Assembly: GCA_963772865.1 (NCBI GenBank) | Contig: CAVYZA010000034.1 | Span: 291,550 to 355,549, forward strand | Length of the DNA: 64,000 bases | Source: an uncultured beta proteobacterium | Lineage (GTDB): Bacteria; Pseudomonadota; Gammaproteobacteria; Burkholderiales; SHXO01 | Direction of reading: 5' to 3' | In this document: piece by piece, positions 1-64,000 of the stretch | How positions within the stretch are numbered: the first letter of the stretch is position 1 | How the letters are laid out: each line of letters starts with the position of its first letter | The notes under the pieces: generated by a model | Database searches by the model: none | What the model was told of the DNA's origin: nothing | The model's input: only the letters and a program-made list of their open reading frames with translations | Position numbers and translations under genes: made by a program

Positions 1-1381
1 CGTACTCCGAGTCGTTCCAGATCAGCGCCACGAACGGCGTTTTGCAACGCAGCGCCGTCTCGATCTCCTGCGAGTTCATCAGGAACCCGGCGTCGCCGGT
101 GACCGCAACCACTTTGCGCTGCGGATAGGCGAGCTTTGCGGCGATGGCGCCGGGCACCGCCAGCCCCATGGCGGCGAAGCCGTTGGAAATGATGCAGGTG
201 TTGGGCTGCTCGGCGCGGTAGTTACGCGCCGTCCACATCTTGTGCGCACCCACGTCCGAGATCACGATGTCCTCGGGCGCGAGCACCTCGCGCAGGTCCC
301 ACAGGATCTTCTGCGGCTTGACCGGAAACTCCCGGTCCTCGGCATAGCGCGCCTGGTCCGCCAGAATCGCCGCGCGCAACGCCTTGAGCGGCGTGCCCGA
401 ATGCGGCCTCGCCCGCACGGCGATGCCGCGCAGCGCCTCGCCGATCTCGCCCAGCACGCCCACCGCGACGATGTAGCGCTCGTCCACCTCGGCGGGCAGC
501 GCGTCCACGTGCACAATGATCTTGTCGCCCGCCGGATTCCACATCTCGGGGTGGTACTCGACCATGTCGTAGCCCACGCAGATCACGACGTCGGCCTTGG
601 CGAAGGCAAACCACGGGAAGTCGCGCGACTTGAGCCCGATCGTGCCCAGCGACAAATCGCTGGAGAAGGGCATCACGCCCTTGGCCATGAACGTGTTGGC
701 CACCGGGATGCGCATCAGCTCGGCAAAGGTCACCAGCGAATCGGCCGCGCCCTGCCGGATCACGCCGTTGCCCGCCAGGATAACCGGGCACTTCGCCCGC
801 GAGATGATGCCCGCGGCCTCCTCGATCTTGTGCTCTGGCGCCGCCGAGGTATAGGCGCTCTGCACCTCGATCGGGGCCTTGTCCACCGCCATCTCGGCGA
901 TGTTCTCGGGAAAGTCGATGAAGGCGGCACCCGGCTTCTCGGTCTGCGCCACCTTGAAGGCCTTGCGCACGATCTCCGGGACGATCTCCGGCTCGCGAAT
1001 CTGCGCCGTGTACTTGGAGATGGGCTGGAACAGGTTGGTGAGATCGAGGATCTGGTGGCTTTCCTTGTGCAGGCGCGTCGTGGCGCCCTGCCCCGCGATC
1101 GCGACGACCGGAGCGCGATCCATGTTGGCGTCCGCAACGCCGGTGATGAGGTTGGTCGCGCCCGGTCCCAGCGTGGCGAGGCACACACCCGCCTTACCGG
1201 TGAGCCGGCCGTAGACGTCGGCCATGAACGCCGCGCCCTGCTCGTGGCGCGTGGTGATGAAGCGGATGCGGCTGTCGAGCAGCGCGTCCATGACGTCGAT
1301 GTTCTCTTCGCCCGGCAGTCCGAAGATGAGATCGACGCCCTCGTTCTCGAGGCATCTGACCAGCAGCTCGGCAGCTTTCAT
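1..1381 (-). CDS. Thiamine-diphosphate-dependent acetolactate-synthase-family enzyme (N-terminal ~460 codons; C-terminus lies beyond the window start)
   Basis: Reverse translation from the ATG at 1381..1379 reads MKAAELLVRCLENEGVDLIFGLPGEENIDVMDAL...HEQGAAFMADVYGRLTGKAGVCLATLGPGATNL..., typical TPP-enzyme domains. The ORF runs off the edge, so it is absent from the ORF track. Listed ORFs 222..1184(-), 242..1411(+) and others here are wrong-frame shadows. Confidence 0.85.
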   Translation of the reverse strand, partial: MKAAELLVRCLENEGVDLIFGLPGEENIDVMDALLDSRIRFITTRHEQGAAFMADVYGRLTGKAGVCLATLGPGATNLITGVADANMDRAPVVAIAGQGATTRLHKESHQILDLTNLFQPISKYTAQIREPEIVPEIVRKAFKVAQTEKPGAAFIDFPENIAEMAVDKAPIEVQSAYTSAAPEHKIEEAAGIISRAKCPVILAGNGVIRQGAADSLVTFAELMRIPVANTFMAKGVMPFSSDLSLGTIGLKSRDFPWFAFAKADVVICVGYDMVEYHPEMWNPAGDKIIVHVDALPAEVDERYIVAVGVLGEIGEALRGIAVRARPHSGTPLKALRAAILADQARYAEDREFPVKPQKILWDLREVLAPEDIVISDVGAHKMWTARNYRAEQPNTCIISNGFAAMGLAVPGAIAAKLAYPQRKVVAVTGDAGFLMNSQEIETALRCKTPFVALIWNDSEY

Positions 1382-1464
1382 GTGCGTCCTCGTCCGGTTC
1401 CGGAACGCTGAAGGCCCTCGCTCACGCGAAGGCCGACGACCCGCGGGCCTTCGCTTGACAGCGT

Positions 1465-2753
1465 CTACTTACCCATCACCTTGCCGAACAGCTTCCACTC
1501 CTTGCCGTCGAAGCGGCCGAGCTGCGCGGACTCGATCAGGAAGAAGTCGTCCGGCGCCGTATTCCACTTGATGCCGGGGAGCATCATGGGCACCGCCAGG
1601 TCCTTCATCGAAGCCATCTGCTTCATCACGTTCTCGCGCGACAGGTCGTCACCGCACATCTTCAGCACCTGCACCACGCCTTCGGCGATGACGTAGCCGG
1701 CCACGTTGAACACGTCCTTGATGTCGCCTTCCGCATAGTACTTCTCGAACCACGCCTTGTACGCCTTGAACGCCGGATCGTTGCTCCATTGCGGATCGGC
1801 CGGGTCGACCAGATAGATCGCGGTGATCAGCCCCACCGACTTGTCGAGGCCTGCGGTGGCCCACTGCGGATCGGCGGGATCGACCAGATAGAGCGCGGTG
1901 ATCAGGCCGACGGACTTTTCCATCCGGCGGGGACAAGCACCGCACCGACCGACGAGGAGACGTTGTTGAGGATCTGCAGAGGGCGCCAGCCGATGTCGTA
2001 GCTCTTGCGGATCGCCTGCGCGGCGAACTTCGGCGTGGTGACGTTGAAGAAGGTGTCGGCGCCGGAGGCCTGCAGCGTCACGATCTGCGAGTCGACGGTC
2101 GGATCGGTGACTTCGTAGCTCACTTCGGCAACGATCATCTTCGCCGCCTTGTCTCCGAGCCCGTCCTTCAGGCCGCGCACGTAGTCTTTGCCGTAGTCGT
2201 CGTTCTGGTACAGGATCGCGATCTTCGCATCCGGCTTGTTCGCCAGGATGTACTTCGCGTAGATCTGCCCCTCGGCCGTATAGCTCAAGTTGAAGCCCAT
2301 GGTCCAGGGGAAGTTCTTCGGGTCACCCCACTTGGTGGCGCCGGTATTGACGAAGATGTGCGGGACCTTCTTGGCATTGACGTACTTGTGGATCGCGGTG
2401 TTGGTCGGCGTGCCCAGCGTGCCCGCGAGGAACAGCACCTGTTCCTCCTCCACCAGCTTGCGCATCTGCTCCACCGTGCGCGGCGGGCTGTAGCCATCGT
2501 CCAGGCTGATGAAATTGATCTTGCGGCCGTTGATTCCGCCTTGATCGTTGATCATCTTGAAGTAGGCGGCCTCGGCACGTCCGATGGTGCCGTACGCCGA
2601 CGCCGGACCACTGTAAGCGTTGGTGCTGCCGATCTTGATCTCGGTATCGGTGACCCCCGGACCCTGCTTCTTCTGCGCGAGCGCAGCTCCGGCGGTGAAC
2701 AACAGGCAAGCGGCGGCGAGGGCAAGCAGCCTCGCCCCGGACAACGGTCGCAT
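1465..2753 (-). pseudogene. LivK/LivJ-type branched-chain amino-acid ABC substrate-binding protein, frame-disrupted and carrying an internal 75-bp duplication
   Basis: There is an internal ATG at 2753 preceded by GAGGAGGAG, then a signal peptide MRPLSGARLLALAAACLLFTAGAALAQ and a typical periplasmic binding-protein sequence (ORF 1902..3131). The C-terminal part continues in ORF 1465..1923. The frame breaks at about 1921-1925 (..VLVPAGWKSPSA* versus MEKSVGLITA..). Confidence 0.8.
1786..1935. repeat. Imperfect 75-bp tandem duplication (2 copies) inside the binding-protein gene
   Basis: ccattgcggatcggccgggtcgaccagatagatcgcggtgatcag... at 1786 recurs as ccactgcggatcggcgggatcgaccagatagagcgcggtgatcag... 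at 1861. At protein level, KSVGLITA(L/I)YLVDPADPQW occurs twice, 25 aa apart. Confidence 0.85.
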
Positions 2754-2845
2754 CGTAGTCTCCTCCTCGTTGGGCGTGCGATTCCCCGCCACGCAGGCGG
2801 GCACGCCGGCAGTGTAGCGCGAGGGCCCCGCCCGTGACCAGCCGC

Positions 2846-3643
2846 TCAGCGCGAGTTGCGAGCGGTCGTGCCTGCCGCGGTGGTCAGCCGCCCCAGCTCG
2901 ATCTTGGCGGAGGCGTACTCGAGGTAGTGCTTGACGCCTGTGGCAACGGCGCTCTGAAATGCGCGCCGCGCGCCCTCGCGGTCCCCGGCCAGCAGCCGGT
3001 AGTGACCGAGGAAGAAGTACGCCTCGCACAGGTTCATGACCTCGGTCTTGCGATCGAAGCTCCACGCGCCGGCGAGCATCTCGTCCGGCGTGATCTCGCC
3101 GAGCAGCAGCATGACCGCAGGGCCGGGCCACTGCGACACATCGGCCGCAACCGGCAGCGAGGAGACCGCTGCGCGCGCGTCCTCGCCCAGGCGCGCGGTG
3201 GCAAGGTAGAGCCAGATCACCGCGTGCAGCTGATCCTCACCCTCCTGGGTCGCGACGGCGCTGCGGAAATCCGCTTGGGCGGCACGGAAGTCTCCGCGCA
3301 TGAACAACGCGTGACCGCGGCTGCGCGGGAGCGCCGCCAATTCTGGATCGAGCCTGCGCACCTGTTCGAAATCCGCCAGCGCCTCGTCGTATCGGCCGAG
3401 CTTGGTGTACACCTCGCCGCGCGTGAGGTAGGCGACCGCGAGCGCCGGATCGGCCTGGATGGCCGTTTCGAGGTCGTCGAGCGCATCCGCCGGCCGCTCC
3501 ATGTTGCTGTAGGCGATCGCCCGCCCCACCAGCGCCTGCGCCAGCTCGTGCCCTTCCAGGCCGCTCGCGGCGATCTGATCGGACAGGGCTTGCACGGCAG
3601 CCAGTTGCTCTCGCTCGATACCCGCGTCCACCTCGGCCACCAC
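2846..3643 (-). CDS. TPR-repeat protein (NlpI-like); possibly the C-terminal part of the upstream transglutaminase-like gene
   Basis: ORF 2846..3643 starts with GTG. It contains 34-aa TPR-like units such as AVAYLTRGEVYTKLGRYDEALADFEQVRRLDP and RSRGHALFMRGDFRAAQADFRSAV. It has no signal peptide of its own. Confidence 0.7.
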   Translation of the reverse strand: MVAEVDAGIEREQLAAVQALSDQIAASGLEGHELAQALVGRAIAYSNMERPADALDDLETAIQADPALAVAYLTRGEVYTKLGRYDEALADFEQVRRLDPELAALPRSRGHALFMRGDFRAAQADFRSAVATQEGEDQLHAVIWLYLATARLGEDARAAVSSLPVAADVSQWPGPAVMLLLGEITPDEMLAGAWSFDRKTEVMNLCEAYFFLGHYRLLAGDREGARRAFQSAVATGVKHYLEYASAKIELGRLTTAAGTTARNSR

Positions 3644-5745
3644 ACCACGCTCCAGCGCCCCTGCAGTTGGCGCGATTCGACGGCACGCCGGCGCGCCAGC
3701 TCGACGCCGTTGGCGATGGACAGGTGGTAGGCCACCTTGGTCCGGACCTCGCGCAGGGTGCGCGCATAGGCGGCAAGCTCCGCCGCCGGCACGGCGTCGC
3801 GCTTGTAAACCACGCCGTAGCGGACCTGCAAGCGTCGTGCTGCATACGACCGGCTGACGGTGAACTCCAGGTTGCCGTCGTCCACGCGCACCGGGCTGAG
3901 CGCACCCATCGGCACGTCATCCGGCAACTGCACGTCGATGCTCGTCGTCAGGGCGAACGGATACGGCAACGCCAGCGGAAAAATACGCTGCAGCTTGGCG
4001 GGCGGCTCTGCCAGGTCGTGGATCGGCGCGGCGACGAACTGCGCGCGCAGGTTGGCGCCCTGGGCCACGAACATCTCCGGCACCGAGAAGGCTTGCGTCA
4101 CGTTCAGCCGGTTCTCTTCGGTTTCGTCGCGCACCTCGGGGACGCCGACCGCGGTGGCACCGGGATGCATGCGCTGCACGTCCGCGAACAGCTCTTCGCC
4201 GAGGCGCTCGGTCCCCGCCGCAGCGATCGCGCCGCGCGCGCCCTCCGCCAGCGCGCCGCTGAACGTGACGGTGGCCTTGAGCGCGATCGGCCCGCGATAG
4301 TCGCTGACGGCGTACTCGTAGCGCGTGTCGACACCCTGGCGGTAGCCCGCCGGCACTTGCACCGACTGCAGGCCGGTCGCCGCAACCCCGGTGACCAGGG
4401 CCCAGTGGAACGGGGTCATGCCGATGCGGTCCAGCCCACCTTCCTGATGGGTACGGGTCGGGTCCAGCCAGTAGGTCTGGCCGTCCACCTGCACCTGCAC
4501 GATCATGTGGTCGAACAGGGCGGGCATCGGCATCCAGTTCTGCGCCGCACGCCCCGCCCAGGTCGACACCAGCGCAGGGCGCGCCTGCTCGCCGAGGCCG
4601 CGCAGAATGGCGGCGAGCAGCACCGACTTGTCCTTGCAGTCGCCGTAGCGGCGCCGGAACACGTCGCTCGGGTGGGCGGCGCGATAAGAGCCTTCGCCGA
4701 TTTCCACGCCGACGTAGCGCACCTGCTCCTGCACCAGTCTGAGCGCCTGGCGCACCCTCTGGCGGGTGTCCTGGCTGCCGGCACGCAGCTCGGCGATCGC
4801 TGCGCGCAGCTCCGGCGACAGGTCGTCCGGAACGCGATACAGGCTGTCGGCCCATTTCGCAACGTCGGCCCAATCCGCGTACTCGGAAACTTCGAGGCGC
4901 GGCGACATGGCCGCCGCCGGGGGCGCATGCTCCTCGGGGCGGGTCGCGGCAAGATTGTCGAGCTGCACCTGCCATTGCTTGTAGCGCCCGTGCTGCGAGA
5001 TTCTCACCTTCGCGCTCGAGCCCACAGTGCGCAGCTGCACCGGCCGGCGCGCATCCGCCAGAACCCGCAGTTTGTACAGGTCGAGCGGGGCGGGAAATGC
5101 CAGCGACAGGACATGGTTGTAACGCCCACCCAGCGCGGGGTTGATGCCAGCCAGGGTGTACTCGACGTCGATGCTGTCGCCCACGCGCACGTCGTCGAGC
5201 GTAAAGCTGGCAGTCGCAGTGCCGTCGTAGAGTCCGGCCTCCAGGCCCAGCTCGCGGCGCATCAGCTCGGGGCGCAAGGTGGACAGCTTCTCGGTGCGGT
5301 TGGGACCCCGCAGCACCGCGACCGAATGCAGCGTGAGCGTCTCGTACTGCGGTTGATAGGTGATGTCCACGCGTGCCGCACGCTCCAGTCCCGCCGGCGT
5401 CAGCACCTGGATCGTTCGATGCGAGTAGCGCTGCGGCGCTGCGTCGGCAAGCAACAGCTGCGCGTCGAGCAACCGGTAGCGCAACGGACCTTCCACCGCC
5501 GCGGGCTTGCCTGCCAGTCCCGACATCCGGGTGCGCTGCACCCAGTCGCCCGCGGGGCCGACGAAGTACTCCACCCCATTCTGGACATGGCGCTGAGGGG
5601 CAGCGTACAGACCCGCGGAAGCGCATACGAACAACGCCGCGCAGGCGATCTTGAGCGCCCGCAGCGGCCAGGCGATGACCACGCCACGCCCGCTCGTCCG
5701 CCGGACTCCTGCATCCACGCCACCATCGAAGCCTGCGCTTGACAT
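3217..5745 (-). CDS. DUF3857 + transglutaminase-like cysteine-protease domain protein (the credible coding part ends near 3655)
   Basis: An internal ATG at 5745 is followed by a hydrophobic anchor, VVIAWPLRALKIACAALFVCASAGLYA. The transglutaminase core motif is RRYGDCKDKSVLLAAILRGLG. After ..VELARRRAVESRQLQG the frame turns Arg/Trp-rich and overlaps the TPR ORF in another frame. Confidence 0.7.
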   Translation of the reverse strand: MSSAGFDGGVDAGVRRTSGRGVVIAWPLRALKIACAALFVCASAGLYAAPQRHVQNGVEYFVGPAGDWVQRTRMSGLAGKPAAVEGPLRYRLLDAQLLLADAAPQRYSHRTIQVLTPAGLERAARVDITYQPQYETLTLHSVAVLRGPNRTEKLSTLRPELMRRELGLEAGLYDGTATASFTLDDVRVGDSIDVEYTLAGINPALGGRYNHVLSLAFPAPLDLYKLRVLADARRPVQLRTVGSSAKVRISQHGRYKQWQVQLDNLAATRPEEHAPPAAAMSPRLEVSEYADWADVAKWADSLYRVPDDLSPELRAAIAELRAGSQDTRQRVRQALRLVQEQVRYVGVEIGEGSYRAAHPSDVFRRRYGDCKDKSVLLAAILRGLGEQARPALVSTWAGRAAQNWMPMPALFDHMIVQVQVDGQTYWLDPTRTHQEGGLDRIGMTPFHWALVTGVAATGLQSVQVPAGYRQGVDTRYEYAVSDYRGPIALKATVTFSGALAEGARGAIAAAGTERLGEELFADVQRMHPGATAVGVPEVRDETEENRLNVTQAFSVPEMFVAQGANLRAQFVAAPIHDLAEPPAKLQRIFPLALPYPFALTTSIDVQLPDDVPMGALSPVRVDDGNLEFTVSRSYAARRLQVRYGVVYKRDAVPAAELAAYARTLREVRTKVAYHLSIANGVELARRRAVESRQLQGRWSVVWWPRWTRVSSESNWLPCKPCPIRSPRAAWKGTSWRRRWWGGRSPTATWSGRRMRSTTSKRPSRPIRRSRSPTSRAARCTPSSADTTRRWRISNRCAGSIQNWRRSRAAAVTRCSCAETSVPPKRISAAPSRPRRVRISCTR

Positions 5746-5984
5746 GTGGAACCCTCCTTGGCTGGAGCCGCATCGAGGGCCACACCACGACTGCGATGCC
5801 GACCCAGAGTTCCACCATGGTAGGCACCGGCGCGCGCGCGCCGCTGTGCGGAATGTCACAAGGCGCCAGTGCGGCATGCACGGGGCCGCGTATCGAGACA
5901 GCGCTGCGGAGGTGAACGGCACGAAGCGATTTTATCGACGGCCTGTTAGCATGCCGCGCAGCCGGAACAACTCCCCTGCCGCCG

Positions 5985-7430
5985 ATGCCTCCGCCTCCAC
6001 CGCCCGCTACCGCCCCCCTGCCCCAACGCTGGATCGGACTGGCCGGGATCGGCACCGGCATCTTCATGTTCACGCTCGACGGCAGCATCGTGAACGTCGC
6101 GCTGCCCACCTTGGTGACCGAACTGCACGCGGGCTTCGCGACCGTGCAGTGGATCGTGCTCGCCTACCTGCTGGTGGTGTCCTCGCTCGTGATGGGCGCG
6201 GCGCGCATGGGCGACCTGTACGGCAAGAAGCGCATCTATCTGTGCGGCCTGGGCCTGTTCACCGCGGCGTCGCTGGGCTGCGCGCTGTCACCGGACGTGC
6301 GCTGGCTGATCGGCATGCGCGCGGTGCAAGGGCTGGGCGGCGTATTCGTAGCCGCGCTGGGCGCGGCGATCATCGCGGAGATCTTTCCGCCCAAGGAGCG
6401 CGGCCGGGCGCTCGGCTTCATCGGTACCAGCGTGCTGCTCGGTGTCGCCCTGGGACCGACCTTGGGCGGCCTGATCCTGCACTACGCGAGCTGGCACTGG
6501 ATGTTCCTGGTCAACATCCCGATCGGCATCGCGGTGATCGGCGTGCTGAGTCGAGTCCTTCCTCCTATCGCCCGGTCACACGGCCGCGCCGGGTTCGACT
6601 GGCTCGGTACCGTGCTGCTTGCCGTCGGGCTGGTGAGCCTGGCGCTCGCCTTGACCTACGGGCAGCGACAGGGGTTCGGGACCAACCAGGTGCTCGCGCT
6701 GTTCGCGCTGGCGATGGCCGGGATCGGCTCGTTCCTGGTCTGGCAACGGCAAGCCGCCTCGCCGCTGATCGACCTGCGCCTGTTTTCCAACAGCCGGCTC
6801 GCCGGCGGGCTGGCCGCCTGCCTGCTGACCTTCGTGGTGATCGGCGGCATGACGTTCATCCAACCGTTCTTTCTCCAACTCGTCGGCGGCTTTACCGCCG
6901 CACAAGTCGGACTGCTGCTGGCGATCTCACCGGTGGTCGGAGGCGTGACCGCACCGATGTCGGGTCACCTCGCGGACCGCGTCGGTGCGCGCTGGGTCAC
7001 CGCGCTGGGCGCCTGCTCGGTGGCGCTCGGCTGCTTCCTGCTGGCCACGCTGGACGAGCACGTCACCGCGCTGTCCTTCGCGCTGCGGGTGGCGTTCGTG
7101 GGGCTGGGCACGGGGATGTTCAACGCCGCAAACAACACCAGCGTGCTGAACTCGGTGAAGCGCGAGAGCCTGGGTGTGGCGTCCGGACTGCTCTCGCTCA
7201 TGCGCACACTCGGCCAGTCGACCGGTGTGCCTCTTGCGGCGACGATCTTCGGGCTGGTTGCGCTCGGTCACGCCGGCGCGCGCGATACGCAGGCGCTCCT
7301 GGGTCTGCCGCCCGCTTCCCTGGTGCACGGCACACGCTGGGTCTTTATTGCCGCGGGGCTGGTTGCGCTGAGTGTCGCGGCCGTGACTACCATCGCCAAG
7401 CGCGGCGAAGAACGGGCAACAGGCGCGTAG
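5985..7430 (+). CDS. MFS transporter, DHA2 (EmrB/QacA-like, 14-TMS) drug/H+ antiporter family
   Basis: ORF of 481 aa. The sequence LDGSIVNVALPTLVTELHAGFATVQWIVLAYLL...GDLYGKKRIYLCGLGLFTAASLGCAL is characteristic of the family, and multiple hydrophobic helices are present. Confidence 0.85.
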   Translation: MPPPPPPATAPLPQRWIGLAGIGTGIFMFTLDGSIVNVALPTLVTELHAGFATVQWIVLAYLLVVSSLVMGAARMGDLYGKKRIYLCGLGLFTAASLGCALSPDVRWLIGMRAVQGLGGVFVAALGAAIIAEIFPPKERGRALGFIGTSVLLGVALGPTLGGLILHYASWHWMFLVNIPIGIAVIGVLSRVLPPIARSHGRAGFDWLGTVLLAVGLVSLALALTYGQRQGFGTNQVLALFALAMAGIGSFLVWQRQAASPLIDLRLFSNSRLAGGLAACLLTFVVIGGMTFIQPFFLQLVGGFTAAQVGLLLAISPVVGGVTAPMSGHLADRVGARWVTALGACSVALGCFLLATLDEHVTALSFALRVAFVGLGTGMFNAANNTSVLNSVKRESLGVASGLLSLMRTLGQSTGVPLAATIFGLVALGHAGARDTQALLGLPPASLVHGTRWVFIAAGLVALSVAAVTTIAKRGEERATGA

Positions 7431-7450
7431 TCGACGAGTCGAAGGCCGAT

Positions 7451-8938
7451 TCAACCGCCGGTCGGCCGCCACGTCGACGACAGGTCTGCAGTCTGCGATC
7501 CGACCTGCCGGTCTGGCCCAAGCGGGGAACGAATGCCGACTCGAATTGTGCCGCCGAACTGCGCCGAAACGTCCTTCACCCAGGAGCCGTCCGACCTCGG
7601 CGCGAAGAACAGATCCCCGGTGGCTGCATCGACGCTCAGCGGCGCGCCCGTGTACGGATTTGCCAGCGCCGTCCCGTTGCCGGAGGCCAGGAACGCGGCC
7701 CGCTGCGCTGGTGACGTCAGCGACCGCATGGCCAGCTGCGCGCGCACCAGGGTGATCAGGCCCTGCAGGTCGTGCATGCGCGCGACGTAGTTGGCGTAGT
7801 CGTTTCGGGCGCTGCGGACCAGGATGTTTCCAGCGGGATTGCGTACGTAGTCCCACACGGACAGCGCCTGGTACTGGCTGATGGAGGCACGGGAGGCCTC
7901 GCGTGCTGCGTCGAAGTTCGGAGCCGCCACCTGCGCCACACCCAGGTCTTCCTCGAAGCGGCGGGTCGCCTCGTTGGCCGTCACGTTCGGTTGGTAGAAG
8001 AGCGTCGCCAGCTGGTCGGCGATCCCCGGGGTCTGCGCGCCGCGGTAGACCCACAGCGGCCCGTTGCGGGGCACTTCGTTCAAGAGGAAGCGCAGGCGCT
8101 TCGCCGCTTCGTCGCGCAACGCCGGTTCCAGCACGCTTTCCGCGGCCGACAGCGGACGCACGGCTGCCGCCAGCCGCTCACCGTAGGTGCGCATGGCGTC
8201 CGGCCGTTTGGAGATGAGATCGGAAAGGAACAGGGCGTTCCTGGCGACACACGTATTGGCGACCATCTTGCCGACCAGGCTGGTCGATCCGGCCAGCATG
8301 CGCCGGCTGAAACTCATGTCCGCCTCTGCCAGTGCCACGGCCTGGTCGAACCTGCCCTGGACCGCGGCAGCCGACGCCGCAAGCAGGGTCGCGCTCTGGG
8401 CCCGTGCTGCGTTGTGATACTGCGGCATCGGCGAGAGCACGGAATGGGGAACATAGGCGTCGGCGAAACCGGGCCGCGACCGCATCTGTGCCGCACGGTC
8501 CAGGAGGACCCGCGCTTGCGCGAGCTGGTGGTGCACCTCGCTGCCGCGCCCCTCTGCCAGGTCGATGCATGAGACCTTTTCAGGGACGCAGAATATTTGC
8601 TGGTCGCCAGCATCCGACAGATAGTTGGCGAGTAATGGATCCTGCTCGTCCAGGAAGCCGCCTCGGGCGTCCACCTGCTGCAGCCGCGCGAGAACCCCTG
8701 CGCCCCACGCGTAGGCGTCCTCGGTCTCGGGAGCACGCAGCCCGAGCATCCACACGTAGGCGTTGCGGGCCTCGGCCGGAGGCGGCGGCGCAGCGGCCAC
8801 CAGGCGTCTAGCTTCGACTGACAGAGGCTCATCGAGCGCATTCACAGCGACCGCCCCGGCCATCACCAGCACGATCGCCCCGATAGACCAGCCTGCGAAG
8901 CGGGCGACCTGCAGGGCGACGGAACCTTGTCTTCTCAT
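7451..8938 (-). CDS. Hypothetical membrane-anchored protein
   Basis: ORF 7451..9082. An internal ATG at 8938 (MRRQGSVALQVARFAGWSIGAIVLVMAGAVAV) gives a single N-terminal TM helix. I recognise no motif in the rest. Confidence 0.55.
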   Translation of the reverse strand: MRRQGSVALQVARFAGWSIGAIVLVMAGAVAVNALDEPLSVEARRLVAAAPPPPAEARNAYVWMLGLRAPETEDAYAWGAGVLARLQQVDARGGFLDEQDPLLANYLSDAGDQQIFCVPEKVSCIDLAEGRGSEVHHQLAQARVLLDRAAQMRSRPGFADAYVPHSVLSPMPQYHNAARAQSATLLAASAAAVQGRFDQAVALAEADMSFSRRMLAGSTSLVGKMVANTCVARNALFLSDLISKRPDAMRTYGERLAAAVRPLSAAESVLEPALRDEAAKRLRFLLNEVPRNGPLWVYRGAQTPGIADQLATLFYQPNVTANEATRRFEEDLGVAQVAAPNFDAAREASRASISQYQALSVWDYVRNPAGNILVRSARNDYANYVARMHDLQGLITLVRAQLAMRSLTSPAQRAAFLASGNGTALANPYTGAPLSVDAATGDLFFAPRSDGSWVKDVSAQFGGTIRVGIRSPLGPDRQVGSQTADLSSTWRPTGG

Positions 8939-9179
8939 GACTCGCTGCCTGGCGCGAATTCCCGCGCCGGTGCCGGCGATAAAGCCGTATGGATGAATGG
9001 GTTGGCCCACGGACCGAAAACGCGCCGGGTTGCCGAGAGGCCTGCAGAGGTCGCGACCGTGCTTGGCCACTGCCACTGCCACGAATAACGGCAGTCTGGC
9101 GGCAGCCCTTAGCCGGGTGTTGAAAAAAGCATTCGGGGCACCCGACCGAGCCGGGTGTGCGAAGCGGGAAGGTGTACGG

Positions 9180-11078
9180 CTACCCCGCCGCCGACGCAGG
9201 AGGCTTGACCAGGCTCAGCTGCCCCGGCGCCGGGGCGGTCCGGAACTGGCGCTCGTAGAGACGGCCGTACAAACCGCCCTCGGCCAGCAGCTGCGCGTGC
9301 GGACCGATCTGGACGATGCTGCCCTGGTCCATCACGACGATGCGGTCGGCGTGCAGGATGGTGGACAACCGGTGCGCGATCACCACGCTGGTGCGGCTGC
9401 GCATGAGCTGCCTCAACGCATCCTGGATCAGGTGCTCGCTCTCGCTGTCCAGCGCGCTGGTGGCTTCGTCCAGGATCAAGATGCGCGGGTCGCGCAGGAA
9501 CGCCCGTGCGATGGCGATGCGCTGGCGCTGCCCGCCGGAGAGCTTGGCGCCGCGCTCGCCCAGCAGGGTGTCGTAGCCTTCGGGCAGCTGCACGATGAAC
9601 TCCTCGGCGTGCGCGGCGCGCGCCACCCGGCGCAGCGCCTCGTCGCTGGCGTCGGGCATGCTGTAGAGGATGTTGTCGCGCACGCTGCCCGACAGCAGAA
9701 CAGTATCCTGGGCGACGATGCCGATCTGGCTGCGCAGCGACCGTAGCGTCACGTCGCGCAGATCGTAGCCGTCGACCGTGATGCGCCCGGAGTCGGGATC
9801 GAAGAAGCGCGGGATGAGCTGGACCAGCGTGGTCTTGCCGGCTCCGCTCGGCCCCACCAGCGCGATCATTTCGCCGGGACGCATGTGCAGATCCAGCTCG
9901 CGCAGGGTCAACTGGCCGGGCCGATAGCCGAAGGAAACGCGCTCGAACCGGATGTCGCCCGACAGTCGGGGCAGCCGCAGCGCGCCGGGCCGCTCGCGCA
10001 CCTCGGGCTGGGTATCGAACACCTCGAAGATGCGATCGATCGCCGCAAGCGAGTTCTGCAGCACCGTGTTCATTTCGCTGATGCGGTTGACCGGAAAATA
10101 CAGCTGGCGAAGCAGATGGATGAACGCCACCACCTCGCCTATGCTCGCCTGGCCCTTGAAGATCAAGTAGCCGCCGTACCAGATCAGCGCCAGCGTCGCC
10201 ATCTCGGTCAGCCACTGCACGATGCTGCTCGACAGGTTGGTGATGCGCACGTTGTCCATCACCAGCTCGTGCAGCCCGCGGGCACGCGTGAAGAAGCCGC
10301 GCACCTCGCGCTGCTCGGCGCCGAAGCTCTTCACCAGCGTGTAGCCGCCGATGCGCTCCTGCATGTCGCCGGAGAACTCTTCCATCGCCTCCTGCACCTG
10401 CTTGGAGGTGCGCTTGGACGCCTTGCCGTAGATGCGCATGCAGGCGATGTAGAGCGGGAACACCGCCAGGGCCGCGACGGTGAGCTGGACGTTCATCATC
10501 AGCAGCAGCACGAGGTAGAACAGGCACGCCACCACGTCCATCCAGACGTTCGTCATGGCCGCGCCGACGAAATTCTGCGCCAGCGCGATGTCGGCGGTCA
10601 GGCGCGACACGATGGCGCCCGACTGGCGCGACAGGAAGAACGAATGACTCAGGCGCTGGATGTGCTGGAACAGGTCGGTGCGCAGATCCAGCATGACGCG
10701 GTGTCCCGCCAGCTGCGCCCAGTAGCTGCGGTAGTACATGGCCACGCCCCAGACCATGTAGACGACCAGCAGCGTCGCCGCCAGGACGTTGAACAGTCCC
10801 CAGGTGCTCTGCGCGTCCCAGGTCGCGGGCAGGTGCGCGGCGACCCAGCGCAGGTAGGCTTCGGTGGCCGTGAAGACGGGATCGGTGGGCGCGGGCGCGT
10901 GCCCGAACTGCGGCACCAGCCGGTCGGTCATGAAGCGCAATGCGATGGCGAAAGCCGCCGGCAGCGTGAACTTCAGAATCCCGGCCAGCGTCGCGCCGAC
11001 GATCAGCAGCCAGTAGGGCCTGACGTAGCGCAGGAAACGGCGCAGCGCGCTGGCCGCTGGTTCAGGAGTAGGTAGCAC
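9180..11078 (-). CDS. ABC exporter, fused permease + ATPase (MsbA/ABCB type)
   Basis: 632 aa. It has an N-terminal 6-TM domain, Walker A GPSGAGKTT, the signature LSGGQRQRIAIARAF and Walker B ILILDEATSALD. Confidence 0.9.
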   Translation of the reverse strand: MLPTPEPAASALRRFLRYVRPYWLLIVGATLAGILKFTLPAAFAIALRFMTDRLVPQFGHAPAPTDPVFTATEAYLRWVAAHLPATWDAQSTWGLFNVLAATLLVVYMVWGVAMYYRSYWAQLAGHRVMLDLRTDLFQHIQRLSHSFFLSRQSGAIVSRLTADIALAQNFVGAAMTNVWMDVVACLFYLVLLLMMNVQLTVAALAVFPLYIACMRIYGKASKRTSKQVQEAMEEFSGDMQERIGGYTLVKSFGAEQREVRGFFTRARGLHELVMDNVRITNLSSSIVQWLTEMATLALIWYGGYLIFKGQASIGEVVAFIHLLRQLYFPVNRISEMNTVLQNSLAAIDRIFEVFDTQPEVRERPGALRLPRLSGDIRFERVSFGYRPGQLTLRELDLHMRPGEMIALVGPSGAGKTTLVQLIPRFFDPDSGRITVDGYDLRDVTLRSLRSQIGIVAQDTVLLSGSVRDNILYSMPDASDEALRRVARAAHAEEFIVQLPEGYDTLLGERGAKLSGGQRQRIAIARAFLRDPRILILDEATSALDSESEHLIQDALRQLMRSRTSVVIAHRLSTILHADRIVVMDQGSIVQIGPHAQLLAEGGLYGRLYERQFRTAPAPGQLSLVKPPASAAG

Positions 11079-11267
11079 GCGGAAGAATCACCTCGATGTG
11101 CCGGGCTTTTGGCCTGGACGCGGCCCGGACGCTGTCCACGGGATCTGCCGGGACGCAGGCGACTGCAGTGACCGCGTGCTTCTATTATCGCAGAAGAGCG
11201 GCCGGAACTTGAGCGGCGGCTACGGCCGCCGCGGCCTGCGGAGAATCGAGGCTGCGCGACCCAGGCG

Positions 11268-11861
11268 TTACTGCGGGATGCTCGCCTGGTACATGCTGTT
11301 CTTCGGCTCCGCGAACACGCGCCGCACCATCGGCTCGAAGAACTCGAGAGGCCGATGCTGCAGGTCCGGATCGAAGGCGGGGTTGTCGTACAGCTCTACG
11401 AAGCGCGCCGTACGGTCGAAATGCGGATGGCCGCGGAACTGCTCGCGCATGTGCCGATCCATGTTGATGTGCTGGAAGAAATTGTAGCCCTGGAAGATGC
11501 CGTGCTTCTCCACCATCCAGTGGTTGGCAGCCGACACGAACGGCTTGAGCATGGCGGCGGATACCTCCGGGTGATTCCACGAGCCCAGCAGGTCGCCGAC
11601 ATCGTGAAGCAGCGCGCACACCACGTACTCTTCGTCTTCGCCGGCTTGGTGCGCCAAGGTCGCACTCAGCAGCAGATGCTGCAGCCGGCCGACGGCGTAA
11701 CCGCCGCCTTCATCCTCTCCCAGCAGCCTGAGCTGCGCCAGCACGCGGTCGGCCAGCCTGGCCGCGAATGGCATGTGATGGGCGATGATGATGTCCCAGT
11801 CGGCTTTCGTGCTCTGCTTGATGGTCTTGAAGGTGGCGCGGCGCGCGAGCAGGTCTTCCAT
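11268..11861 (-). CDS. HD-domain metal-dependent hydrolase/oxygenase (PhnZ-like small HD protein)
   Basis: 197 aa. It has QHLLLSATLAHQAG...VVCALLHDVGD (the HD motif) and its size is typical of stand-alone HD proteins. Confidence 0.7.
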   Translation of the reverse strand: MEDLLARRATFKTIKQSTKADWDIIIAHHMPFAARLADRVLAQLRLLGEDEGGGYAVGRLQHLLLSATLAHQAGEDEEYVVCALLHDVGDLLGSWNHPEVSAAMLKPFVSAANHWMVEKHGIFQGYNFFQHINMDRHMREQFRGHPHFDRTARFVELYDNPAFDPDLQHRPLEFFEPMVRRVFAEPKNSMYQASIPQ

Positions 11862-11999
11862 GGCGCTCTCCCGACGACTGTTGTCGTCCAGAGTATAGCG
11901 CTGCCAGCGTGTCGCGATCGCAGCCGGGAGGTTTCGCGGATCGCGCCGGGAGGTTTCGCGGTCGCGCCCAGGACGCTTGTGGAAGGGGGCGCGTGAGGA

Positions 12000-13532
12000 C
12001 TATGCCGCGTCCATCGCCAGCAGCGCCTGGTTCAACGCCAGGGCCTGGTCGTGCCGGAGCACTCGATTGCGTCCCGCGGCCTTCGCTGCATACAGCGCCT
12101 GGTCGGCCTGCTTGATCAGCTCGGCCAGGGTGGTCGAGCCGTGCTGGATGGAAGCCACCCCGAAGCTCGCTGTGATGCGCACGTTCTCCCCGGGGACGAC
12201 CGAGGAACCGACGCCGCTTTCGATCTGTTTGCGCATGCGCTCGGCCATCTCCTGCGCCTGGTTGGCTTCGATGGCGCCGAGCAGCAAGCAGAACTCCTCA
12301 CCTCCGTAGCGGCACACGAGGTCGCCCGGGCGCACCGCGCTTGCCAGCGTCGTGGCCACGTTGCGAATGGCCTGGTCGCCGACGAGGTGGCCGTAGCGGT
12401 CGTTGATCGACTTGAAGTGATCGATGTCCACCATCAGGATGCACACGTTGGAGCGCTGCGCGGCGCAGTTGAGGAAGATCTGCTGCGACTGCTCAAGGAA
12501 CGCACGGCGTGTGAGGCTGCCGGTGAGCTGATCGTGGTTGGCCAGGCGCTTGAGCTCCTCGTTCTGGAGCTCGATCTTGCTCTTGGCCACCTCGAGCTGC
12601 GCCACCGAGTCCAGCAGGGCCTGGTTCATGTGCTCGACCATCGACATGTCGTCGAAGGTGATGAGACAGCCGCGCACCGTTTCGCGGTCATCGACGATCG
12701 GTGCGACGTTCATCACGATCTTCACCGGATCGCCGCCCTCCTGGGGAATCTTGATGCTCTCGCCGGTGACCGCGGTGCGCTCCAGCATCGCGCGGGTCCA
12801 CGGCGGCGGGCCGTCTCCGCACGCCGACGTGAGCCAGGCGAGATCCTTGATGCGCTTGCCGGTGAGCTCGCCCCCGGCGGAAGGATGCAGATTCCGAAAA
12901 GCACGGTTGGCGAGCAGCACGTGGCCCATCTTGTCGATCACGAGCACGCCTTCGGAGAGGGCGTCGAAGGCAGTGCGCACGCGGTCGGGAATGGCGGCGT
13001 TGGGATCCAGCCGCTGCAGGATCCGCTTGAGGTAGAGGTAGAACGCGCCGAAGCCAACCGTCAGCATCAGCAGCGTCAGGGCCACCCCGGGATACCTCAG
13101 CCACCCCAGCAGCGTCTGCGGCGTAGTGGGCCGATAGGCCACCTCCAGGCGCCCCCACATGTCCTTGCCGGAGTCGATGGGCACGAGCACGCTGGTGAGC
13201 GTGGATTTGTCGTTGGCCGGGGGAACCCAGTGTGTGGCGTGGTTACCGGTTTCGGCCACCACTTCGCCGTTCTTGCGCCGGACCGCGATCGACAGCACTT
13301 CCGGATCGCGCGAGATCACGGCGTGCATGGTTCGCCGCAGCGTTTCCCACTGCTCGGTCTGCACCAGCGCGGTCATCTGCACGGCCAGCGCTTCGCTGGT
13401 GCGCTTGCGTACGTGCTTGGCGACGTCGGCTTCGTCGGGAAGCAGGCCGAAGATGAGATCGGCCACCAGCAGCAGGAAGGCGACCAGGGAGATCAGCCCC
13501 ATGCTGATACGTGAGACAGGTCCGAGACGCAT
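12000..13532 (-). CDS. Diguanylate cyclase: 2-TM periplasmic sensor + PAS + GGDEF (GGEEF active site, RxxD I-site)
   Basis: 510 aa. The motif AVRPGDLVCRYGGEEFCLLL carries both the I-site (RPGD) and the active site. The N-terminal 230 aa are paralogous to the sensor of the histidine kinase at 34492..36993. Confidence 0.9.
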   Translation of the reverse strand: MRLGPVSRISMGLISLVAFLLLVADLIFGLLPDEADVAKHVRKRTSEALAVQMTALVQTEQWETLRRTMHAVISRDPEVLSIAVRRKNGEVVAETGNHATHWVPPANDKSTLTSVLVPIDSGKDMWGRLEVAYRPTTPQTLLGWLRYPGVALTLLMLTVGFGAFYLYLKRILQRLDPNAAIPDRVRTAFDALSEGVLVIDKMGHVLLANRAFRNLHPSAGGELTGKRIKDLAWLTSACGDGPPPWTRAMLERTAVTGESIKIPQEGGDPVKIVMNVAPIVDDRETVRGCLITFDDMSMVEHMNQALLDSVAQLEVAKSKIELQNEELKRLANHDQLTGSLTRRAFLEQSQQIFLNCAAQRSNVCILMVDIDHFKSINDRYGHLVGDQAIRNVATTLASAVRPGDLVCRYGGEEFCLLLGAIEANQAQEMAERMRKQIESGVGSSVVPGENVRITASFGVASIQHGSTTLAELIKQADQALYAAKAAGRNRVLRHDQALALNQALLAMDAA

Positions 13533-13565
13533 GTGTCGTCCTCTAACAGGCCGACCGAGTGAAAC

Positions 13566-14885
13566 TCATCCTGAAACGGCTCTGCAAGATCCGCACCGGC
13601 TTGGCGATCCGCCGCTCGACGCTCGCACTTTTACCATCGTTGACAAACCACGCTGGCGCGAATATCGCGGGCAAGTCACACGCTGGTCTCTTTTCCGGTC
13701 CTGCCAGGCGGACCTCGCACGCATCGGCCGCCTTAGCCGCGCTCGCTCTGCTCGCGCGCGCCGTGATCGGCGTGCGCGCCCTCCGAGCACGTTGGCGATG
13801 GCCAGCTCGTTGGCGTCGGCATCGCGATCATCGGGGTCGTACCACTTCTTATCCTCGTCCTCATCGCGCCCCACCACCGGCAAGGGATCGATGTGGCGCC
13901 ACGCCGGGGCCGAGGCCAGCAGGCTGCCCAATAGCCCGCTCACCCGGCTCGCCCACCACACCACACCCACGGAGAGCGCCATGCCGCCCAGCTGCACCTG
14001 CTCGAGCAGCACGTCGATGCGGTCCTTGGGCGCCTCCTCGGCCTCGGGGAAGGCCGGCCGGATATGCCAGTCCACCGGCACCGTGGAGAGGTACTGCAGG
14101 TTGGCCGGTGCTGCGGCCAGCAGTTCCAGGGCCGGGTCGATGTACGGGCCGGCCACGAAGTTGTTGAAGCTGGCCACCGGCTGGGTCGGCTTTTGCCGGC
14201 TCAGTGGCTGCAGCTGCATCTGGTTGACCTGCGCCTCGGGCGCATCGACGCGCCCAGGCGAATAGACCGCCGGGATCACGGGCGCAACTGTACTGGCTGA
14301 GGCCGGTGGTTCAGCTGGCGCTTCGGGTTTGGCCTGGGCTGGCGCAGGATTCGTCGACGGCTCGGCGGGTGGGGTGACGGGCACCACCAGGATCGTGCCC
14401 GCATCGAAGCTCACACCCGCGGCGAGCGGTCCGTGGCTGAGCGCCCCGTCGCTCACCGTGACCGCGTAACCGGGGGCCACGCGGCTGCCGTCGTGCACGA
14501 ACACCACCAGACCGCCTTGCACGTCGGCCTGGGTGAAGCTGCTGACAGCCACCCCCGGGGCGCTGGTGCGCTCGAAGTGCCCGTGGCTCACCCCGCTCAC
14601 GCTGAAGGTCAACGCGCCTGCGGGGTTGTCCACGTCGCTGGCGCTCAAGTTGGCCGCCGACAGCACCAGCGTCTCGCCCCGCCCGATGGTCAGGGTGTTG
14701 ATGCCGAGCACTGGGGCGTCGTCGACGTTGGCCACCGGGCCGGCATTGGTGCTGAGGAGGCTCTCGGTGCTGCCCTGCCCGTCGCTATAGGCGACACTGA
14801 CCTGAATCAAGCTGCCCACGTCGGCATCGCCCAGGGTGTAGGTGCTGAGGTCGCCCCGCCGATTACCACCCCGTTGCGCAGCCAC
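13566..14885 (-). CDS. Giant locus A, C-terminal fragment (cadherin-like domain, Pro-rich linker, TM module)
   Basis: ...VDDAPVLGINTLTIGRGETLVLSAANLSASDVDNPAGALTFSVSGVSHGHF...; then PPAEPSTNPAPAQAKPEAPAEPP; then GGMALSVGVVWWASRVSGLLGSLLASAPAWRHIDPLPVVGRDEDEDKK. The final ~60 codons are Arg-rich and doubtful. Confidence 0.75.
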   Translation of the reverse strand: MAAQRGGNRRGDLSTYTLGDADVGSLIQVSVAYSDGQGSTESLLSTNAGPVANVDDAPVLGINTLTIGRGETLVLSAANLSASDVDNPAGALTFSVSGVSHGHFERTSAPGVAVSSFTQADVQGGLVVFVHDGSRVAPGYAVTVSDGALSHGPLAAGVSFDAGTILVVPVTPPAEPSTNPAPAQAKPEAPAEPPASASTVAPVIPAVYSPGRVDAPEAQVNQMQLQPLSRQKPTQPVASFNNFVAGPYIDPALELLAAAPANLQYLSTVPVDWHIRPAFPEAEEAPKDRIDVLLEQVQLGGMALSVGVVWWASRVSGLLGSLLASAPAWRHIDPLPVVGRDEDEDKKWYDPDDRDADANELAIANVLGGRARRSRRARAERARLRRPMRARSAWQDRKRDQRVTCPRYSRQRGLSTMVKVRASSGGSPSRCGSCRAVSG

Positions 14886-17570
14886 TGGTAGCTGAAGGCA
14901 CCCAGCCCGTCGGCATCGGCGATGCTGCTGGTGTCAGCCGTCAAGGTCTGGTCTTCGGTCCACGTGCCGGCGATCGACAACCGCTCCGGTGGGCGCATCG
15001 TTGACGTTGGCCACCGCCGCGGTCTGCGCCGAGGTGACACTCTCGGGAGTGCCCTGCCCGTCGGTGTAGCTCACCTGCACGCTGATCTGCGTGCCCACAT
15101 CGGCATCGCCCAGGGTGTAGGTGCTGCCCGGTAGCGGTTGCGATGACCGCACCGTTGCGCAGCCACTGGTAGCTGAAGGCACCCAGCCCGTCGGCATCCG
15201 CAATGCCCGCCGTGTTCGCGGTCAAGGTCTGATCTTCTGTCACCGTGCCGCTGATGGTGGGCACCCCGGTGGGGGCATCGTTGACGTTGGCCACCGCCGC
15301 GGTCTGCGCCGAGGTGACACTCTCGGGAGTGCCCTGCCCGTCGGTGTAGCTCACCTGCACGCTGATCTGCGTGCCCACATCGGCATCGCCCAGGGTGTAG
15401 GTGCTGCCCGTAGCGGTTGCGATGACCGCACCGTTGCGCAGCCACTGGTAGCTGAAGGCACCCAGCCCGTCGGCATCCGCAATGCCCGCCGTGTTCGCGG
15501 TCAAGGTCTGATCTTCTGTCACCGTGCCGCTGATGGTGGGCACCCCCGTCGGGGCATCGTTGACGTTGAGCCACCGCCGCGGTCTGCGCCGAGGTGACGA
15601 CTCTCGGGAGTGCCCTGCCCGTCGGTGTAGCTCACCTGCACGCTGATCTGCGTGCCCACATCGGCATCGCCCAGGGTGTAGGTGCTGCCGGTAGCGGTTG
15701 CGATGACCGCACCGTTGCGCAGCCACTGGTAGCTGAAGGCACCCAGCCCGTCGGCATCCGCAATGCCCGCCGTGTTCGCGGTCAAGGTCTGATCTTCTGT
15801 CACCGTGCCGCTGATGGTGGGCACCCCGGTGGGGGCATCGTTGACGTTGGCCACCGCCGCGGTCTGCGCCGAGGTGACACTCTCGGGAGTGCCCTGCCCG
15901 TCGGTGTAGCTCACCTGCACGCTGATCTGCGTGCCCACATCGGCATCGCCCAGGGTGTAGGTGCTGCCCGTAGCGGTCGCGATGACCGCACCGTTGCGCA
16001 GCCACTGGTAGCTGAAGGCACCCAGCCCGTCGGCATCCGCAATGCCCGCCGTGTTCGCGGTCAAGGTCTGATCTTCTGTCACCGTGCCGCTGATGGTGGG
16101 CACCCCGGTCGGGGCATCGTTGACGTTGGCCACCGCCGCGGTCTGCGCCGAGGTGACACTCTCGGGAGTGCCCTGCCCGTCGGTGTAGCTCACCTGCACG
16201 CTGATCTGCGTGCCCACATCGGCATCGCCCAGGGTGTAGGTGCTGCCGGTAGCGGTTGCGATGACCGCACCGTTGCGCAGCCACTGGTAGCTGAAGGCAC
16301 CCAGCCCGTCGGCATCCGCAATGCCCGCCGTGTTCGCGGTCAAGGTCTGATCTTCTGTCACCGTGCCGCTGATGGTGGGCAACCCCGTCGGGGCATCGTT
16401 GACGTTGGCCACCGGCCGCAGTCTGCGCCGAGGTAACGCTCTCGGCAGTGCCCTGCCCGTCGGTGTAGCTCACCTGCACGCTGATCTGGGTGCCCACGTC
16501 GGCATCGCCCAGGGTGTAGGTGCAGGCCGTCGCGCCCGCGATGCGTCCAGGTACGCCGCGTTGCGCAGCCACTGGTAGCTGAAGCGCGCCCAGGCCGTCG
16601 GCATCGCCGATGCCGCTGGTGTCCGCGGTCAGGGTCTGATCTTCCGTGACTGTGCCGCTGACGGTGGCACGCCCGCTCGGCGCGTCGTTGACGTTGGCCA
16701 CCGCCGCGGTCTGCGCCGAGGTGACGACTCTCGGGAGTGCCCTGCCCGTCGGTGTAGCTCACCTGCACGCTGATCTGCGTGCCCACATCGGCATCGCCCA
16801 GGGTGTAGGTGCTGCCGGTAGCGGTCGCGATGACCGCACCGTTGCGCAGCCACTGGTAGCTGAAGGCACCCAGCCCGTCGGCATCCGCAATGCCCGCCGT
16901 GTTCGCGGTCAAGGTCTGATCTTCTGTCACCGTGCCGCTGATGGTGGGCACACCCGTGGGGGCATCGTTGACGTTGGCGACAGGCCCCACATCGGCGCTA
17001 GTTAAGCTCTCTGCACTGCCCTGACCATCCGTGTAGCTCACGCTGACCTGAATCAGGTTGCCCACGTCGGCGTCGCCGAGAACATAGGTGGAAGCCGTCT
17101 CACCCGTGATGTCGTTCCAGGTTACGCCGCTGTCGGTAGAACGTGCCCACTGGTAAGCGAAGCCGCCGAGGCCATCCGCATCGCCGATGCTGCTGGTGTC
17201 GGCGGTGAGGGTCTGATCTTCCGTGACTGTGCCGGTGACGATGACCGCGCCGCTGGGTGCGTCATTGACGTTGCTGACCGGCCCCAGGCTCGGGCTGCTC
17301 AGGCTCTCCGCGTTACCTTGTCCGTCGACATAGGCCAGGCTCATCTGAATGAATGCGTTGACGTCGGCGTCGCCCAGCGTGTAGCTGGACCCCGTGGCTC
17401 CAAGAATCGGGTTCCAGGTGGTCCCGCCGTCGGTGGAGCGCGCCCACTGATAGGTGACGGCACCCAGGCCGTCGGGGTCGCCGATGCCACTGGTGTCGGC
17501 GGTGAGCACGGCGTCCTCGATCGAGATGCCGATGATCCCGGCCGCGCCGGTTGGCGCATCGTTGACCGGC
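14713..17570. repeat. Coding tandem repeats: 8 near-identical 279-bp (93-aa) units plus 2 diverged ~297-bp units
   Basis: The VNDAP-encoding motif (..gcrtcgttgacgttgg..) recurs near 17560, 17265, 16968, 16688, 16392, 16115, 15836, 15556, 15277, 14998 and 14720. Confidence 0.9.
15519..16412 (-). CDS. Giant locus A, fragment 3 (three 93-aa repeats)
   Basis: VANVNDAPTG(L/V)PTISGTVTEDQTLTANTAGIADADGLGAFSYQWLRNGAVIATATGSTYTLGDADVGTQISVQVSYTDGQGTPES is repeated three times. Confidence 0.75.
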   Translation of the reverse strand: MANVNDAPTGLPTISGTVTEDQTLTANTAGIADADGLGAFSYQWLRNGAVIATATGSTYTLGDADVGTQISVQVSYTDGQGTPESVTSAQTAAVANVNDAPTGVPTISGTVTEDQTLTANTAGIADADGLGAFSYQWLRNGAVIATATGSTYTLGDADVGTQISVQVSYTDGQGTPESVTSAQTAAVANVNDAPTGVPTISGTVTEDQTLTANTAGIADADGLGAFSYQWLRNGAVIATATGSTYTLGDADVGTQISVQVSYTDGQGTPESRHLGADRGGGSTSTMPRRGCPPSAAR

Positions 17571-20500
17571 GTGATGGCGATGGTGACGCTGGCCGAGGCC
17601 GTCTGCGCACCACCCGATCCGGTGTTCCCGGAATCGTCCACGCTCAACGTCAACGTGTCGGAGGCCGGCGGCGTGTCGCTATTGATTACATAGCTGGCCG
17701 TGGCTGCGAAGTTGCCGGCCAGCAGGTCGTTGATCTGCGCCAGCGTGCCCGTCAGCGTAATGCTGCCGCTCCCGTTGCCGGCCACTGCGACACCGGTGGT
17801 GCCAGCGCTGACGTTCAGCGTGCCGGACACGACCGACAGACTCGCGGTGAGGATCCCCGCGCCCGCATCCAGGTCGGCAATGCTCAGGCCGGTTCCCTCC
17901 AGCGCCAGGCTGGTCTGCTCGGTCGCGGCGTAGCTCGCCGCTGCGATCGTGGCTGAGGGCGTATCGTTGACTGCAGCGATGTTGATCGTCGCAGTGGCCG
18001 ATCCGCTCTGCGCACCGCCCGAGCCGGTGTTGCCGCCATCGTTCACGCTCAAGGTCAGCGTGTCGCTCGCCGGAGGCATGTCGGAGTTGATAAGGTAGGA
18101 CAGCGCACCGCCGCCCGCACCCACCAGCAGGTCGTTGATCTGCGTGAGCGTACCGGTGAGGGTAATGCTGTTGCTCCCGTTACCCGCTATGCTCACGCCG
18201 GTACCGCCGGCGGTCGCAGTCAGCGTACCCGACACCACCGAAACCATTGCTGTGACGCTGGTCGTGCCGGCATCCACGTCGGCAATGCTCAGTCCCGTTC
18301 CGGACAACACCAGTGGAATCTGTTCGGCGGCGACGTAGCTGGTTGCGCCGATAGTGGCCTCGGGCGCGTCGTTGACGGCGCTGATGTTGATGGTGGCGCT
18401 GTCCGAGCCGCTCAGAGCTCCGCCCGAGCCGGAGTTGCCACCGTCGTTCACGCTGAGCGTGAGCGTGTCCGCCGTGGCCGGCGCGTCGGAGCTCATGATA
18501 TAGGCAGCCGTGGCCCCCAGGTTGCCTGCCAGCAGGTCGTTGATCTGCACCAGCGTGCCGGTCAGGGTCACGCTATCGGTGCCCGAGCCGCCTATGGTCA
18601 CGCCGGTGGTCCCCGCAGTGACGGTAAGCGCACCCGAAACTACCGACAAGGTGGCGGTGATGTCCGCACCGCCCGCGTCCGGATCCGTGATCGACAGCCC
18701 GGTGCCGTGCAGCACCAGCGCCACCTGCTCAGTGGCCGCATAGCTTGCCGGCGTAATCGTCGCCGTGGGCGCGTCGTTGACCGCCCCGATGTTGATGGCG
18801 ACGCTGGCCGAGCCGATCTGCGCACCGCCCGAACCGGTGTTGCCACCATCGTTCACGTTCAAGCTCAGCGTGTCGCTCGCCGGCGGAGTGTCGGAGTTCA
18901 TGATGTAGCTCGCCGTGCCACCCAGGTTGCCGGCGAGCAGATCGTTGATCTGCATCAGCGTGCCGGTCAAGGTCACGCTATTGCTCCCCGAGCCGCCCAC
19001 CACCACACCAGTGGTCCCTGCGTTGACCGTGAGGGTTCCCGAGACGACCGACAAGGTGGCCATGAGACTGGCCGATCCCGCGTCCAAGTCGCCGATCGAC
19101 AACCCAGTGCCCTGCAGTGCCAGGCTCACCTGCTCGCTCGCGCTGTAGCTGCCCGCCGCAATGGTTGCGCTGGGCGCGTCGTTGACGGCCGCAATGTTGA
19201 TGGTGGCTGCATCCGAGCCGCTCTGTGCTCCGCCAGAGCCGCTGTTGCCCGCATCGTCCACACTCAGCGTCAGCGTGTCGGTCGCCGGTGGCGCGTCGGA
19301 GCTGATCGCGTAGACCGCGGTGGCGCCCAGGTTGCCGGCCAGCAGGTTGTTGATCTGCGCCAGCGTGCCCGTCAGGGTTACGCTATTGGTGCCTGAGCCG
19401 CCGATCGTGACGCCAGTGGTCCCAGCGGTGACGGTGAGTGCGCCCGAAACCACCGACAAGGTGGCCGTAACGTCGGCGCCGCCGGCATCAGGATCCGCGA
19501 TCGACAGCCCGGTCCCGTGCAGGGTCAGGCTGGTCTGCTCGGCCGCTGAGTAGGTGGCGGGCGTGATCGTCGCCGTGGGCGCGTCGTTGACCGCCCCGAT
19601 GTTGATGGCGACGTTGGCCGAGCCGCTCTGCGCGCCGCCTGAACCAGTGTTGCCACCATCGCTTACGCTCAAGGTCAGCGTGTCGCTGGCCGGCGGCGTG
19701 TCGGAGTTGATAACGTAGCTCGCCGTACTACCGAGGTTGCCCGCCAGCAGATTGTTGATCTGCACCAGCGTGCCGGTCAGGGTCACCGTGTTGCCGCCTG
19801 AGCCCCCCACCACCACACCGGTGGTGCCCGCGTTGACAGTGAGCGTGCCGGAGACCAGCGACAAGGTCGCGGTGAGACTGGCAGGGCCCGCATCCGCGTC
19901 GCTGATCGACAGCCCGGTGCCGTGCAGTGCGAGGCTCACCTGCTCGGTTGCGCTGTAGCTGCCCGCGGTGATGGTTGCGGTGGGCGGGTCGTTGACCGCT
20001 GAGATATTAATGGTGGCGCTGTCCGAGCCGGTCTGCGCACCGCCAGAGCCCGTGTTGCCACCGTCGTTCACACCCAGGGTCAGCGTATCGGTCGCCGGCG
20101 GCGCATCCGACCCGATGATGTAGGTTGCGGTGGCCCCCAGGTTGCCTGCCAGCAGGTCATTGATCTGCACCAGCGTGCCGGTCAGGGTCACGCTATCAGT
20201 GCCCGAGCCGCCTATGGTCACGCCGGTGGTCCCCGCAGTGACGGTAAGCGCACCCGAAACTACCGACAAGGTGGCGGTGATGTCCGCACCGCCCGCGTCC
20301 GGATCCGTGATCGACAGCCCGGTGCCGTGCAGCACCAGCGCCACCTGCTCAGTGGCCGCATAGCTTGCCGGCGTAATCGTCGCCGTGGGCGCGTCGTTGA
20401 CCGCCCCGATGTTGATGGCGACGCTGGCCGAGCCGATCTGCGCACCGCCCGAACCGGTGTTGCCACCATCGTTCACGTTCAAGCTCAGCGTGTCGCTCGC

Positions 20501-23500
20501 CGGCGGAGTGTCGGAGTTCATGATGTAGCTCGCCGTGCCACCCAGGTTGCCGGCGAGCAGATCGTTGATCTGCATCAGCGTGCCGGTCAAGGTCACGCTA
20601 TTGCTCCCCGAGCCGCCCACCACCACACCAGTGGTCCCTGCGTTGACCGTGAGGGTTCCCGAGACGACCGACAAGGTGGCCATGAGACTGGCCGATCCCG
20701 CGTCCAAGTCGCCGATCGACAACCCAGTGCCCTGCAGTGCCAGGCTCACCTGCTCGCTCGCGCTGTAGCTGCCCGCCGCAATGGTTGCGCTGGGCGCGTC
20801 GTTGACGGCGCTCACGTTGATATTCATCGTCCGCGGCGTCGGGTCGGTGTCGACACCGCCGTTAGCGGTGCCCCCATCGTCTCGCACCTGGAACGTGAAC
20901 GCCGCATAGCCCGTGCCGTTCGTGTCCGCCGCTGGAGTGAACTTGAGGTTGCCGGCCGTGATACTGCCTGCGGTGATGTCTTGTCCTGCGGAGACTGCGA
21001 CCCCCGACAGCGTAAGAGTGCCTGCCCCGGGCAGCGCTGTGATGCGTACGACGTCCAGGCTATTCGCGGGACTGTCACTTAAATCAGCGAACCCGAAGTC
21101 CGCGACCGTAAACGTATACGCGACGTCCTCGCTGATCGTCACTGTGTTGCTGTTGCCTGCGGGCGGGTCGTTGACCGGATTGATGGTCAGTGTGACTGTT
21201 GCGATGTTCGAGTCGTTGCTGCCATCATTTGCTAAGTACGTGAAGCTATCTGCACCCGCATAGTCCGCCACCGGCGTATAGGTGAAGGTGCCGTCTGGAT
21301 TCAGGGTGAAGGCCGCAGCGTGTGTGGGGCCGCTCACCAGCAGCGCGGACAACGGTTGTCCGCTTGGGCTCGAATCGTTGGCGAGGACCCCGCTTGATCC
21401 TGTTGCCGTCTGGGCGGCACCAACGCTGAGGAACGCGTTGGTCATGGTCAGGTACTCGGCCTGAATCCACGCAGCGGAACGCGCGGCGATCGAAATGCGC
21501 GCCTCGTCCATGCCGCCGTGAAAGAACGAGCTACCACCGTCATCGTTCGATCCGATGGCTACGCTGTCTGAATTGGTGTTGGGAGTCGCGCTATTGAGAA
21601 AGTTGGCGATGCCCGAGGTGTTCGCGTCTTCTACCCCATCCAAGTAAATCCGGATGGCATTGGTAGAGAAATCGATCGTGGCGGCAATATAGTGCCAACC
21701 TGCTCCGAGAGGTGTATCGGTCGTGATAACCGTCGCTTTGTCTAGGTCATCGTCGGTCGAGCGTGCGACCACTTCGATGTTGTCGTTCGCGATCCGCAGT
21801 TGCGCGCGCGAATTGCCGGTCGGAATGCCGCCGTTGTCCCGGCTCGCCGCGATCACCGTTCCGTCAACAAGCGGATCGGTCGCCGTGTTGACCCACGCGG
21901 ACAGCGCGACGTAGCTGGTATTGTTTAGCAGCGGCCGATTCGTGCCCAGGTTGACGTAGTCGTCGGCACCGTCGAAGGCGAAGCCTCCTCCGATTATCCC
22001 CGTCGTGCCCGCGGCTCCATTCGTTGCGCTGCCTCCGAATGCGTTGGACGTGGAATCGCCGACGCTCGTGCCTGTGTCGGACATGTGATAGACAGCACGG
22101 AAGCCGTTGCCCGACCAGACTGCGGTCGGATCCGCTCCGGCGACTGCCGTCGCATTCCCGTAATACATCCAGATGGAATCCGAGCCGCTCGTATCGATCT
22201 GAGGCACCTTGACCCAGACATAAGAGTCGCCGGTTTCGTCCCATTTCTCGATCTCGTAGGCCAGCGGGGTCCCATCCGCGTCAAAGAAGCGCAGATCCTC
22301 ACCCGCGTCTCGCGTCTGCAGGTAATCGGTATTGCTGCTGTTGAGCGTCAAGAGCACGGGGAAATCTGACAGGTTCTGCGCGCCGGCAAACGCGTTGCCG
22401 GTAAACGTGATCTGTTTGCGCTCGCTCCATGCCGTATCCCACCAACCTATGTTGAGCGAACCGTCCTCGTCCAGGCTGTAGTTGTCTGCCGATGCAGTAG
22501 GAATGCTGGCGGCGTTAACAGTGATAGCGATGGAGTTGCCCTGCGATAGTGCGCCACCGGTCCCGGTGTTGCCGAGGTCGTTCGTGGTGATGCTGAGCGA
22601 AGCCGCACCGCTGAAACCGATCGTCGGGTCGAAAAACATGCCGTTCAGCGCGGCGTTGATATTGGCCACTGTGCCCGTAAACGTCATCGTGGCGTCGCCC
22701 GTGCCGTTACCAGTGCTAAATGTGAGGCCGGTGGTGCCCGCCAGGGTGAGTGTGCCGTTTGTCGCGGTCAGCGTGACCTGCACGGAGCTGGCGGCGGCAT
22801 CCACGTCCGCAATAGAGATGGCGTTGCCGTTGCCGCTCGAGAAAACGAGCGCCGTGTTCTGACCAGTGCCCTGCGCCGAGGGCACAGCGTTCACAGGCGC
22901 ATCGTTGACCGCGCTGATGTTGATGGTGGCGGTGTCCGATCCGGTCTTGGCGCCACCCGAGCCGTGTTGCCTCCGTCGTTGGCGAGCAGCGTGAGCGTAT
23001 CGCCGGCAGGCGGAGTGTCGGAATTGATGATGTAGCGTAGCGGTGCCGCCGAGGTTACCGGCCAGCAGGTTGTTGATCTGGGTCAGCGTCCCGGTCAGGG
23101 TCACGCTGTTGGTGCCCGAGCCCGATACCGCCGCACCGCTGGTGCCCGCGGTCACCGTGAGCGTGCCCGAAACCACCGAGAGCGTGGCCGTCACGCTGGC
23201 GCTGCCCGCATCCACGTCGGCGATCGACAAACCCGTCCCGTGCAAGGTCAGGCTGGTCTGCTCGGTCGCCGCATAGGTGGCCGGAGTGATCGTGGCCGTG
23301 GGCGCGTCGTTGACCGCGCTGATGTTGATGGTGGCGGTGTCCGATCCGGTCTTGGCGCCACCCGAGCCGGTGTTGCCGCCGTCGTTGGCGAGCAGCGTGA
23401 GCGTGTCGCTGGCAGGCGGAGTGTCGGAACTGATGATGTACGTAACCGTGCCGCTGAGGTTACCGGCCAGCAGGTTGTTGATCTGGGTCAGCGTCCCGGT

Positions 23501-23509
23501 CAGGGTCAC
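16358..23509 (-). CDS. Giant locus A, fragment 2 (2,383 codons)
   Basis: Continues the 135-aa repeat series. It contains a second DUF2341/LamG module (WWDTAWSERKQITF, DLRFFDADGTPLAYEIEKW, IWMYYGN), 8 more 135-aa repeats and the first 93-99-aa repeats. The last ~110 codons are out of frame (Arg/His-rich). Confidence 0.85.
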   Translation of the reverse strand: MTLTGTLTQINNLLAGNLSGTVTYIISSDTPPASDTLTLLANDGGNTGSGGAKTGSDTATINISAVNDAPTATITPATYAATEQTSLTLHGTGLSIADVDAGSASVTATLSVVSGTLTVTAGTSGAAVSGSGTNSVTLTGTLTQINNLLAGNLGGTATLHHQFRHSACRRYAHAARQRRRQHGSGGAKTGSDTATINISAVNDAPVNAVPSAQGTGQNTALVFSSGNGNAISIADVDAAASSVQVTLTATNGTLTLAGTTGLTFSTGNGTGDATMTFTGTVANINAALNGMFFDPTIGFSGAASLSITTNDLGNTGTGGALSQGNSIAITVNAASIPTASADNYSLDEDGSLNIGWWDTAWSERKQITFTGNAFAGAQNLSDFPVLLTLNSSNTDYLQTRDAGEDLRFFDADGTPLAYEIEKWDETGDSYVWVKVPQIDTSGSDSIWMYYGNATAVAGADPTAVWSGNGFRAVYHMSDTGTSVGDSTSNAFGGSATNGAAGTTGIIGGGFAFDGADDYVNLGTNRPLLNNTSYVALSAWVNTATDPLVDGTVIAASRDNGGIPTGNSRAQLRIANDNIEVVARSTDDDLDKATVITTDTPLGAGWHYIAATIDFSTNAIRIYLDGVEDANTSGIANFLNSATPNTNSDSVAIGSNDDGGSSFFHGGMDEARISIAARSAAWIQAEYLTMTNAFLSVGAAQTATGSSGVLANDSSPSGQPLSALLVSGPTHAAAFTLNPDGTFTYTPVADYAGADSFTYLANDGSNDSNIATVTLTINPVNDPPAGNSNTVTISEDVAYTFTVADFGFADLSDSPANSLDVVRITALPGAGTLTLSGVAVSAGQDITAGSITAGNLKFTPAADTNGTGYAAFTFQVRDDGGTANGGVDTDPTPRTMNINVSAVNDAPSATIAAGSYSASEQVSLALQGTGLSIGDLDAGSASLMATLSVVSGTLTVNAGTTGVVVGGSGSNSVTLTGTLMQINDLLAGNLGGTASYIMNSDTPPASDTLSLNVNDGGNTGSGGAQIGSASVAINIGAVNDAPTATITPASYAATEQVALVLHGTGLSITDPDAGGADITATLSVVSGALTVTAGTTGVTIGGSGTDSVTLTGTLVQINDLLAGNLGATATYIIGSDAPPATDTLTLGVNDGGNTGSGGAQTGSDSATINISAVNDPPTATITAGSYSATEQVSLALHGTGLSISDADAGPASLTATLSLVSGTLTVNAGTTGVVVGGSGGNTVTLTGTLVQINNLLAGNLGSTASYVINSDTPPASDTLTLSVSDGGNTGSGGAQSGSANVAINIGAVNDAPTATITPATYSAAEQTSLTLHGTGLSIADPDAGGADVTATLSVVSGALTVTAGTTGVTIGGSGTNSVTLTGTLAQINNLLAGNLGATAVYAISSDAPPATDTLTLSVDDAGNSGSGGAQSGSDAATINIAAVNDAPSATIAAGSYSASEQVSLALQGTGLSIGDLDAGSASLMATLSVVSGTLTVNAGTTGVVVGGSGSNSVTLTGTLMQINDLLAGNLGGTASYIMNSDTPPASDTLSLNVNDGGNTGSGGAQIGSASVAINIGAVNDAPTATITPASYAATEQVALVLHGTGLSITDPDAGGADITATLSVVSGALTVTAGTTGVTIGGSGTDSVTLTGTLVQINDLLAGNLGATAAYIMSSDAPATADTLTLSVNDGGNSGSGGALSGSDSATINISAVNDAPEATIGATSYVAAEQIPLVLSGTGLSIADVDAGTTSVTAMVSVVSGTLTATAGGTGVSIAGNGSNSITLTGTLTQINDLLVGAGGGALSYLINSDMPPASDTLTLSVNDGGNTGSGGAQSGSATATINIAAVNDTPSATIAAASYAATEQTSLALEGTGLSIADLDAGAGILTASLSVVSGTLNVSAGTTGVAVAGNGSGSITLTGTLAQINDLLAGNFAATASYVINSDTPPASDTLTLSVDDSGNTGSGGAQTASASVTIAITPVNDAPTGAAGIIGISIEDAVLTADTSGIGDPDGLGAVTYQWARSTDGGTTWNPILGATGSSYTLGDADVNAFIQMSLAYVDGQGNAESLSSPSLGPVSNVNDAPSGAVIVTGTVTEDQTLTADTSSIGDADGLGGFAYQWARSTDSGVTWNDITGETASTYVLGDADVGNLIQVSVSYTDGQGSAESLTSADVGPVANVNDAPTGVPTISGTVTEDQTLTANTAGIADADGLGAFSYQWLRNGAVIATATGSTYTLGDADVGTQISVQVSYTDGQGTPESRHLGADRGGGQRQRRAERACHRQRHSHGRSDPDRGHQRHRRCRRPGRASATSGCATRRTWTHRGRDGLHLHPGRCRRGHPDQRAGELHRRAGHCRERYLGADCGRWPTSTMPRRGCPPSAAR
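17556..20806. repeat. Coding tandem repeats, block II: 8 x 405 bp (135 aa), moderately diverged, with a 1,620-bp higher-order duplication
   Basis: VNDAP-encoding motifs occur every ~405 bp (17560, 17965, 18370, 18775, 19180, 19585, 19990, 20395, 20800). Region 18511-19188 is nearly identical to 20131-20808. Confidence 0.9.
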
Positions 23510-25745
23510 GCTGTTGGTGCCCGAGCCCGATACCGCCGCACCGCGTGGTGCCCGCGGTCACCGTGAGCGTGCCCGAGACCACCGAGAGCGTGGCCGTCAC
23601 GCTGGCGCTGCCCGCATCCACGTCGGCGATCGACAAGCCCGTGCCGTGCAAGGTCAGGCTGGTCTGCTCGGTCGCCGCATAGGTGGCCGGAGTGATCGTG
23701 GCCGTGGGCGCGTCGTTGACCGCGCTGATGTTGATGGTGGCGGTGTCCGATCCGGTCTTGGCGCCACCCGAGCCCGTGTTGCCTCCGTCGTTGGCGAGCA
23801 GCGTGAGCGTATCGCTGGCAGGCGGAGTGTCGGAGTTGATGATGTAGCTAGCCGTGCCGCTGAGGTTACCGGCCAGCAGGTTGTTGATCTGGGTGAGCGT
23901 CCCGGTCAGGGTCACGCTGTTGGTGCCCGAGCCCGATACCGCCGCACCGCTGGTGCCCGCGGTCACCGTGAGCGTGCCCGAAACCACCGAGAGCGTGGCC
24001 GTCACGCTGGCGCTGCCCGCATCCACGTCGGCGATCGACAAACCCGTCCCGTGCAAGGTCAAGCTGGTCTGCTCGGTCGCCGCATAGGTGGCCGGAGTGA
24101 TCGTGGCCGTGGGCGCGTCGTTGACCGCGCTGATGTTGATGGTGGCGGTGTCCGATCCGGTCTTGGCGCCACCCGAGCCCGTGTTGCCTCCGTCGTTGGC
24201 GAGCAGCGTGAGCGTATCGCTGGCAGGCGGAGTGTCGGAACTGATGATGTACGTAACCGTGCCGCTGAGGTTACCGGCCAGCAAGTTGTTGATCTGGGTC
24301 AGCGTCCCGGTCAGGGTCACGCTGTTGGTGCCCGAGCCCGATACCGCCGCACCGCTGGTGCCCGCGGTCACCGTGAGCGTGCCCGAAACCACCGAGAGCG
24401 TGGCCGTCACGCTGGCGCTGCCCGCATCCACGTCGGCGATCGACAAACCCGTCCCGTGCAAGGTCAAGCTGGTCTGCTCGGTCGCCGCATAGGTGGCCGG
24501 AGTGATCGTGGCCGTGGGCGCGTCGTTGACCGCGCTGATGTTGATGGTGGCGGTGTCCGATCCGGTCTTGGCGCCACCCGAGCCCGTGTTGCCTCCGTCG
24601 TTGGCGAGCAGCGTGAGCGTATCGCTGGCAGGCGGAGTGTCGGAACTGATGATGTACGTAACCGTGCCGCTGAGGTTACCGGCCAGCAGGTTGTTGATCT
24701 GGGTCAGCGTCCCGGTCAGGGTCACGCTGTTGGTGCCCGAGCCCGATACCGCCGCACCGCTGGTGCCCGCGGTCACCGTGAGCGTGCCCGAAACCACCGA
24801 GAGCGTGGCCGTCACGCTGGCGCTGCCCGCATCCACGTCGGCGATCGACAAACCCGTCCCGTGCAAGGTCAAGCTGGTCTGCTCGGTCGCCGCATAGGTG
24901 GCCGGAGTGATCGTGGCCGTGGGCGCGTCGTTGACCGCGCTGATGTTGATGGTGGCGGTGTCCGATCCGGTCTTGGCGCCACCCGAGCCCGTGTTGCCTC
25001 CGTCGTTGGCGAGCAGCGTGAGCGTATCGCTGGCAGGCGGAGTGTCGGAGCTGATGATGTAGCTAGCCGTGCCGCTCAGGTTACCGGCCAGCAGGTTGTT
25101 GATCTGGGTCAGCGTCCCGGTCAGGGTCACGCTGTTGGTGCCCGAGCCCGATACCGCCGCACCGCTGGTGCCCGCGGTCACCGTGAGCGTGCCCGAAACC
25201 ACCGAGAGCGTGGCCGTCACGCTGGCGCTGCCCGCATCCACGTCGGCGATCGACAAACCCGTCCCGTGCAAGGTCAAGCTGGTCTGCTCGGTCGCCGCAT
25301 AGGTGGCCGGAGTGATCGTGGCCGTGGGCGCGTCGTTGACCGCGCTGATGTTGATGGTGGCGGTGTCCGATCCGGTCTTGGCGCCACCCGAGCCGGTGTT
25401 GCCTCCGTCGTTGGCGAGCAGCGTGAGCGTATCGCTGGCAGGCGGTGTATTCGAGTTAATGACGTAGCTTGCCGTGGCGCTCAGGTTACCGGCCAGCAGG
25501 TTGTTGATCTGCGTGAGCGTGCCGGTCAGGGTCACGCTGTTGGTGCCCGAACCCGATACGGCCGCACCGGTGGTCCCCGCAGTCACTGTGAGCGTGCCGG
25601 AGACAACGGACAGGGTCGCTGTCACGCTGCCGCCGCCCGCGTCTACGTCGGCGATCGAAAGTCCGGTGCCATGCAGGGTCAGGCTGGCCTGCTCTGTGGC
25701 CGCGTAGCTGATTGGCGTGATCGTGGCGGTCGGTGCATCGTTGAC
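22896..25745. repeat. Coding tandem repeats, block I: 7 x 405 bp (135 aa), almost identical at nucleotide level
   Basis: The antisense ORFs 24088..24492 and 24493..24897 are each exactly 405 bp with near-identical translations. The unit is TATITPATYAATEQTSLTLHGTGLSIADVDAGSASVTATLSVVSGTLTVTAGTSGAAVSGSGTNSVTLTGTLTQINNLLAGNLSGT.SYI.SSDTPPASDTLTLLANDGGNTGSGGAKTGSDTATINISAVNDAP. Confidence 0.9.
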
Positions 25746-28700
25746 GGGATTGACCGTGATCGTGACCGTCGCGAGGTTGGAGTTGTTCGTGCCGTCGTTG
25801 GCCCGATAGGTAAAGGTGTCGGTGCCGCTGAAGTTGGCCGTCGGCGTATAGGTGAAGCCGCCATTGGCGTTGAGCGTGAACGAGGCTGCGTTCGAGGGGC
25901 CTCCGACCAACACAGCGGTGAGCGCGTCCCCGTTGGGATCGCTGTCGTTGCCAAGTACACCGATGCCTTGCGCGGCGCTGAACCCCACAAACGCATCTGT
26001 CATGGATAGGTACTGCGCCTTGATCCAGGCGGCAGAACGCACCTGGGTGGAGACGCGGGCTTCGTCGATGCTACCGTTGTAGTAGCCGTCGGTGCCGTTG
26101 GGCCAACCATTGGTCTTGTATCCGCCCAACCGCCAGTAGCCGTTGTAGTTCTCCGAGCTGGCGTTGGGCGAGGTGTCGACCAGCACGCCGTCGACGTACA
26201 GCGAGAGGGTATCGGTGCCGTCGTTGCGCACCCCTACGGCATAGTGCCAGGCGCCGTCGGCATAGTTGGTGGTCGAGTTGGCGACGTCCTCGCTGTCGGT
26301 CGGCTGGTAGTACGATCCGAAGTACAAACGGCCGTCCGTCCCGACGTAAAGGTGTCGATCCCAGTCCGGGCTGGCGGTGCCGGTCTGGTTGGTCTCGAAT
26401 CCGAGGATCTTCCTGCCGGCTGCCGAGCTCGTGCGGAACCACGCCTCGATGGTGTATTGCTGCGGGTTGGAGAACTGTGTCGTCGTGTACACCTGGGCGT
26501 TGGTGCCGTTGAAGTTCTGCCCGCTGGCTATCACCCCCGCCCCGTTGGTGGAGTTGCTGTTGATGCCATCGTTGGTTCCAGCCGAATCCTGCTCATCGGT
26601 GTTGAGGTGCCACACGCCGCTGAACCCGGCGTCCCAGACCGCAGTGGCATTCTGCGTGTCCGGCGCCGCGGCATTGCCGTAGTACATCCAGATGTAGTCG
26701 GAGCCGGATGACGCGTCGATCTGCGGAACGCTTACCCAGACGTACGATGTCCCGCTCTCGTTCCAGCTTTCGATCTCGTGCGCCAGAAGAGTCCCGTTGC
26801 TGTCAACGAAGCGCAGGTCCTGACCGGCGTTCTGCGTGAGCGCGTAGTTGATGCGCGTGCTGTCGAGCTCGACCAGCACCGCGAAGTTGGTCAGGTTCTC
26901 GGCCTGGCCGGAGTTGTCGAAGGTGAGCTGCTTGCGCTGGCTCCAGCTGGTGTTCCACCAGCTGGACGCTTGCGGGATCGTGAGCGTGCCCTCCTCGTTG
27001 ACGCTGTAGGCATCGTTGGTGGCCACGGGGGCCGTGCCCGCCACCGTGGCGTTCACGCCGAACTCCGAGGTGTTGTTGGAGCCGTCCGTGGCCGTTGCGG
27101 TAACGCGGTCGCCGAGCGCCAGGCCGCTCACGGTGAGCGACCCGCTGAAGTTGCCGCTGGCGTTGGCAGTCAGGAAGCCCAGGTAGACCTGGCCCTCGCC
27201 GTTCGTCCCCGCAGCGTCCGCGCTCTTGAAGAACTCGACCCGCGCCCCGGCGAAATCGGTATCGCCGGACGCAGTGCCGATGTATCCCGCCAGCGTGAGG
27301 GTCGTCCCGTTCAGGCTGGCCGTCTGGATCACGGGGAAGTCCATCAGCTGGTTGGGCTGCCCGGCCGTCTTCGCGCCATCGTTGGCGGTGACCCCGTTGT
27401 CCAGCAAGTCGATGCCCAGATCGCCGTTGGAGAAGATAGCGTTGCCCAGCACAGCGTTGCCGGTACCGGCGGTGGCGCTCAGCGCCACGCCGTCCAAGGC
27501 GTTGTACGCGATGGTGTTGCCGGCTCCGGCGCCCGTGCCTCCGATGGTGTTGTTCGCCGCCGCGTTGTCGATCCACACGCCCTGTCTGCTGTTGGCGATC
27601 GCGGCAGTACCCGCAGCATTGGTGCCGATCAGATTCCCCAGCACGACGTTGCCGGTCGTGCCGGAGCCGGTAATCCGCACGCCTTCTCCGTTGTTCCCGG
27701 ACATCACGTTGCCGGCGCCCGCCGCGGTGCCTCCGATCGTGTTATTGGTTGCGCTGCCGAAGATCGCCACACCCTGATTGGTGTTGCCAAGATCGACCGC
27801 GCCGGTCACGTCCAGACCGATGTAGTTGCCGAGCACCACGTTGCTCGAGGTGCCCGCGTTGCGGATCTGGATACCGTCGACGGTATTGGCTGAGATGATG
27901 TTGCGATCTGCAGCTGTGGTGCCCCCGATCGTGTTGTTGGTCGAACCGAGGATGATCGACACGCCGACCAGATTTCCGAGACCCACCGTGCCCGCCGCGC
28001 TGGTTCCCAGGAAGTTGCCCTTGATGACATTGTTCGACGAGGCGCTGATCAGGATGCCTTCCTGCGCGAAGCGATTGATGACCAGCCCCTTGATCGTGCT
28101 GCCCGAGCTGCCGGCCGCGAGCGTCAGGCCTGCCGAGGCACCGGCTCCAATACCGTTCAGCTCGACCACTGGTGTGCCGGCGAAGTCGGGCGCGCTGGTG
28201 CCATCGATGATCACGGCGTCAACGATGTTCGGCAACGCCGAGCTCAAGGCGATGGTGTGCGGTCCGGCACCCGCGATGTTGAAGTAGATTCGGTCGGGGC
28301 TGTTGGCGTTCGCATTGGCAGTATTGTTGGCGGCGAAGATCGCCTCCCGCAGCGAGATCTTGCCGTCCGTGCCTTTGTCCGACAGCAATTGGCTGATCGT
28401 GACCGTGCCCGACGCAAAGGACGAGTCGTAAGCGTTGCTGACCGTGTCGACCACCAAGGCGGTGGCGTAACGCTGAAAGAACACACCACTGCCGTCGCCG
28501 GTGCCGTTGCCCGCCCAAGCGACCACCGTCTGCCCGACAGAGTTCATAGCGACAGCAGGACTGAGTTGATCGCCCGCAGTGGTGCTGTTGACGCGCACTT
28601 CTCCGCCGTTGGCTGTGCCGTCGGCGTTGTACTCCTGTTTGTAGATGCCCCAGGTGCCGGCCGCATCCTGGTTTTGGCTGGCCCATACCACCATGAAGTT

Positions 28701-30341
28701 GCCATTGACATCTATCGCCACGGCCGGGTGCTGCTGTTCGCCGGCGGTGGTGCTGTTGACGCGGAACTCGCTGCCTTGTGCAACGCCGGAGGCGTTGTAG
28801 CGCTGCGCATAGATGCCGCTGCTGCTGGCGGCGTCCTGGCCGAAGCTTCTCCAGACCACCACGTAGTCACCATCGGGCGCCATGGCCACCGATGACCAGT
28901 CCTGGTCACCGCTGGTGGTGGTGTTTACGCGTACTTCGCCGCTCAGAGCAGCGCCTGCCGCGCTAAAGCGCCGCATCCATACGCCCGAGCCGGTGGCATC
29001 GGCGTTGGAGAAGGTGACGACGAAGTTGCCCGCCGCGTCCATCGCCACGCTGTCGGGCCACTGGTTGCCAGTGGTGGTGGTGTTGACGGCAATCTGTCCA
29101 CCCTGCGCAACACCGGAAGCGTTGTAGCGCTGAGCGTAGACACCTTCGAGGTCGCCATCTTGACCGGCGCTCGCCCAGACCACCACGAATGCACCACTGG
29201 CGTTCATGGCGATAGTCGGGTTGTCTTGAGCGTTGGCGGTAGTACTGTTTACTCGGAACTCCGAGCTCAGCGCAGTGCCCGCAGCATTGTAGCGGCGGGC
29301 ATAGATCCCCGTGCCACTGCCGTCCTGGTTGTTGCTCCGCCACGCCACCACGAAGTTGCCGCTGGCGTCCATCGCCACCGTGGGCGAATCCTGCGAGTCT
29401 GCAACCGTCTGGTTGACCCGCGTTTCGGCGCCTTGCGCCACACCGCTGGCGTTGTAACGCTGGAAGAACACGCCGTTCGTGTCACCGGTGCCTTCGCCGG
29501 TCCACACCGCCACGTAGTTGCCGTTCGCGTCCACCGCCACAACTCGCGGCGGGGCAAACGCGTTGGTGTCCTGAGCGCCCGTGGTGGTGGTGTTGACCTT
29601 GGTCTCGCCTCCCACCGCGACGCCCTGTAGAGTGGCGTTCCAATCCAGGACCACCGACTGGCTGAACACGATCGATGTGTCGATCTGTCCCGCGTGGAAC
29701 TCGAGATCCCAGTCGCCGCCGAGCTTGGCGTTGCCCGTCAGGTCGTCGCTTGCGGCGACGTCCGCGCCGGTCAGCCGGGCTAGTGCCTCGACCAGCGAGC
29801 GGCCGTTGTCGGTTTGCGCGACGTTGCAGCCATAGATCAGGATGTCGGCGTCGGCGGTGAGCGCCGCGCCCCAGCTCTTGATCTTCGCGCCGTTCTTGAG
29901 CAGGGAGTCGAAGTCCAGGCTGGTCTTGCCCAGCTGCACCGACCCGTCCGCGCCATGGGAGACGAGGTGGACGGCGCTGACGTCATCGCGGCCAGCCAGC
30001 GTCTGGGTGATCTGGGCGACGCCGTCCTTGCCGTCATCGAGCAGCACCACCTCGATGTCGCGCCCACTGCCCTGGGTGCGGATGTCTGCGATCAGCTTCT
30101 CGTAATCGGGCGTCGCCGTTTCCACGAATACGATCTCGTGGCGACTTGCCTGGACCTTCTGCGCGGAGGTCTGGTTGAACTCGCCGCTGGGGTCGACGGT
30201 GCGCTGCTCGGCCTGGACGTCTAAGCCGGTATCGGGCACGAGTGCCGGCGCGAAGTCGGCCGAGTACAAGATGCGCGGCTCGATCTCCTCGATCCGAGGC
30301 CCTCGCACTTGACGCTGCTGTCTTGCCGCTTTCCTGCTCAT
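23460..30341 (-). CDS. Giant locus A, fragment 1 (2,293 codons)
   Basis: Starts MSRKAARQQRQVRGPRIEEIEPRILYSADFAPA. The DUF4347-type block reads HEIVFVETATPDY...VHLVSHGADGSVQLG...ILIYGCNVAQ...GADVAASDDLTGNAKLGGDWDLE. About 8 repeats follow of the form E.RVN.TT.G.Q..P.VA....G.FVVVW. Next come ISLREAI plus NNTIGG-type beta-helix turns. The DUF2341/LamG region has WWNTSWSQRKQLTF, DLRFVDSNGTLLAHEIESW and IWMYYGN. The 135-aa repeats follow. Confidence 0.85.
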   Translation of the reverse strand: MSRKAARQQRQVRGPRIEEIEPRILYSADFAPALVPDTGLDVQAEQRTVDPSGEFNQTSAQKVQASRHEIVFVETATPDYEKLIADIRTQGSGRDIEVVLLDDGKDGVAQITQTLAGRDDVSAVHLVSHGADGSVQLGKTSLDFDSLLKNGAKIKSWGAALTADADILIYGCNVAQTDNGRSLVEALARLTGADVAASDDLTGNAKLGGDWDLEFHAGQIDTSIVFSQSVVLDWNATLQGVAVGGETKVNTTTTGAQDTNAFAPPRVVAVDANGNYVAVWTGEGTGDTNGVFFQRYNASGVAQGAETRVNQTVADSQDSPTVAMDASGNFVVAWRSNNQDGSGTGIYARRYNAAGTALSSEFRVNSTTANAQDNPTIAMNASGAFVVVWASAGQDGDLEGVYAQRYNASGVAQGGQIAVNTTTTGNQWPDSVAMDAAGNFVVTFSNADATGSGVWMRRFSAAGAALSGEVRVNTTTSGDQDWSSVAMAPDGDYVVVWRSFGQDAASSSGIYAQRYNASGVAQGSEFRVNSTTAGEQQHPAVAIDVNGNFMVVWASQNQDAAGTWGIYKQEYNADGTANGGEVRVNSTTAGDQLSPAVAMNSVGQTVVAWAGNGTGDGSGVFFQRYATALVVDTVSNAYDSSFASGTVTISQLLSDKGTDGKISLREAIFAANNTANANANSPDRIYFNIAGAGPHTIALSSALPNIVDAVIIDGTSAPDFAGTPVVELNGIGAGASAGLTLAAGSSGSTIKGLVINRFAQEGILISASSNNVIKGNFLGTSAAGTVGLGNLVGVSIILGSTNNTIGGTTAADRNIISANTVDGIQIRNAGTSSNVVLGNYIGLDVTGAVDLGNTNQGVAIFGSATNNTIGGTAAGAGNVMSGNNGEGVRITGSGTTGNVVLGNLIGTNAAGTAAIANSRQGVWIDNAAANNTIGGTGAGAGNTIAYNALDGVALSATAGTGNAVLGNAIFSNGDLGIDLLDNGVTANDGAKTAGQPNQLMDFPVIQTASLNGTTLTLAGYIGTASGDTDFAGARVEFFKSADAAGTNGEGQVYLGFLTANASGNFSGSLTVSGLALGDRVTATATDGSNNTSEFGVNATVAGTAPVATNDAYSVNEEGTLTIPQASSWWNTSWSQRKQLTFDNSGQAENLTNFAVLVELDSTRINYALTQNAGQDLRFVDSNGTLLAHEIESWNESGTSYVWVSVPQIDASSGSDYIWMYYGNAAAPDTQNATAVWDAGFSGVWHLNTDEQDSAGTNDGINSNSTNGAGVIASGQNFNGTNAQVYTTTQFSNPQQYTIEAWFRTSSAAGRKILGFETNQTGTASPDWDRHLYVGTDGRLYFGSYYQPTDSEDVANSTTNYADGAWHYAVGVRNDGTDTLSLYVDGVLVDTSPNASSENYNGYWRLGGYKTNGWPNGTDGYYNGSIDEARVSTQVRSAAWIKAQYLSMTDAFVGFSAAQGIGVLGNDSDPNGDALTAVLVGGPSNAASFTLNANGGFTYTPTANFSGTDTFTYRANDGTNNSNLATVTITVNPVNDAPTATITPISYAATEQASLTLHGTGLSIADVDAGGGSVTATLSVVSGTLTVTAGTTGAAVSGSGTNSVTLTGTLTQINNLLAGNLSATASYVINSNTPPASDTLTLLANDGGNTGSGGAKTGSDTATINISAVNDAPTATITPATYAATEQTSLTLHGTGLSIADVDAGSASVTATLSVVSGTLTVTAGTSGAAVSGSGTNSVTLTGTLTQINNLLAGNLSGTASYIISSDTPPASDTLTLLANDGGNTGSGGAKTGSDTATINISAVNDAPTATITPATYAATEQTSLTLHGTGLSIADVDAGSASVTATLSVVSGTLTVTAGTSGAAVSGSGTNSVTLTGTLTQINNLLAGNLSGTVTYIISSDTPPASDTLTLLANDGGNTGSGGAKTGSDTATINISAVNDAPTATITPATYAATEQTSLTLHGTGLSIADVDAGSASVTATLSVVSGTLTVTAGTSGAAVSGSGTNSVTLTGTLTQINNLLAGNLSGTVTYIISSDTPPASDTLTLLANDGGNTGSGGAKTGSDTATINISAVNDAPTATITPATYAATEQTSLTLHGTGLSIADVDAGSASVTATLSVVSGTLTVTAGTSGAAVSGSGTNSVTLTGTLTQINNLLAGNLSGTASYIINSDTPPASDTLTLLANDGGNTGSGGAKTGSDTATINISAVNDAPTATITPATYAATEQTSLTLHGTGLSIADVDAGSASVTATLSVVSGTLTVTAGTTRCGGIGLGHQQRDPDRDADPDQQPAGR

Positions 30342-30742
30342 CGCACACCCCAGTGTCTGCGCTCGCGCCGCTGCTGCGCGCTAGCCTTTGCGATCCTTCA
30401 CAATTCCTGACGGACACCGTCAGCCCGTCGTGCGGGTGCCCCGCAGCGACCGGCTAGTGACCGCGCTCCGGTTGACGATTCGCTCGGCCAAGCGCCGAGG
30501 ATTCAGGTCCTTGGCGTCCTGCGCGCGCGATTTGTCAACCGAGGCGGCGCGCCGTTGCTGCGCGCGCAGCCTACAAGTGCATAGCGTGCAAGGACTTTGC
30601 CTGCGAGGCCAAGCAGTTCACAAGGGGCGTAGCGTGCCATGCATGCGCGCGGCATCGGCGCGGCCGGGAGGGCGATATGTCGAGGCGATGTGCTGGTGCG
30701 GGTATGCGAGCGATGCGAGGGCGGGCTGACTAAAACTCCGGG

Positions 30743-30829
30743 CTAGCCATCCGGCTGATTCGAGTACAGGATGCCTGGCTCGATCTCCTCGACCACGGGG
30801 CGGCGTTTCCTTGCAGGCCCGGCCTTCAT
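30743..30829 (-). CDS. 28-codon mini-ORF encoding only the giant-protein leader motif (leader-only peptide or 5' gene remnant)
   Basis: Runs from the ATG at 30829 to the TAG at 30745..30743: MKAGPARKRRPVVEEIEPGILYSNQPDG. A possible SD (agaagg) lies ~9 nt upstream. It is too short for the ORF track. Confidence 0.4.
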   Translation of the reverse strand: MKAGPARKRRPVVEEIEPGILYSNQPDG

Positions 30830-31001
30830 CGTGAAGCCTTCTCTCGGAGCTTGCTACTATGTGTTGCGCCGGCCGAGGTTGACCTGATTTCACAGACTCC
30901 CTCGGCGAGCGGGGACGCGCGGGACGCACGTCGCACTGGCAACGATGCAGGGAGCCTGCCCAATGGCGAGCGTGTCTTCGCCTGCTCGCAGGAAATGAAG
31001 A

Positions 31002-31022
31002 AGGGCGGGTCAGACCCGCCCT
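31002..31022 (-). terminator. GC-rich hairpin, likely intrinsic terminator after the small HlyD-type gene
   Basis: GGGCGGG-tcaga-CCCGCCC at 31003..31021. It is followed on the minus strand by ttcttcatttcc and on the plus strand by tttgtctcc. Confidence 0.5.
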
Positions 31023-31214
31023 TTGTCTCCCGGCCGCACGGCGCCCGCAGCCGCGCGCTGGCCTCGATTACTTCGACGGCGCTGCGGCCACTGATGCCTT
31101 GGTCACCGGCTTGTGCGTCGGCTCTTCCGGGAGCGGTCTGCTCGCCGCGTCCTTCGAAGGTGGCGGCAACACCGGCTGCCGGCTTGCCGGCGGCATCCTT
31201 CACGGCCGGCGCGA

Positions 31215-32054
31215 CTACCCGGCGCCGGCTTGGCGGCCGTTGTCGGCGGTGGACATGCCCTCGAACTCGAGCTTGCAGCGCAGGCCCGGGGGCAGCGCGT
31301 TGTCCGGATTGGGCAGCTCGAGACGCACCCGGAAGCTGTTGCTCGCGGCATCGATGACGCGGTCCACGACGATGACATTGGCGGTGCGCACTTCGGCATC
31401 GACCATGTCTGGCTTGACCGTGGCGACCATGCCGGTCTTGATCTTGCTGAAGTAGCTGGACGGCACGATCACTTCGACACGCAGCGGGTCGATGGTCGCT
31501 ACCTTCACTAGCGCCTTCTCCTCGACCCGTTCGCCTTCGGACAGGTACTTCTCCACCACCACGCCGCTGAGTGGGCTGCGGATCGTGCGCTGGTTCATCT
31601 GCGCGTTCGCCAGCGCCAGCTCGTGCTTGGCCTGGCGCTGCGACTCGCGCGCCTGGCGCAGCCGCATCTCCGCGACTTCCGCTTCGGTGACGGCCTGATC
31701 CCGGATCTGCTGCGCGACGAAGTTCTTCTGATACAGGTCCTGAGTCCGCACGCGCTTCTTTTGCGCGAAGTCGTGATTGGACGCGGCAGCCTGCAATTCC
31801 GCGTAGGACTCGGCTCGCACTTTTGCTGAGGCTACTGCGGCACGCTCGACATCCTGATTGAGCAGGACCAGCGGTTGACCCTTCTTGACGAAGTCGCCGC
31901 GCTCCACCATCACCTGGTCGATCACGCCCACCACTTGAGCGCCGACCTCGGCTTCCTGGAAGGGTTGAATCAGACAACCCAGTGGCTCGGCGCGAACCAG
32001 GGCAGCGCCGCACAACACTGCGCCGGTCGCGCAGAGCATGATCAGTCGTGCCAT
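31215..32054 (-). CDS. Small HlyD/membrane-fusion-type periplasmic adaptor protein
   Basis: ORF 31215..32153. An internal ATG at 32054 gives the signal peptide MARLIMLCATGAVLCGAALVRA. It has a lipoyl-like hairpin (VERGDFVKKGQPLVLL ... IRSPLSGVVVEKYLSEGERV), a coiled-coil segment and a beta-barrel segment. Confidence 0.8.
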   Translation of the reverse strand: MARLIMLCATGAVLCGAALVRAEPLGCLIQPFQEAEVGAQVVGVIDQVMVERGDFVKKGQPLVLLNQDVERAAVASAKVRAESYAELQAAASNHDFAQKKRVRTQDLYQKNFVAQQIRDQAVTEAEVAEMRLRQARESQRQAKHELALANAQMNQRTIRSPLSGVVVEKYLSEGERVEEKALVKVATIDPLRVEVIVPSSYFSKIKTGMVATVKPDMVDAEVRTANVIVVDRVIDAASNSFRVRLELPNPDNALPPGLRCKLEFEGMSTADNGRQAGAG

Positions 32055-32209
32055 TGTCACTTTCCTTTGACGTTGCGGTTGCATGGTGTTTCTCATGCAC
32101 GTCACAATGCAAGGACCGGGCCGAGCTCGAGGCGCACGAGCTGGTGAGATCATCAGCTTGTCACGCTACGCGTGGGACCCGTCATCGGACGAATTCCCAT
32201 CACCCGGCA

Positions 32210-32401
32210 GGCTCCCACCACCCCGTCACGCTGCGCGTGCCACCCCTCCTCGGGGAGGCTCCCACCACCCCGTCACGCTGCGCGTGCCACCCCTCCTCGG
32301 GGAGGCTCCCACCACCCCGTCACGCTGCGCGTGCCACCCCTCCTCGGGGAGGCTCCCACCACCCCGTCACGCTGCGCGTGCCACCCCTCCTCCGGGAGGA
32401 G
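32210..32401. repeat. Intergenic 48-bp tandem repeat x4, followed by three GC-rich hairpins (to about 32470)
   Basis: The unit ggctcccaccaccccgtcacgctgcgcgtgccacccctcctcggggag starts at 32210, 32258, 32306 and 32354. Downstream hairpins are cccctcct/aggagggg, ccccgcctc/gaggcgggg and ggcgcgc/gcgcgcc. Confidence 0.9.
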
Positions 32402-32648
32402 GGGAGGATTGGTTTCTCCCCGCCTCTCACGAGGCGGGGTGGCGCGCACAGCGCGCCGGGGCGGTGTGGTGTGGCTTGGTTTTTAACAGCTGGACCGCGG
32501 GGCAAGAAGGACACGGTGGACACGGGGAAGATCGCGACCGCGGCCTGCACGGACACGCTTCGATCTCCAGTGCTGAGCGCTCGGCTTTTCTCGAGCGCCC
32601 GCTTTTCTGCCGTGTCCTCCGTGTTCTCCCTGCCTTGCGATCCGGGCG

Positions 32649-34475
32649 CTACGCTGCGGCCTGCGGCAAACTCCTGCGCACGAGCTGAGCGAACTGCTCC
32701 GCGGGCGCAGGACGGCTGCATAGGTAGCCTTGAAACTCGTTGCAGCGGCGCTGCGCCAGGAACTGCAGCTGCTCCTTGGTTTCGACGCCCTCCGCCACCA
32801 CGTTCATGCCGAGCTCGCGGCCCAGCACGAGGATGGCGCCGACGATCGCGCTGTTCTGCCGCTCCCCGGGGACGCCGCGCACGAAGGTGCGGTCGATCTT
32901 GAGCTCGTCGATGGGGAAGCGGCTCAGGTAGGTGAGCGACGAGTAGCCGGTGCCGAAGTCGTCCACCGACAGGCGCACCCCCATCTCCTTGATCTCGTGC
33001 AGCGTGGAGATGGTGTCTTCGCCGTCGTCCATCAGCATGCTCTCGGTCAGCTCCAGACACAGAAGCTGCGGCGGAATCCGGCTTCTCTCCACCGCGCCGC
33101 GCACCGCGTGCCAGATGGTGCCGCTCTTGAACTGCGGCACCGCCACGTTGACCGAGACCGACAGCTTGGGCAGTCCCTGCTGGTGCCACGCCGCCACCTG
33201 TGCACACGCCGTGCGCAGAACCCACTGGCCGATCTCGACGATGAGCCCGGTCTCCTCGGCGATGGGGATGAACTTGTCGGGTGACAGGATGCCGAGATCG
33301 GGATGCTTCCAGCGCAGCAGCGCCTCCGCACCGGTGATCCGTCGGGTAGCGATCTCGACCTTGGGCTGATAGAACAGCACGAATTCGCCCTGGTCGACCG
33401 CCTTGCGCATCTGCCCTTCCAGCGTCATGCGCTCGGTGGCATGCGCGTTCATCTCGTTCGAGAAGAACGTGTAGGTCTTGCGCCCGCGCTGCTTGGACTG
33501 ATACATGGCGACTTCGGCGTTTTTGAGCAGCGTGTCGGCATCCTCGCCATCCCCAGGCGACACGGCGATGCCGATGCTCGCGCTCATCCGCAGCTTGTGG
33601 CCGTCCACGTCGAACGGCTCGGACAGCGCGTTCTGGACGCGCCGCGCCATGGCGGTGGCATCGTCCACCTTGGTCAAGTTGTGCAGATCGGGCAGCAGCG
33701 CCGCGAAGCCGTTGCCGCCGATGCGGGAAAACCCTACAGGCGCTTCACGCCCGGTCGCATGCGACGGCTTGAACGAGGCGAACACGGTTTCCAGGATCTT
33801 GGCAACGCCGGCCAACAGGTGGTCGCCGACGCGATGACCCAGGGAGTCGTTCACCTGCTTGAAGCGGTCCAGGTCGATGTGCAGCAAGCTGCAGGCGCGC
33901 GACGAGGTGGCAGCGCTGCGGGCGAGCGCAGATTCGACTTCGACGCGGAACTTCTTGCGGTTGGGCAGGCCGGTCAACGGGTCGGAGTCCACCAGGCGGT
34001 CCTGGTAGGCTTTGAACGCGAGCGCGTTGCGCAGGCGCAGGCGCAGCTCGCTCGGGTCTACCGGCTTGGTCAGCAGATCGGTGGCCCCCAGCTCCAGCGC
34101 TTTCAGCTTGGCGGTCGGATCGCTCTCCGCGGTCAGTATGATCACCGGCGTATAGCGCAGCTCCTCGTGCCCGCGCACTTCCGCCAGGATGTCGAAGCCC
34201 GACACCTCCGGCATCATCAGGTCCAGGAGCAGAATGTCCGGGCGATGCTGCACGAACAGTCCCATCGCCTCCTTGGGCTGGCTGGTGGTGATGAAGCTCA
34301 CGTAGCCCGCCTCTTCCAGGTAGGTCTGTACCACCTCCAGCATCAACGGATCGTCGTCCACCATCATCACGGTGGAGGTCCGCAGCGATGTGAAGGCCGT
34401 CCGGGTGCCGGCCGTGGAGGCCGGGGAGCCGAGCTGGGCGGCCACTCTGGTCGGGATGCTCTCTGCGCTGTTCAT
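32649..34475 (-). CDS. Response regulator REC + degenerate GGDEF (GGNGF) + EAL c-di-GMP phosphodiesterase
   Basis: The REC domain reads VMMVDDDPLMLEVV...ILLLDLMMPEVSGFDIL...TKP. The GGDEF position reads RIGGNGFAALL. The EAL motifs are intact: GAEALLRW, ELTES, DDFGTGYSSL, KIDRTFV, EGVET, QGYL. Confidence 0.9.
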   Translation of the reverse strand: MNSAESIPTRVAAQLGSPASTAGTRTAFTSLRTSTVMMVDDDPLMLEVVQTYLEEAGYVSFITTSQPKEAMGLFVQHRPDILLLDLMMPEVSGFDILAEVRGHEELRYTPVIILTAESDPTAKLKALELGATDLLTKPVDPSELRLRLRNALAFKAYQDRLVDSDPLTGLPNRKKFRVEVESALARSAATSSRACSLLHIDLDRFKQVNDSLGHRVGDHLLAGVAKILETVFASFKPSHATGREAPVGFSRIGGNGFAALLPDLHNLTKVDDATAMARRVQNALSEPFDVDGHKLRMSASIGIAVSPGDGEDADTLLKNAEVAMYQSKQRGRKTYTFFSNEMNAHATERMTLEGQMRKAVDQGEFVLFYQPKVEIATRRITGAEALLRWKHPDLGILSPDKFIPIAEETGLIVEIGQWVLRTACAQVAAWHQQGLPKLSVSVNVAVPQFKSGTIWHAVRGAVERSRIPPQLLCLELTESMLMDDGEDTISTLHEIKEMGVRLSVDDFGTGYSSLTYLSRFPIDELKIDRTFVRGVPGERQNSAIVGAILVLGRELGMNVVAEGVETKEQLQFLAQRRCNEFQGYLCSRPAPAEQFAQLVRRSLPQAAA

Positions 34476-34491
34476 GTGTGGTGTTCCAGGC

Positions 34492-36989
<2,498 letters not shown>

Positions 36990-36993
<4 letters not shown>

Positions 36994-37520
36994 GCGGTCA
37001 CCTCCGTGCCTTCAGTTTGAGCCTCGCCGACAGCGTCGCTCTCGACAGGTGGCGCCGGCTCCTCGGCCACTGCACCTTTGCCTGTAAGGCCGCCCAGCAG
37101 CGCATCGCGGGCTTTCCCGAACAGCTTCTCCAGCGGGTCTTCCTCGAATCCGTCCTCGTCGTCGGAGTCGCCGCCGCGCGCCAGCACCGGCATGGGGTCC
37201 ACCGCGTGCCACGCCGGCATCGACGACAGCAGGCTCGACAGCAGCAGCCCGCCGCGCAGCAGCCAGATCACGTACCCGACCGACAGGCTGCCGGTGACCG
37301 CCACGCTGGAGACCACCAGATTGCCTTCGACTTCGATCTTGCCGTCGATCTGCTTGCGCATGTGATCCAGCTCGCCGACCCACTCGGCGTTGCGCAACGT
37401 GCTGGTCACCGCTTCCATCGAGCCGGGGCCAAAACGCTCGATTCCGGGCCCGGTTGCCATGCTGATGCCGATCGAGGCAGTTTCCAGGCCAGTGGCTGCC
37501 GCCGCGCCAGGCGGCGCCAC
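36990..37520 (-). CDS. Giant locus B, C-terminal fragment (conserved TM module + acidic tail)
   Basis: ..[69 protein letters not shown].. It is homologous to the C-terminus of locus A. Confidence 0.8.
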
Positions 37521-38128
37521 CCTGCAGCCGAGAACTGCTGCACGGCGTCGCCCTGCGCGCTCAGCTGCGTGGAGGCTGTTCGCCCGCTGCCCGTGTCGGC
37601 GAGCACAATGCGCAGCTCGGCTGCACGCGTCGCGGCGCTGCTTGCGGCCGCCGTGATGGTCGTAGTCGCTGCTTCGGGCGCGATCTCGCCTTGCGGCGGC
37701 GGAGCGGCCTGGCTGCTCGAGCTGTCGTCCGACTTGCCGCCGTCATCGCTCGAATCCGACCCGCCGCCACCGGGGTCTGCCGGTTTCACAACCGGCTCCG
37801 GGGGTGGTGGTGGTGGCGGCGGCGGTGGTGGCGGCGGCGGCGGTGGTGGAGGCGGCGGTGGGGCCGCGATCGTCATGCTCATCGTGAACGGGCCAACGCT
37901 CGCGCCCGCGCCATCGCTGAGCGTGAGCGTCAATCCGTCCGTCCCGCCTGCCGCACCCGTGTGAACGTAGCGCACCAGGCCGTTCGTGACATCCGCTTGC
38001 GTGAACGTGCCGTTGACTCCCAGCGGCGTGCTCGCCACGTATAGCGTGCCCGTGCTCGGAGGCACGGTCACGGTGTAGGTGAGCTGCGTCGGTCCCTCTT
38101 CTATGTCGGTCGCCTGAAGCATGCGCAC
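37406..38128 (-). CDS. Giant locus B, fragment 7 (cadherin-like domain, 21xPro, acidic/Ser-rich linker)
   Basis: LQATDIEEGPTQLTYTVTVPPSTGTLYVASTPLGVNGTFTQADVTNGLVRYVHTGAAGGTDGLTLTLSDGAG, then P21, then ADPGGGGSDSSDDGGKSDDSSSS. Confidence 0.75.
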   Translation of the reverse strand: MRMLQATDIEEGPTQLTYTVTVPPSTGTLYVASTPLGVNGTFTQADVTNGLVRYVHTGAAGGTDGLTLTLSDGAGASVGPFTMSMTIAAPPPPPPPPPPPPPPPPPPPPPEPVVKPADPGGGGSDSSDDGGKSDDSSSSQAAPPPQGEIAPEAATTTITAAASSAATRAAELRIVLADTGSGRTASTQLSAQGDAVQQFSAAGWRRLARRQPLAWKLPRSASAWQPGPESSVLAPARWKR

Positions 38129-38660
38129 CGCCGATGGTGAGCGTCCCGTGGTAACCCAGCGATCCGCCCGCTCCGAGGGTGAGCACGGGAGCGTCGTCGA
38201 CCGGGTTGACGGCGATGACCGCAGTCTGCACGGCTCCGCCCAGCCCGGTATCGCTGGCCGAGATGGAAGCCTGGACGTCGAACCTGCCGCTGGCCGTGCT
38301 GTCCGCGCTCGGCGTGAACTTCAGTCCGGCGAGCCCCTGCGCGGCACTGATGAACGCGCCGTCCGCGATCGCGGTGACGCCGTCGTTCTGATACAAGGTG
38401 CCGCCGCCGATCCCCGTGATCTTGAAGTGCGTCACCGACGCGCCGTCAGCGGCGTTGCGGATGATGACCAGCCCGGTTGTGCTTTGCGTGTCCTCGTTGG
38501 TGATCGTGCTCGTCACGGTGGGCGTGTCCGCCACCGGCGCGACGGTCACGGTGAAGGTCTGGCTGGTGAGCATTGACTCCGTCCGACACCCGCAACGTGA
38601 CGGTCGTCGTCCCGTACGTGTTAGCCAGCGGCGTGACGGTGATGGTGCGGCTCGCACCAC
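37743..38660 (-). CDS. Giant locus B, fragment 6
   Basis: The good segment reads LTSQTFTVTVAPVADTPTVTSTITNEDTQSTTGLVIIRNAADGASVTHFKITGIGGGTLYQNDGVTAIADGAFISAAQGLAGLKFTPSADSTASGRFDVQASISASD... Both ends are out of frame. Confidence 0.7.
   Translation of the reverse strand: MVRAAPSPSRRWLTRTGRRPSRCGCRTESMLTSQTFTVTVAPVADTPTVTSTITNEDTQSTTGLVIIRNAADGASVTHFKITGIGGGTLYQNDGVTAIADGAFISAAQGLAGLKFTPSADSTASGRFDVQASISASDTGLGGAVQTAVIAVNPVDDAPVLTLGAGGSLGYHGTLTIGGAHASGDRHRRGTDAAHLHRDRASEHGHAIRGEHAAGSQRHVHASGCHERPGALRSHGCGRRDGRIDAHAQRWRGRERWPVHDEHDDRGPTAASTTAAAATTAAATTTTPGAGCETGRPRWRRVGFER
37799..37861 (-). repeat. Uninterrupted run of 21 proline codons (CCN)21
   Basis: The plus strand reads cgg ggg tgg tgg tgg tgg cgg cgg cgg tgg tgg cgg cgg cgg cgg tgg tgg agg cgg cgg tgg. 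On the minus strand this is 21 consecutive Pro codons in the frame of ORF 37406..38128. Confidence 0.9.
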
Positions 38661-41610
38661 TGCCGCTCAGCACCAGATTGCCGCTCGGAACCAGCGCGCT
38701 GTTGCTGGAGCTGGCGGTCAGGATCAGCGAGCCCGAGGCAGTCTCGGGGTCGGAGATCGTGAAGGTGAGCGGGCCGGTGCTGCCGTCTTCGCCGATTCCC
38801 AGGTTCGGCACCGCGCTGATCCCAGGCGCTTCGTTGACGTCGCCGACCAGGATCGTGAACGCGGCGGTGCTGAAGCTCGCATCGCTGGAGGTCGCGCGCA
38901 CCACGATGGTGTGGCTTGCTGCGGCCTCGTGATCCAACGCGCCGGCGACGCTGACTACGCCGGTCACGGAATCCACGGCGAAGCGCCCGCCGGCGTCGTC
39001 GTCGAGGGAGTAGCTCACCGTATCTGCGGTCTCCGGGTCCGTCGCCCGCACCGTGACACCCACGGTGGTTCCCACCACGGCGTTCTCGACCACTTGATTC
39101 GACGTCGCGTCCACATCGCTGGCCGGCCCCACCGGCACGTCGCTGACGTTCGACACCGCAATGGTGAACAGCTGGGTTTCCCAGCTGCCGTCCGCGCTCC
39201 CTGCACGCACGGTGATGTCGAGGCTGCTGGTGGTCTCGTAGTCGATGGCGCCGGCGACGGTCACTATGCCGGTCTGGCTGTCGATCGCGAAGCGCCCGCC
39301 GGCGTCGTCGTCGAGGCTGAAGGTGATCTCGCTGTTAGTGCTGTCAGCGTCGGTGGCCGAAGCGGTGATTCCCACGACCGTCCCGACAACCGCGTTCTCG
39401 GCCACCGTGTCGGGCGCTGCGTCGGTGTCGACGATCGGCGTGACGTCGTACTCATCGGCATCGCCGATCGCGATCGTGAACAGCGCAACGCTGAAGGTGC
39501 CGTCGCTGCTCAGCGCCCGCACCACGATATCGTGGCTGGCCGCGGCTTCACGGTCGAGGAGCGTGCCGTTGGCCACCGTCACCAGACCGCTCACCGAATC
39601 GATCGCGAAGCGCCCGCCGGCGTCGTCGTCGAGACTGAAGCTGACGGTATCGCCGGTGTCCAGGTCGATCGCACCGGCCGTCAGCCCGACCGCGGTGCCG
39701 GCCGCCGCGCCTTCGATCACGCTGTCGGCTCCGGCATCCGCGTCGGTCACCGGCCCGACCGCGATATCGCTCGCGTCCAGGACGCCGATCACGATGGTCT
39801 GTACTGCGGAGGCGTTGATCCCATCCTCGACTTTGATCCCGAGCACGTAGCTGGTGGTGGTTTCGAAATCCAGGTTGGTGTTGTCGGCGACGGTCAACTC
39901 CCCGGTCGCGCTGTCGATGGCGAAGATCGCGTCGGTGTTGCCGGACACGATGGTCCAACCCTGCAGGACGCCCACGGTATCGACATCGGTTGCCAGCACC
40001 GTGCCGAGCGAGGCGGCGTTGCCCGCGTTCTCGGCGACTGCGAACACCTGGGCCGGCGTCACCACTGGCGCGGTGTCGTTTTCGTCCCCGATGTCGATGC
40101 TGACGTTCTGGAACACCGTGCTGGTCCCGTCGCCGACTCGGACGGTCAGCGTGAAGCTCGTTGCGCTCTCGTAGTCGATGCCGCTGGCGTCGGCCACGCT
40201 GATCTCGCCAAAGCTGTCGATGGCGAACACACCGCCGCCGTTGCCCGCGGTGATCGCGAAGCTCACCGGGATGTCTCCCACCGTGGCGATGCTGCCCAGT
40301 GGATCGCCGTTACCGGCGGCCTCGCTGACGGCAAAGTTCTGGCCGGTCGGCACGCTTGTGCCGGCGTCGGCCACGTTGATCACGAGCGTCTGTGCGGACA
40401 CGCTGGTACCGTCATCCGCTTCGATCGTGAGGATGTAGCTTGGCGTCGTCTCGAAGTCCAGCGCACCGTTGTCATTGACGGTGACGGCGCCGTTGGCGTC
40501 GATGGTGAAGGCGCCCAGGGGATCGCCGCTGACGATGCTGAAGCTCACCGGGACGTCGCCCGCGGTTGCCACCTGCCCGACCGCGCTGCTGTTGGCGGCC
40601 AGCTCGCCCACTGCGAAGGTCTGACCCGCCCCGATGGTGGTGGCGATGTCGTTGACGTCCACGACGAAGGTCTGGTCGAAGAACAGGCCGCCGGCGTCGG
40701 TGGCCCGGACCATGACCTCGTAGCTCGCCTGCCATTCGTAGTCGAGCACGCCGTCGTCGATCGTGAGCTGGTCGCCGACCACGCTGAACAGCGAGCCGTC
40801 GCTTCCCCCGACGATCGAGTAGGTGTGGCTGTCGCCGGCATCGATATCGCTGGCGCTCAGCGTGCCCACGGTGTAGCCGCCGCTGGTGTCGATGTTCTCG
40901 TCCAGACTGCTGTTGCTCAGAGCCACCCCGTCGGGCGCGTCGTTGGCATTGCCGACCGTGATCGCCACGCTGTCGCTGTCGGTCTGGGCGCCGCCGCTGC
41001 CGCTGCCTCCCAGGTCGTTGGTGGTGATGTCGAGCTGGGCGCTGCCCGCGAACGACGTGGCCGGAGTGAAGGTCATTCCATCCAGCGCGGCGTTGATGGC
41101 AGCAAGCGTGCCGGTGAAGGTCATGGAAGCGTCGTCGGTGCCATCACCGCCGGAGAAAACCAGCCCGGTGGTAGTGGCGAGCGTGAGCTGGCCCTGGCTG
41201 GCCGTGAGCGTGACTGCGACCGGGTTGGAACCGGCATCCGCATCGCCCACGGAGATCGCATTGCCGTTCGCGGTCGAGAACACCAGCGCCGTGTCCTGTG
41301 CAGTAGCCTGCGGCCCAGGAATCAGGTTGATCGGTGCGTTGTTCACACCGTCCAGGTTGACCACCGATACGTCGGCCGGGTCGAGCCCGTTGTATGCGGG
41401 GTCCGCACTGGTCGCCGCCGCCAGCACGATGCTGTATGGCACGTTCCCGTCCGTCACCAGGTCGAACACGCCTGTAATGGTCACCGTTCGCGCGATGTTC
41501 CAGTCCGTCGTCGTGAACGTGAGCACGCCGGCGCTTACCGTGCCTTCGCTTGTGTCGCTCGAGGCGAGCGCGATGGTCACGTTCGCAGTGGGCGCAGTGT
41601 TGAGCACCAC
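38446..41610 (-). CDS. Giant locus B, fragment 5 (Calx-beta-like domain, one composite module, ~10 cadherin repeats)
   Basis: VTIALASSDTSEGTVSAGVLTFTTTDWNIARTVTITG comes first. Repeats with LDYE/LDFE....SY.L.V.A.DG and V.D.NDxAP linkers follow. Confidence 0.85.
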   Translation of the reverse strand: MVLNTAPTANVTIALASSDTSEGTVSAGVLTFTTTDWNIARTVTITGVFDLVTDGNVPYSIVLAAATSADPAYNGLDPADVSVVNLDGVNNAPINLIPGPQATAQDTALVFSTANGNAISVGDADAGSNPVAVTLTASQGQLTLATTTGLVFSGGDGTDDASMTFTGTLAAINAALDGMTFTPATSFAGSAQLDITTNDLGGSGSGGAQTDSDSVAITVGNANDAPDGVALSNSSLDENIDTSGGYTVGTLSASDIDAGDSHTYSIVGGSDGSLFSVVGDQLTIDDGVLDYEWQASYEVMVRATDAGGLFFDQTFVVDVNDIATTIGAGQTFAVGELAANSSAVGQVATAGDVPVSFSIVSGDPLGAFTIDANGAVTVNDNGALDFETTPSYILTIEADDGTSVSAQTLVINVADAGTSVPTGQNFAVSEAAGNGDPLGSIATVGDIPVSFAITAGNGGGVFAIDSFGEISVADASGIDYESATSFTLTVRVGDGTSTVFQNVSIDIGDENDTAPVVTPAQVFAVAENAGNAASLGTVLATDVDTVGVLQGWTIVSGNTDAIFAIDSATGELTVADNTNLDFETTTSYVLGIKVEDGINASAVQTIVIGVLDASDIAVGPVTDADAGADSVIEGAAAGTAVGLTAGAIDLDTGDTVSFSLDDDAGGRFAIDSVSGLVTVANGTLLDREAAASHDIVVRALSSDGTFSVALFTIAIGDADEYDVTPIVDTDAAPDTVAENAVVGTVVGITASATDADSTNSEITFSLDDDAGGRFAIDSQTGIVTVAGAIDYETTSSLDITVRAGSADGSWETQLFTIAVSNVSDVPVGPASDVDATSNQVVENAVVGTTVGVTVRATDPETADTVSYSLDDDAGGRFAVDSVTGVVSVAGALDHEAAASHTIVVRATSSDASFSTAAFTILVGDVNEAPGISAVPNLGIGEDGSTGPLTFTISDPETASGSLILTASSSNSALVPSGNLVLSGSGASRTITVTPLANTYGTTTVTLRVSDGVNAHQPDLHRDRRAGGGHAHRDEHDHQRGHAKHNRAGHHPQRR

Positions 41611-43804
41611 GGAGAAGGTGGCAGTACCCCCGTCCTCCGTCGTGGTCAGCCCGGAGGCCGGGGTGACGGTAATGCCCGGTCCTACGGCGGAGGCGACTAC
41701 GTTGAGTGAGAACTCCGAAGTGTTTCCACCGGCGTCGGTCGCGGTGGCGGTGACACGATCGCCGGCCGCCGAGCACGCCCGCCGCGAAGGTGAACGAGAA
41801 CTGCCGGGCGGTCGAGTCGAGCGATCCGGGAACCGCGCCGCTCACCACCGCAGAGCCGAGCAAGGTCTGGCCTTCGCCGTAACCGCTCGGATCCACTGCC
41901 GCCTTGAAGAACTGCACCGTGGCTCCCGGCCGCGCCTCGCCGGTGATCGTGACGTTGCCCGCGGCGACCACTGCGCTGTAGAGCACGGGGAAGTTCATTC
42001 CCAGGTTGGTGCCGAGGTCGCCGTCGCCAGCGTCATTCGCGGTCACGCCGTTGTCGTTGATGTCGATGGCAAGCCCGGTGTTGTTATAGATCGAGTTGCC
42101 TAGAACGGAATGGCTCACACCTCCGGTGATCGCCACCCCGTCCTGGAGGTTGAAGGCGATGGTATTGCCAGCGCCCGCGGTCGCGCCGCCGATCATCGCG
42201 GCGCTTGTGCCGGCGATTGAGATGCCGTGGACGAGATTGCCCAGCGGGCCGGTGCCCGAGGCGTTCACCCCGATGTAGTTGCCCTGAATGACGTTGTCGC
42301 CGCCCAGGCCGCTCAACGCGATGCCGGACCAGTTGTTTCCGGACACGACGTTGCGCGCGCCCGCCACCGTGCCGCCAATGGTGTTGCTGGAGGCGTTGTC
42401 CAGCCAGATTCCGTCCTCGCCGTTGCCGACCGCACCGGTGCCGGTGGCGTTGGTGCCGACGTAGTTGCCCTGCACCAGGTTTCCGCTCACACCGTCGATG
42501 TGGATGCCGTCGACGTTGTTGCCGGAGATGACGTTGCGGTCGCCCGCGGTGGTGCCGCCGATGACGTTGGAGTTGCTGGTGACCCAGATGCCGTACTGGG
42601 CGTTGCCCAGGTCGGCATTGCCGGTCGCGTCGAGGCCGACATAGTTGCCCTGGATCAGGTTGCCGCCGGTGCCGCCCACATGGATCCCGGAGCCGCCGAA
42701 GCGGTTGATGACCAGGCCCCGCACCGTGCTGTTGCCGCCCAGGAGGGTGAGCCCGTCCGCGGCGGCGCCCGCGGCGGCACCGTTCAGCTCGATGATCGGC
42801 GCACCGGCAAAACCGGGCTGGGTGGTCGCGTCGAGCACGACCGCATCGGTGATCGCCGGCAGCGCGGACAGCAGGTTGATCGTATGCAGGCCGGCACCGG
42901 CGATGTTGAACCGGATCTGGTCGGGGCTGCCGGCGTTGACACTGCCGTTCGCCGCGAGGATGGCTTCGCGCAAGGAGATAAAGCCGTCCGCACCCTTGTC
43001 CATGAGCAGGGCGTCGATCGACGAGGTGTCGCCGTCCTTGATGTCGCTGGCGGTGTCCACCACCACCAAGTGGTCAGCGACCGGATCGATCGTGACGTCG
43101 AAGGTTCGCAGCGTCGTGTTCACACCGTCCGATACGCTCAAGGTGATGGTCACCGGGCCGCCGTACGCATCGATCGGCGGGGTCACGACGACGGTGCGGT
43201 TCGCGCCCGTGCCGGCCAGAACGAGGTTGGCGTTGGGGATGCGCAACTGATCGTTGGAAGCGGCCGTCACGCTGAGCGAGCCGGCTGCCGTTTCTGGATC
43301 GCCGATGGTGAAGGCGATCGTCCCGGTGCTGCTGCCCTCTCCGATGGTCCGGTTGGTGATGGCGGTGACGCTCGGCGCTTCGTTCAGGTTCGTCACGCTG
43401 ATCGTGAAGCTGCGGTCCACGAACAGGCCGCCGGCGTCGGTCGATCTCACCGTGACCTGGTAGCTCGGCTTGGTCTCGAAGTCGAGGATACCGTCGGCGA
43501 TCAGCAGTTGCGCTCCCGAGGTGCTGAACTTGCTCGCGTCGGTGCCGCCAACGATGCTGTAGGTATGGCTGTCCGGAACGTCCACGTCCGTGGTGATCAG
43601 GACCCCGACAGCATAGCCGCCCGACGTGTCGATACCCTCGTTGACCGAGCTCCCGCTGAGCGCGATCGCGGTGGGCGCCTCGTTTGCATTCACCAGATTG
43701 ATCGTCACGGGGCCGGTGCTGCTCATCCCGCCAGCGTCGGTCACCTGCACGCTCAGCACGTAGCTGGGCGTGCCCTCGAAGTTGAGCAGCGAGCCGTTGG
43801 CCAC
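41144..43804 (-). CDS. Giant locus B, fragment 4 (cadherin repeats + CSLREA parallel beta-helix)
   Basis: LNFEGTPSYVLSVQVTDAGG...VNANEAP and ILDFETKPSYQVTVRSTDAGGLFVDRSFTISVTNLNEAP are cadherin-like. DGFISLREAILAANGS plus repeated N.IGG/GN.IQGNY turns form the beta-helix. The good frame ends near 41775. Confidence 0.85.
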   Translation of the reverse strand: MANGSLLNFEGTPSYVLSVQVTDAGGMSSTGPVTINLVNANEAPTAIALSGSSVNEGIDTSGGYAVGVLITTDVDVPDSHTYSIVGGTDASKFSTSGAQLLIADGILDFETKPSYQVTVRSTDAGGLFVDRSFTISVTNLNEAPSVTAITNRTIGEGSSTGTIAFTIGDPETAAGSLSVTAASNDQLRIPNANLVLAGTGANRTVVVTPPIDAYGGPVTITLSVSDGVNTTLRTFDVTIDPVADHLVVVDTASDIKDGDTSSIDALLMDKGADGFISLREAILAANGSVNAGSPDQIRFNIAGAGLHTINLLSALPAITDAVVLDATTQPGFAGAPIIELNGAAAGAAADGLTLLGGNSTVRGLVINRFGGSGIHVGGTGGNLIQGNYVGLDATGNADLGNAQYGIWVTSNSNVIGGTTAGDRNVISGNNVDGIHIDGVSGNLVQGNYVGTNATGTGAVGNGEDGIWLDNASSNTIGGTVAGARNVVSGNNWSGIALSGLGGDNVIQGNYIGVNASGTGPLGNLVHGISIAGTSAAMIGGATAGAGNTIAFNLQDGVAITGGVSHSVLGNSIYNNTGLAIDINDNGVTANDAGDGDLGTNLGMNFPVLYSAVVAAGNVTITGEARPGATVQFFKAAVDPSGYGEGQTLLGSAVVSGAVPGSLDSTARQFSFTFAAGVLGGRRSCHRHRDRRRWKHFGVLTQRSRLRRRTGHYRHPGLRADHDGGRGYCHLLRGAQHCAHCERDHRARLERHKRRHGKRRRAHVHDDGLEHRANGDHYRRVRPGDGRERAIQHRAGGGDQCGPRIQRARPGRRIGGQPGRCEQRTDQPDSWAAGYCTGHGAGVLDRERQCDLRGRCGCRFQPGRSHAHGQPGPAHARHYHRAGFLRR

Positions 43805-44205
43805 CGTGATGGCGCCGGTCTGGGCAGTTGATGGCGAATGCTCCGCCGGTGTTGCCGGCGGTGATCGCGTAGCTCAGCCCCGGCACGGCCGCGCCCAGCG
43901 TGATCCCTGCCGGATCCGACAGCAGGCCCGTGTGAAACGACCGTGGCCGTGCCGGTGCCGTCCAGGTTGACGCGGCGGATGCGGTCGAGGTCGTCCTCGG
44001 TCCAGTACAGCTTGCCGTGAGCGGTGTCGACCACCAGCCCGTTGATGCCGTTGCTGGTCGAGACGAAAGTCGTCACCGCCCCCGAGCCGTCCAGCGCGGC
44101 CCGACCGATCCGGCCGCCGGCCTTGTCGGCCCAGTACATCTTGTTGCCGGCCACGTCGAGCGCGATGCTCACGGGGTTGCCGATGCCGCTCACCAGCGTC
44201 TGCAT
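43753..44205 (-). CDS. Giant locus B, fragment 3 (YWTD blades 4-6)
   Basis: MQTLVSGIGNPVSIALDVAGNKMYWADKAGGRIGRAALDGSGAVTTFVSTSNGINGLVVDTAHGKLYWTEDDLDRIRRVNLDGTGTATVVS. The tail is out of frame. Confidence 0.75.
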   Translation of the reverse strand: MQTLVSGIGNPVSIALDVAGNKMYWADKAGGRIGRAALDGSGAVTTFVSTSNGINGLVVDTAHGKLYWTEDDLDRIRRVNLDGTGTATVVSHGPAVGSGRDHAGRGRAGAELRDHRRQHRRSIRHQLPRPAPSRWPTARCSTSRARPATC

Positions 44206-47200
44206 GCCCGACCCGTCCAGGTTCGCGCGTTCGCACCTGGTTGGTCCCGTCGTCCGTCCAATAGATCTTGCCGTTGACCAGATCGAGGTCGAGGCTGGTC
44301 GGGACCGACAACCCGTTCGCCGAGGTCAGCAGATCCTGCACACCGGTGCCGTCGAGATTGGCGCGCTGGATCTTGGCGGTGCCCGAGTCGGCCCAGTACA
44401 ACTTGCCGTTGGCGGAGTCCACCTTGATCGAGACCGGGGTATTCAGCCCGGATGTCACGATGGCCTGCAGGCCGCTGCCATCCAGGTTGGCGCGATAGAT
44501 CCGGTTGCTGCCCGTATCCGCGAAGTACAGTTTGCCGCCGGCATAGTCGATCGCGATCCCGGCCGGGTCGTTCAAGCCATTGATCAACGTCTCCACGCCG
44601 CTGCCGTCGAGATTCGCGCGTTTGATCTGGTTGTCGAAGTAATCGGTCCAGTAGATCTTGCTGAAGCTCTTTTCGGGATCGGGATCGACCGCGCCGACAT
44701 TCCCGACCACCGTGCCGTTAGCAGCGTTCTCGGCAACCGACAAAGTGGTCACCGACAGCATCGGCGGGAGATTCGGCGGCACGACGGTAAGGTCGAAGCT
44801 CTGCAACGTGGTGTCTGTACCGTCGAAGACGCTCAGGGTGATCGTGGCACTGCCGTACTGGCTCGCCAGGGGCGTGTAGCTGATGGTCCGGTTCGCACCT
44901 GACCCGCCCAGCGTGATGTTGGCGTTCGGCAGCAGCGTGCCGTTGCTGGAGGCCGCGGTGACAACCAGCGATGCTGGCGTGGTCTCCAGGTCACCGATCG
45001 TGAACGCGATCGGCCCGCCGCTGGAGCCCTGCGGGATCGACTGGTCGGCGATGACGCTCACGGTGGGCGCGTCGTTGACGGCAGTGACGGCGACCTGCTT
45101 GCTTGCGATGTCGCTGCCCAGTCCGTCGTTGGCGGTGAATGTAACAATGCGTGTCGCCGTGCTGGGTGCGTCGCTGCCGTTGCCGTAGCTCACGCTCCTC
45201 AGCAGCGCCTGATAGGCAGCCGCCGTTGCATTGCCGGTGAAGCTCAGCGTTCCCGTTGCGGGATTCCAGTTCGCAACGACGCCTCCGGGCAGCGCACCCG
45301 AGTTGTAGGTCAGCGTGTCCTCGCCGATCACGTAGTTGCTGGCTATGAGCGCCTGAACACTGGTCAGGGGATTGACATTGCCCGGGGCCAAGGTCAGACC
45401 GGGGTCGATAGGGGTCGCCGCGGCGTTCTCCGCATAGACCAGCGCGCCGCCGGTGGTAGTCAGGTTCGGCGGCATGTAGATCACGCTGATGAACAGCGTC
45501 GGATTGGTCAGCTTCGCCCCGCCCGACCCGGTATTTCCCTGATCGTCGACGGCGACTTGCAGGCTCGCACTGCCGGTGTAGCTGGTGTTCGGAGTGAAGA
45601 CCAGCCCGTTCAGCGCATTGTTGATGTTGGCAAGTGAGGCCGTGAAGACGATGTTGGAGGTTCCGTTCCCCACCAGCAACGACAGCCCGGTAGTGGATGC
45701 AAGCGTGGCGTTCCCGTTGGACGCGAGCAAGGTCACCCGCAGCGGCGCGCCTCCGGCGTCCACGTCGCTCACTGTGATGGCGTTGCCGTTGCCGCTCGAC
45801 AGCACCAAAGACGTATTGATTGCGGTGCTCTGCGACACCGGCAGCGCAACGCCCGGTGCATCGTTGACGGCGGTCACGCCAACTTGCCGAGCGTTGCTGA
45901 CGATGCTCGCGCCATCGTCCAGAGTAAACGTGATCGTGCGTAGCGCGGTGGCTGGGATGTCGCTCAGATTCCGGTACGTCACGCTCCTGAGCAGCGCCTC
46001 ATACTGGGCGAGCGTAGCAGTCCCGCTGAACGTCAGTGCCCCGGCAGACGCATCCCACACCGCGCCTACGCCTCCGGGAAGTACCCCGGCGTTGTAGTTC
46101 AACAGATCTTGACCGTTGACGTAGTTGCCGGTGATGTTCACCGTGGCGCCGTTCAGCACGCCCAGCGTGCCCGCGCCTATGCTCAGGCCGCCATCGACCG
46201 GCGTCGCCGGATCATTCTCGACGTAGCTGAGCGGAGTAGCGTTCACGGTCAGGGACGGCGCCGTATAGGTGACGTCGATCGCTACGCTGCTCATCGCCTG
46301 CAACGGACCCGGGCTTCCGGTGTTGCCCAGGTCGTCGGTGACGATCTGCAGGCCGCCGGCGCCGAAGAACCCGGCGTTGGGAGTGAACATCAGCCCGTCG
46401 AGCGCGTCGTTGATACCATCCGGACTGCCCCTGAAGGATAGGCTTGCGGTTCCGTTGCCGGTGACTCCGCTCAGCCCGGCGATGGTGGACAACGTGAGCG
46501 TGCCATTGACTCCGGTAAGCGTGATACCCAGCCCGCCGCCGTTCTCGTCGATGTCGCTGACTGTAATAGCGTTTCCGTTCGCGCTCGAGAACGTGAGCGG
46601 GGTGCCGCCCGGTGTGCTCTGGCTCGCGGGCACCGCGTTGACGGGCGGGTCGTTCACCGCGGCGACGTCGATGGTGAGTGTGCGGACCAGCGGGTCCAGG
46701 TCGCTGCCGCCACCGGCAGTCCCGCCGCTGTCCTGCACCTGGAACCCCAGGGTCGCATATCCCACCCCGCTGGCATTGGCAAACGGCGTGTACACCAACT
46801 TTCCGGCAAGGAGGTCCGCGACCCCGACAAAGGCGCCAGCGGTCACCGGCACCCCGTTGTTGGTCAAGGTCCCACCCCCCGGCAGGGTCGCGACCCTGAT
46901 CGCCTGGAAGCTGTCGTCCGGACCGTCCTTCGGGTCGGTGAAGCCGAAGTCGAGCACCGAGAACGCATAGGCCGTCTCCTCGCTCGTCGTCAAGGTCTTG
47001 TCCGTCCCCGCGGGCGCATCGTTCACTGAAGTGACGTTGATCAAGACCGTGCGGCTGGCAGCGAGCGGCCCGCCGCCGGTATTGCCGAGGTCATCGACCA
47101 GAATCTGTACGTCCGCCGGACCGACATAGTCGCCTGCAGCGAGGAAGCGCAGCCCGCTCAAGGCGGCGTTGATGTCGGCCACCGTGCCGGTGAAGCTCAT

Positions 47201-49615
47201 GCTGCCGGTGCCGTCGGCACCGCCGAGGAACGTCAGTCCGGTGGTCTGCAGCAGGCTCACCGTGCCGTTGGTTGCGGACAGGTTGAGCCGCACCGGGTTG
47301 CCTCCCGCATCCACGTCCCCGATGGCGATCTGGTTTCCAGTGCCGGGTGAGAACACCAGAGGCGTGTCCTCGGACGCAGTCTGAGGGCCTGGCACGATGA
47401 TGACCGGTGCATCGTTCTGCGGCGCGAGCACGATGCCGCGGGTGGCGGCTGCACTGTCAGCAATGCCGTCGTTCACCACAAAGGACACCGTGCGCGTACC
47501 GCTTGGGCTGTCGCTCAAGTTGCGGAAGGCAACGGTGCGCAAGGCGGCCTGATAGTCCGCGGGGCTCGCTGCGCCAGTCAACAACAGTGTGCCCGTCACG
47601 GCATCCCAGCTACCCGTGATCCCCAGCTGGTTCACAAAGCTCAGCTCGTCTTCGCTTTGCACGTAGCCGGCCAGAATGCGCACGCGGGCCTGGCTCAGGA
47701 TCGGATTGTCAGGATCGCTCAGGGCGAGGCCGGCATCCACCGGCGTCGCCGGCGCCCCCTCCGCATAGGCGAGGGAGGGGATGGACAGGGTGATGGTCGG
47801 CACGATGTTCGGCGACACCGTGATGGCGATCACGTCCGAGTCGGCGCGCGCTCCGCCCGATCCACTGTTGCCCTGATCGTCGGTTGCGACGGTCAGGCTC
47901 GCCGGTCCGCTGTAGTTGAAGCTCGGCGTGAACCTCAGGCCCTCGAGCGCGCCATTGAGGTTAAGCAGGGTGCCGGTGATCGTGACCGCGTTGGTTCCAT
48001 TGCCGAGCACCGAGCTCAAGCCGGTCGTGGACCCAAGCGTCAGCGTTCCGTTCGTCCCGCTCAGCGTGACCTTCAGCTCGCCGCCGCCGGCGTCGACATC
48101 GCTGACTGTAATCGCGTTGCCGCCGGCGCTCGAGAACACCCGCGGCGCGTTCTGTGCGGTCGACTGCGCGCCCGGGACGGATTGCACCGGCGCATCGTTC
48201 ACCGCGCCGAAGTCGATGGCCACCGTGCTGTTGGTGATCAGCGCCCCGCCGGTCCCGCTGTTGCCCAGATCGTTGGTGGCGATCTGGACGCTCGCGGGGC
48301 CGTTGTAGTTGGCGTTCGGATCGAAACGCAAGCCGTTGAGCGCGCTATTGATGTCGGCGATCTTGCCGGTGAAAGTCATACTCGTGTCGGCACTGCCGTC
48401 GCCGGTAACGAAGGTGAGCGCGCTGGTCTGCGCCAGCGTGAGCCGCCCGTTGGTCGCCGTAAGCGTGACCTGGATCGGCGCGGTACCGGCATCGACGTCG
48501 GAGATGACGATCTGGTTGCCGTTGCCCGCGGAAAAGACCACGGGGGCATCTTCGCTGCCGGGCTGTGTGCCTGGAACGGTGTTGACTGCGGGATCGTTGA
48601 CCGAACTGACCGCGATCTGGCGCACGGCCGCGGTACTGGTGAACCCGCCGTCGCTCGCGGTGAAGGTCACGCTGCGCGTCAGCGTGCTGGGCTTCTCGCT
48701 CGTGTTCTGGTAGGTCACGGAGCGCAGCGCAGCCTGGTAGTTGGCGACGGTCGAGACACCGGTCAGCGTCAACGTGCCGGTGGCCGAAGCCCAGGTGCCC
48801 GTAATGCCCCACGAGTTCGCGTTGTTGAAGGCGAGAAGGTCCTCGCCGCTCACATAGTTGCCGGTGATCCGCACCGTCGCGCTCACCAGGGTGGCGCTGT
48901 CCTCGTCGATCACGCTCAGACCAGAGTCCACCGGGACCGGCCCGATGCTTTCGGGGTAGGCCAGAACACTGACACTGGTCGTGACCACCGGCGGCGTCTC
49001 GATGCTGAACGCCGCCACGTAGCCGTCGAAACCACCGTTGAACGTGGTGTCGTAGCCGCTCGGCGTGATGCCGGAGGCCGACGCTGTGTTGCCGGCGACG
49101 TAGAACTTGCCGTTGGCGTAGCTGGCGGCCCAGGCGTCGTCGGCGTTGCCGCCACCGAGGTAGCTGGCATACACTCGGCCGGCGGCACCGCTGACGCTGG
49201 GGTCGAGCACCAGGACGAAGATGTCCTCGCCCCCCGCGTTGGCGGACTGGTACGCGTTGGCGGTCACGGTCAAGTTGCTGGAGGTGGTGAAGCCGCCGGC
49301 ATAGATCCGGCCCGCTGCATCCACGTCGATGCCCCAGAGCGATTCGACTCCGCTTCCGCCTACGTAGGTCGAATAGACCAGCGAAGCAGCCCCGGACGCA
49401 GCAGGGTCGACGACCGCGACGAAGCTGTCCGCGCCGCCGCTTTTGGTCCCTTGCATTGCGCTGGCGGTGACATCGAAGTTGCTGGACGAGGTATCGCCGC
49501 CGACGTAGATCTTGCCACCGGCGCCCAGAGCCAGCGTGTAGCCGAAGTCGTCGTTGCTGCCGCCCAGGAAAGTGCCATAGACGAGTCCGGTGCCTGCCGG
49601 ATTGAGCATCGCCAC
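43874..49615 (-). CDS. Giant locus B, fragment 2 (1,913 codons)
   Basis: Further SBBP-like repeats come first. Then five composite modules (..LAYPE...VD.GLS..D.D...L..A.V.I..NYV.GEDLL.F......GI.G.W....GTL.L.G......YQAALRSVTY.N.S..P....R.V.F...DG... followed by VNDAPV...PLVFS..NGN.I...DVDAG.....V.L...NGT..L). Finally YWTD blades 1-4. The good frame ends near 44235. Confidence 0.85.
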   Translation of the reverse strand: MAMLNPAGTGLVYGTFLGGSNDDFGYTLALGAGGKIYVGGDTSSSNFDVTASAMQGTKSGGADSFVAVVDPAASGAASLVYSTYVGGSGVESLWGIDVDAAGRIYAGGFTTSSNLTVTANAYQSANAGGEDIFVLVLDPSVSGAAGRVYASYLGGGNADDAWAASYANGKFYVAGNTASASGITPSGYDTTFNGGFDGYVAAFSIETPPVVTTSVSVLAYPESIGPVPVDSGLSVIDEDSATLVSATVRITGNYVSGEDLLAFNNANSWGITGTWASATGTLTLTGVSTVANYQAALRSVTYQNTSEKPSTLTRSVTFTASDGGFTSTAAVRQIAVSSVNDPAVNTVPGTQPGSEDAPVVFSAGNGNQIVISDVDAGTAPIQVTLTATNGRLTLAQTSALTFVTGDGSADTSMTFTGKIADINSALNGLRFDPNANYNGPASVQIATNDLGNSGTGGALITNSTVAIDFGAVNDAPVQSVPGAQSTAQNAPRVFSSAGGNAITVSDVDAGGGELKVTLSGTNGTLTLGSTTGLSSVLGNGTNAVTITGTLLNLNGALEGLRFTPSFNYSGPASLTVATDDQGNSGSGGARADSDVIAITVSPNIVPTITLSIPSLAYAEGAPATPVDAGLALSDPDNPILSQARVRILAGYVQSEDELSFVNQLGITGSWDAVTGTLLLTGAASPADYQAALRTVAFRNLSDSPSGTRTVSFVVNDGIADSAAATRGIVLAPQNDAPVIIVPGPQTASEDTPLVFSPGTGNQIAIGDVDAGGNPVRLNLSATNGTVSLLQTTGLTFLGGADGTGSMSFTGTVADINAALSGLRFLAAGDYVGPADVQILVDDLGNTGGGPLAASRTVLINVTSVNDAPAGTDKTLTTSEETAYAFSVLDFGFTDPKDGPDDSFQAIRVATLPGGGTLTNNGVPVTAGAFVGVADLLAGKLVYTPFANASGVGYATLGFQVQDSGGTAGGGSDLDPLVRTLTIDVAAVNDPPVNAVPASQSTPGGTPLTFSSANGNAITVSDIDENGGGLGITLTGVNGTLTLSTIAGLSGVTGNGTASLSFRGSPDGINDALDGLMFTPNAGFFGAGGLQIVTDDLGNTGSPGPLQAMSSVAIDVTYTAPSLTVNATPLSYVENDPATPVDGGLSIGAGTLGVLNGATVNITGNYVNGQDLLNYNAGVLPGGVGAVWDASAGALTFSGTATLAQYEALLRSVTYRNLSDIPATALRTITFTLDDGASIVSNARQVGVTAVNDAPGVALPVSQSTAINTSLVLSSGNGNAITVSDVDAGGAPLRVTLLASNGNATLASTTGLSLLVGNGTSNIVFTASLANINNALNGLVFTPNTSYTGSASLQVAVDDQGNTGSGGAKLTNPTLFISVIYMPPNLTTTGGALVYAENAAATPIDPGLTLAPGNVNPLTSVQALIASNYVIGEDTLTYNSGALPGGVVANWNPATGTLSFTGNATAAAYQALLRSVSYGNGSDAPSTATRIVTFTANDGLGSDIASKQVAVTAVNDAPTVSVIADQSIPQGSSGGPIAFTIGDLETTPASLVVTAASSNGTLLPNANITLGGSGANRTISYTPLASQYGSATITLSVFDGTDTTLQSFDLTVVPPNLPPMLSVTTLSVAENAANGTVVGNVGAVDPDPEKSFSKIYWTDYFDNQIKRANLDGSGVETLINGLNDPAGIAIDYAGGKLYFADTGSNRIYRANLDGSGLQAIVTSGLNTPVSIKVDSANGKLYWADSGTAKIQRANLDGTGVQDLLTSANGLSVPTSLDLDLVNGKIYWTDDGTNQVRTREPGRVGHADAGERHRQPREHRARRGRQQDVLGRQGRRPDRSGRAGRLGGGDDFRLDQQRHQRAGGRHRSRQAVLDRGRPRPHPPRQPGRHRHGHGRFTRACCRIRQGSRWARPCRG

Positions 49616-51726
49616 GAAGGCGTCGGATTTGCTGCCGCTCGAGCCGTTGGCTGCCTGATACGCATTCGGGAGCGCCGTTGTGAAGCGTGCTGGAGGTGCT
49701 CTCCCCGACCACCACGGCGTTGCCGGCAGCGCGTGACCTCCATGTTGTAGACGGCGTCGAAGCCGCTGCCGCCCAGAAACGTCGAATAGACGAGCCCGCT
49801 GCCGCTGGGATTGAACTTGGTCACGAAGGCCTCGGCGCCGGCGACGCTCGTATCGAACGCGCCCACCAACGGAAAGCCGGTCGCGTTGTTCGTATAGCCG
49901 GCCACGTAGGCGCTGCCCGAGCTGTCTACCGCAACCCCGTAGCCGATGTCCGCGTCGCCGGATCCGCCCAGAAGCGTCGAAAAGATCAGGCCTGTGCCGG
50001 AGGCGTTCAGCTTGACCAGGAAGGCGTCCTGATTTCCACCCAGCGTCGAATCGAAGGGTGAAACCAGAGTAAAATCGGACGACTTCGTATAGCCCGTAAT
50101 GTACGCGTTGCCAGCCGCGTCGACGGCCAGTCCGTAGCCCTCGTCCTCCTTGTCGCCGCCGATGTAGGTCGAGTAGATCAGGGTGCCCAGATCCGGGCTG
50201 AACTTGCTGACAAAGACATCTTTATTGTTGAGGGCGAGGGAGAAGGCGCCGACGCTGGTCGGAAAATCATTGGAGTTCGTGTAGCCGGTCACGTATACAT
50301 TGCCGGCCGCGTCCGTATCCATGTTCCAGATCTGCTCGCCGTTGCTGCCGCCGAGGTAGGTGCCGTAGGACAGGATTGGATCGATCACTAGCTGGCGCGA
50401 GGCGTCGTAGCTGCCTACTTCGAAGCCGACGCTGCCGTCCTCGAGTAGCGTGTACCGGCTGGTCACCCACTCGCGTCCGGCGGGGCCGTCCTGATAGGCG
50501 ACCGGGGCCTGAAAGGCGATGGTCTGTCCGGTCTCGCCCAGACTCAAGATGAGGTTGCCGTTGGCGTCGACGGAGACGCTCTGGGCCCCTTCGAAGCCGA
50601 AGCGAATTGCGCTGGCATCCGCGCCCGCCTTGACGATGAAGTCGTACTCGAGCTGCCGCTGGTTCCCGTAGTAGCGCAGGTCGATGCCGTCGTAGACCTC
50701 GTCGTATCGCACGGCGCCGTAGTTGGCCACGTCACGCCGCCACTGGTCCTCGCCGCCCACCAGATAGTTGCTCTTCGCCTCCAGCAGGTTCTCGCCGCTC
50801 GCCGCCGGGTCGTCGTTGGCGCCGCGCAGGTCGAGACGCACGGCATAGCCGCCGGTTTCGTTCTGCAGACCGATGACCGCGTCGCCGTCGGTCAGCCACA
50901 CCGTGTAGCCGTTGCCACGCGCGAGGAAATCGACGTCCCCGTCGCTCTGCCCGGCGTTGACCTCGAACGCGAGCGGGCTGCTCACTACGATGGGCTCGGT
51001 GGCAGTGGCGTCCGAGGTGGCAAGATCCAGCAGGCTGGCAAACTGGCTTTGCGCAGCCGTCTCCACGACCACCGGGGTATCCACCAGCCCGAGCTCGAAC
51101 TCGAGGTCCCAGTCGCCGCCAAGCTGCTGGGCGCCGGTGGGATCGGTGCTCGCCGCGACGTCGGCACCGGTCAGGCGCGCCATGGCCTCCAGCAGCGAGC
51201 GGCCTTCGGCGGAGCCGGCCACGTCGCAACCATAGATCAGCAGGTCGGCCTGCTCGGTGAGGGCATCGCCCCACGCACGAATCTTCGCCGCGTTGGCAAG
51301 CAGCGAATCGAAGTCGAGTGTCGTGCTGCCCAGCTGCACCGCGCCAGGCTCGCCGTGAGAGAGGATGTGCACCGCGTCTATATCGCTGCGGCCGGCGAGC
51401 GCCTCGCTGATCTGCTGCACGCCGTCGCGGGCCGGGTCGAGCTGAACCACCTCGATGTCGCGTTCGCTGGAGTTCTGCAGGCCTTCGACGAGCTCCCGCT
51501 GTCCCGGGGTGCTGCTGTCGACGAATACCAGCTCGTGGCGCCGGGGCTTTGCGTCGATCGTCGAATCGCTGTTGAACTCGCCGCTTGGATCGAGGGTGCG
51601 TTGCTCCGTCGCGGGTGTGAGAACAGGCGTGTCCAACCCTGCCGGCGCGAAGTCGGCAGAGTAGAGAATGCGCGGCTCGATCTCCTCGACGAGAGGGCGG
51701 CGGCGGGGCTGGGCGCGACGTTCCAT
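49360..51726 (-). CDS. Giant locus B, fragment 1 (leader, DUF4347, SBBP-like propeller repeats)
   Basis: Starts MERRAQPRRRPLVEEIEPRILYSADFAPA. The DUF4347 block reads HELVFVDSSTPG...VHILSHGEPGAVQLG...LLIYGCDVAGS...GADVAASTDPTGAQQLGGDWDLE. Repeats of the form YLGG...G.AVD..GN.YVTGYT.S.DFP follow. The good frame ends near 49735. Confidence 0.85.
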   Translation of the reverse strand: MERRAQPRRRPLVEEIEPRILYSADFAPAGLDTPVLTPATEQRTLDPSGEFNSDSTIDAKPRRHELVFVDSSTPGQRELVEGLQNSSERDIEVVQLDPARDGVQQISEALAGRSDIDAVHILSHGEPGAVQLGSTTLDFDSLLANAAKIRAWGDALTEQADLLIYGCDVAGSAEGRSLLEAMARLTGADVAASTDPTGAQQLGGDWDLEFELGLVDTPVVVETAAQSQFASLLDLATSDATATEPIVVSSPLAFEVNAGQSDGDVDFLARGNGYTVWLTDGDAVIGLQNETGGYAVRLDLRGANDDPAASGENLLEAKSNYLVGGEDQWRRDVANYGAVRYDEVYDGIDLRYYGNQRQLEYDFIVKAGADASAIRFGFEGAQSVSVDANGNLILSLGETGQTIAFQAPVAYQDGPAGREWVTSRYTLLEDGSVGFEVGSYDASRQLVIDPILSYGTYLGGSNGEQIWNMDTDAAGNVYVTGYTNSNDFPTSVGAFSLALNNKDVFVSKFSPDLGTLIYSTYIGGDKEDEGYGLAVDAAGNAYITGYTKSSDFTLVSPFDSTLGGNQDAFLVKLNASGTGLIFSTLLGGSGDADIGYGVAVDSSGSAYVAGYTNNATGFPLVGAFDTSVAGAEAFVTKFNPSGSGLVYSTFLGGSGFDAVYNMEVTRCRQRRGGRGEHLQHASQRRSRMRIRQPTARAAANPTPSWRCSIRQAPDSSMALSWAAATTTSATRWLWAPVARSTSAAIPRPATSMSPPAQCKGPKAAARTASSRSSTLLRPGLLRWSIRPT

Positions 51727-51902
51727 TCACAAATGCCAACGCAGAACCCGTGCCCGTGCCAGCACAGACGGCATGCCGCCGGTCGCCGTTTACGTTGTTT
51801 GACGTTGTGCTTGCCGCGCCTGCAGGCTGCCCAGACGAAGCACAGCATCGCGGATGCAAACGTCATGTCAGGGCATTGTCAAAGCGTGACACTCCTCTTG
51901 AC

Positions 51903-52030
51903 GGGAGAGGGCTGGGGTGAGGGTGAACTGCGCGCGACGCAGCCCCCTCTCCCTACCCTCTCCCGCGAGGGGAGAGGGACCTTTCTGTCTGGCCCTCACC
52001 CTACCCTCTCCCGCAAGCGGGAGAGGGACC
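51903..52030. repeat. REP-like intergenic palindromic elements (three related copies)
   Basis: ccctaccctctcccgcgaggggagagggacc and ccctaccctctcccgcaagcgggagagggacc are direct copies with internal 7-9-bp hairpins. gggagagggctggggtgagggtg is present in inverted orientation. Confidence 0.7.
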
Positions 52031-52055
52031 TTTCCGTTCTTTGCCGAAGCCGCGG

Positions 52056-54038
52056 CTATTCGCCGCGGCCGGCAAAGGACAGGCGGGCTTCGCTGTTGCG
52101 GTCCTGCTTGAGGAGCAGCTTGCGCTGTGCACGATGGCGGCGCTCCTCCTGCCGCTGCGGGAGGCGCGCGAGGAACGCCCCGAACCGCGCGGGCACCAGG
52201 CGGCGCGCGCCAGCCAGCGCGATCGCCGTGCTGCGCAAGGGCGCCGGCAGGGAGCGGGCGAGCAGCCCGTCCTGCAGGCTGAGCACCGTCTCGACGCTGC
52301 CCGGATCGCCCTGGCGAGCGGCGCGGCCGTGCAGCTGCCGGTCGATGCGCGGGGAGCTGTTGTGCTGGCAGCAGATCACGTGCAGGCCGCCACGCTCGGC
52401 CACGCCCGGCGCCAGCGGGATGTCGGTACCGCGGCCGGCCATGTTGGTGGTGACGGTGACGCGGCCGGCCTCGCCGGCGCGCGCGACCATCGCGGCTTCC
52501 TCGCTGTCCTGGCGCGCGTTGAGCACCTGATGCTCGATGCATGCCGCCGCGAACCGGATGCTGAGCTGATCGCTGTCGGCGACCGAATCCGTGCCGATGA
52601 GCACCGGCCGCCGCGCCTGCTGCAGCTCGCGCACGCGCTCGACGACCGCCTGCCACTTGTCCTCGCCGGTGACGAACACACGCATGCCCAGATTGCGGCG
52701 CTGCGACGGTCTTGCGCAGCGGCACGCGCTGCACGCGCAGGCCGTACACGCTCTCGAGCTCCGCCCGAGCTTCGGTGAGGGTCCCGCTCATTCCGCACAA
52801 TCGCAGATAGCGCGGGAAGAAGCGCTGATAGGTGATCTGCGCGATGGTTTCCATCTCGCCACTGGGCGGGCAGCCTTCTTTTTCTTCCAGCAGTTGCTGC
52901 AGTCCGCGCGACCACACCCGGCCCGGCGCCACACGCCCGGTGGTCTGGTCGATCATCAGGATCTTGCGATCGCGCACCAGGTAGTGCTGATCGCGGAACA
53001 GCAGATGATGGGCCACCAGCGCCGAGACCGACGATCTCGTCGCGGTGGCGGCGGTCCTGCCAAAGCCCGCCCATGCCCTTGGCCCGCTCGACCAGGAGCG
53101 TGCGTCCGGCGCCCGTCAGCTCGGCCTGCTGAGTCGAGGGATCGAGACGAAAATCGCGGCCCGGAACGAGGTGCAAAGCGATGCGCAACGCTTCCTGGAC
53201 ATAGGCCTGCTGCTGCGGGTTCACGCGCGGTTGCGACAGGATGAGCGGGGTGCGCGCTTCGTCGATCAGGATGCTGTCTGCCTCGTCTACCAATGCCATC
53301 CACAACCCGCGCAGCAGCAGCCCGCTCGACTCGGCCTGACCGGTTTCGAGGTGACGCACGCGGTCGTGCAGCTCGCTGGGCAGGTGTCGCCGCACCAGAC
53401 GGTCGCGCAGATAGTCGAAGGTCAGCTCCTTGGCGGTACAGTAGGCGATGTCGGCGCCGTAGGCAGCACGGCGTTGAGCCTGATCCAGCGGGCGCGTCAC
53501 CGCGCCCACGGTCAGCCCCAGCAGGCGATAGACCGGGCCGAGGTGGGCTGCGTCGCGATCCACCAGGTAGTCGTTGGAGGTGACGACGTGTACCGGCGTG
53601 CCGGCCAGTGCCGCAGTGGCTGCCGCGACCGCGGCGGCCAGGGTCTTCCCCTCGCCGGTGGCCATTTCCGCCAGACGGTTGCCGAGCATGATGCGTGCAG
53701 CGATGAGCTGAGTGTGAAACTGCTGCATGCCCAGCGCTCGCGAGGTCGCCTCGCGCACCAGCGCGAAGGCTGCCGCCATTGCCGGGTCGGTGAAGCCCTC
53801 GGCGCCGAGGTTGGCACGCACCTCCCGTACGCGCGCCGCAAAGGCAGATGCGGACAGTCCGCGCGCGTCCTTGGAATGCGTGTCTACCGCGTCGAGGAAC
53901 TGTTGCTGGCGGCGTTGGCCGAGCGCGCGCGGCAGCTCCCAACCCGAGTAGGGTCGCGCAGCGTGGTCGCCTGTCGTGGCTGCGCTCCGGATAGGGACCC
54001 AGCGCCGTCGCGCGGCTGGACAGGACGGCCGCTCGCAT
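52056..54038 (-). pseudogene. SecA-family ATPase paralogue (~660 codons, short form), interrupted by at least two 1-nt frame changes
   Basis: SecA motifs are spread over three frames: MATGEGKTL and LVDEADSILIDEARTPLI (ORF 52376..53821); HHLLFRDQHYLVRDRKILMIDQTTGRV (ORF 51868..53016); TNMAGRGTDI and RIDRQLHGRAARQGDPG (ORF 52056..52685). The shifts are near 53028 (gtcGgtctcg) and near 52712. The N-terminal start is unresolved (53821 GTG, or further upstream to 54038). Confidence 0.8.
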
Positions 54039-54140
54039 GCCGCTTGCGATCCCCGCTAGCCCGGGCAGCTCATGCGCGCCGCGCGCGAGCCAGGCTCGGC
54101 GGCAGATGCTTCGGCGGCGCCTTCACGGACTGGTCTGGCC

Positions 54141-56285
54141 TCAGCTCTGCGGATTGAACTGCTTGAGGAAGAGCTGCAGCAGCCGGCGTTGCCACTGGAT
54201 GGCCAGCGGGCTGGCACCGTGATCGAAACGCACCCAGACCCTGCCACCCACGCGCTGCAGCGGCGTCGCCGTGACTCGCACGTCGAACAGGAACACCGGC
54301 TCCAGGGTACGCGTGCCCTGATTGTCGGCGGGGTCGGTCACGACAGGACCGCCGGAACGGTCACCGAGCGCCGCGGTAGGCAGGATCGCGGTCGCCGCAG
54401 GCACCTCGCCGGTGAGCGCCGCGCTGATGGCCTCGCCCGGCTGATCGGCAAGGCTCACCGCCACAGCGCGGGTGCTGGTGCGGATGATGCCGGCGTCCTG
54501 CTGCGGCACCGCGACCTTCACGCTGATGTCTTCGCTGCGCAACACATGGGCGATGACGGCCCCGCGCGCCAGATAGCTCCCTGGCAGGTCCTGGGCTCGC
54601 GGCATCACCAGCTTGCCTTCGACCTGACTGGTAACTTGCAGGGCTGTCAGCCGCCGCTGGGTTTCCTTCAGCTCCTCACGCGTCGCATCGGCCTCTTCCC
54701 GAATCGACGCAGCGCGGCCGGCGTTCACGTCCAGCATCTGGTTGTACTCGATGTCCAGTGCGCTCAAGCGCGCCTGCACCGCGGCGTGCTTGGCCACCAG
54801 ATCGGGATCGCTCAAGGTGACCAGGAGGTCGCCGGGCTTGACCAGCTGGCCGTCCTGCGCGTGCACCTGTTCGACGAAGCCGCCGGTCTCAGCGCGCACG
54901 CGAGCCTTCTCGGGCAACCAGACCACGCCTTGGGCCATGGTCGAGAACGGGACCGGCAGCACGTACAGCGCCACCAGCGTCGCGACTGCGATGCCGCTCG
55001 CAATCGCATAGGCACGCGAGCGGCTGCGGGCCAGCTGCGGCGCGGTGCGCAAGAACTGCATGACATTGTGCAAGGGCTTGAGCACCATCCCGACCGCGAT
55101 GAACAGGCCTGCCGCGACGCCGAGCCAGAAGGAGTAGGCGCCGGCCCAAAGCACGATCAGGATGGAGACGAACCAGCGATACGCGAACGACAGCACCGCG
55201 TAGCACAGCAGCAGCATCGGCTCGCCCTTGGCGGTCACCGGTGAGGTCGCGTCGTGCACCTTCAGCAGATAGCGTTGCGCCAGGTAAGCCACATACTGGT
55301 TGCTGCGTGGGCCCAGGTTGGGCACGTCGAGCACGTCCGACAGCACGTAGTAGCCGTCGAACCGCAGCAGCGGGTTGCCGTTGAACAGCACGGTGGAGAC
55401 GCCGCCGATCACCATGACCACGAAGCACATCTGGCGCACCAGGCCGTCTTCGACGTTCAGCCAGACAAACAGAGCCAGCGCCGCCAGGAACAGCTCGACC
55501 ATGATGCCGGCCGCGCCGACCAGCGCGCGCCGGTGCTTCTCCGGAAACGCCGAGGCCGCCGAAGCATCGACGAACGGCACCGGAACCAGGAGCAGCAGGC
55601 TGATGCCGGTCTCGCGCACCTCGCCGCCCCAGGCTTTCACCGTCAGTCCATGACCCAGCTCGTGCACCACTTTGACGAGCGGATACATGATCCACATGAG
55701 CAGCAGGAATTCGGGCGTGAGCATGTGGACCGAAGCGAAAGCCCGGATCGGCGCCCAGTTCGTGCCGACCGACAACAACCCGAGTACCACCACCACCGCC
55801 CAAGCTGCCAGCGCCACCGGGTGGACCAGCGCGCGGCCGACCGGCGCGAGCCGCTCGAGCATCTTGTCGGGGTCGAACAAGGTCACGCGGAACGCCAGCG
55901 GATTGAGCATGGCGATGCGGCGCTTGCGGTTCTTCTCGAACCGCCGCCGGAACAGCTCGGCGACATTGGGCGTGATCTCACACTGCAGCAGATCGTTGTC
56001 GCTCAGCTGGCAGAGGATCTCGATGGTTTCGTCCTGGGTCGGCGTGTTCTCGCCGAGCTTGTTGAGCAGCGAGTGCCAGATCTCGTCGGTCGAACGCTTG
56101 CCGTCCATGCGACCGATGAAGTGGAACGTGTTCTCGTCGACCCGATGATGGCGGCCGGTGCTGGTGTCCTGCAGCAGGTACCAGGCCTGGTCGCGGTAGA
56201 CGTGGCGCGACACACGCACGTGACTGCGCAGGCGCGGGTGAATTCCGGCGACGCGGTACCAGCGGGAGGAGAAGAGGGAATCCAT
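54141..56285 (-). CDS. Fusion protein: PqqD-like N-terminal domain + M50 (site-2-protease) intramembrane metalloprotease + HlyD-type periplasmic adaptor
   Basis: 714 aa. HExxH reads VVHELGHGLTV and the second S2P motif reads FNGNPLLRFDGYYVL, set within multiple TM helices. The C-terminal ~300 aa have a lipoyl-hairpin/coiled-coil/barrel pattern (GGFVEQVHAQDGQLVKPGDLLVTL...EGKLVMP). The N-terminal ~100 aa (..AWYLLQDTSTGRHHRVDENTFHFIGRMDGKRSTDEIWHSL..) resemble PqqD by eye. Confidence 0.8.
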   Translation of the reverse strand: MDSLFSSRWYRVAGIHPRLRSHVRVSRHVYRDQAWYLLQDTSTGRHHRVDENTFHFIGRMDGKRSTDEIWHSLLNKLGENTPTQDETIEILCQLSDNDLLQCEITPNVAELFRRRFEKNRKRRIAMLNPLAFRVTLFDPDKMLERLAPVGRALVHPVALAAWAVVVVLGLLSVGTNWAPIRAFASVHMLTPEFLLLMWIMYPLVKVVHELGHGLTVKAWGGEVRETGISLLLLVPVPFVDASAASAFPEKHRRALVGAAGIMVELFLAALALFVWLNVEDGLVRQMCFVVMVIGGVSTVLFNGNPLLRFDGYYVLSDVLDVPNLGPRSNQYVAYLAQRYLLKVHDATSPVTAKGEPMLLLCYAVLSFAYRWFVSILIVLWAGAYSFWLGVAAGLFIAVGMVLKPLHNVMQFLRTAPQLARSRSRAYAIASGIAVATLVALYVLPVPFSTMAQGVVWLPEKARVRAETGGFVEQVHAQDGQLVKPGDLLVTLSDPDLVAKHAAVQARLSALDIEYNQMLDVNAGRAASIREEADATREELKETQRRLTALQVTSQVEGKLVMPRAQDLPGSYLARGAVIAHVLRSEDISVKVAVPQQDAGIIRTSTRAVAVSLADQPGEAISAALTGEVPAATAILPTAALGDRSGGPVVTDPADNQGTRTLEPVFLFDVRVTATPLQRVGGRVWVRFDHGASPLAIQWQRRLLQLFLKQFNPQS

Positions 56286-56427
56286 AGTCTCAGGGGCTAG
56301 GGGCTAGGGACTGGAGGCTAGGCGAGAGGGTCTGAGGCTTGGCGCTTGGAACTGACGTGACCAACGCTGCACACCTGTGGCGGACAGTCACGGCAGGCGT
56401 GAGGCCACTCGGTCACTGCTTCCTGGA

Positions 56428-58359
56428 TCACCCGATCCACGACCACACCATCAGGCGCAGCCAGCCGTACACGCGGTGGGTGAGGATCCACAGCAGCGAG
56501 CGCGAGCCGGCCTCGATCTTGGCCACGCCCATCAAGCCCGGCCGCAGCTCGGCGTCCTTGACCTGGAGCTTCGCCTCGACCTCGAAGTAGTTGCGGCCCT
56601 GCCCGGCGGTGGCCACGGGCGTGATGCGATCCACCACCAGGGGGCGTGCATCCCCGGGCAGCGCGGTGAGCGCCAGGCTGCCGGGCTGTCCGGTGTGAAC
56701 ATCGCCGACGTCGCGCTCGTCGACCTCGACGATGACGCGGAAATCGTGCTCGGGCGCGAGCGTCATCAGGGAATCGCCCTTCTTGACCGGTGCACCCAGG
56801 GTTTGCGTGAGGTCTCCGGTGATCACAATGCCGTCGAAGGGGGCCGTGAGCTTTACGCGCTGGAGCTGGATCTCCGTCAACTGCTGTTGCGCGCGCGCCT
56901 CTTCCAGCTTGGCGAAGATGATGCCGACCTCGGTACGGTCCTGCTTGGTCAGCGCGGCGCCGTAGGAGCTCTCAAGCTGCGCGACCGCGCTCTGCGCCTT
57001 GCGCTGCTCCAGCTTCAAGTCCTCGTCGGCCAGCTCGGCCAGCAGCTGGCCGGCCTTGACGCGGTCTCCAGGGCGCACGTACGCCTGCTTGAGATAGCCG
57101 TCGCCGGGTGCCACCATGACGCGCTGGATCGAGCCTTCCAGGCGGGCAGGCGCGCTGACCCGGTAGTCGCCGGGAATGAAGGCAGCGGCAATCAGCGCGA
57201 CCAGCGCTGAACCCACGCCAATCTTGAGTGCGCGGTGGCCGGGACCGAACAGCGGAGCCACCGCTTCGCCCAGCGCGCTCACGATCTTCAGCGGCCACGG
57301 CCGGTCGGACGCATGCTTGCGCTCGATCAAGGGGCCGAGCAGCGCACCGATGTTCTCGCACAGCGTGAACTCGGTGCGGGTCAGTTGCTCGGTCCGATTG
57401 CGCTCGAACATCATCGCGCCGACGGCTTTGCCATTCTTCACCAGCAGCACCGTGCAGATCGCCTGTGCACCGTGGCGCTGGGCGAGCGTGGTATGCGCTC
57501 GATCCACGCGCGGCTGTGCGCCCTCGGGCTGCGGGAACAGCAAGGTGGAGCCCTGCCAGATGGTCTCTTCCATGGCGGCGCCGATATCGCGCAGCAGGCC
57601 CTGGTTGGCCTTGAATTCGGTGCTGTGCGACAGGGCGTGCACCTTGACGTGGCGGCGCCCCATGAGACCCACGCTCACACGGTCGCAGGCAAAGATCTCC
57701 GCCAGCTCGGTGGCGAAGGCCCCGGCGCCCGCCGTGAAGTCGTCGTGCGCCTCGATAGTCGCCAGCAGATGCAGCAGGCGCACCGAGTTGGGCGCCGGCA
57801 TTTCCTGGGTCTTGTCCGGATCGTTGTGCGCACCGGACGGCGCTTTGAGGGTCGCGGCAGGCATGGGCTGAGGAACCGAAGGAATGGATCGGGCCGGAAA
57901 TTGCGGAGTAGATGCGGTGGATGCGTAGTTCTGCGCGGCTGCGCTGGCAGCGGCCTTCGCCGCTGGCAAGCTGGAGCGCATCGATGCTTCGAAGCTCTCG
58001 GCACCGCGCTGCAGGCTGGTGACGGCCGCCTGGGACGGCTGCGCCATCTGCGGGCTGAGCAGCACCGCGAGCGCACCGATGGTCTTGCCCTTGACCTGCA
58101 GCGGGCAGGAGATCAGCGGCCCGACCGGCGTAGGGCGTTCGGCGCCGTTCAGCCGGTCCTGCGCTTGCGTTTGCTGGCGCTCGAAGGCGACCTTGGCGGC
58201 GTCTTCCAGCTCCTGCGTGGCGCGCCCGCCCGGCGGCCAGGACGCTGCGGAGGACAGACCGCCGTCGCGGCGCGATGCAAGCATCACGACGCCACGGGTG
58301 GCGCCGTTGATCTGGCCGCACTGGCTCTCGAGCCAGTCCTGGATGACCGTCTGCTGCAT
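56428..58359 (-). CDS. GAF-domain + TM + HlyD-type periplasmic adaptor protein
   Basis: 643 aa. The cytoplasmic N-terminus has GAF-like segments (FATELAEIFACDRVSVGL...AICTVLLVKNGKAVGAMMFER). The TM helix is IGVGSALVALIAAAFI. The HlyD pattern follows (GYLKQAYVRPGDRVKAGQLLAEL, coiled coil, LTAPFDGIVI). There is a C-terminal hydrophobic helix. Confidence 0.8.
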   Translation of the reverse strand: MQQTVIQDWLESQCGQINGATRGVVMLASRRDGGLSSAASWPPGGRATQELEDAAKVAFERQQTQAQDRLNGAERPTPVGPLISCPLQVKGKTIGALAVLLSPQMAQPSQAAVTSLQRGAESFEASMRSSLPAAKAAASAAAQNYASTASTPQFPARSIPSVPQPMPAATLKAPSGAHNDPDKTQEMPAPNSVRLLHLLATIEAHDDFTAGAGAFATELAEIFACDRVSVGLMGRRHVKVHALSHSTEFKANQGLLRDIGAAMEETIWQGSTLLFPQPEGAQPRVDRAHTTLAQRHGAQAICTVLLVKNGKAVGAMMFERNRTEQLTRTEFTLCENIGALLGPLIERKHASDRPWPLKIVSALGEAVAPLFGPGHRALKIGVGSALVALIAAAFIPGDYRVSAPARLEGSIQRVMVAPGDGYLKQAYVRPGDRVKAGQLLAELADEDLKLEQRKAQSAVAQLESSYGAALTKQDRTEVGIIFAKLEEARAQQQLTEIQLQRVKLTAPFDGIVITGDLTQTLGAPVKKGDSLMTLAPEHDFRVIVEVDERDVGDVHTGQPGSLALTALPGDARPLVVDRITPVATAGQGRNYFEVEAKLQVKDAELRPGLMGVAKIEAGSRSLLWILTHRVYGWLRLMVWSWIG

Positions 58360-58639
58360 GGACCGTTGGGTAGCGCCTGCGCTGGATCGCGCGTTCTGCG
58401 TTGCCGGGTGGCAGCGCTTCGGCCCATTGCGTCTGCAAGCTTTGTGCCGATGGCGGCGAGCCGCGTGCTTGACCGCGGTTTGACAGTTGACAATCGAATG
58501 CAGGTGAGCGGGCGCGCGGGATCTTTCACAATCCTTGCGCCCGCCGCAGTCGCCCCCGGCGAAAGGGCCGACGCGTTGCGTCAGATCAGGCTGTGTCGCC
58601 TGTGCACAACCGCAGCGCCCGCGCCGAATCCAAGCGCGG

Positions 58640-59398
58640 CTACTGCGCGCACCAGCCCCCGTCCATGAGCACGTCGTTGCCTGTCATGAACGCGGCCGCG
58701 TCGGAGCAGATATACAGCGCAAGTGAGGCGATCTCTTCTGGCGTGCCCCAGCGCTTCATCGGCGTCAATGCCATCAATGCCGCATTCTTGGCGGGGTCCG
58801 CGCGCACCGGGGCCGTGAGATCCGTGGCGACAAAGCCCGGGCTGATCGCGACGCAGGTGATGCCCTCCTCCACCAACTCCAGCGCCAGCGCTTTGGTCAG
58901 CCCGGCTACCGCATGCTTGGTAGCGGAATATACGCCGCGCCCGGCAGTGGAGACGTGCGCCATGATCGAGGTCAGGTTGATGATGCGCCCGTAGCCCTGC
59001 CCGCGCATGAGCGGCACGATGTACTTCGAGACGAGAAACACGCCCGTGATGTTGGTATCCGTGAGCGCGCGCCATTCCTCCAGAGAGAAGTCGACCACGT
59101 TCTTGCGGATGGCGGTGCCGGCGTTGTTCACCAGAATGTGCGCCTTGCCGTAGCGCGCCTTCACGTCCTCGGCGAGCTTCTTGACTTGCGCCTCCTCGCG
59201 CACGTCGCACAGGTACACCTCGGCCTGCGCGCCGGTCTTGCGCACCAGCTCGAGCGATTCCGCCAGCTTGGCCTTGTCGCGCCCAACCAGCGCCAGCTGC
59301 GCACCCGCACCGCCGAGCGCCAGTGCGATCTGACGCCCTATGCCCCGGCTGGCGCCCGTCACCACGGCCACTCGGCCTTCCAAAAATTTGGTATTCAT
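58640..59398 (-). CDS. Short-chain dehydrogenase/reductase (SDR) family oxidoreductase
   Basis: 252 aa. It has TGASRGIG (cofactor binding), NNAG, and the catalytic YSATK. Confidence 0.9.
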   Translation of the reverse strand: MNTKFLEGRVAVVTGASRGIGRQIALALGGAGAQLALVGRDKAKLAESLELVRKTGAQAEVYLCDVREEAQVKKLAEDVKARYGKAHILVNNAGTAIRKNVVDFSLEEWRALTDTNITGVFLVSKYIVPLMRGQGYGRIINLTSIMAHVSTAGRGVYSATKHAVAGLTKALALELVEEGITCVAISPGFVATDLTAPVRADPAKNAALMALTPMKRWGTPEEIASLALYICSDAAAFMTGNDVLMDGGWCAQ

Positions 59399-59578
59399 TC
59401 CGACTCCCTTCTAACCACAGAGGACATCGAGATCACAGAGACAAAACCGCCGGCTGGCACAACGCCGGCGCGCAGGAAGCGAGTGCTTCTCGGGTTGCGC
59501 ATGGCAGCTTCTCGGATTGCGCATGGCAGGCGGCTGCGCCATTGCGTCGATTCTAACGCGTGACGCCTTTGCGGTCGA

Positions 59579-60583
59579 TCAGGCGCCTGCACGCCGGAAC
59601 AGCCGGTTCCAGATCATCCGCAAGAAGCCCGCCACACCGGTGGGCATTGCATACGCGAACGCGATCATGAAGATGCCGTAGATCGCCCAGGGCGCGGCCT
59701 TGGAGATCTGGTCCGCGAAGTTCGGCACGAACTGGATGAACAGTGCACCCCACAACGCGCCGGTGATCGAGGCCAGACCACCGACGACGACGCCGATCAG
59801 GAAGTTGATCGACAGCACACCAGCGAAGCTGTCGGGCGCGACGAACTGCACGATGATTGCGCTCAACGCCCCGGCGATGCCGGTGTACAGAGCGCTCACG
59901 CCGAAGGCCATCGACTTGTAGAAACCGGTGTTGACCCCCATCGCCTCGGCCGCGATCGGGTGGTCGCGTATCGCCATCAAGGCCCGGCCGACCCGGCTGT
60001 GGATCAGGTTCCACGCCAGCACGAACAGCACGACCGCGATGGCCAGCGTGACGAAATAGAGCCACTTGTCCTGGCTGATCGGCAGGCCGGCCGGTGGATC
60101 CGGCTTGAGGATCACGATGCCCTGCACGCCACCGGTCCAGCCCTCGATCAGCTTGTACTTGAGGATCTGCGGCATCGCCACGGCCAGAGCGAACGTGGCG
60201 AGCGCGAGGTAATGCCCGTGCAGGCGCAGCGCAGGCAGGCCGAACAGGAACCCGAACACCAGGCACACCGCGCCGCCGACCGGGATCGTCGCCCAATAGG
60301 GCACGCCGAAGCGGTCCATCAGGATCGCTGCCGTATACGCGCCCAGCGCGTAGAAGGCCCCATGGCCGAGCGAGATCTGGCCGTTGTAGCCGGTGAGGAT
60401 GTTCAGCCCCATCAGCACGATCGCATAGACCAGCGCCTGGGTGAACTGAAAGGTCCGGTAGTCGCTGACCAGGAAAGGCAGCGCCGCAGCGGCGGCGATC
60501 AACACCAGCACACCGATCAGCCGCAGGCCGCGGTTGGCCGGCGCAACGACGGATGCTGGAAGGTCAGCCGCAACCATGCTCAC
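59579..60583 (-). CDS. Branched-chain amino-acid-type ABC transporter permease (LivM family)
   Basis: 334 aa, polytopic, with typical LivM-family sequence (GYNGQISLGHGAFYALGAYTAAIL). Confidence 0.9.
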   Translation of the reverse strand: MSMVAADLPASVVAPANRGLRLIGVLVLIAAAAALPFLVSDYRTFQFTQALVYAIVLMGLNILTGYNGQISLGHGAFYALGAYTAAILMDRFGVPYWATIPVGGAVCLVFGFLFGLPALRLHGHYLALATFALAVAMPQILKYKLIEGWTGGVQGIVILKPDPPAGLPISQDKWLYFVTLAIAVVLFVLAWNLIHSRVGRALMAIRDHPIAAEAMGVNTGFYKSMAFGVSALYTGIAGALSAIIVQFVAPDSFAGVLSINFLIGVVVGGLASITGALWGALFIQFVPNFADQISKAAPWAIYGIFMIAFAYAMPTGVAGFLRMIWNRLFRRAGA

Positions 60584-60586
60584 GCC

Positions 60587-61456
60587 TCACACCCTGGTAA
60601 CGAACACCCTGCCGAACAGCCCGGTCGGCTTGACCAGCAGCACCATCACGATCACCACCAGCGCGACGGTGAGCTTGAGCTCGGTCCCGATCACGAACGC
60701 GCCCATGACGTTCTCCAGCACGCCCACGATGAAGCCACCCACGACCGCGCCGCCGGGATTGTCGATGCCCCCGAGCAGCGCCGCGGCGAACGCATACAGC
60801 AGCACGCCCGACATCATGTTGGGATCGAGGTAGACGATGGGCGCGACCATCATCCCGGCGATCGCCCCGATGGCCGCGGCGAGCCCCCAGCCGAATGCCA
60901 GCATCCATCCCACGCGGATGCCTGCCAGCCGGCTCGATTCAGGATTCTGCGCCACCGCGCGCATCGCCAGCCCCAGAGGGGTGAACTGGAAGAACAGATA
61001 GAGCAGCACCAGCACTACAAGCGTCACACCGATTGCACCCAGCTCGTGCGCCGACATCAACCCGCCAAACACGGGATGCGCCGGGAACGGGCTGGGGAAG
61101 CTCTTGATGGTGTAGCTGTAAATCCAGCCCGCCACGCTGTTGAGAATCACCAGCAGGCCGATGAAGACGATGACGACCGTGAGCACCGGCGCGTGCTCCA
61201 CCGGCCGGATCAGGATGCGCTCGATCAGCATCCCGCCGACGAATGAGGCCGCGACGGTGATGATGAACGCCAGCCACCAGCTCAGTCCTCCATCGATCAG
61301 CGACCACGCCAGGTAGGTCGAGAACATCGCCATCTCGCCCTGGGCGAAGTTGATGTGGTGGGTGGACTGGTAGATCATCACCAGCGCCAGCGCCAGGCTG
61401 GCGTAGATCCCGCCCGTTGCCAGCCCCGACAAAACCTGATGCAGCAGTGCTTCCAT
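60587..61456 (-). CDS. Branched-chain amino-acid-type ABC transporter permease (LivH family)
   Basis: 289 aa. It reads MEALLHQVLSGLATGGIYASLALALVMIYQSTHHINFAQGEMAMF, the typical LivH N-terminus. Confidence 0.9.
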   Translation of the reverse strand: MEALLHQVLSGLATGGIYASLALALVMIYQSTHHINFAQGEMAMFSTYLAWSLIDGGLSWWLAFIITVAASFVGGMLIERILIRPVEHAPVLTVVIVFIGLLVILNSVAGWIYSYTIKSFPSPFPAHPVFGGLMSAHELGAIGVTLVVLVLLYLFFQFTPLGLAMRAVAQNPESSRLAGIRVGWMLAFGWGLAAAIGAIAGMMVAPIVYLDPNMMSGVLLYAFAAALLGGIDNPGGAVVGGFIVGVLENVMGAFVIGTELKLTVALVVIVMVLLVKPTGLFGRVFVTRV

Positions 61457-61469
61457 TGTGCCTAGCCGT

Positions 61470-62900
61470 TCAAATCACCGGCCGACGGTCGAACCACGGC
61501 CGGGCCTGTTCGAGCTGAGCGGACACGCGCAGCAAAGTGGCTTCGTCGGCGTAGCGGCCGATCAGCTGCACGCCGACGGGCAACCCCGCCGGCGTCCAGT
61601 GCAGGGGCAGCGTGACAGCCGGGTTGCCTGCCACGTTCACCATCGCCGTGAACGAGGTGAAGTACCCGACCTCGCGGCCGTACGCATCTGGATCATCGGT
61701 CATCATGCTGAAGGTGCCGATGCGCTGAGGCGGCTTGGGCAAGGTGGGCGTGAGGATCAGATCGAACGTCTCGAACAGTTTCGCGACCTGCCGGCCGGTG
61801 CGGTGCACGGCTACCACCGCACGCGCGTAGTCGGCCGCACTGCTCTGGGCGCCTGATTCGAAGAACAGCCGCGTGATCTTCTCCAGCTCGTCCGGGCCGG
61901 GAGAGCGGCCGATCTTCTGCGCGTACGCCTCGATGACCATGCGCTGATTGCCGGCGATGATCACCCGGAACGCCGGGCCGAAGCCTTCTTCGATGGCCGC
62001 CAGCTTCGTCGGCTCGACCAGATGACCCAGGCCCTCCAGCAGCTTGGCCGCGTCGCCCACAGCCTGCTCGCATTCCGGATCGATCGACTCGCCGGCTGCG
62101 GTGCGCGTCACCCAACCGATCCGCAGCCGCCCCGGTGCAACGCCCACCTCCTGCGCGAACGGCCGTTGCGGGGGCGGCGCAAAGTAAGGAGCCCCGACAT
62201 CGGGACCGCAGGTCACGTCCAGTAATGCCGCACTGTCGCGGACGCTGCGCGTGATGACGTGCTCGGTGGACATGCCCGACCAGCCTTCGCCACGGTCTGG
62301 GCCGTGCGGATTGCGCGCGCGCGTCGGCTTGAGCCCGAACAGCCCGCAGCACGAGGCCGGGATGCGGATCGAGCCGCCCCCGTCCGAGGCGTGGGCGGCG
62401 GGCAAGATGCCGGCCGCAACCGCAGCGGCTGCACCCCCGCTGGAACCGCCCGCCATGGTGTCGAGATTCCAGGGATTGCGCGTGGCGCCATGCAGCCTCG
62501 GCTCTGTGGTGACGGTGAGGCCGAACTCGGGCGTGTTGGTCTTGCCGAAGATGTTGAGCCCGCCACGCTTGTAGCGCGCCACCAGCTCGGTGTCGTGATC
62601 GGCACGATTGTCGGCGAAGAAGCGGCAGCCGTTGCTGGTGACCGTCCCGGCGAGCAGAGCGTTCAGATCCTTGAGGAGGAACGGCACCCCGGAAAACGGG
62701 CCCTGCGGCAGGCCGGCGCGCACCGCGGCACGCGCCTCATCGTAGTGACGCGCCACCACAGCGTTGATGCGCGGATTGACGGCTTCGGTGCGCGCGATCG
62801 CCGCATCGAGCAACTCCGCCGCGGACACCTGCCGCTCCCGCACCAGCTTCGCGAGCGCGGTAGCGTCGTAGCGATCGTAGTCCTTCATGACCTCACTCAT
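61470..62900 (-). CDS. Amidase-signature family amidase
   Basis: 476 aa. It carries the AS signature [14 protein letters not shown]...[13 protein letters not shown]. Confidence 0.9.
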
Positions 62901-62918
62901 GGTCTGTGGTGTCTCGCG

Positions 62919-63632
<714 letters not shown>

Positions 63633-63699
63633 CAGTTGGCCGCCTCTACCGGGCGCCGCGAGCGTTGACCTGTGCCGGCGGAGTTTGCCACGCCGCCCC

Positions 63700-64000
63700 T
63701 CATGTACCCGCTCCCAGATACGCCCGGATCACCTCCGGATCCTGCTGCACTTCCTCGGGCGTGCCGTCGGCGATCTTCTTGCCGAAGTCCAGCGCCACGA
63801 CTTTGTCGGAGGTGCGCATCACCAGGTTCATGTGGTGCTCCACCAGCAGCACCGTCACGCCCAGGCGGTCGCGAATCCCGCGGATCACATCCATCAACCC
63901 TTCGACTTCGCTGTGGTTCAGGCCTGCCGCGGGTTCATCCAGCAGCAGCAGGCGCGGGCGGCTGGCGAGCCCCCGCGCCAGCTCGACTCGCTTTTGCACG
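63700..64000 (-). CDS. ABC transporter ATP-binding protein (LivG family), C-terminal part; N-terminus lies beyond the window end
   Basis: ..QKRVELARGLASRPRLLLLDEPAAGLNHSEVEGLMDVIRGIRDRLGVTVLLVEHHMNLVM.. The frame stays open to the window edge. Confidence 0.85.
   Translation of the reverse strand, partial: VQKRVELARGLASRPRLLLLDEPAAGLNHSEVEGLMDVIRGIRDRLGVTVLLVEHHMNLVMRTSDKVVALDFGKKIADGTPEEVQQDPEVIRAYLGAGT

Follow-up and report, generated by a model that had tools for sequence, protein, structure and literature searches.

The minus strand of the window (the whole 64,000-nucleotide stretch of DNA that was analyzed, to which all positions refer) places two giant DUF4347 proteins among membrane-fusion adaptors, a SecA-like ATPase and signaling enzymes, raising the question of whether these genes work together and, if so, how the giants would reach the cell surface. 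A preliminary description had listed their order on this strand from the GAF/HlyD gene through a diguanylate cyclase, and every part of it could be located (Table 1). We lean toward the interpretation that the island is one dedicated secretion and display system for two giant cell-surface proteins, equipped with its own sensory circuit, for which we infer the identity of the cargo, the mechanism of secretion and the direction of signaling.

Table 1. Features of the island in order of transcription
Feature	Position	Strand	Basis	Product or state
GAF-HlyD	56428..58359	minus	Pfam GAF and HlyD_3/HlyD_D23	643 aa, intact
M50-HlyD	54141..56285	minus	Pfam Peptidase_M50 and HlyD	714 aa, intact
M50-HlyD, HExxH motif	55650-55664			HELGH
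SecA-like ATPase, secondary	52056..54038	minus	SecA profile 15-262, 286-394, 391-600	matched by three successive frames
Three REP-like GC-rich hairpins (GGGAGAGGG/CCCTCTCCC)	51903..52030		sequence, motif positions	
Giant B	36990..51726	minus	Pfam, NF012209, frame analysis	~4,900 codons, not one ORF
Giant B, LEPR-XLL leader	51640-51690			
Giant B, DUF4347	51028-51531		Pfam	
Giant B, C-terminal anchor	37182-37304			
Hybrid histidine kinase	34492..36993	minus	Pfam, TM prediction, H-box	833 aa, intact
REC-GGDEF*-EAL	32649..34475	minus	Pfam, translation, motifs	608 aa, intact
47-bp tandem array	32209..32399		TRF	4.1 copies, 99% identical
Small membrane-fusion adaptor, RND_mfp type	31215..32153	minus	TIGR01730, 146 bits (cut-off 95)	312 aa, intact
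Terminator-like hairpin	31001..31023	minus	consensus scan	3' of small adaptor
Mini-ORF MKAGPARKRRPVVEEIEPGILYSNQPDG	30743..30829	minus		28 aa, carries the giants' leader
Giant A	13566..30341 (approx.)	minus	Pfam, NF012209, TRF, frame analysis	~5,500 codons, not one ORF
Giant A, LEPR-XLL leader	30234-30296			
Giant A, DUF4347	29628-30134			
Giant A, C-terminal anchor	13872-13988			
PAS-GGDEF diguanylate cyclase	12000..13532	minus	Pfam, NCBIfam, motif	510 aa, intact
Cyclase, GGEEF motif	12291-12305			

The four-gene apparatus and the giants are a genuine, widely conserved gene set. Synteny was assessed from two sides, with 80 species-representative loci (species-level genomes) for the apparatus and 80 metagenome loci, found via the sensor domain of the kinase, for the sensors. 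In the former set, GAF-HlyD lies immediately 5' of M50-HlyD at 72 of 75 loci and a truncated SecA-like ATPase immediately 3' of it at 70 of 74, the ATPase being missing from three loci (L026, L035 and L078); the small adaptor is found 3' of the ATPase at 41 of 57, and a DUF4347 giant lies within 10 kb of the apparatus at 32 of 48, about one-third of the apparatus loci having no visible giant inside that distance. On the sensor side, the hybrid kinase is present throughout (71/71), the C-terminal anchor of a giant is encoded less than 450 nt 5' of it at 70 of 72 loci, and REC-GGDEF-EAL is the next gene after it at 31 of 42. The stop of the giant and the start of the kinase overlap (A/GTGA) at 29 of 76 loci and are no more than 8 nt apart at 49 of 76; in the window, the kinase ATG overlaps the TGA of the last giant-B reading frame, which agrees with the ATGA coupling first described. 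The exact order of the window recurs at 10 loci (L087, L088, L090, L091, L096, L098, L099, L104, L116 and L130), and the apparatus and LEPR-XLL/DUF4347 giants are syntenic in Beta- and Gammaproteobacteria, Nitrospira and Myxococcota. On a plasmid of the alphaproteobacterial Methylosinus sp. C49, an 8,847-aa giant with a LEPR leader but no DUF4347 is followed by the four apparatus genes and then by a TolC-family gene. The window looks like a single apparatus that has been split by giant B, the kinase and the response regulator inserted between the SecA-like ATPase and the small adaptor, a split layout that L116, L130 and L020 share.

The apparatus is one unit of a GAF-adaptor, an RRE-M50-adaptor, a truncated SecA-like ATPase and a small adaptor. 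In GAF-HlyD, a single predicted transmembrane (TM) helix (residues 377 to 395) separates the cytoplasmic GAF domain(s) from a periplasmic membrane-fusion (adaptor) domain. M50-HlyD combines a PqqD(RRE)-like N-terminal domain, an M50-type intramembrane HExxH metalloprotease domain and a MexA/AcrA-like adaptor with an alpha-hairpin; its AF2 model (pLDDT 83) yields Foldseek matches to MexA/AcrA/MacA over the adaptor part (E ~1e-11). Against the whole NF041824 model of the daptide HExxH protease, from which it differs in being fused to an adaptor, it scores 175 bits, under the cut-off of 300. The PqqD match is found in 10 of 13 homologues and falls below significance in the window's own protein; PGAP names orthologues "PqqD family" or "M50 family." The SecA-like protein consists of only NBD1, the preprotein cross-linking domain (PPXD) and NBD2, without the helical scaffold, wing and two-helix finger. 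Its intact orthologue in L001 (659 aa) covers only residues 51 to 570 of Bacillus subtilis SecA, Walker A and DEAD motifs are present in the orthologue, and SecA2 models match the SecA-like protein at 1e-20 to 1e-53. The small adaptor, the fourth gene, starts with a predicted signal-anchor. The window encodes neither an outer-membrane channel nor a pore-forming transporter, and none is conserved in the beta- and gammaproteobacterial loci.

Both giants have DUF4347 at the N terminus, as initially described, but neither is one open reading frame. Their leader, of the pattern RRRP-x-VEEIEPRILYSAD, scores 19.6 bits in giant A and 16.4 bits in giant B against NF012209 (LEPR-XLL), i.e., above and just under the cut-off of 17, and a LEPR-like motif occurs at the N terminus of 35 of 41 giants. 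They lack a Sec signal peptide, Pfam finds no RTX or C-terminal T1SS signal in them, and a C-terminal hydrophobic anchor is conserved among them. Giant B further has DUF7948 and an SBBP propeller in its N-terminal part (Pfam), followed by cadherin-like/Big_9, beta-helix and LDL-receptor-B repeats, and giant A has DUF2341, Laminin_G_3 and cadherin-like arrays built of 405-bp and 279-bp tandem repeats (TRF); the true stop of giant A may lie near 13733. The model of DUF4347 has a core pLDDT above 90 and retrieves caspases and legumain in Foldseek (E ~1e-4) with modest TM-scores of 0.3 to 0.56, the best match being Tce1 (TM 0.41/0.56), and His120 and Cys167 are invariant across 36 sequences. This suggests a caspase/CPD-like domain, comparable to the CPD-type clan CD cysteine protease domains of TcdB/MARTX. 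Tce1 (PA0256; PDB 9qpe) is a DUF4347 T6SS effector for which the role of a TcdB-CPD-like cysteine protease has been proposed, and the conserved His/Cys pair of the giants is as proposed for Tce1; whereas Tce1 is small T6SS cargo, the giants are surface proteins that bear the domain as their N-terminal module, and protease activity is putative in both.

The hybrid kinase is built of two TM helices, a periplasmic loop of ~120 aa, PAS, HisKA (H-box HEIRTP at residue 332), HATPase, REC and Hpt. The neighboring response regulator has a degenerate GGDEF (GGNGF, without RxxD) and keeps the EAL, ELTES and DDFGTGYSS motifs, and the cyclase has GGEEF together with an RxxD I-site. Motifs and domains thus bear out the earlier proposal of c-di-GMP synthesis as one output and a phosphorelay to an EAL enzyme as the other. 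The cyclase shares with the kinase a 296-residue input module of the 2-TM/periplasmic/PAS type (31% identity, E = 4e-50). The cassettes of L061, L073 and L088 contain orthologous sensor-cyclases; in L061 and L088, these are 5' of the giant and not 3', so that the position of the cyclase is not fixed. No c-di-GMP receptor (PilZ, I-site protein or riboswitch) was identified. The reported absence of a LapD/LapG-type module holds, with only 58 to 130 bits against the LapD cut-off of 1020 and no BTLCP (LapG) domain in the proteins scanned.

On these grounds, a mechanism can be conceived in which the leader of the giants is bound by the PqqD-type domain of M50-HlyD, and the SecA-like motor, which would retain the ATPase and preprotein clamp and have lost the SecY-docking parts, replaces the usual ABC pump and drives the unfolded giant N terminus first. 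The chain might cross the membrane through an assembly with the M50 domain at its core; to our knowledge, the M50 protease fold is not known as a protein-conducting channel. From that assembly, the chain would be received by a tunnel formed by the three adaptors and docked onto a TolC-type outer-membrane channel encoded elsewhere. Its N terminus may be processed by the M50 HExxH site and/or by the invariant His and Cys of the caspase/CPD-like DUF4347, and the C-terminal anchor would halt transfer and tether the fiber. As membrane sensors, the kinase and its paralogous cyclase could report what state the giant or its anchor is in, with opposite effects on c-di-GMP, the former by phosphorelay to the hydrolyzing EAL enzyme and the latter by synthesis, and the GAF domain of the adaptor is a candidate entry for a nucleotide signal feeding back on export.

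Parts of this scheme recall known systems. The Lap system of Pseudomonas comprises the adhesin LapA, the T1SS LapBCE and LapD/LapG. It resembles the island in its giant repeat adhesin, adaptor-dependent export, surface retention and c-di-GMP enzymes linked to display, whereas the island lacks an ABC transporter, LapD, LapG/BTLCP and an RTX signal, and its giants have an N-terminal recognition element, a C-terminal anchor as tether and a cysteine-protease-like domain on the adhesin itself. The accessory Sec system (SecA2/SecY2), which exports serine-rich repeat adhesins in Gram-positive bacteria, likewise has a dedicated second SecA-family motor encoded beside a very large adhesin; the island, however, has no SecY2 or Asp proteins, its motor is devoid of scaffold, wing and two-helix finger, and, in diderm bacteria, that motor is paired with adaptors and an M50 protein. 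With peptidase-containing ABC exporters and RiPP leader peptidases, the island shares an N-terminal leader recognized by a dedicated domain and probably cut by an export-coupled membrane protease, but the presumed substrate has ~5,000 residues and is not a peptide, and the motor is SecA-like and not ABC. The same four genes, in matching phyla (Proteobacteria, Nitrospirae and others), make up the "secondary SecA_DEAD" module that Kamneva, Poudel & Ward (2015, PLoS One, PMC4452313) found computationally and that comprises GAF + HlyD, Peptidase_M50 + HlyD and HlyD/biotin-lipoyl as well as a second SecA_DEAD protein. Their proposal, an earlier and independent one, gives the module a T1SS-related role in which SecA_DEAD takes the place of an ABC transporter as the source of ATP and M50 acts as the membrane component. 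That study named no cargo or regulators, and cadherin, adhesin, GGDEF and histidine kinase go unmentioned in it; the LEPR-XLL/DUF4347/anchor giants, the PqqD domain, the coupled HK/REC-EAL pair and the sensor-cyclase are new here.

Other readings of the gene set fare less well. The giants might be exported otherwise, e.g., by an unlinked ABC-type T1SS, with the cassette only processing, anchoring or quality-controlling them (for instance, by leader cleavage or extraction of stalled chains). M50 proteases being cleavage enzymes and not channels, the want of a pore component in the cassette and the three loci without the SecA-like ATPase all favor this; we nevertheless consider it unlikely, given that Pfam finds no T1SS-type signal in the giants, that three adaptors with TolC-docking hairpins and the linked TolC of Methylosinus are hard to explain without transport and that the MsbA-like ABC gene adjoining the island has a counterpart at none of the 160 related loci. 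A little less probable still are the two parallel units of the preliminary description, each with its own adaptor(s), giant and sensor. The paralogy of the sensors' input modules stands, each giant in the window is followed by such a sensor, the small adaptor is immediately 5' of giant A, and leader, DUF4347 and anchor are common to both giants. The adaptors, on the other hand, form one apparatus and not two: the small adaptor accompanies the SecA-like ATPase in most relatives' loci, as counted above, just one SecA-like protein and one M50-HlyD are present, the cyclase changes position, and many loci have a single giant. RiPP-type maturation and export of small peptides by a cassette that merely adjoins the giants is improbable: the PqqD/RRE plus M50 combination does resemble daptide and epipeptide leader peptidases, and the window does hold a leader-only ORF, but the cassette has neither a conserved small precursor gene nor modification enzymes, and the leader motif is carried by the giants themselves. 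A chance adjacency of unrelated genes, which we can hardly credit, has nothing more in its favor than that such genomes are generally rich in GGDEF/EAL genes; the conservation of order in relatives, seen from both the apparatus and the sensor sides, excludes it and sustains the corresponding claim of the preliminary description.

That description missed the disruption of reading frames in both giants and the SecA-like gene, which together contain ~20 single-base indels absent from intact orthologues. Stop codons alone require at least four frame changes in giant A and at least seven in giant B, where the Viterbi path of a codon model has ~10 and ~9 to 11 indel events, respectively. By tblastn and DNA alignment with the intact L001 orthologue, the SecA-like gene has three 1-nt insertions (53973, 53023 and 52710); giant A has an extra C at ~23544 relative to sibling repeat copies, and giant B jumps frame relative to the intact giants of L001 (>3066 aa by gene call, 2599 aa read without a stop) and L087 (2556 aa). 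So many indels in cargo and motor genes imply either that this organism has no active system or that the sequence contains local errors, and the frameshifts are compatible both with real pseudogenes and with sequencing error. It is quite possible, if somewhat short of probable, that the locus is a decaying relic whose giants and SecA-like protein are lost and whose regulators and adaptors persist for other functions, a matter of the state of this copy and not of the nature of the system. All ~20 indels fall in the giants and the SecA-like gene and none in the 10.9 kb of the kinase, response regulator, cyclase and three adaptors (P ~0.004 if they were spread uniformly over the island), and the SecA-like insertions lie in nonrepetitive, nonhomopolymer sequence. 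Decay is countered by the disruptions all being single-base indels, mostly insertions, with no nonsense codon or larger deletion seen, a pattern that is seldom the result of natural decay and that long-read consensus error typically leaves. Frameshifts also affect a periplasmic-binding-protein gene in the flank, and giants are comparably fragmented on other long-read MAG contigs. Moreover, the SecA-like protein is 86 to 96% identical to that of L001, more than the DNA (84.5%), which points to purifying selection until very recently.

The mini-ORF, the tandem array and the REP hairpins are lineage specific and lie outside the conserved design. The mini-ORF, described earlier as leader-only, carries the leader common to the giants and matches the giant-A leader DNA over 32 nt (91%); the 160 loci offer no equivalent except at those whose giants are split by frameshifts or truncated at the end of a contig, and it is a nonconserved relic copy of a giant's leader. 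The REP-like hairpins reported after the SecA-like gene are confirmed, have no match among these loci and, within the window, are confined to the SecA-like/giant-B spacer. The tandem array, missing from all 160 loci, has a period of 47 bp rather than the 48 bp first given and sits in a highly structured 495-nt spacer (RNA fold z = -7.1). The terminator placed after the small adaptor corresponds to a terminator-like hairpin with a 10-bp stem followed by a T-rich tail.

The window has a G+C content of 66%, and domain searches assigned all convincing genes from position 58359 down to 12000 to the minus strand. The gene order and minor features listed in the preliminary description were all recovered, apart from the reading frames and small details such as the period of the tandem array, which had been given as 48 bp and was measured as 47 bp. 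The start of the kinase gene overlaps the stop of giant B as ATGA.

Features of the island and its left flank, in window coordinates
Feature	Position	Strand	Basis or remarks
GAF-HlyD	56428-58359	-	domain search
M50-HlyD	54141-56285	-	domain search
SecA-like gene	52056-54038	-	domain search
REP-like hairpins	51903-52030		
Giant B	36990-51726	-	domain search
Hybrid histidine kinase	34492-36993	-	domain search
REC-GGDEF-EAL	32649-34475	-	domain search
Tandem array	32209-32399		period 47 bp, 4.1 copies, 99% identity
Small RND-type adaptor	31215-32153	-	domain search
Terminator-like hairpin	31023-31001		
28-aa ORF	30743-30829		repeats the N-terminal motif of the giants
Giant A	about 13566-30341	-	domain search
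PAS-GGDEF cyclase	12000-13532	-	domain search
MsbA-like ABC gene	9180-11087		left flank; no counterpart in 160 related loci

Profile searches of species-representative genomes with M50-HlyD retrieved 580 relatives, and we examined the best 80 of these with 10-kb flanks. These best 80 loci span Burkholderiales, Thiobacillus, Accumulibacter, Zoogloea, Methylophilaceae, Gammaproteobacteria, Nitrospira, and Myxococcota; Piscinibacter sakaiensis 201-F6 and Uliginosibacterium flavum are among the carriers in culture. In this set, GAF-HlyD lies immediately upstream of M50-HlyD in 72 of 75 loci and the SecA-like gene immediately downstream in 70 of 74, with the small adaptor coming next in 41 of 57 and the start of a DUF4347 giant found within 10 kb in 32 of 48. 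These counts establish that the canonical unit is a single four-gene apparatus followed by a giant. The island had initially been read as two duplicated units, each with adaptor(s), a giant, and a sensor; that reading is wrong, and the two-unit appearance of the window arises from the placement of giant B, the kinase, and the REC-GGDEF-EAL regulator between the SecA-like gene and the small adaptor. Two related loci (L116 and L130) share this layout; in a third (L020), the same position is occupied by the kinase and regulator but by no giant. The functional linkage claimed for the island genes was nonetheless right, as their order is conserved among the relatives checked. In three other loci (L026, L035, and L078), the small adaptor and giant come immediately after M50-HlyD, and a SecA-like gene is absent; the motor of these loci may be encoded elsewhere or be dispensable.

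Sequence and structural analyses of the apparatus proteins revealed that M50-HlyD, which carries an HELGH motif at residues 208 to 212, is related to, though not a member of, the NF041824 family of daptide HExxH leader peptidases (175 bits over model positions 1 to 373 of 379, with a cut-off of 300). A PqqD (RRE, leader-binding) domain is found at the N terminus of 10 of 13 M50-HlyD homologs, and PGAP names plasmid-borne orthologs likewise; this assignment comes from the homologs only, as the N terminus of the window's own protein gave no PqqD match even at E values of up to 10. The family defined by the RRE-M50 region is large, with 2,905 clusters at E values of up to 1e-30, and the modeled C-terminal half of M50-HlyD superposes on MexA/AcrA/MacA, including the alpha-hairpin. 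An ortholog of the SecA-like protein aligns with only residues 51 to 570 of the 841-residue Bacillus subtilis SecA, a part comprising the motor and the preprotein clamp, with the scaffold, wing, and two-helix finger lying outside the alignment; all SecA and SecA2 models score the SecA-like protein far under their cut-offs.

The island encodes three adaptor (membrane-fusion) domains and no HlyB-type ABC transporter. A TolC-family factor is absent from the window and is not conserved in the beta- and gammaproteobacterial loci; it may be encoded elsewhere in the source genome. On plasmid pMSC49a of Methylosinus sp. C49, an 8,847-aa giant precedes the four apparatus genes, after which comes a TolC-family gene; this gene provides, for at least one lineage, the outer-membrane component that is otherwise missing. 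This giant starts ...FDTLEPRVLLNAD and lacks DUF4347, which suggests that it is the LEPR leader that goes with the apparatus. The same plasmid (locus L167) has a small DUF3467 gene between the giant and the apparatus, and its SecA-like ortholog (L167 positions 22213 to 24129; 49% identity over 633 residues) bears the RefSeq name "prepilin peptidase," probably a misannotation.

The giants have no hydrophobic signal peptide; their N termini consist of a leader, a variable linker, and DUF4347. Giant A belongs to the LEPR-XLL family (NF012209; 19.6 bits at residues 16 to 36, cut-off 17), and giant B falls just under the cut-off at 16.4 bits, with the invariant E..E.R.L.SA columns still aligned. 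The pattern E..E.R.L(Y/F/L)SA occurs at the start of 35 of 41 DUF4347 giants near the apparatus. DUF4347 (PF14252, threshold 24.6 bits) is matched over profile positions 1 to 164 of 164 in both giant A (190 bits) and giant B (184 bits), and the AlphaFold model of this region has a core pLDDT of over 90. Foldseek related the model to caspases and legumain with a probability of about 1.0, but with E values of about 1e-4 and TM scores of 0.3 to 0.56, leaving DUF4347 a candidate member of the clan CD (caspase/legumain/CPD-like) cysteine peptidases. The top TM match is Tce1/PA0256 (PDB 9qpe), a type VI effector with a DUF4347 domain for which a TcdB-CPD-like cysteine protease function has been proposed (PMC8262886, PMC13323088). 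His120 and Cys167 do not vary across 36 sequences, and the same is almost true of His124. At the C terminus, both giants and their intact relatives have a conserved hydrophobic segment, with an RGG inside the hydrophobic stretch, followed by PAW..DP.PV and an acidic tail (positions 37182 to 37304 and 13872 to 13988; also in the related loci L018, L027, L042, L045, L083, and L087). This module matches no Pfam or NCBIfam family and resembles an anchor or sorting domain that has not been described; it stands in place of an RTX/HemolysinCabind repeat, for which the giants gave no match.

A second view of the gene order was obtained from the sensor side. A nine-sequence sensor alignment was too divergent for a metagenome scan, and a profile of the kinase input module built from six sequences recovered 80 metagenome loci. 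In 70 of 72 of these loci, fewer than 450 nt separate the kinase from the C-terminal giant anchor encoded upstream of it, and all 71 assessable kinases are hybrid (REC-Hpt) enzymes. The giant stop and kinase start overlap as ATGA or GTGA in 29 of 76 loci and lie no more than 8 nt apart in 49 of 76. Given this adjacency and these overlaps, the kinase family is one that serves the giants specifically, and its translation is very probably coupled to theirs. The kinase is followed by REC-GGDEF-EAL in 31 of 42 metagenome loci and by a REC-only protein in 6 more; downstream of this, 15 of 28 loci have the small adaptor, 8 of 28 a second giant, and 9 of 28 the M50 cassette. Ten loci, with sensor identity down to 44%, repeat the exact order of the window, namely, giant, kinase, regulator, small adaptor, giant. 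Orthologs of the sensor-cyclase occur inside the cassette in three loci (L061, L073, and L088), usually before a giant. In a divergent subfamily with about 31 to 33% identity (loci L131, L135, L137, L151, L154-L156, L161, and L164), the apparatus comes after the regulators, not before them, in the order giant, kinase, (regulator), small adaptor, GAF-HlyD, M50-HlyD, SecA-like.

The cyclase and kinase share an input module with two transmembrane segments, a periplasmic region, and a PAS domain (31% identity over 296 residues, E = 4e-50), which bears out the earlier proposal of paralogous sensor domains. The cyclase, with its GGEEF active site and RxxD I-site (RPGDLVCRYGGEEF at residues about 401 to 414), is predicted to be an active diguanylate cyclase. 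The GGDEF domain of the regulator is degenerate and reads GGNGF; the translated EAL domain has an intact set of motifs (GAEALLRW, LELTES, and DDFGTGYSS), and by these catalytic motifs the regulator is predicted to be an active EAL phosphodiesterase. The reported lack of a LapD/LapG module likewise holds, with LapD scores of 58 to 130 bits against a cut-off of 1020 and no BTLCP (LapG) domain in the proteins scanned. An Rfam gathering scan of the whole window matched no c-di-GMP riboswitch or other known RNA, and we found no c-di-GMP receptor. Because the giant-to-kinase coupling is tight, we favor a direction in which display controls c-di-GMP, rather than one in which c-di-GMP controls display.

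The chief amendment to the preliminary description is that, by frame analysis, both giants and the SecA-like gene are broken. A GC3 frame plot combined with stop-codon logic showed that giant A must change frame at least 4 times and giant B at least 7 times, and the Viterbi path of a codon model placed about 10 indel events in giant A and about 9 to 11 in giant B. Two of the Viterbi events, at 37861 and 37790, lie in a triplet repeat encoding prolines and are probably spurious; the (GGC)n/(GGT)n run at 37806 to 37861 of giant B encodes about 22 prolines in a row and is a potential slippage site with ambiguous frame calls. One frameshift of giant A is an extra C at about 23544, as judged against five sibling copies of a 405-bp repeat; one copy of the 405-bp repeat has a compensated +1/-1 indel pair (22965 to 23039) that leaves about 25 codons out of frame without a stop. 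The three SecA-like pieces, each in its own frame, match consecutive stretches of the SecA profile. Alignment with the intact 659-aa ortholog in L001, a metagenome contig with about 86% DNA identity to the window, located three single-base insertions, at 53973, 53023, and 52710, none of them at a homopolymer site. Unbroken giant orthologs exist in L001 (more than 3066 aa by gene call, 2599 aa read without a stop) and in the related locus L087 (2556 aa). The small adaptor had at one point seemed frameshifted on account of an overlapping 428-aa ORF; this ORF has no family match, and the 312-aa frame matches full-length relatives, so that the adaptor is intact.

The indels may reflect either real decay of this copy or errors in the consensus sequence. 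Decay is favored by their uneven distribution, with none across the 10.9 kb of the kinase, regulator, cyclase, and three adaptors, and by the location of the SecA-like sites in nonrepetitive sequence. Consensus error is favored by the nature of the lesions, which are all one-base indels, predominantly insertions, with no nonsense codon or larger deletion seen, and by the protein identity of the SecA-like gene to L001 (86 to 96%), which exceeds the DNA identity. The flanks contain one or two frame events. The periplasmic-binding-protein gene (Peripla_BP_6) at 1465 to 3236 (minus strand) in the left flank is split over two frames (profile positions 1 to 217 and 243 to 317) near 1925, indicating that the disruptions are not strictly limited to the island; at 2846 to 5931 (minus strand), a DUF3857-transglutaminase core ORF and a TPR ORF overlap, and the frame changes near 3645; this is either two genes or one further frameshift. 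Giant orthologs, and in L005 also the kinase, are split into many ORFs in the long-read MAG contigs L005/L016, L006/L021, and L014; fragmented giants are thus common in such assemblies. Unless the indels turn out to be sequencing errors, the window copy is a poor model of the system.

From the observed gene content and order, domain identities, and motif conservation, we infer a model of secretion and signaling that we consider fairly probable overall. The LEPR leader would be bound by the PqqD-type domain, and the SecA-like ATPase would push the unfolded giant, N terminus first, into a membrane complex based on M50-HlyD, from which it would pass through the adaptor tunnel up to a TolC-type channel. 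The N terminus might be processed by M50 and/or DUF4347 and the fiber tethered by the C-terminal anchor. The kinase could then sense the state of the giant via the anchor or via its own periplasmic loop, with the EAL enzyme activated by phosphorelay; the paralogous cyclase would work opposite to this kinase/EAL branch, and the GAF domain may gate the apparatus. A bolder version, which we advance only tentatively and think rather unlikely, is that the cassette represents a distinct, unclassified diderm secretion pathway with a translationally coupled hybrid kinase directly reading the conserved C-terminal membrane anchor that tethers the fiber, making the adhesin an extracellular antenna (a contact or tension sensor) that sets cellular c-di-GMP; here, a SecY-independent SecA-like motor and an RRE-M50-adaptor fusion would recognize the LEPR-XLL leader, with N-first threading via the adaptor/TolC duct.

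Giant adhesins shape biofilm formation and surface colonization, and to our knowledge only a few of their export routes are understood, namely, T1SS/Lap, T5SS, and accessory Sec. The present system resembles T1SS/Lap in outline, with a giant adhesin, adaptors, an outer-membrane duct, and c-di-GMP. Unlike a classical T1SS, however, the island has adaptors without an ABC transporter, and its giants lack an RTX signal; it differs from the Lap system in having neither LapD nor LapG, and from canonical SecA/SecA2 in that its SecA-like protein is truncated and under the family cut-offs. A 2015 computational study by Kamneva, Poudel, and Ward (PMC4452313) described the four-gene apparatus; it suggested that the module acts in a type-I-like way, SecA_DEAD being the ATPase and M50 the membrane part, and named neither cargo nor regulators. 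All four genes of this secondary SecA_DEAD module are present in the window, in order, the SecA-like gene being frame disrupted. We found no later work on the module and none on LEPR-XLL or DUF4347 giants, leaving this one computational description, with no experiment, as the searchable literature on the cassette. To it we add likely assignments of the cargo class, the targeting signal, and the leader-binding domain, together with a possible self-processing domain, a membrane tether, and a dedicated two-component/c-di-GMP circuit; the assignment of cargo and signal, the RRE domain, the CPD-like reading of the giants' DUF4347, the C-terminal anchor, and the kinase/EAL circuit appear to be new. 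An orphan gene cluster thus yields directly testable hypotheses about what may be a new mechanism of secretion and about possible bacterial sensing of surface engagement via an adhesin. The system is widespread and unstudied, and its carriers include organisms of environmental and technical importance, such as Accumulibacter, Zoogloea, Thiobacillus, Nitrospira, methanotrophs, rhizobia, and the PET-degrading Piscinibacter (Ideonella) sakaiensis.

Several neighboring genes and elements fall outside the conserved design. The left-flank genes (an HD protein, the MsbA-like ABC exporter, a 587-aa unknown protein, and the DUF3857-transglutaminase/TPR region, which is not LapG-like) were considered as parts of the system and have no homolog in 160 related loci. 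All-against-all clustering of the ORFs of the 160 loci gave known families and antisense shadow ORFs, with no further conserved component (OMF or ABC). The leader-only mini-ORF, a candidate small substrate, is not conserved in relatives, and the 47-bp array and REP hairpins, candidate regulatory elements, are absent from all relatives examined. This lack of conservation in the flank and in the lineage-limited elements indicates that the limits originally drawn for the island, 12000 to 58359, are right. The spacer between the regulator and small adaptor (32154 to 32648) folds far better than shuffled sequences (z = -7.1), and every 47-nt unit in it has the palindrome CACGCGCAGCGTG and a CCCCTCC/GGAGGGG hairpin; this structured element is not seen in relatives. 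Tandem repeats of 22 bp lie in the spacers just beyond both ends of the island, at 11912 to 11968 (2.6 copies) and 59485 to 59529 (2.0 copies).

Follow-up and report, generated by a model that had tools for sequence, protein, structure and literature searches.

The window, which is the whole 64,000-nucleotide stretch of DNA analyzed here, carries on its minus strand two genes for giant proteins, both of them broken by frameshifts. Giant protein A (13566..30341, about 5,600 codons), with cadherin-like, Big_9, LamG and DUF2341 domains, is read from four pieces (23460..30341, 16358..23509, 14941..16701 and 13566..14885), three of which have a GC3 of 0.80–0.85, the value for 14941..16701 being only 0.67. 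Giant protein B (36990..51726, about 4,900 codons), with DUF7948, SBBP, cadherin and beta-helix domains, is read from 49360..51726, 43874..49615, 41144..43804, 38446..41610, 37743..38660, 37406..38128 and 36990..37520. Toward each C-terminus a conserved hydrophobic segment precedes an acidic tail (MALSVGVVWWASRVSGLLGSLLASAPAWRHIDPLPVVGR at 13866..13982 in A; the same segment, of 37 residues, at 37176..37286 in B). A hybrid histidine kinase (34492..36993) and a response regulator-GGDEF-EAL protein (32649..34475) are encoded between the two giant genes on the same strand. Also on the minus strand are the four genes that we refer to as the core: a GAF and HlyD/membrane-fusion adaptor (core gene 1, 56428..58359), a PqqD/RRE-like domain joined to an M50 metalloprotease and a MexA/AcrA-like adaptor (core gene 2, 54141..56285), a truncated SecA paralog of about 660 codons (core gene 3, 52056..54038), and a periplasmic HlyD/RND-type adaptor with a signal peptide (core gene 4, 31215..32153), which is here the immediate upstream neighbor of giant gene A. 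The window has a single ABC exporter gene, distant and MsbA-like (9180..11078), and no TolC gene. Upstream of gene A, an insertion site carries a 28-codon minus-strand open reading frame, MKAGPARKRRPVVEEIEPGILYSNQPDG (30743..30829), which is what is left of a third, duplicated leader; its orthologue in a related contig (L088) is the start of a giant gene.

Translation of the two minus-strand open reading frames that begin A (30341->23460, N-terminus MSRKAARQQRQVRGPRIEEIEPRILYSADFAPA) and B (51726->49360, N-terminus MERRAQPRRRPLVEEIEPRILYSADFAPA) gives 16 identical residues, EEIEPRILYSADFAPA, after a basic stretch. In A the basic N-region MSRKAARQQRQVRGPR (30294..30341) is followed by the LEPR-XLL core IEEIEPRILYSADFAPA (30243..30293; 20.3 bits with NF012209, 44.7 bits with our own leader HMM), and in B the N-region MERRAQPRRRPL (51691..51726) by the core VEEIEPRILYSADFAPA (51640..51690; 18.5 and 52.1 bits, respectively). 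The original prediction of a basic leader shared by both giants, with near-identical DNA, is borne out by these translations and by the agreement of 44 of 48 bases, and the identical run is one residue longer than the 15 that it had counted. The four differences in the DNA (ATC/ATT, TTG/CTC, TCG/TCT) are all synonymous, while the remainder of the N-terminal 250 residues is 54% identical between A and B. That the leaders differ only synonymously points to selection on the peptide itself, rather than to recent gene conversion between A and B. The motif starts at residue 17 in A and at residue 13 in B. Its consensus is a basic stretch, then [VIL]-E-x-[LI]-E-P-R-[ILV]-L-[YFL]-S-A-D, within which an invariant Leu precedes [YFL]-S-A. 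In 234 homologues, the stretch of up to 15 residues ahead of the motif carries a median net charge of +4, and the basic N-region is found in 89%. In the AF2 model, residues 1–60 are without secondary structure (pLDDT 55–70) and stand beside a confidently predicted DUF4347 domain. A predicted disordered N-terminus next to a folded domain is typical of a linear motif that is read in trans.

Such an N-terminus could in principle be a Sec or Tat signal, whether ordinary or cryptic, or the similarity could be due to chance or to the DNA level (a recombination patch, for example) with no role for the peptide. The basic N-region, the RRR of B and the duplicated remnant upstream of gene A are what this explanation has in its favor. 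Against it, the best 15-residue Kyte–Doolittle mean within the first 70 residues is only 0.6–0.8 (0.77 in A, 0.61 in B), and in the 234 leaders the median length of the longest apolar run is 4. A Sec (type I) signal peptide was rejected, as the basic n-region is present and the hydrophobic h-region of about 7–15 residues is absent. A Tat signal was likewise rejected: B has RRRP, with neither the S/T-R-R-x-F-L-K consensus nor an h-region, and A is devoid of an RR pair. The leader is thus neither a Sec nor a Tat signal, because it has no hydrophobic core, in agreement with what had been predicted. Since the leader codons of A and B differ synonymously only, and the peptide is conserved across phyla with unrelated DNA, we regard a signal of this kind or a fortuitous match as extremely unlikely.

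The shared tag is the NCBIfam family NF012209 "LEPR-XLL" ("LEPR-8K"), which is catalogued already and is not new. Both leaders pass its curated cut-off of 17 bits and fit its placement at the extreme N-terminus of very large proteins. LEPR-XLL proteins are also common in Planctomycetes. Our literature search on LEPR-XLL returned passing mentions, and no function or partner was found in them. The motif has been noted on symbiosis proteins of 20–36k residues in 'Chlorochromatium aggregatum' (bioRxiv 10.64898/2026.03.19.712371), and one paper describes a Vibrio protein of about 8000 aa with LEPR-XLL at its N-terminus and RTX/serralysin domains at its C-terminus. Scanning about 1.5 Mb of related loci with our leader HMM gave 33 matches that scored 12 bits or more, while the reversed control gave none at that level (maximum 6.3 bits). 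The match of the A and B leaders is therefore far beyond chance. Database reach was measured by an exhaustive search of 1.84 billion representatives with a 42-column leader profile, which matched 1254 protein clusters at E<=0.001; among the best 150 of these 1254 matches, 149 begin no later than residue 54 and the remaining one still within the first ~100 residues. A leader-only query of a word-indexed protein database yielded 13 short fragments only.

The leader had been placed immediately before DUF4347. The Pfam positions of the domain (29628..30134, residues 70–238, E=3.9e-56 in A; 51028..51531, residues 66–233, E=2.3e-54 in B; both minus strand) correct this, as a variable linker of about 35 residues intervenes in A and B (21–110 aa, median 36, in 190 homologues). 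The DUF4347 of A is predicted to have a caspase/CPD-like alpha/beta fold with AF2 pLDDT above 93, and Foldseek retrieved Tce1, caspases and legumain for it at E values of 5e-5 to 1e-3. With its caspase-like fold and a His/Cys dyad, formed by the invariant H129 (SHG) and C172 (YGC), the domain is a predicted clan CD (CPD-like) member. The same fold and dyad occur in the MARTX and TcdB cysteine protease domains and in the T6SS effector Tce1. The MARTX and TcdB domains cleave their own chains immediately ahead of the domain. By analogy, the neighboring DUF4347 might cleave the leader, as its substrate or pro-peptide, behind the invariant Leu or aromatic residue. Such self-processing would suit the caspase-like fold, the presence of DUF4347 in 47 of the 51 top leader proteins with 250 aa or more, and the description of Tce1, itself a DUF4347 protein, as a putative TcdB CPD-like cysteine protease (PMC13323088). 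It is countered by the long and variable linker, by a putative P1 residue that varies (Y/F/L), unlike that of clan CD proteases, and by the AF2 model, in which the leader is undocked from DUF4347. Moreover, the leader is found without DUF4347, still beside the core, in four loci (L004, L080, L026 and L032) and in all five plasmid giants discussed below. We accordingly rejected a DUF4347 self-cleavage site as the leader's main role and hold self-processing to be very unlikely; the likeness to MARTX, TcdB and Tce1 concerns the neighboring domain and not the leader. The association of leader and DUF4347 is lineage-specific, as alphaproteobacterial substrates have the leader without the domain.

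The proteins of the core have a distinctive domain make-up. Core gene 1 matches Pfam GAF and HlyD_3/HlyD_D23. In core gene 2, the N-terminal 412 residues match the NCBIfam daptide_HExxH family (NF041824) at 3e-51, below cut-off. Pfam M50 scores 24.1 bits on the window protein, below its 27.2 cut-off, and matches 56 of 58 relatives at E<=0.01; Pfam PqqD is matched by 46 of the 58 (best 1.7e-7). The zinc motifs of M50/site-2 proteases, HExxH and NxxPxxxxDG, are invariant in a polytopic membrane domain, with H208, E209, H212, N302, N304, P305 and D310 identical in the 58 sequences. The AF2 model of core gene 2 comprises a beta3-alpha3 N-domain (residues 23–96), a transmembrane bundle and the adaptor, which Foldseek matched to MexA/AcrA/MacA (E 1e-11) and which has an alpha-hairpin at residues 494–547. 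The PqqD-like domain is of the kind found in RiPP pathway proteins with an RRE, and PGAP names the orthologues 'PqqD family'. It is predicted to be cytoplasmic and of the peptide-binding type, beside an intact M50 active site. Core gene 3, which is spread over four frames with 1-nt indels at 53024 and 53974 in short-read contigs, contains NBD1, the preprotein cross-linking domain and NBD2. It matches Pfam SecA_DEAD and SecA_PP_bind, all SecA and SecA2 models scoring far below their cut-offs. Its ATPase motifs are intact (GEGKT, DEAD and TNMAGRGTD), and an intact orthologue aligns to SecA residues ~15–580 only. PGAP names this paralog 'prepilin peptidase' or 'DEAD/DEAH box helicase'. Core gene 4 matches TIGR01730 with 145.9 bits.

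Genetic linkage of leader and core was examined with the PqqD/M50-HlyD gene alone as the seed, which gave 80 genome loci (designated by L numbers) from Beta-, Gamma-, Alpha- and Deltaproteobacteria, Nitrospira, Myxococcota, Flavobacteriales, Methylomirabilia and Acidobacteria. The order GAF-HlyD, PqqD/M50-HlyD, truncated SecA paralog and fourth HlyD adaptor is nearly universal in them. Core gene 1 is present in 79 of the 80, and in L001–L003 and most seeded loci the orthologue of core gene 4 is flanked by the SecA paralog and the giant gene. A TolC-family (OEP/TolC) gene follows the core in two Nitrospira loci (L044 and L072), Methylosinus and Thalassospira; some loci thus combine an alpha-hairpin adaptor with a TolC-family gene, as in tripartite MFP-OMF systems. 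Of 67 informative loci, 26 have a leader-bearing open reading frame on the strand of the core, beginning 13–1698 nt past its last gene, and two further loci have one beside the core (L032, directly upstream on the same strand; L057, divergent). A second architecture, in which DUF3467 precedes the core, is seen in 28 'leaderless' loci. A giant same-strand open reading frame runs off the locus start in 17 leaderless loci (11 with DUF3467). All five complete plasmid records of this upstream-giant class encode a giant of 4,033–12,918 aa with the leader and no DUF4347, and the C-termini of these five have nothing in common. As the plasmid class has neither DUF4347 nor a common C-terminus, the leader is the sole mark common to the neighboring giants, and PGAP applies the label 'LEPR-XLL domain-containing protein' to giants that adjoin the same core in three plasmid records. 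The C-terminal hydrophobic motif, common to 10 giant proteins of the betaproteobacterial type, was rejected as the system's signal, since it is confined to that type. The product of the small DUF3467 gene was also considered as a SecB-like chaperone and was dismissed, as neither hhalign against E. coli SecB nor a profile search of the PDB gave a match.

The linkage has exceptions. When the search was seeded with the substrate, eight DUF4347/leader loci divided into four with the full core directly upstream, two with the fourth adaptor only and two with no core gene within 10 kb. Some loci with leader-bearing neighbors (L010, Thalassospira) have no clustered SecA paralog, which suggests that this protein may be dispensable or may have a role other than that of the receptor. 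Other exceptions are some cores that lack a giant gene within 10 kb (L008, L061 and L072, for example) and some that adjoin radical-SAM, SapC or 2OG-oxygenase genes; the machine may therefore take other cargo. Large leaderless open reading frames near cores (L008, L061, L072 and others) were discarded as candidate cargo, being unrelated housekeeping genes. Overall, the leader is conserved in orthologues, and a scan with the leader HMM across the DUF4347 and M50/HlyD loci finds the motif recurring beside the core, the DUF4347 part of the expected association holding within a lineage only. The proposal that the leader is a tag for the PqqD-like/M50 protein gains from genetic linkage to leader-bearing giants across many phyla and from tag-like conservation; recognition and cleavage by that protein we infer from its predicted domains.

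Based on genomic context and domain prediction, we favor, with moderate confidence, the leader as a recognition tag, probably cleaved, of a dedicated envelope-spanning export and processing machine. From its PqqD/RRE fold, zinc motifs, MexA-like hairpin and SecA motifs, the core resembles an exporter into which a leader peptidase is integrated, and its four proteins would be expected to act with a TolC-type outer-membrane channel. In the cytoplasm, the unstructured tag of a newly made giant would be bound, with the PqqD/RRE domain as its most likely docking site, to which it would add a beta-strand; this domain is predicted to lie beside the M50 active site. The SecA-like motor would then feed the chain, N-terminus first, into a conduit of the three adaptors and TolC that could convey it over the periplasm and the outer membrane, and the tag would be removed by the M50 domain. 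M50 proteases usually cut membrane-embedded segments; the non-hydrophobic character of the leader counts against cleavage by M50. More tentatively, and as a possibility to which we would not give even chances, LEPR-XLL may be the cleavable N-terminal signal of a previously unrecognized pathway for proteins of 4,000–13,000 residues, in which a type-I-like MFP/TolC conduit has its ABC component replaced by a truncated SecA and an RRE-M50 protein fused to an adaptor, and which would be widespread in Proteobacteria, Nitrospira, Myxococcota and other phyla.

Classical type I adhesins leave C-terminus first, and the same parts could be arranged for retention and release. The giant would exit C-terminus first, its leader, docked on the cytoplasmic PqqD/RRE domain of the inner-membrane complex, would hold the adhesin on the cell, and a cut by M50, possibly gated by the GAF domain and the c-di-GMP enzymes nearby, would release it, in functional analogy to LapA/LapG/LapD. 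The hybrid kinase and the response regulator-GGDEF-EAL gene adjoin the cluster here and in L003 and L088, as do GGDEF genes; these neighbors, the GAF sensor on one adaptor and the fast-folding alpha/beta DUF4347 after the leader in the betaproteobacterial type are compatible with such an arrangement. The C-terminal RTX region of the Vibrio LEPR-XLL protein also fits, and hints that some leader proteins may exit C-terminus first by classical type I secretion. None of the clusters, however, has an ABC exporter, and what all neighboring giants have in common is the N-terminal tag and not a signal at the C-terminus. The presence of a preprotein-binding domain in a SecA-type motor points to N-to-C threading, and LapG/LapD homologues were not seen in the window. 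We consider retention and release unlikely. A whole-window Rfam scan for a c-di-GMP riboswitch or similar element upstream of the giant genes gave no match.

The very largest bacterial proteins, which can reach tens of thousands of residues, serve as adhesins and symbiosis factors, and to our knowledge their export is understood only for ABC-driven type I systems with C-terminal signals. Once LEPR-XLL is tied to a specific, conserved set of four genes, what was an annotation label becomes a testable hypothesis on secretion, for which Piscinibacter sakaiensis 201-F6, Thalassospira marina and Mesorhizobium ciceri are culturable carriers. The leader may be usable for routing very large cargo. The PGAP names 'prepilin peptidase' and 'DEAD/DEAH box helicase' can be corrected to SecA paralog.

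The four-gene set is apparently undescribed, our literature search for combinations of SecA-like, HlyD, M50, PqqD and giant proteins having found no relevant paper. The LEPR-XLL family itself has the same motif, N-terminal on very large proteins, with the same core adjoining on plasmids, and as a family it is a sequence signature only. Type I RTX and LapA-type adhesins have in common with the present system giant Ca-binding repeat cargo, membrane-fusion proteins, TolC and nearby c-di-GMP genes. They differ in that the clusters here have no ABC transporter, that RTX repeats and a C-terminal signal common to the neighboring giants are absent, and that the conserved signal is N-terminal; A and B have no HemolysinCabind match and do not class as RTX type I substrates, which have GGxGxD repeats ahead of a C-terminal secretion signal and an ABC exporter in their operon. 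Accessory SecA2 systems (SecA2/SecY2 of Gram-positives, mycobacterial SecA2) likewise place a second SecA beside a very large surface protein with an unusual N-terminal signal. In contrast, the present paralog is of ~630–660 aa and is devoid of the helical wing domain, two-helix finger and C-terminal tail, and its hosts are diderms in which it is paired with HlyD adaptors and TolC. SecY2 and Asp genes are absent and a SecY-like gene is in no cluster, which sets the paralog outside the accessory SecA2 class. RiPP leader peptidases that combine PqqD/RRE with M50 (YydH, and the daptide HExxH protease of NF041824) have the PqqD-type fold and the intact HExxH in common with core gene 2. Their substrate is a short precursor, whereas the presumed substrate here is a giant structural protein and the protease is fused to a periplasmic adaptor; the window has no RiPP-modifying enzymes. 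Colicin V is exported by CvaAB-TolC, in which a non-hydrophobic N-terminal double-glycine leader is recognized and cut by a peptidase that is part of the inner-membrane exporter, together with a membrane-fusion protein and TolC. In place of the ABC and C39 components of colicin V/microcin exporters and other peptidase-containing ABC transporters, the present system has an M50-PqqD/RRE-adaptor protein, two further adaptors and a SecA-type ATPase, and where double-glycine systems handle small peptides, the cargo here is of 4,000–13,000 aa and bears an unrelated leader motif.

The two giant minus-strand genes of the window, A (13566..30341) and B (36990..51726), encode adhesin-like proteins that open with a common leader, in which the LEPR-XLL motif comes after a basic stretch. 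Protein A begins MSRKAARQQRQVRGPRIEEIEPRILYSADFAPA (gene start at 30341) and protein B begins MERRAQPRRRPLVEEIEPRILYSADFAPA (gene start at 51726). The identical run noted in the original prediction is borne out, but it comprises 16 residues and not 15. Of the 48 bases that encode it, four differ between A and B, and each of these changes is synonymous, which argues that the peptide and not the DNA is under selection; outside the shared residues, the N-terminal 250-aa regions of A and B are 54% identical. Both leaders score above the curated threshold of 17 bits for NCBIfam NF012209, "LEPR-XLL domain" (20.3 bits for A, 18.5 bits for B), so the signature had already been catalogued. The leader had been placed immediately before DUF4347; in both proteins approximately 35 residues separate the motif from the start of the Pfam domain. 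In the AF2 model of leader and DUF4347, the first 60 residues are unstructured (pLDDT 55-70), while the adjoining DUF4347 is confident.

The leader is kept in orthologues, the motif being found on nearly all intact N-termini among 120 DUF4347 homologues. The consensus is RRRP-[VIL]-[VILF]-E-E-[LI]-E-P-R-[ILV]-L-[YFL]-S-A-D. A 42-column leader profile retrieved 1254 clusters at E<=0.001 from 1.84 billion representative proteins, and the best 150 of these matches, a set skewed to the DUF4347 type, the source of the profile, all place the motif at the extreme N-terminus. Across 234 examples, the median start of the motif is residue 15, the residues before it carry a median net charge of +4, and apolar runs in the leader are short, the longest having a median length of 4 residues. 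These short runs and the missing hydrophobic core rule out a cryptic Sec or Tat signal, one alternative identity for the leader. The prediction had likewise seen no h-region in A and B, and their maximal 15-aa hydropathy (0.77 and 0.61, respectively) confirms that neither leader has a hydrophobic core.

A third, decayed copy of the leader is found at 30743..30829 (minus strand) as a 28-codon ORF (MKAGPARKRRPVVEEIEPGILYSNQPDG, then a stop codon), in which the near-invariant Arg is replaced by Gly. This ORF is orthologous to the true giant-gene start in the related contig L088. Compared to L088, the window carries an insertion of approximately 470 nt within the sequence that codes for the leader, together with a duplication of the leader, positions 10038-10069 of L088 aligning twice; gene A now begins at a new ATG, and its basic stretch is likewise new. 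Genes A and B are frameshifted, each lying in 4-7 overlapping ORFs, and a SecA-like gene (54038..52056, minus) is split over four reading frames. Near-identical short-read contigs from soil metagenomes differ from the latter by 1-nt indels at 53024 and 53974 and by single gaps between them, at positions that coincide exactly with its frame switches. Judged from this alignment, most frameshifts in the window are therefore probably assembly errors and not pseudogenisation, and the genes are probably intact. Other genes of the window are also split, such as that for a periplasmic binding protein (1465..1923 and 1902..3131), and the related ENA contigs L002 and L087 exhibit the same fragmentation. 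The pattern is consistent with error-prone long-read assembly.

Upstream of B, on the same strand, are the genes for a GAF-HlyD adaptor (58359..56428) and a PqqD/M50-HlyD fusion (56285..54141), followed by the SecA-like gene, the last before B. The minus-strand order after B is a hybrid histidine kinase and a response regulator-GGDEF-EAL protein (together 32649..36993), a fourth, signal-peptide-bearing HlyD adaptor (32153..31215), and A. Downstream of A, also on the minus strand, are a 543-aa ORF without a family match (7451..9082) and a 901-aa DUF3857/transglutaminase-core protein (3217..5922). The window contains no TolC-family gene.

The GAF-HlyD, M50-HlyD, SecA-like and fourth HlyD genes form a conserved core. 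When loci were seeded on the substrate (DUF4347/leader), these genes were directly upstream, in that order, in four of eight, the fourth adaptor was present alone in two, and nothing was found within 10 kb in the remaining two. A second seeding, on the M50-HlyD protein alone, gave 80 genome loci (13 too short to judge) from Beta-, Gamma-, Alpha- and Deltaproteobacteria, Nitrospira, Myxococcota, Flavobacteriales, Methylomirabilia and Acidobacteria, in which the four-gene order is almost universal. A leader HMM returned 33 matches of at least 12 bits in these loci and none in the reversed-sequence control. In 26 loci a leader-bearing ORF on the same strand as the core begins 13-1698 nt past its last gene; in two more such an ORF adjoins the core directly upstream (L032) or divergently (L057).

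The leaderless loci represent a second layout. A DUF3467 gene stands just before the core in 28 of them, and in 17 (11 with DUF3467) a giant same-strand ORF extends beyond the start of the 10-kb flank. We read five complete annotated plasmids of this layout (Methylosinus, Pontibrevibacter, Thalassospira, Pseudosulfitobacter and Mesorhizobium) to the start of the giant gene. All five giants (4,033-12,918 aa) begin with the leader, and three are named "LEPR-XLL domain-containing protein" by PGAP. DUF4347 was found in none of the five, nor did they share a C-terminal feature; the leader is thus the sole feature common to the core-adjacent giants. In this layout (L089, L091-L094 and 28 of L004-L083), the DUF3467 gene, of approximately 100 aa, is always located between the giant gene and GAF-HlyD. 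The association has its exceptions: some cores have no giant neighbor, some adjoin radical-SAM or oxygenase genes, and the SecA paralog is missing from the clusters of L010 and Thalassospira.

The plasmid giants also bear on the possibility that the leader is a self-processing site for DUF4347. The DUF4347 domains of A and B (29628..30134 and 51028..51531, minus) are predicted with high confidence to adopt a caspase/legumain-like fold with an invariant His (SHG) and Cys (YGC), and the closest match among solved structures is Tce1, a T6SS effector of P. aeruginosa that has been described as a putative CPD-like cysteine protease. This suggests that DUF4347 is a self-processing cysteine protease at the adhesin N-terminus. 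Since the leader occurs without DUF4347 beside the same core, self-processing cannot be its general role.

The evidence best supports LEPR-XLL as a recognition tag for a dedicated exporter encoded by the core. The M50-HlyD relatives hardly vary in length (the best matches have about 714-716 aa), with invariant HExxH and NxxPxxxxDG motifs. The AF2 model (pLDDT 83) has an N-terminal domain of three strands and three helices, and 46 of 58 relatives match Pfam PqqD, the fold of the peptide-leader-binding RRE. Beyond it are a helical membrane bundle, one more membrane helix, and a predicted MexA/AcrA/MacA-like adaptor whose alpha-hairpin is of the TolC-docking type. Downstream of the core, Methylosinus, Thalassospira and two Nitrospira loci carry TolC-family genes, and SapC genes are found in three loci. 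The SecA paralog retains the preprotein cross-linking domain as well as GEGKT, DEAD and TNMAGRGTD; it is alignable only to SecA residues ~15-580, and hence lacks the SecY-engaging parts. Public annotation of the core parts is generic or wrong, PGAP labeling the SecA paralog "prepilin peptidase" or "DEAD/DEAH box helicase". The original prediction that the leader is a tag for the PqqD/M50 protein gains from the genetic linkage observed across phyla; from this and the domain content we infer tag binding, cleavage and the direction of transport. The cytoplasmic PqqD/RRE domain, beside the M50 site, would capture the tag, the SecA-type ATPase would thread the chain, the three adaptors with TolC would provide its passage, and the M50 domain would remove the tag.

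Alternatively, the leader could be an N-terminal retention/release tag on a protein exported C-terminus first. The kinase/response regulator pair, syntenic in L003 and L088, together with a PAS-GGDEF protein (12000..13532) and a weak HD-domain match (11268..11861; 22.2 bits, at the Pfam cut-off), both on the minus strand, points to c-di-GMP control of the adhesins. Such genes adjoining the giants favor retention, as do the GAF sensor on one adaptor and the RTX region of an approximately 8000-aa Vibrio LEPR-XLL protein, mentioned in passing, which also has C-terminal serralysin domains (PMC10868602). Against it, no core cluster contains an ABC transporter, and the giants have no shared C-terminal signal. 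Proteins A and B both end in Cadherin_3, a Pro-rich linker, a hydrophobic segment (13866..13982 in A, 37176..37286 in B, minus) and an acidic tail; in B, ~22 consecutive prolines (AAPPPPPPPPPPPPPPPPPPPPPPEPVVKP; in the ORF 37406..38128, minus) stand between the last Cadherin_3 and this segment. The hydrophobic segment is conserved in 10 giants of the betaproteobacterial type and missing from those of the alphaproteobacteria, and may serve as a membrane anchor or as a second signal.

The searchable literature proposes no function for LEPR-XLL, the other passing mentions concerning giant symbiosis proteins of Chlorochromatium (bioRxiv 10.64898/2026.03.19.712371) and a metatranscriptome paper. 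Its link to a SecA paralog, an RRE-M50-adaptor fusion, a GAF-adaptor and a further adaptor with TolC was absent from the literature searched. The motif is already known; what is new is its link to a conserved machine. We rate the system as leader-dependent tripartite export, with a considerable probability that it represents a secretion pathway of its own. By analogy, the double-glycine-leader exporters, such as CvaAB-TolC, would be functionally closest to the proposed machine, although its parts are different.

Follow-up and report, generated by a model that had tools for sequence, protein, structure and literature searches.

The 28-codon open reading frame (mini-ORF) that lies between the MFP/adaptor gene and giant gene A is, with a probability that we put at about 0.82, the ancestral 5′ end of giant A, now orphaned, and not the remainder of a third giant gene. 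Relatives in which the giant still begins with this sequence, a discrete breakpoint directly after the leader codons and an inserted segment resembling the upstream region and start used at the same locus in other relatives all bear on this reading. Coordinates refer to the window, which is the whole stretch of 64 000 nucleotides of an uncultured beta proteobacterium that was analysed; locus numbers beginning with L denote related loci and those beginning with X denote contigs from other metagenomes.

A short reading frame with the leader of the giant proteins

The mini-ORF runs from 30829 to 30743 on the minus strand (ATG AAG GCC ... GGC TAG; 28 codons and a stop) and encodes MKAGPARKRRPVVEEIEPGILYSNQPDG*, as it had been read in a preliminary description of this DNA. 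It begins 385 nt after the stop codon of the MFP gene (31215), and its own stop lies 401 nt before the ATG of giant A (30341), in agreement with the distance of about 400 bp given earlier. The preliminary description had treated a lack of translation signals as an argument against the mini-ORF; an SD-like GAGAAGG is present 7 nt 5′ of the ATG. The reading frame is not that of giant A, since the two leaders are 500 nt apart (500 mod 3 = 2), and stop codons intervene.

The leaders of both giants are recognized by the LEPR-XLL model (NF012209), with scores of 19.6 bits for giant A and 17.9 bits for giant B (curated cut-off 17 bits), and DUF4347 comes next in both. The N-terminus of giant A is MSRKAARQQRQVRGPRIEEIEPRILYSADF and that of giant B, which has its ATG at 51726, is MERRAQPRRRPLVEEIEPRILYSADF. 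The mini-ORF peptide gave no match to the LEPR-XLL model at E ≤ 1, and a search of the 28 residues against the Pfam and NCBIfam profiles also returned none; the arginine of the (L/I)EPR motif is absent from it, the window reading EPGILYS. In the searchable literature LEPR-XLL and DUF4347 are mentioned in annotations only, with no characterization.

The likeness of the mini-ORF to the leaders of both giants, as claimed earlier, is clear at the DNA level within the window: 84% over 44 nt with the 5′ end of giant B (E = 1.7e-7) and 91% over 32 nt with that of giant A. The leader motif occurs only three times in the six frames of the window. Two of these copies correspond to 32-nt direct repeats identified by the repeat search, which are 91% identical and have a start-to-start spacing of exactly 500 nt (Table 1). 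The preliminary description had proposed to follow the homology beyond the stop codon by alignment with the 5′ regions of the giants; homology to both of them ends straight after the codons for ...ILYS (TAC TCG, Tyr-Ser).

It should be noted that each of the two giants consists of two ORFs that overlap and differ in frame (23460-23509; 49360-49615) and that the SecA-like gene of the window is broken into three ORFs (two frameshifts; 52700-53030). The ENA contigs of the relatives L081-L083 and L085 are fragmented likewise. The frame breaks in the long genes of the window are likely to be long-read indel errors, the alternative being real pseudogenization.

Table 1. Coordinates of the features discussed, in the window or in the related locus named.
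Feature	Sequence	Coordinates	Strand	Remarks
Mini-ORF	Window	30743..30829	-	Probably the old type-1 start of giant A, orphaned
Leader-coding repeat, copy 1 (in the mini-ORF)	Window	30761..30792	-	Repeat family D1, BLAST; encodes ..VEEIEPGILYS
Leader-coding repeat, copy 2 (in working giant A)	Window	30261..30292	-	Repeat search, BLAST; encodes ..IEEIEPRILYS
Inserted segment, 468 nt	Window	30293..30760	-	Gap in the alignment with L081-L083
Inverted repeat TTGACAAATCG ... CGAATCGTCAA	Window	30464..30546	-	Pair I2; 23-nt arms, 78% complementary
Type-1 sigma54-like box GGCAGGCTCCCTGCA	Window	30946..30960	-	Pattern match; 176 nt before the leader motif of the mini-ORF
Type-2 sigma54-like box GGCAAAGTCCTTGCA	Window	30587..30601	-	Within the insert; the ATG of giant A follows after 246 nt
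Intrinsic-terminator-like hairpin after the MFP gene	Window	31001..31023	-	Kept in relatives
MFP/periplasmic adaptor gene	Window	31215..32153	-	TIGR01730 at 1.4e-42, HlyD_D23
Giant A, first ORF	Window	23460..30341	-	LEPR-XLL motif, DUF4347, cadherin-like repeats; rest of the gene, to 16358, in another frame
Orphan ORF	L132	2473-2598	+	41 aa, MKKGSRRSKSRLVFEQLEPQVLFSADPLFAPVASHMPQGHT*; after SecA-like and MFP genes; giant start 2915
Orphan ORF	L147	2273-2680	+	135 aa; giant start about 2707

Colinearity with syntenic relatives

No near-identical genome is present in the species-representative set, in which the best match to the N-terminus of giant A has 57% identity. In this set the gene order SecA-like, MFP, LEPR-XLL giant is widespread, and the giant usually begins soon after the MFP gene (the gap is 24 nt in L003). 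Relatives of the locus were found by a search with the MFP protein, after which their contigs were fetched and the intergenic region was compared by BLAST and MAFFT. The syntenic relatives L081, L082, L083, L084, L086 and L088-L090 have MFP identities of 82-93% (91-93% at the amino-acid level for the orthologs in L081-L084) and share the gene order RR-GGDEF-EAL, MFP, terminator hairpin, giant.

The stretch 31394..30761 of the window, which takes in the 3′ end of the MFP gene, the terminator, the upstream block and the first 23 codons of the mini-ORF, is colinear with L082 8661-9311 (77%) and L083 8655-9290 (83%). Colinearity breaks off at a discrete point, 30761/30760, and is found again between 30292..29901 and L082 9280-9673 or L083 9259-9652, so that both leader copies of the window map to one leader per relative (for example L082 9280-9311). 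These two colinear blocks on either side of extra DNA therefore define a 500-nt insertion in the window, bounded by the 32-nt leader copies. Up to the breakpoint, 30829-30761 is colinear with the functional N-terminal coding DNA of L081-L083 and 86-88% identical to it, the block 30962-30906 is 89-93% identical to L082/L083, and the 3′ coding DNA of the MFP gene is 77-83% identical.

In L081, L082, L083 and L086 the post-MFP giant begins MKAG[PSA]ARKRR.VVEEIEPRILYSADFAP; the start in these relatives is ATGAAAGCCGGGCCTGCAAGGAAACGCCG..., i.e. MKAGPARKRRAVVEEIEPRILYSADFAPG in L081, with MKAGSARKRRP.. (L082), MKAGSVKKRRP.. (L083) and MKAGAARKRRA.. (L086) as the equivalents. This start (MKAG.ARKRR.VVEEIEPRILYS) runs directly into a body orthologous to giant A. 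The giants of the relatives thus start like the mini-ORF, which would therefore be the start of giant A, orthologous to theirs and cut after ...ILYS. L081-84, L086 and L088-90 each have exactly one leader, fused to the giant. As for the conservation of the mini-ORF in relatives, which the preliminary description had proposed to check, no stand-alone leader ORF was found at this locus in the close relatives, and the relatives compared do not have two tandem giants at the post-MFP position. The mini-ORF accordingly has what is expected of a gene remnant, namely colinearity with intact 5′ ends up to the breakpoint and no separate gene in relatives; neither the position, the length nor the key residues of a uORF are conserved among them.

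The inserted segment and its type-2 upstream region

The part of the insert at about 30610-30298 corresponds to an upstream region, 5′ UTR and new start (MSRKAARQQRQVRGPR) of a second type, found in L084, L091 and L109; we refer to it as type 2, and to the form in L081-L083 as type 1. Local alignment of this part with the upstream region of L084 gave a score of 103, compared with 32.8 ± 4.9 for shuffled sequences, and the equivalent regions of L091 and L109 could be aligned with the insert as well. The homology to L084 became visible only by this local alignment with shuffled controls, as BLAST with the insert as query returned no more than marginal matches in the window or in any of the loci; an exact 22-mer from the insert had no match among the JGI metagenome contigs. 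The type-2 giants of L084, L091 and L109 start with MSKKVRKDKRQARRP.., MKPKTKKQPRRP.. and MTKKAKKQKRQSRRP.., respectively, and resemble the MSRKAARQQRQVRGPR of the window. Three blocks are conserved in the type-2 regions: a GGCA(A/G)AGTCCTTGCA box, a TTGACA...TGTCAA inverted repeat and the surroundings of the start codon.

The inverted repeat is located in the type-2 5′ UTR/operator region, downstream of the type-2 promoter-like box, and TTGACA and TGTCAA are invariant columns in the alignment of the four sequences (window, L084, L091 and L109). The form common to these four is TTGACA(N4-5)..(about 40-55 nt)..TGTCAA. Such an element may form a hairpin in the 5′ UTR or serve as an operator.

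For the initial ~150 nt of the insert (30760-30611) no similarity emerged (z ≤ 2.4) to any of the sequences tested, namely type-1 and type-2 intergenic DNA, the post-leader coding DNA of giants A and B, and the upstream region of giant B. The insert and the type-1 upstream region are dissimilar (local score 36, compared with a mean of 34.7 for shuffled sequences), and we therefore reject the idea that the window simply duplicated its own upstream region in tandem. In-place decay of the coding sequence that once followed the remnant is unsupported, 30760-30611 being unlike the post-leader DNA of the giants. The preliminary description had expected decayed homology downstream of a simple gene remnant; no likeness to the coding DNA that follows the leader in the giants is seen there, since what adjoins the remnant is an alternative promoter region that was inserted. 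The mini-ORF itself is made up of 23 ancestral codons (MKAGPARKRRPVVEEIEPGILYS) followed by five codons and a stop from the inserted DNA.

Variants in environmental metagenomes

Variants of the locus were taken from Logan contigs that represent independent metagenomes of soil, sediment and fresh water; they are few and of low depth (2-5×), and the evidence from them is qualitative. The junction between remnant and insert is spanned by contigs X3, X4, X5, X7, X9, X11 and X13, with 91-99% identity to the window. Short contigs from other public metagenomes reproduce both the mini-ORF and this junction at ~98-99% identity. X8 and X15 carry the uninterrupted type-1 gene, in which ...ILYS is followed by ADFAPGLAPD or ADFAPALADA. 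None of the 16 runs examined contained a joint at which the two leader repeats had been fused with loss of 500 nt.

Among the composite variants, X3 and X4 have I16N inside the motif (EENEP) together with G28A, and X5 has G28A. X7 has lost the start codon (ATG to ATA) and is without 62 nt (30699-30760), which alters the tail of the ORF. This gap, in a contig ~91% identical to the window, lies directly after the leader of the remnant and may mark the original junction, at 30698, or a later deletion. In X9 the stop codon is changed (TAG to CAG) and the ORF extended, and EPRILYS is retained; as X9 keeps EPR, the R19G change of the window arose after the truncation. X2, a contig that ends at 30789 and may be of either form, has also lost its start (ATG to ACG). 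The start, stop, length and motif of the mini-ORF thus vary among near-identical genomes, a pattern that suggests, qualitatively, a neutral remnant. Purifying selection on the integrity of the mini-ORF is, in the same qualitative sense, not apparent among the close variants, and going by these changes the peptide is not maintained by selection.

Promoter-like boxes and transcription

The sigma54 -24/-12 consensus is TGGCAC-N5-TTGCW, with GG at -24 and GC at -12. Each of the two upstream regions contains a box (Table 1) that has the GG and GC elements and the spacing of this consensus in a pattern test, the type-2 box being 317 nt upstream of the working leader. The pattern GGCA-N6-YTGCA occurs four times in the window, where 1.85 matches are expected, a count that is not significant by itself; two of the four lie in the 873-nt spacer between the MFP gene and giant A, on the gene strand. 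In related loci the box is found 155-182 nt before the leader when the upstream region is of type 1 (L081-83, L086, L088-90 and L095) and ~280 nt before it when it is of type 2 (L084, L091 and L109), and 12 related loci have kept it at fixed distances. A scan for sigma70 promoters returned 0 sites. We infer that both candidate promoters are of the sigma54 kind. A further, perfect GGCA-N6-TTGCA box is present at 58434-58448 (-), 75 nt upstream of a gene for a GAF-HlyD-like protein (56428-58359).

No terminator is predicted between the remnant (30743) and giant A (30341), and read-through from the old promoter toward giant A may take place. Rfam, searched in E-value mode with 30100-31300, gave no riboswitch or sRNA family, and its sub-threshold matches cluster on the terminator hairpin of the MFP gene. 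Three metatranscriptomes yielded no reads. A single contig, X25, comes from a run guessed to be RNA, although whether the run is RNA or DNA is uncertain; it covers 30343-30596, extending from the type-2 box toward the ATG of giant A and stopping 2 nt short of it. The high conservation of the remnant and of the block upstream of it would fit either a recent event or an old promoter that is still in use.

Origin of the composite start

In the proposed course of events, the ancestral gene after the MFP gene would have begun MKAGPARKRRPVVEEIEPRILYSADFAP..., behind its own type-1 upstream region. A 500-nt unit would then have been placed immediately after the ...ILYS codons, consisting of ~150 nt of unattributed DNA, the type-2 upstream region, a 5′ UTR, a start codon, another basic N-terminus and a second leader copy; the type-2 unit would be the one that relatives carry at the same locus. 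The new leader copy would have been joined in frame to the unchanged gene body, providing what is now the working start of giant A, and the old start would read five codons into the insert before meeting a stop, which would give the 28-codon ORF. As the remnant retains an SD-like sequence, an ATG and a well-conserved upstream block, it is perhaps still transcribed, and ribosomes might even translate it, by accident, as a uORF of a long transcript that runs into giant A.

Single-leader genes of type 1 are found in lineages at 82-92% MFP identity and those of type 2 at 74-93%, and the composite form only in contigs at least 91% identical to the window in DNA sequence. On grounds of parsimony we take the composite to be derived, and favour insertion in the lineage of the window over deletion elsewhere; that the composite was ancestral and was lost by deletion on several occasions is conceivable. 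Two copies of the 32 nt that are best conserved in the gene family form the exact limits of the insert, and the conserved leader DNA may therefore have served as a homology anchor on one side of the insert, with an illegitimate join on the other.

Alternative explanations

The preliminary description had proposed that the mini-ORF could be the 5′ remnant of a third giant gene. That it is a remnant holds; a separate giant between the MFP gene and giant A, nearly all of which was deleted to leave the first 23 codons, seems improbable to us. The remnant leader is nearer to that of giant B (44 nt at 84%) than to the present one of giant A (32 nt at 91%), an RRRP.VEEIEP context links the leaders of the remnant and giant B, and the first 150 nt after the remnant are unexplained, yet in L081-L083 and L086 the MKAG start continues into the ortholog of giant A at the same post-MFP position. 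No relative with tandem giants is seen here, and several independent and precise deletions would be needed. An artefact or chimera of assembly may be given virtually no weight: the SecA-like gene and both giants are frameshifted, as in error-prone long-read assemblies, but at least seven other public runs, from different studies, span the junction at 91-99% identity. These independent contigs exclude an artefact.

The other proposal had been a free leader peptide acting as a decoy or regulator. Such a functional leader-only peptide or uORF, tuning the expression of giant A or competing for the LEPR-recognizing machinery (the SecA-like ATPase and MFP), would profit from the SD-like sequence and ATG that are kept, from the conserved sigma54-like box upstream, from the lack of a predicted terminator before giant A and from the independent recurrence of orphan leaders in L132 and L147, in the first of which the only box lies upstream of the orphan copy. 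We nevertheless consider it quite improbable, the stand-alone ORF being absent in all of the close relatives, and its start (X7), its stop (X9) and its motif (R to G, I to N) being lost among near-identical variants. The peptide also falls below the LEPR-XLL model, and a nascent peptide of 28 residues barely emerges from the ribosomal tunnel before termination. The reading of the mini-ORF as the cut 5′ end of giant A is thus the one that we retain.

We may wonder at this stage what the orphan leaders of other loci represent. Among 170 loci, orphan copies were found only in L132 and L147, which belong to unrelated lineages. The orphan ORF of L132 scores 30.5 bits with NF012209; its leader, with R changed to Q inside the motif, lies 501 nt before the working leader, and the sole sigma54-like box of this locus precedes the orphan copy by the usual distance. 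In L147 the orphan is a diverged duplicate of the first ~80 codons of the giant, with IMPS for IMLS (L to P) and a leader-to-leader spacing of 455 nt. Together, they hint at something recurrent. Short regex matches in L012, L015, L033, L037 and L067 were discarded, as they are as many as chance expects for the loose pattern. Orphan leaders could conceivably be retained as translated uORFs on the transcript from the old promoter, or the leader repeats could form a recombinational switch; we regard both readings as a long shot, with a very low probability. Were the uORF reading true, expression of the giant would be coupled to the state of a dedicated SecA-like/MFP export machinery; were the switch reading true, recombination between the leader repeats would delete the 500-nt cassette and restore an in-frame gene driven by the type-1 promoter and start. 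In either case the orphans of L132 and L147 would reflect selection and not accident.

Genes and repeats around the locus

The true start of the MFP gene is probably internal, at about 32054. A truncated SecA paralog is encoded at 52056-54038 (-) in the window, and in many loci such a gene lies directly upstream of the MFP gene and/or of the LEPR-XLL/DUF4347 giant. The same arrangement is present in L001-L004, L006, L014, L015, L020, L026, L038, L042, L063 and L132; many of the loci with the paralog are proteobacterial and some are planctomycete. In L003 the paralog has ~666 residues with SecA_DEAD, PP_bind and P-loop domains, and it scores below the SecA and SecA2 equivalog cut-offs. From this gene order, the SecA paralog with the MFP and giant genes looks like a dedicated, undescribed export module.

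Two kinds of repeat are found nearby. A 47-nt tandem repeat (32209-32399; 4.1 copies, 99% identical) lies between the RR-GGDEF-EAL and MFP genes, with an inverted partial copy at 32389-32407, and a REP-like palindromic element of ~48 nt, GGGAGAGGG...CCCTCTCCC, is present in two copies at 51945-52037, between the SecA-like gene and giant B. Cadherin and beta-helix proteins are encoded between giants A and B. The surroundings (32649-36993 and 54141-58359) encode signalling and export proteins: a hybrid histidine kinase, the RR-GGDEF-EAL protein and two more HlyD-like proteins, one of them with a GAF domain. The embedding of the locus among signalling and export genes suggests c-di-GMP-linked control of the giant surface proteins.

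Comparison with known systems

The mini-ORF should be annotated neither as a gene nor as a leader peptide. It probably marks a recent swap of the control region and start of a gene for a giant, probably secreted, surface protein, and is a small and concrete case of the rewiring of a giant adhesin-like gene by recombination. Two interchangeable cassettes, each an upstream region plus a start, occur at one locus among close relatives, with the leader DNA at the boundary of the exchange. The surrounding module, which comprises the SecA-like ATPase, the MFP, the LEPR-XLL/DUF4347 giant, the sigma54-like promoters and the c-di-GMP genes and is essentially uncharacterized, is of greater interest than the mini-ORF itself.

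Three known systems can be set beside the mini-ORF. With the LEPR-XLL domain of giant repetitive proteins (NF012209) it shares a basic stretch followed by (I/L)EEIEP.ILYS, as in giants A and B. However, it stands alone with 28 residues, lacks the arginine of the motif, does not match the model and is not on a giant protein, whereas in L081-83 and L086 the sequence orthologous to it forms part of the giant. In the secM-secA system, secM is a regulatory uORF of about 170 residues with a secretion signal and an arrest motif, upstream of secA. The mini-ORF likewise is short, has a secretion-type N-terminus and precedes a secretion-related gene, with which it is possibly co-transcribed, but it is not conserved, has no arrest motif, encodes 28 residues compared with ~170 and lies 400 nt from the downstream start. 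The closest likeness is with 5′ gene fragments left by the replacement of a promoter and start. Like these, the mini-ORF is colinear with the 5′ ends of orthologs up to a sharp breakpoint, has a premature stop from foreign DNA, is absent in relatives and has boundaries that decay among variants. It differs from them in two ways: its break coincides exactly with the end of a short, highly conserved leader stretch, which is repeated at the far end of the insert, and the DNA that came in is an allele-like regulatory cassette, which other lineages have at this locus. With these two peculiarities, the mini-ORF is best filed under a known kind of thing, a 5′ gene fragment from the replacement of a promoter-plus-start cassette.

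Follow-up and report, generated by a model that had tools for sequence, protein, structure and literature searches.

A widely conserved gene cassette with a short SecA-like ATPase, an RRE-M50-HlyD fusion and HlyD-type adaptors, probably serving LEPR-XLL giant proteins

Three consecutive minus-strand genes in the window (the whole 64,000-nucleotide stretch of DNA analyzed here), located near two giant adhesin-like genes, belong to a widely conserved, undescribed gene cassette, of which no description was found in the literature. The full cassette has the composition (DUF3467) - GAF/HlyD - RRE-M50-HlyD - short SecA-like ATPase - small HlyD - (TolC). We consider it probable (roughly 0.6) that it is a dedicated envelope-spanning apparatus for the leader-dependent export and processing of LEPR-XLL giant surface proteins. 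The initial annotation had read the three genes as a leader-dependent secretion and maturation route, and the computational checks that were run support that interpretation. Domain identities, invariance of catalytic motifs, cross-phylum gene order and linkage to LEPR-XLL giants are established; we infer the mechanism, that is, secretion, leader binding and cleavage by the cassette. The cassette genes and the domains of the fusion protein are located in the window as follows.

56428..58359, minus strand, GAF/HlyD protein, intact 643-aa ORF
54141..56285, minus strand, RRE-M50-HlyD fusion, intact 714-aa ORF
55980..56237, minus strand, PqqD-like RiPP recognition element (RRE), aa 17-102 of the fusion
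54951..55868, minus strand, M50 (site-2 protease) membrane core, aa 140-445 of the fusion
54144..54950, minus strand, periplasmic adaptor (HlyD/MFP) domain, aa 446-714 of the fusion
52056..54038, minus strand, short SecA paralogue, three frames as sequenced, a 659-aa frame after correction
31215..32153, minus strand, small periplasmic HlyD-type adaptor (Pfam HlyD_D23, 5.7e-22; RND_mfp, 145.9 bits, above cutoff)

Composition and spread of the cassette

At least 588 species-representative genomes, spread over several phyla, contain relatives. Synteny was analyzed in a sample of 80 loci from alpha-, beta-, gamma- and delta-proteobacteria, Myxococcota, Nitrospira, Rokubacteria and Omnitrophota. 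The conserved order is GAF/HlyD, RRE-M50/HlyD, SecA-like, small HlyD. In all 65 testable loci the GAF/HlyD gene immediately precedes the M50/HlyD gene, and the SecA-like gene lies downstream of the latter in 61 of 63 (59 detected automatically and two more, L026 and L069, with a one-base gene overlap). The SecA-like gene is absent from a few cassettes (L012, L015 and L071). A small HlyD gene is present in 50 of 61 testable loci, in 46 of them directly after the SecA-like gene. In the window this fourth gene is displaced to a position upstream of giant locus A. An adaptor had been annotated there at 31215..32054; it is indeed present, with an ORF that extends to 32153, while 32054 corresponds to Met34, the probable start, which is followed by a signal-peptide-like N-terminus.

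A DUF3467 gene is often located upstream of the cassette. A TolC-family gene lies within it in Nitrospira (L052, L048), Omnitrophota (L071), Sulfuritalea (L074) and on a Methylosinus plasmid, while neither the window nor the majority of proteobacterial loci has a linked TolC gene. The three genes of the originally proposed machine are present but form part of a larger unit. Their association is far beyond chance, with domain E-values down to 1e-71 and an order that is conserved across phyla. The flanks of the 80 loci share no further recurrent gene family, so ABC transporter, SecY and RiPP enzyme genes are unlinked to the cassette. The window was initially described as devoid of a C39 or type I ABC exporter; it does contain one ABC exporter, at 9180..11078, which is MsbA-like and lacks C39, and no such exporter is linked to the cassette in other loci.

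Cassette proteins and the frame breaks in the SecA-like gene

The GAF/HlyD protein contains a GAF domain at aa 216-347 (Pfam, E 1.6e-10), a single TM helix at 377-395 revealed by a hydropathy scan and a PAP/HlyD adaptor at 417-609 (Pfam HlyD_3, 6.5e-19; HlyD_D23, 9.8e-16). A cytoplasmic N-terminal region with GAF is thus followed by the TM helix and a periplasmic adaptor, as annotated before, except that the C-terminal TM also claimed fails the hydropathy scan.

In the fusion protein a polytopic, site-2-protease-like core stands between a putative leader-binding domain and a periplasmic adaptor (AF2 model, mean pLDDT 83), and the family of the protein comprises more than 6300 members of constant length, 714-716 aa. 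The N-terminal domain, initially suspected to be PqqD/RRE-like, has a beta-beta-beta-alpha-alpha-alpha topology and gives a profile match to PqqD 3G2B over the full length of 3G2B (E 1.2e-5). Its best Foldseek matches are the leader-bound RREs of TbiB1 and TfuB1, both lasso-peptide RREs, followed by TruD and LynD. The profile-HMM searches gave a clear result at the family level, with Pfam PqqD in 44 and Peptidase_M50 in 57 of 59 members, but the window protein itself scored 24.1 against Peptidase_M50, under the gathering score of 27.2, and no PqqD match was reported for it at E<=0.01. About seven TM segments and a re-entrant beta-hairpin make up the M50 core, with hydropathy and DSSP in agreement. 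Both catalytic motifs that had been pointed out are intact: HExxH (H208, E209, H212; HELGHG at 208-213) and N304-P305-x4-D310-G311 (NPLLRFDGYY at 304-313), with the HExxH and NPxxxxDG residues invariant across 59 homologues. The adaptor domain has an alpha-hairpin at 494-547, is matched by Pfam HlyD_D23 and HlyD_3 at 461-624, and resembles MexA, AcrA, MacA and EmrA in Foldseek searches (E down to 7e-12).

The SecA-like protein retains NBD1, PPXD and NBD2 and all the SecA-family motifs quoted in the initial annotation. It aligns to B. subtilis SecA residues 51-570 only and lacks the two-helix finger of the helical scaffold, the wing and the C-terminal tail; SecA_SW was found in none of its best 120 homologues. 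Against the NCBIfam SecA models, whose equivalog cutoffs are 725-1493, its three frame pieces sum to about 460 bits. Judged by sequence, the protein is a member of an old, conserved family of 650-665-aa paralogues under purifying selection, which rules out the earlier concern that the gene might be a decayed housekeeping secA.

The region 52056..54038, initially taken for one short gene, does carry SecA motifs and domains but is spread over three frames with no single ORF. Alignment to the intact 659-aa orthologues L001, L002 and L083 placed three +1 single-base insertions in it, at ~53973, 53022/3 and 52707-52710. Since the length remains a multiple of three, the region resembled about 660 codons on first reading. 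Removal of the insertions restores an open 659-aa frame, without a stop codon, with 89.5% identity to L001. At 0.095, its dN/dS matches that of the intact neighbour genes, and the range for all three genes, 0.075-0.125, indicates purifying selection.

About 15 frame changes were found in the window, all in giants A and B or the SecA-like gene, and none in the other ~31 kb. Such clustering is not predicted by uniform sequencing error and would be consistent with a system that is dead in this genome, the SecA-like gene and both giants being genuine pseudogenes that decay jointly. We consider this unlikely. Alignment resolved six of the frame changes, each of them a +1 single-base insertion outside homopolymers, and 13 of the roughly 15 steps overall are compatible with a +1 insertion as judged by ORF coordinates, a technical rather than mutational signature. 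In the 98.1%-identical assembly L083 the SecA-like gene is intact, while patchy +1 insertions of a similar kind affect its housekeeping liv, amidase and ABC genes. Given the intact gene in this assembly and the dN/dS of the corrected frame, the breaks in the window SecA-like gene are most likely sequencing or assembly errors.

Giant proteins and their LEPR-XLL leader

The presumed substrates and their terminal elements are located in the window as follows.

36990..51726, minus strand, giant locus B, presumed substrate, ~8 frame changes
51640..51726, minus strand, giant B N-terminal leader MERRAQPRRRPLVEEIEPRILYSADFAPA, a basic stretch, then a LEPR-type motif
37179..37319, minus strand, giant B conserved C-terminal hydrophobic anchor, then an acidic tail
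13566..30341, minus strand, giant locus A, second presumed substrate, ~3 frame changes
13869..13988, equivalent C-terminal anchor of giant A

Giant B comprises a LEPR-XLL-type leader (aa 13-29), DUF4347, DUF7948, SBBP, cadherin/Ig-like repeats and the C-terminal anchor; giant A comprises a LEPR-XLL leader, a DUF4347-like N-terminus, repeats, Cadherin_3 and the anchor. Both start with ...EEIEPRILYSADFAP. Against the NCBIfam LEPR-XLL model NF012209 (cutoff 17) giant A scores 19.6 bits, and giant B falls 0.6 bits under the cutoff. We propose the giant B leader as the ligand of the RRE.

Co-occurrence of the three genes with giant genes, suggested as a check on the initial proposal, was observed. 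An adjacent giant ORF was detected automatically in 25 of 32 fully flanked loci, and in 27 after inspection of L061 and L039; at the other five (L010, L037, L040, L044 and L059) no giant was found within 10 kb. The linkage is seen across phyla and with either gene order. DUF4347, taken at first to define the linked giants, is not their common feature; LEPR-XLL is. The motif was found in every captured N-terminus of a cassette-adjacent giant, including those fetched separately, and lies 10-20 residues from the start in the fetched loci. It is also carried by giants without DUF4347 on Pontibrevibacter and Methylosinus plasmids. Among the plasmid giants with the motif are proteins of 10,603 aa and 8,847 aa, one of which is named 'LEPR-XLL domain-containing protein' by PGAP. 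The NF012209 model names the N-terminal motif only, and no machinery linked to the motif was found in the literature or annotation names examined.

Features of the fusion protein could also point to a RiPP-type or small-peptide maturation and export system, as in bacteriocin clusters, with the adjacency of giants incidental. Its best NCBIfam match is the daptide intramembrane metalloprotease (daptide_HExxH, 174.7 bits across aa 17-412), weaker matches are to the YydH/LiaK epipeptide protease and NHLP bacteriocin HlyD, and its PGAP product name is 'PqqD family peptide modification chaperone'. All these NCBIfam scores are, however, far under the family cutoffs (300 for the best match), and across the 80 loci there is no recurrent gene for a modifying enzyme or a short precursor. 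No short ORF with a LEPR motif was found beside a cassette; the single regex match, ~8 kb upstream of the cassette in L010, is weak and probably due to chance. Together with the giant linkage, this makes a small-peptide system highly improbable.

The C-terminal anchor element is present in 3767 representative proteins, forms the extreme C-terminus of every full-length protein among the 150 matches listed, and is absent from Pfam and NCBIfam. Its hydrophobic segment holds a helix-breaking R-G-G, which is typical of site-2-protease substrates. RTX repeats, a hallmark of classical type I substrates, are found in some LEPR-XLL giants (PMC10868602). Genes for GGDEF/EAL proteins and sensor kinases are present in the window and recur in ~15 loci. 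These three observations, and the joining of a GAF sensor domain to an adaptor, would fit an arrangement in which giants are exported via Sec or classical type I secretion and remain tethered by the C-terminal anchor or the N-terminal leader. The cassette would then be a regulated-intramembrane-proteolysis device that controls retention and release, a functional counterpart of the control that LapG/LapD exert over LapA: the M50 core would cut the anchor helix, the SecA-like ATPase would extract or unfold the stub, and GAF and c-di-GMP signalling would set the timing. We regard this as possible but rather unlikely. Three periplasmic adaptors and an occasional TolC are ill-suited to a purely proteolytic device, the retained SecA preprotein-binding domain points to the handling of long unfolded chains, linked type I ABC genes are absent, and the anchor varies between lineages whereas the LEPR leader is universal among the giants examined.

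Comparison with known systems and the proposed export route

Like type I secretion systems (PCAT with HlyD and TolC; Lap/Sii exporters), the cassette has HlyD-family adaptors with an alpha-hairpin and, in some cases, a TolC-family outer-membrane factor. Its presumed substrates are giant, repetitive and adhesin-like, as in Lap/Sii systems, and recognition and cutting of an N-terminal leader by an exporter-attached peptidase, as proposed here, is known from PCATs. Unlike type I systems, the cassette has a SecA paralogue as ATPase in place of an ABC transporter, an intramembrane M50 peptidase with an RRE in place of C39, three distinct adaptors, two of them fused to other modules, and a proposed N-terminal LEPR-XLL signal rather than one at the C-terminus or of the GG-leader type. 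Accessory Sec systems (SecA2/SecY2-Asp, Gram-positive serine-rich adhesins) share a SecA paralogue, with NBD1, PPXD and NBD2 conserved, beside a giant surface protein, its presumed client. The cassette differs from them in lacking SecY2, Asp and glycosyltransferase genes, in the truncation of its SecA-like protein and in its diderm host, with periplasmic adaptors and TolC. The RRE-M50 peptidases of RiPP systems (daptide NF041824; EpeP/YydH) share the PqqD-like RRE and polytopic HExxH core; the fusion, by contrast, is below the family cutoff and joined to an HlyD adaptor, the cassette has neither a precursor peptide nor modifying enzymes, and the substrate presumed for it runs to thousands of residues. 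In Omnitrophota and Actinobacteria, some giant proteins contain SecA DEAD and preprotein-binding domains within their own chain, and these were suggested to act in exporting the giant that carries them (West-Roberts et al., bioRxiv 10.1101/2023.11.21.568195). These motors too lack the scaffold and wing and are associated with giants, but the cassette motor is a separate 659-aa protein encoded beside M50 and HlyD, and the cassette is not described in that work.

Several points weigh against export. No protein-conducting inner-membrane channel was identified. To our knowledge, M50 proteases do not conduct proteins, and we know of no means by which SecA without the two-helix finger could push a chain. 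The hydrophobic C-terminal anchor could mean inner-membrane retention of giants rather than release. The SecA-like gene is missing from three loci and frameshifted in the window, TolC is mostly unlinked in proteobacteria, some LEPR-XLL giants have RTX repeats, and five flanked loci have no giant nearby.

RREs bind RiPP leaders as an added beta-strand. In the export and processing reading, which we favor, the cytoplasmic RRE of the fusion would take up the basic LEPR leader of a nascent or unfolded giant in the same way. The SecA-like motor, having kept its nucleotide-binding domains and preprotein clamp and lost its SecY-docking parts, would pass the chain through an inner-membrane platform of M50 cores and adaptor anchors. 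The three HlyD-type adaptors would form a periplasmic conduit to a TolC-family channel, whose gene some lineages carry in the cassette and this genome presumably has at another site. The M50 active site would cut either the leader or the helix of the conserved C-terminal anchor; a precedent is the M50 protease EpeP, thought to both cleave and export its own peptide (PMC10885120). Gating may come from the GAF domain and from the c-di-GMP and two-component genes nearby.

Domain organization of the cassette proteins

The initial annotation had taken three adjacent genes of the window for a candidate dedicated machine that would export and process the giant proteins. These genes and a small adaptor gene, together referred to as the cassette, are the following.

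54141..56285, minus strand: fusion of a PqqD-like domain, an M50 core and a HlyD adaptor; intact ORF, 714 aa
56428..58359, minus strand: GAF/HlyD protein; intact ORF, 643 aa
52056..54038: SecA-like gene, interrupted in the window
31215..32153: small adaptor, a clear RND_mfp/HlyD protein

The fusion protein carries HELGHG at residues 208-213, NPLLRFDGYY at residues 304-313 and a HlyD adaptor at aa 461-624. It scores 24.1 bits against the Pfam Peptidase_M50 model (PF02163), compared to a gathering score of 27.2; 57 of 59 family members match this model at E<=0.01 (best 9.9e-8). The NCBIfam daptide intramembrane metalloprotease model (NF041824) covers aa 17-412 with 174.7 bits, compared to a cutoff of 300. 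Because H208, E209, H212, N304, P305 and D310 do not vary among 59 homologues (G311 is kept in at least 90%), the protease is probably active. Eight hydrophobic segments were found in the M50 core and interpreted as seven transmembrane helices and a re-entrant hairpin, an arrangement that would leave the N-terminal domain in the cytoplasm and the adaptor in the periplasm. The C-terminal third has a fold like that of MexA, AcrA, MacA and EmrA, in which residues 494-547 form an alpha-hairpin. A fold search with the full-length model returned adaptor proteins only and nothing on the M50 core. More than 6300 proteins, which hardly differ in length, make up the M50/HlyD family, and relatives are present in at least 588 species-representative genomes.

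Pfam PqqD is detected in 44 of the 59 members of the fusion family. A profile of aa 1-135 matched Xanthomonas PqqD (3G2B) over the full length at E 1.2e-5, followed by PqqD 5SXY and the lasso-peptide RiPP recognition element (RRE) TfuB1. An AlphaFold2 model of this domain (pLDDT 80) has beta3-alpha3 topology, and its best Foldseek matches were leader-bound TbiB1 and TfuB1 and then the RREs of TruD and LynD, with target TM-scores of up to 0.77. Taken together, the Pfam, profile and Foldseek matches identify the domain as a predicted RRE, winged-helix beta3-alpha3 and PqqD-like.

The GAF/HlyD protein contains a GAF domain (aa 216-347, Pfam E 1.6e-10), a single predicted transmembrane helix (377-395) and a HlyD-type adaptor (aa 417-609). 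A second, C-terminal transmembrane helix that had been assigned to it was not recovered in the hydropathy scan. The small adaptor probably starts at Met34 (32054), with a signal peptide after it. All three adaptors match Pfam HlyD_3 or HlyD_D23, which places them among HlyD-family periplasmic adaptors. An intergenic array of about four tandem copies of a 47-bp unit, with 99% identity, separates the small HlyD gene from the adjacent REC-GGDEF-EAL gene (32209..32399).

Over its three frame pieces the SecA-like protein matches SecA_DEAD (9.1e-71), SecA_PP_bind (6.3e-13) and P-loop_SecA (1.6e-46), and thus has the NBD1 (Walker A, DEAD), preprotein cross-linking domain and NBD2 of a SecA. It is alignable only to residues 51-570 of the 841 residues of B. 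subtilis SecA, with about 40 residues beyond. Compared with the B. subtilis protein, it has no two-helix finger, wing domain or C-terminal tail. The SecA_SW domain was found in none of its 120 best homologues (650-665 aa), and its NCBIfam SecA scores are far under the equivalog cutoffs. A decayed copy of housekeeping secA was considered and rejected, since the length is a constant 650-665 aa across phyla, dN/dS is as low as 0.095 and relatives with 84-98% DNA identity carry an intact copy.

Names given to cassette genes by annotation pipelines are only generic or wrong: PGAP uses 'PqqD family peptide modification chaperone', 'efflux RND transporter periplasmic adaptor subunit', 'DEAD/DEAH box helicase' and even 'prepilin peptidase'. 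The last is the RefSeq name of the SecA-like gene of Methylosinus sp. C49 (plasmid locus L084, 16213..18129; NZ_AP022333.1, WP_244635385.1). It looks like a mis-annotation, as the translation carries the SecA Walker A motif MDTGEGKT.

Frame changes in the SecA-like gene and the giants

The SecA-like gene had been described as one ORF; in the window it is split over three frames. Alignment to intact 659-aa orthologues from metagenome contigs with identical synteny (L001, L002) located three single-base insertions, at ~53973, ~53022-53023 and ~52707-52710. Their removal restores an uninterrupted 659-aa frame with 89.5% identity to L001 and a dN/dS of 0.095, the same as for intact neighbours (0.05-0.125). 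A sister contig, L083, which shares 98.1% identity with the window across 22 kb, has an intact SecA-like gene with exactly those three bases absent.

About 15 frame changes were found in the window, all of them within the SecA-like gene and the two giant loci, giant A (13566..30341, minus strand) and giant B (36990..51726, minus strand), and none in the other ~31 kb. Approximate positions are listed here.

53973, 53022, 52707: SecA-like gene
49735, 44232, 43933, 43825, 41600, 38600, 38100, 37500: giant B
23480, 16600, 14900: giant A

The clustering of these changes in functionally linked genes would fit a genuine, very recent inactivation of the SecA-like gene and the giants. Against this stands their bias: each of the six changes that could be placed by alignment is a +1 insertion outside homopolymers, and ORF coordinates are consistent with +1 insertions at 13 of 15. 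L083 is equally patchy in housekeeping genes, with 34 extra-base events in liv, amidase and ABC genes whose window copies are intact. That two independent assemblies of one species both show such scattered patches of +1 insertions, and that no sign of relaxed selection was seen, makes assembly error very probable, and a real loss is the less likely explanation.

Co-inheritance of the cassette and its linkage to LEPR-XLL giants

Eighty loci were fetched from alpha-, beta-, gamma- and delta-proteobacteria, Myxococcota, Nitrospira, Rokubacteria and Omnitrophota. Among them the cassette genes keep one order on a single strand: GAF/HlyD, M50/HlyD, SecA-like, small HlyD. The GAF/HlyD gene lies upstream in all 65 testable loci. 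The SecA-like gene lies downstream in 61 of 63 (59 found by script and two with one-base overlaps) and is truly missing from L012 and L071. The small HlyD gene is in place in 50 of 61 loci; the exceptions are mostly the nearest relatives of the window, in line with the window itself, whose small HlyD gene precedes giant A. All-against-all clustering of proteins from the 10-kb flanks of the 80 loci revealed no other widely recurrent family, and therefore no ABC transporter, SecY or RiPP enzyme is linked to the cassette.

Two further components occur in some lineages. The first is a DUF3467 protein of ~90-105 aa encoded directly upstream of the GAF/HlyD gene, as in the following examples.

L084, 11735..12055: DUF3467 protein, Methylosinus plasmid locus
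L085, 11854..12135: DUF3467 protein

At least 19 loci have this gene (L040, L044, L050, L052, L063, L065, L072 and L078 among them), from alpha-, gamma- and delta-proteobacteria, Nitrospira, Rokubacteria and Omnitrophota; it is absent from the betaproteobacterial cassette type of the window. Sequence searches with DUF3467 gave no solved homologue, and nothing useful on it was found on the structural side or in the literature. The second is a TolC-family gene, found within the cassettes of Nitrospira (L052, L048), Omnitrophota (L071), Sulfuritalea (L074) and the Methylosinus plasmid (L084). In the window, no OEP was found among the Pfam-scanned ORFs, and two TolC-family queries gave no tblastn match. 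The three genes originally singled out belong to a larger cassette, which these two components join in other lineages. In five loci a SapC-family gene lies in or beside the cassette (L061 12218..13072, L023, L031, L076, L081). Culturable carriers include Piscinibacter sakaiensis 201-F6, Uliginosibacterium flavum KACC 17644, Methylosinus sp. C49, Thioclava pacifica DSM 10166 and Marinobacterium rhizophilum DSM 18822.

By automatic count, 25 of the 32 fully flanked loci have a giant ORF immediately next to the cassette, on its downstream or its upstream side, and inspection of L061 and L039 raised this to 27; L010, L037, L040, L044 and L059 have no adjoining giant. At the start of both window giants, a basic stretch precedes EEIEPRILYSADFAP. 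With the NCBIfam LEPR-XLL model (NF012209, cutoff 17 bits), giant A scores 19.6 and the giant of L008 22.6; giant B scores 16.4, just under the cutoff, with an identical core motif. Every captured N-terminus of a cassette-adjacent giant has the motif [basic]-x-x-E-E-[LI]-E-P-R-[IL]-L-[YF]-S-A-D 10-20 residues from the start. The Pontibrevibacter plasmid giant, a 31.8-kb gene annotated as 'LEPR-XLL domain-containing protein', starts ...LDPMEPRVLLSAD, and the giant of Methylosinus pMSC49a, a 26.5-kb gene, starts ...FDTLEPRVLLNAD. Giants located upstream of the cassette, these two included, have the motif and no DUF4347 match. The proposed linkage to giants holds for most fully flanked cassettes; DUF4347, with which it had been framed, is not a universal feature. 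Since the motif is present on all captured giants, including those lacking DUF4347, the LEPR-XLL leader is, in these sequences, the universal partner of the cassette.

The C-terminal ORF pieces of the window giants have Cadherin_3 or no Pfam match, followed by a hydrophobic anchor and an acidic tail. HemolysinCabind (RTX) repeats were not matched in these pieces; they are present in some relatives (L052, L060). The anchor element is conserved and unannotated.

13869..13988, minus strand: C-terminal anchor element of giant A
37179..37319, minus strand: C-terminal anchor element of giant B

It consists of a ~30-aa hydrophobic segment with an internal R-G-G, then P-A-W-[RH]-x-[IV]-D-P-[LM]-P-[IV]-[LV] and the acidic tail, and is also found at the C-termini of L008 14027..20824 and L022 8306..13960. 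Exhaustive HMMER search detected it in 3767 representative proteins; among 150 listed matches it is at the extreme C-terminus of every full-length protein. It has no Pfam or NCBIfam model or match. The element may anchor the giants in the membrane and serve as substrate of a site-2 protease.

Near the C-terminus of giant B, a run of 22 consecutive prolines and a Ser/Asp/Gly-rich linker (37406..38128, minus strand) immediately precede the anchor element. Between the stop of the SecA-like gene and the giant B start lies a 329-bp spacer (51727..52055) with two G+C-rich palindromes of the CCCTCTCCCGC-N-GCGGGAGAGGG type, which look like REP elements or terminators; no other stretch has as many indels when the window is compared with L083. 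No riboswitch or other RNA was found by Rfam (gathering score) upstream of the giants or elsewhere in the window. A REC-GGDEF-EAL protein (32649..34475) and a PAS hybrid histidine kinase with Hpt (34492..36993) are encoded between the giant loci, and a PAS-GGDEF cyclase (12000..13532) after giant A. Sensor kinase and response regulator genes like those of 32649..36993 recur in ~15 related loci; together with the regulators beside the giants, this recurrence points to a possible control of the giants by c-di-GMP or a two-component system.

Relation to known systems and predicted function

The cassette shares HlyD-family adaptors with type I secretion and lacks the inner-membrane ABC transporter of HlyB/PrtD/LssB type; within 10 kb on either side of the 80 cassettes there is no recurrent ABC family, and neither a C-terminal signal nor the RTX repeats of type I substrates were found on the C-terminal ORF pieces of the window giants. 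A hidden ABC partner was also sought and rejected: the lone ABC exporter of the window (9180..11078) is MsbA-like, 40 kb away, without C39 and not conserved near cassettes. The cassette differs from Sec and accessory Sec (SecA2) in that its SecA-like protein has no scaffold or wing and scores under the cutoffs; SecY, SecY2 and Asp genes were absent from the window ORFs scanned and from the clustered flanks of the 80 loci. RiPP clusters of the daptide or epipeptide type should have a short precursor and modifying enzymes. The cassette has neither, and its protease falls below the daptide model cutoff (174.7 bits vs 300). No short ORF with a LEPR motif lies beside any cassette, the one weak regex match being ~8 kb upstream in L010, and a RiPP cluster was therefore rejected. 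For Lap-type adhesin control, the scanned window ORFs included neither LapG (a periplasmic C93 cysteine protease) nor LapD (a c-di-GMP receptor); with the LapD model, whose cutoff is 1020 bits, the GGDEF protein 12000..13532 reaches 57.7. The 901-aa product of 3217..5922 (minus strand), in which DUF3857 is combined with a transglutaminase-like core, belongs to a family that is not LapG-like.

In function, the nearest counterpart would be a peptidase-containing ABC exporter acting with HlyD and TolC, of which the cassette would be a version built from non-homologous parts. Precedents exist for single elements: EpeP is an M50 protease proposed to cleave and export its peptide (PMC10885120), and scaffold-less SecA modules are tied to giant proteins in Omnitrophota (bioRxiv 10.1101/2023.11.21.568195). 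Full-text searches of the openly searchable literature found no description of the cassette. As it fits neither type I, Sec/accessory Sec nor RiPP clusters and no published description was found, we rate the cassette as outside known kinds of system, with a function predicted from sequence.

A model of that function can start from what is directly observed: the parts, the integrity of their catalytic motifs, their co-inheritance and their linkage to LEPR-XLL giants. The leader of a giant would be bound by the RRE. The SecA-like motor, which has kept the clamp for unfolded chains and lost the SecY-docking elements, would drive the chain through an inner-membrane platform of M50 cores and adaptor anchors, and the three adaptors would form a bridge to TolC. 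The M50 site would remove the leader or cut the conserved C-terminal anchor. The main rival is a retention and release device, in which the anchor is cut under GAF and c-di-GMP control. The R-G-G break in the anchor helix and the RTX repeats on some LEPR-XLL giants speak for such a device; three adaptors plus TolC and the preprotein-binding domain retained in the SecA-like protein are harder to reconcile with it.

The initial annotation is partly confirmed, given the frameshifts in the sequenced SecA-like gene and the corrections that several details needed. Its reading as a predicted export machine was supported by every computational test available. We put at about one in two the probability that the cassette is a new type of diderm secretion system for LEPR-XLL giant adhesins of up to ~10,000 residues, which uses a SecA-derived ATPase and a leader-reading site-2-protease/adaptor fusion instead of an ABC, RND or MFS engine and is spread in Proteobacteria, Nitrospirota, Myxococcota, Rokubacteria and Omnitrophota.

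To our knowledge, few routes take proteins of 5,000-10,000 residues to the surface: type I systems, accessory Sec and type V. In the literature and annotation names examined, no export route was found for the LEPR-XLL motif, which heads the giants next to the cassettes examined; if the machine is real, these proteins gain a secretion route. Tripartite envelope-spanning systems would have a fourth kind of engine, and RRE domains would read leaders on whole proteins, beyond small peptides. There would also be a parallel to the SecA domains inside Omnitrophota giant proteins, and better annotation of the cassette genes would become possible. Culturable carriers of the cassette exist, which makes the idea directly testable.
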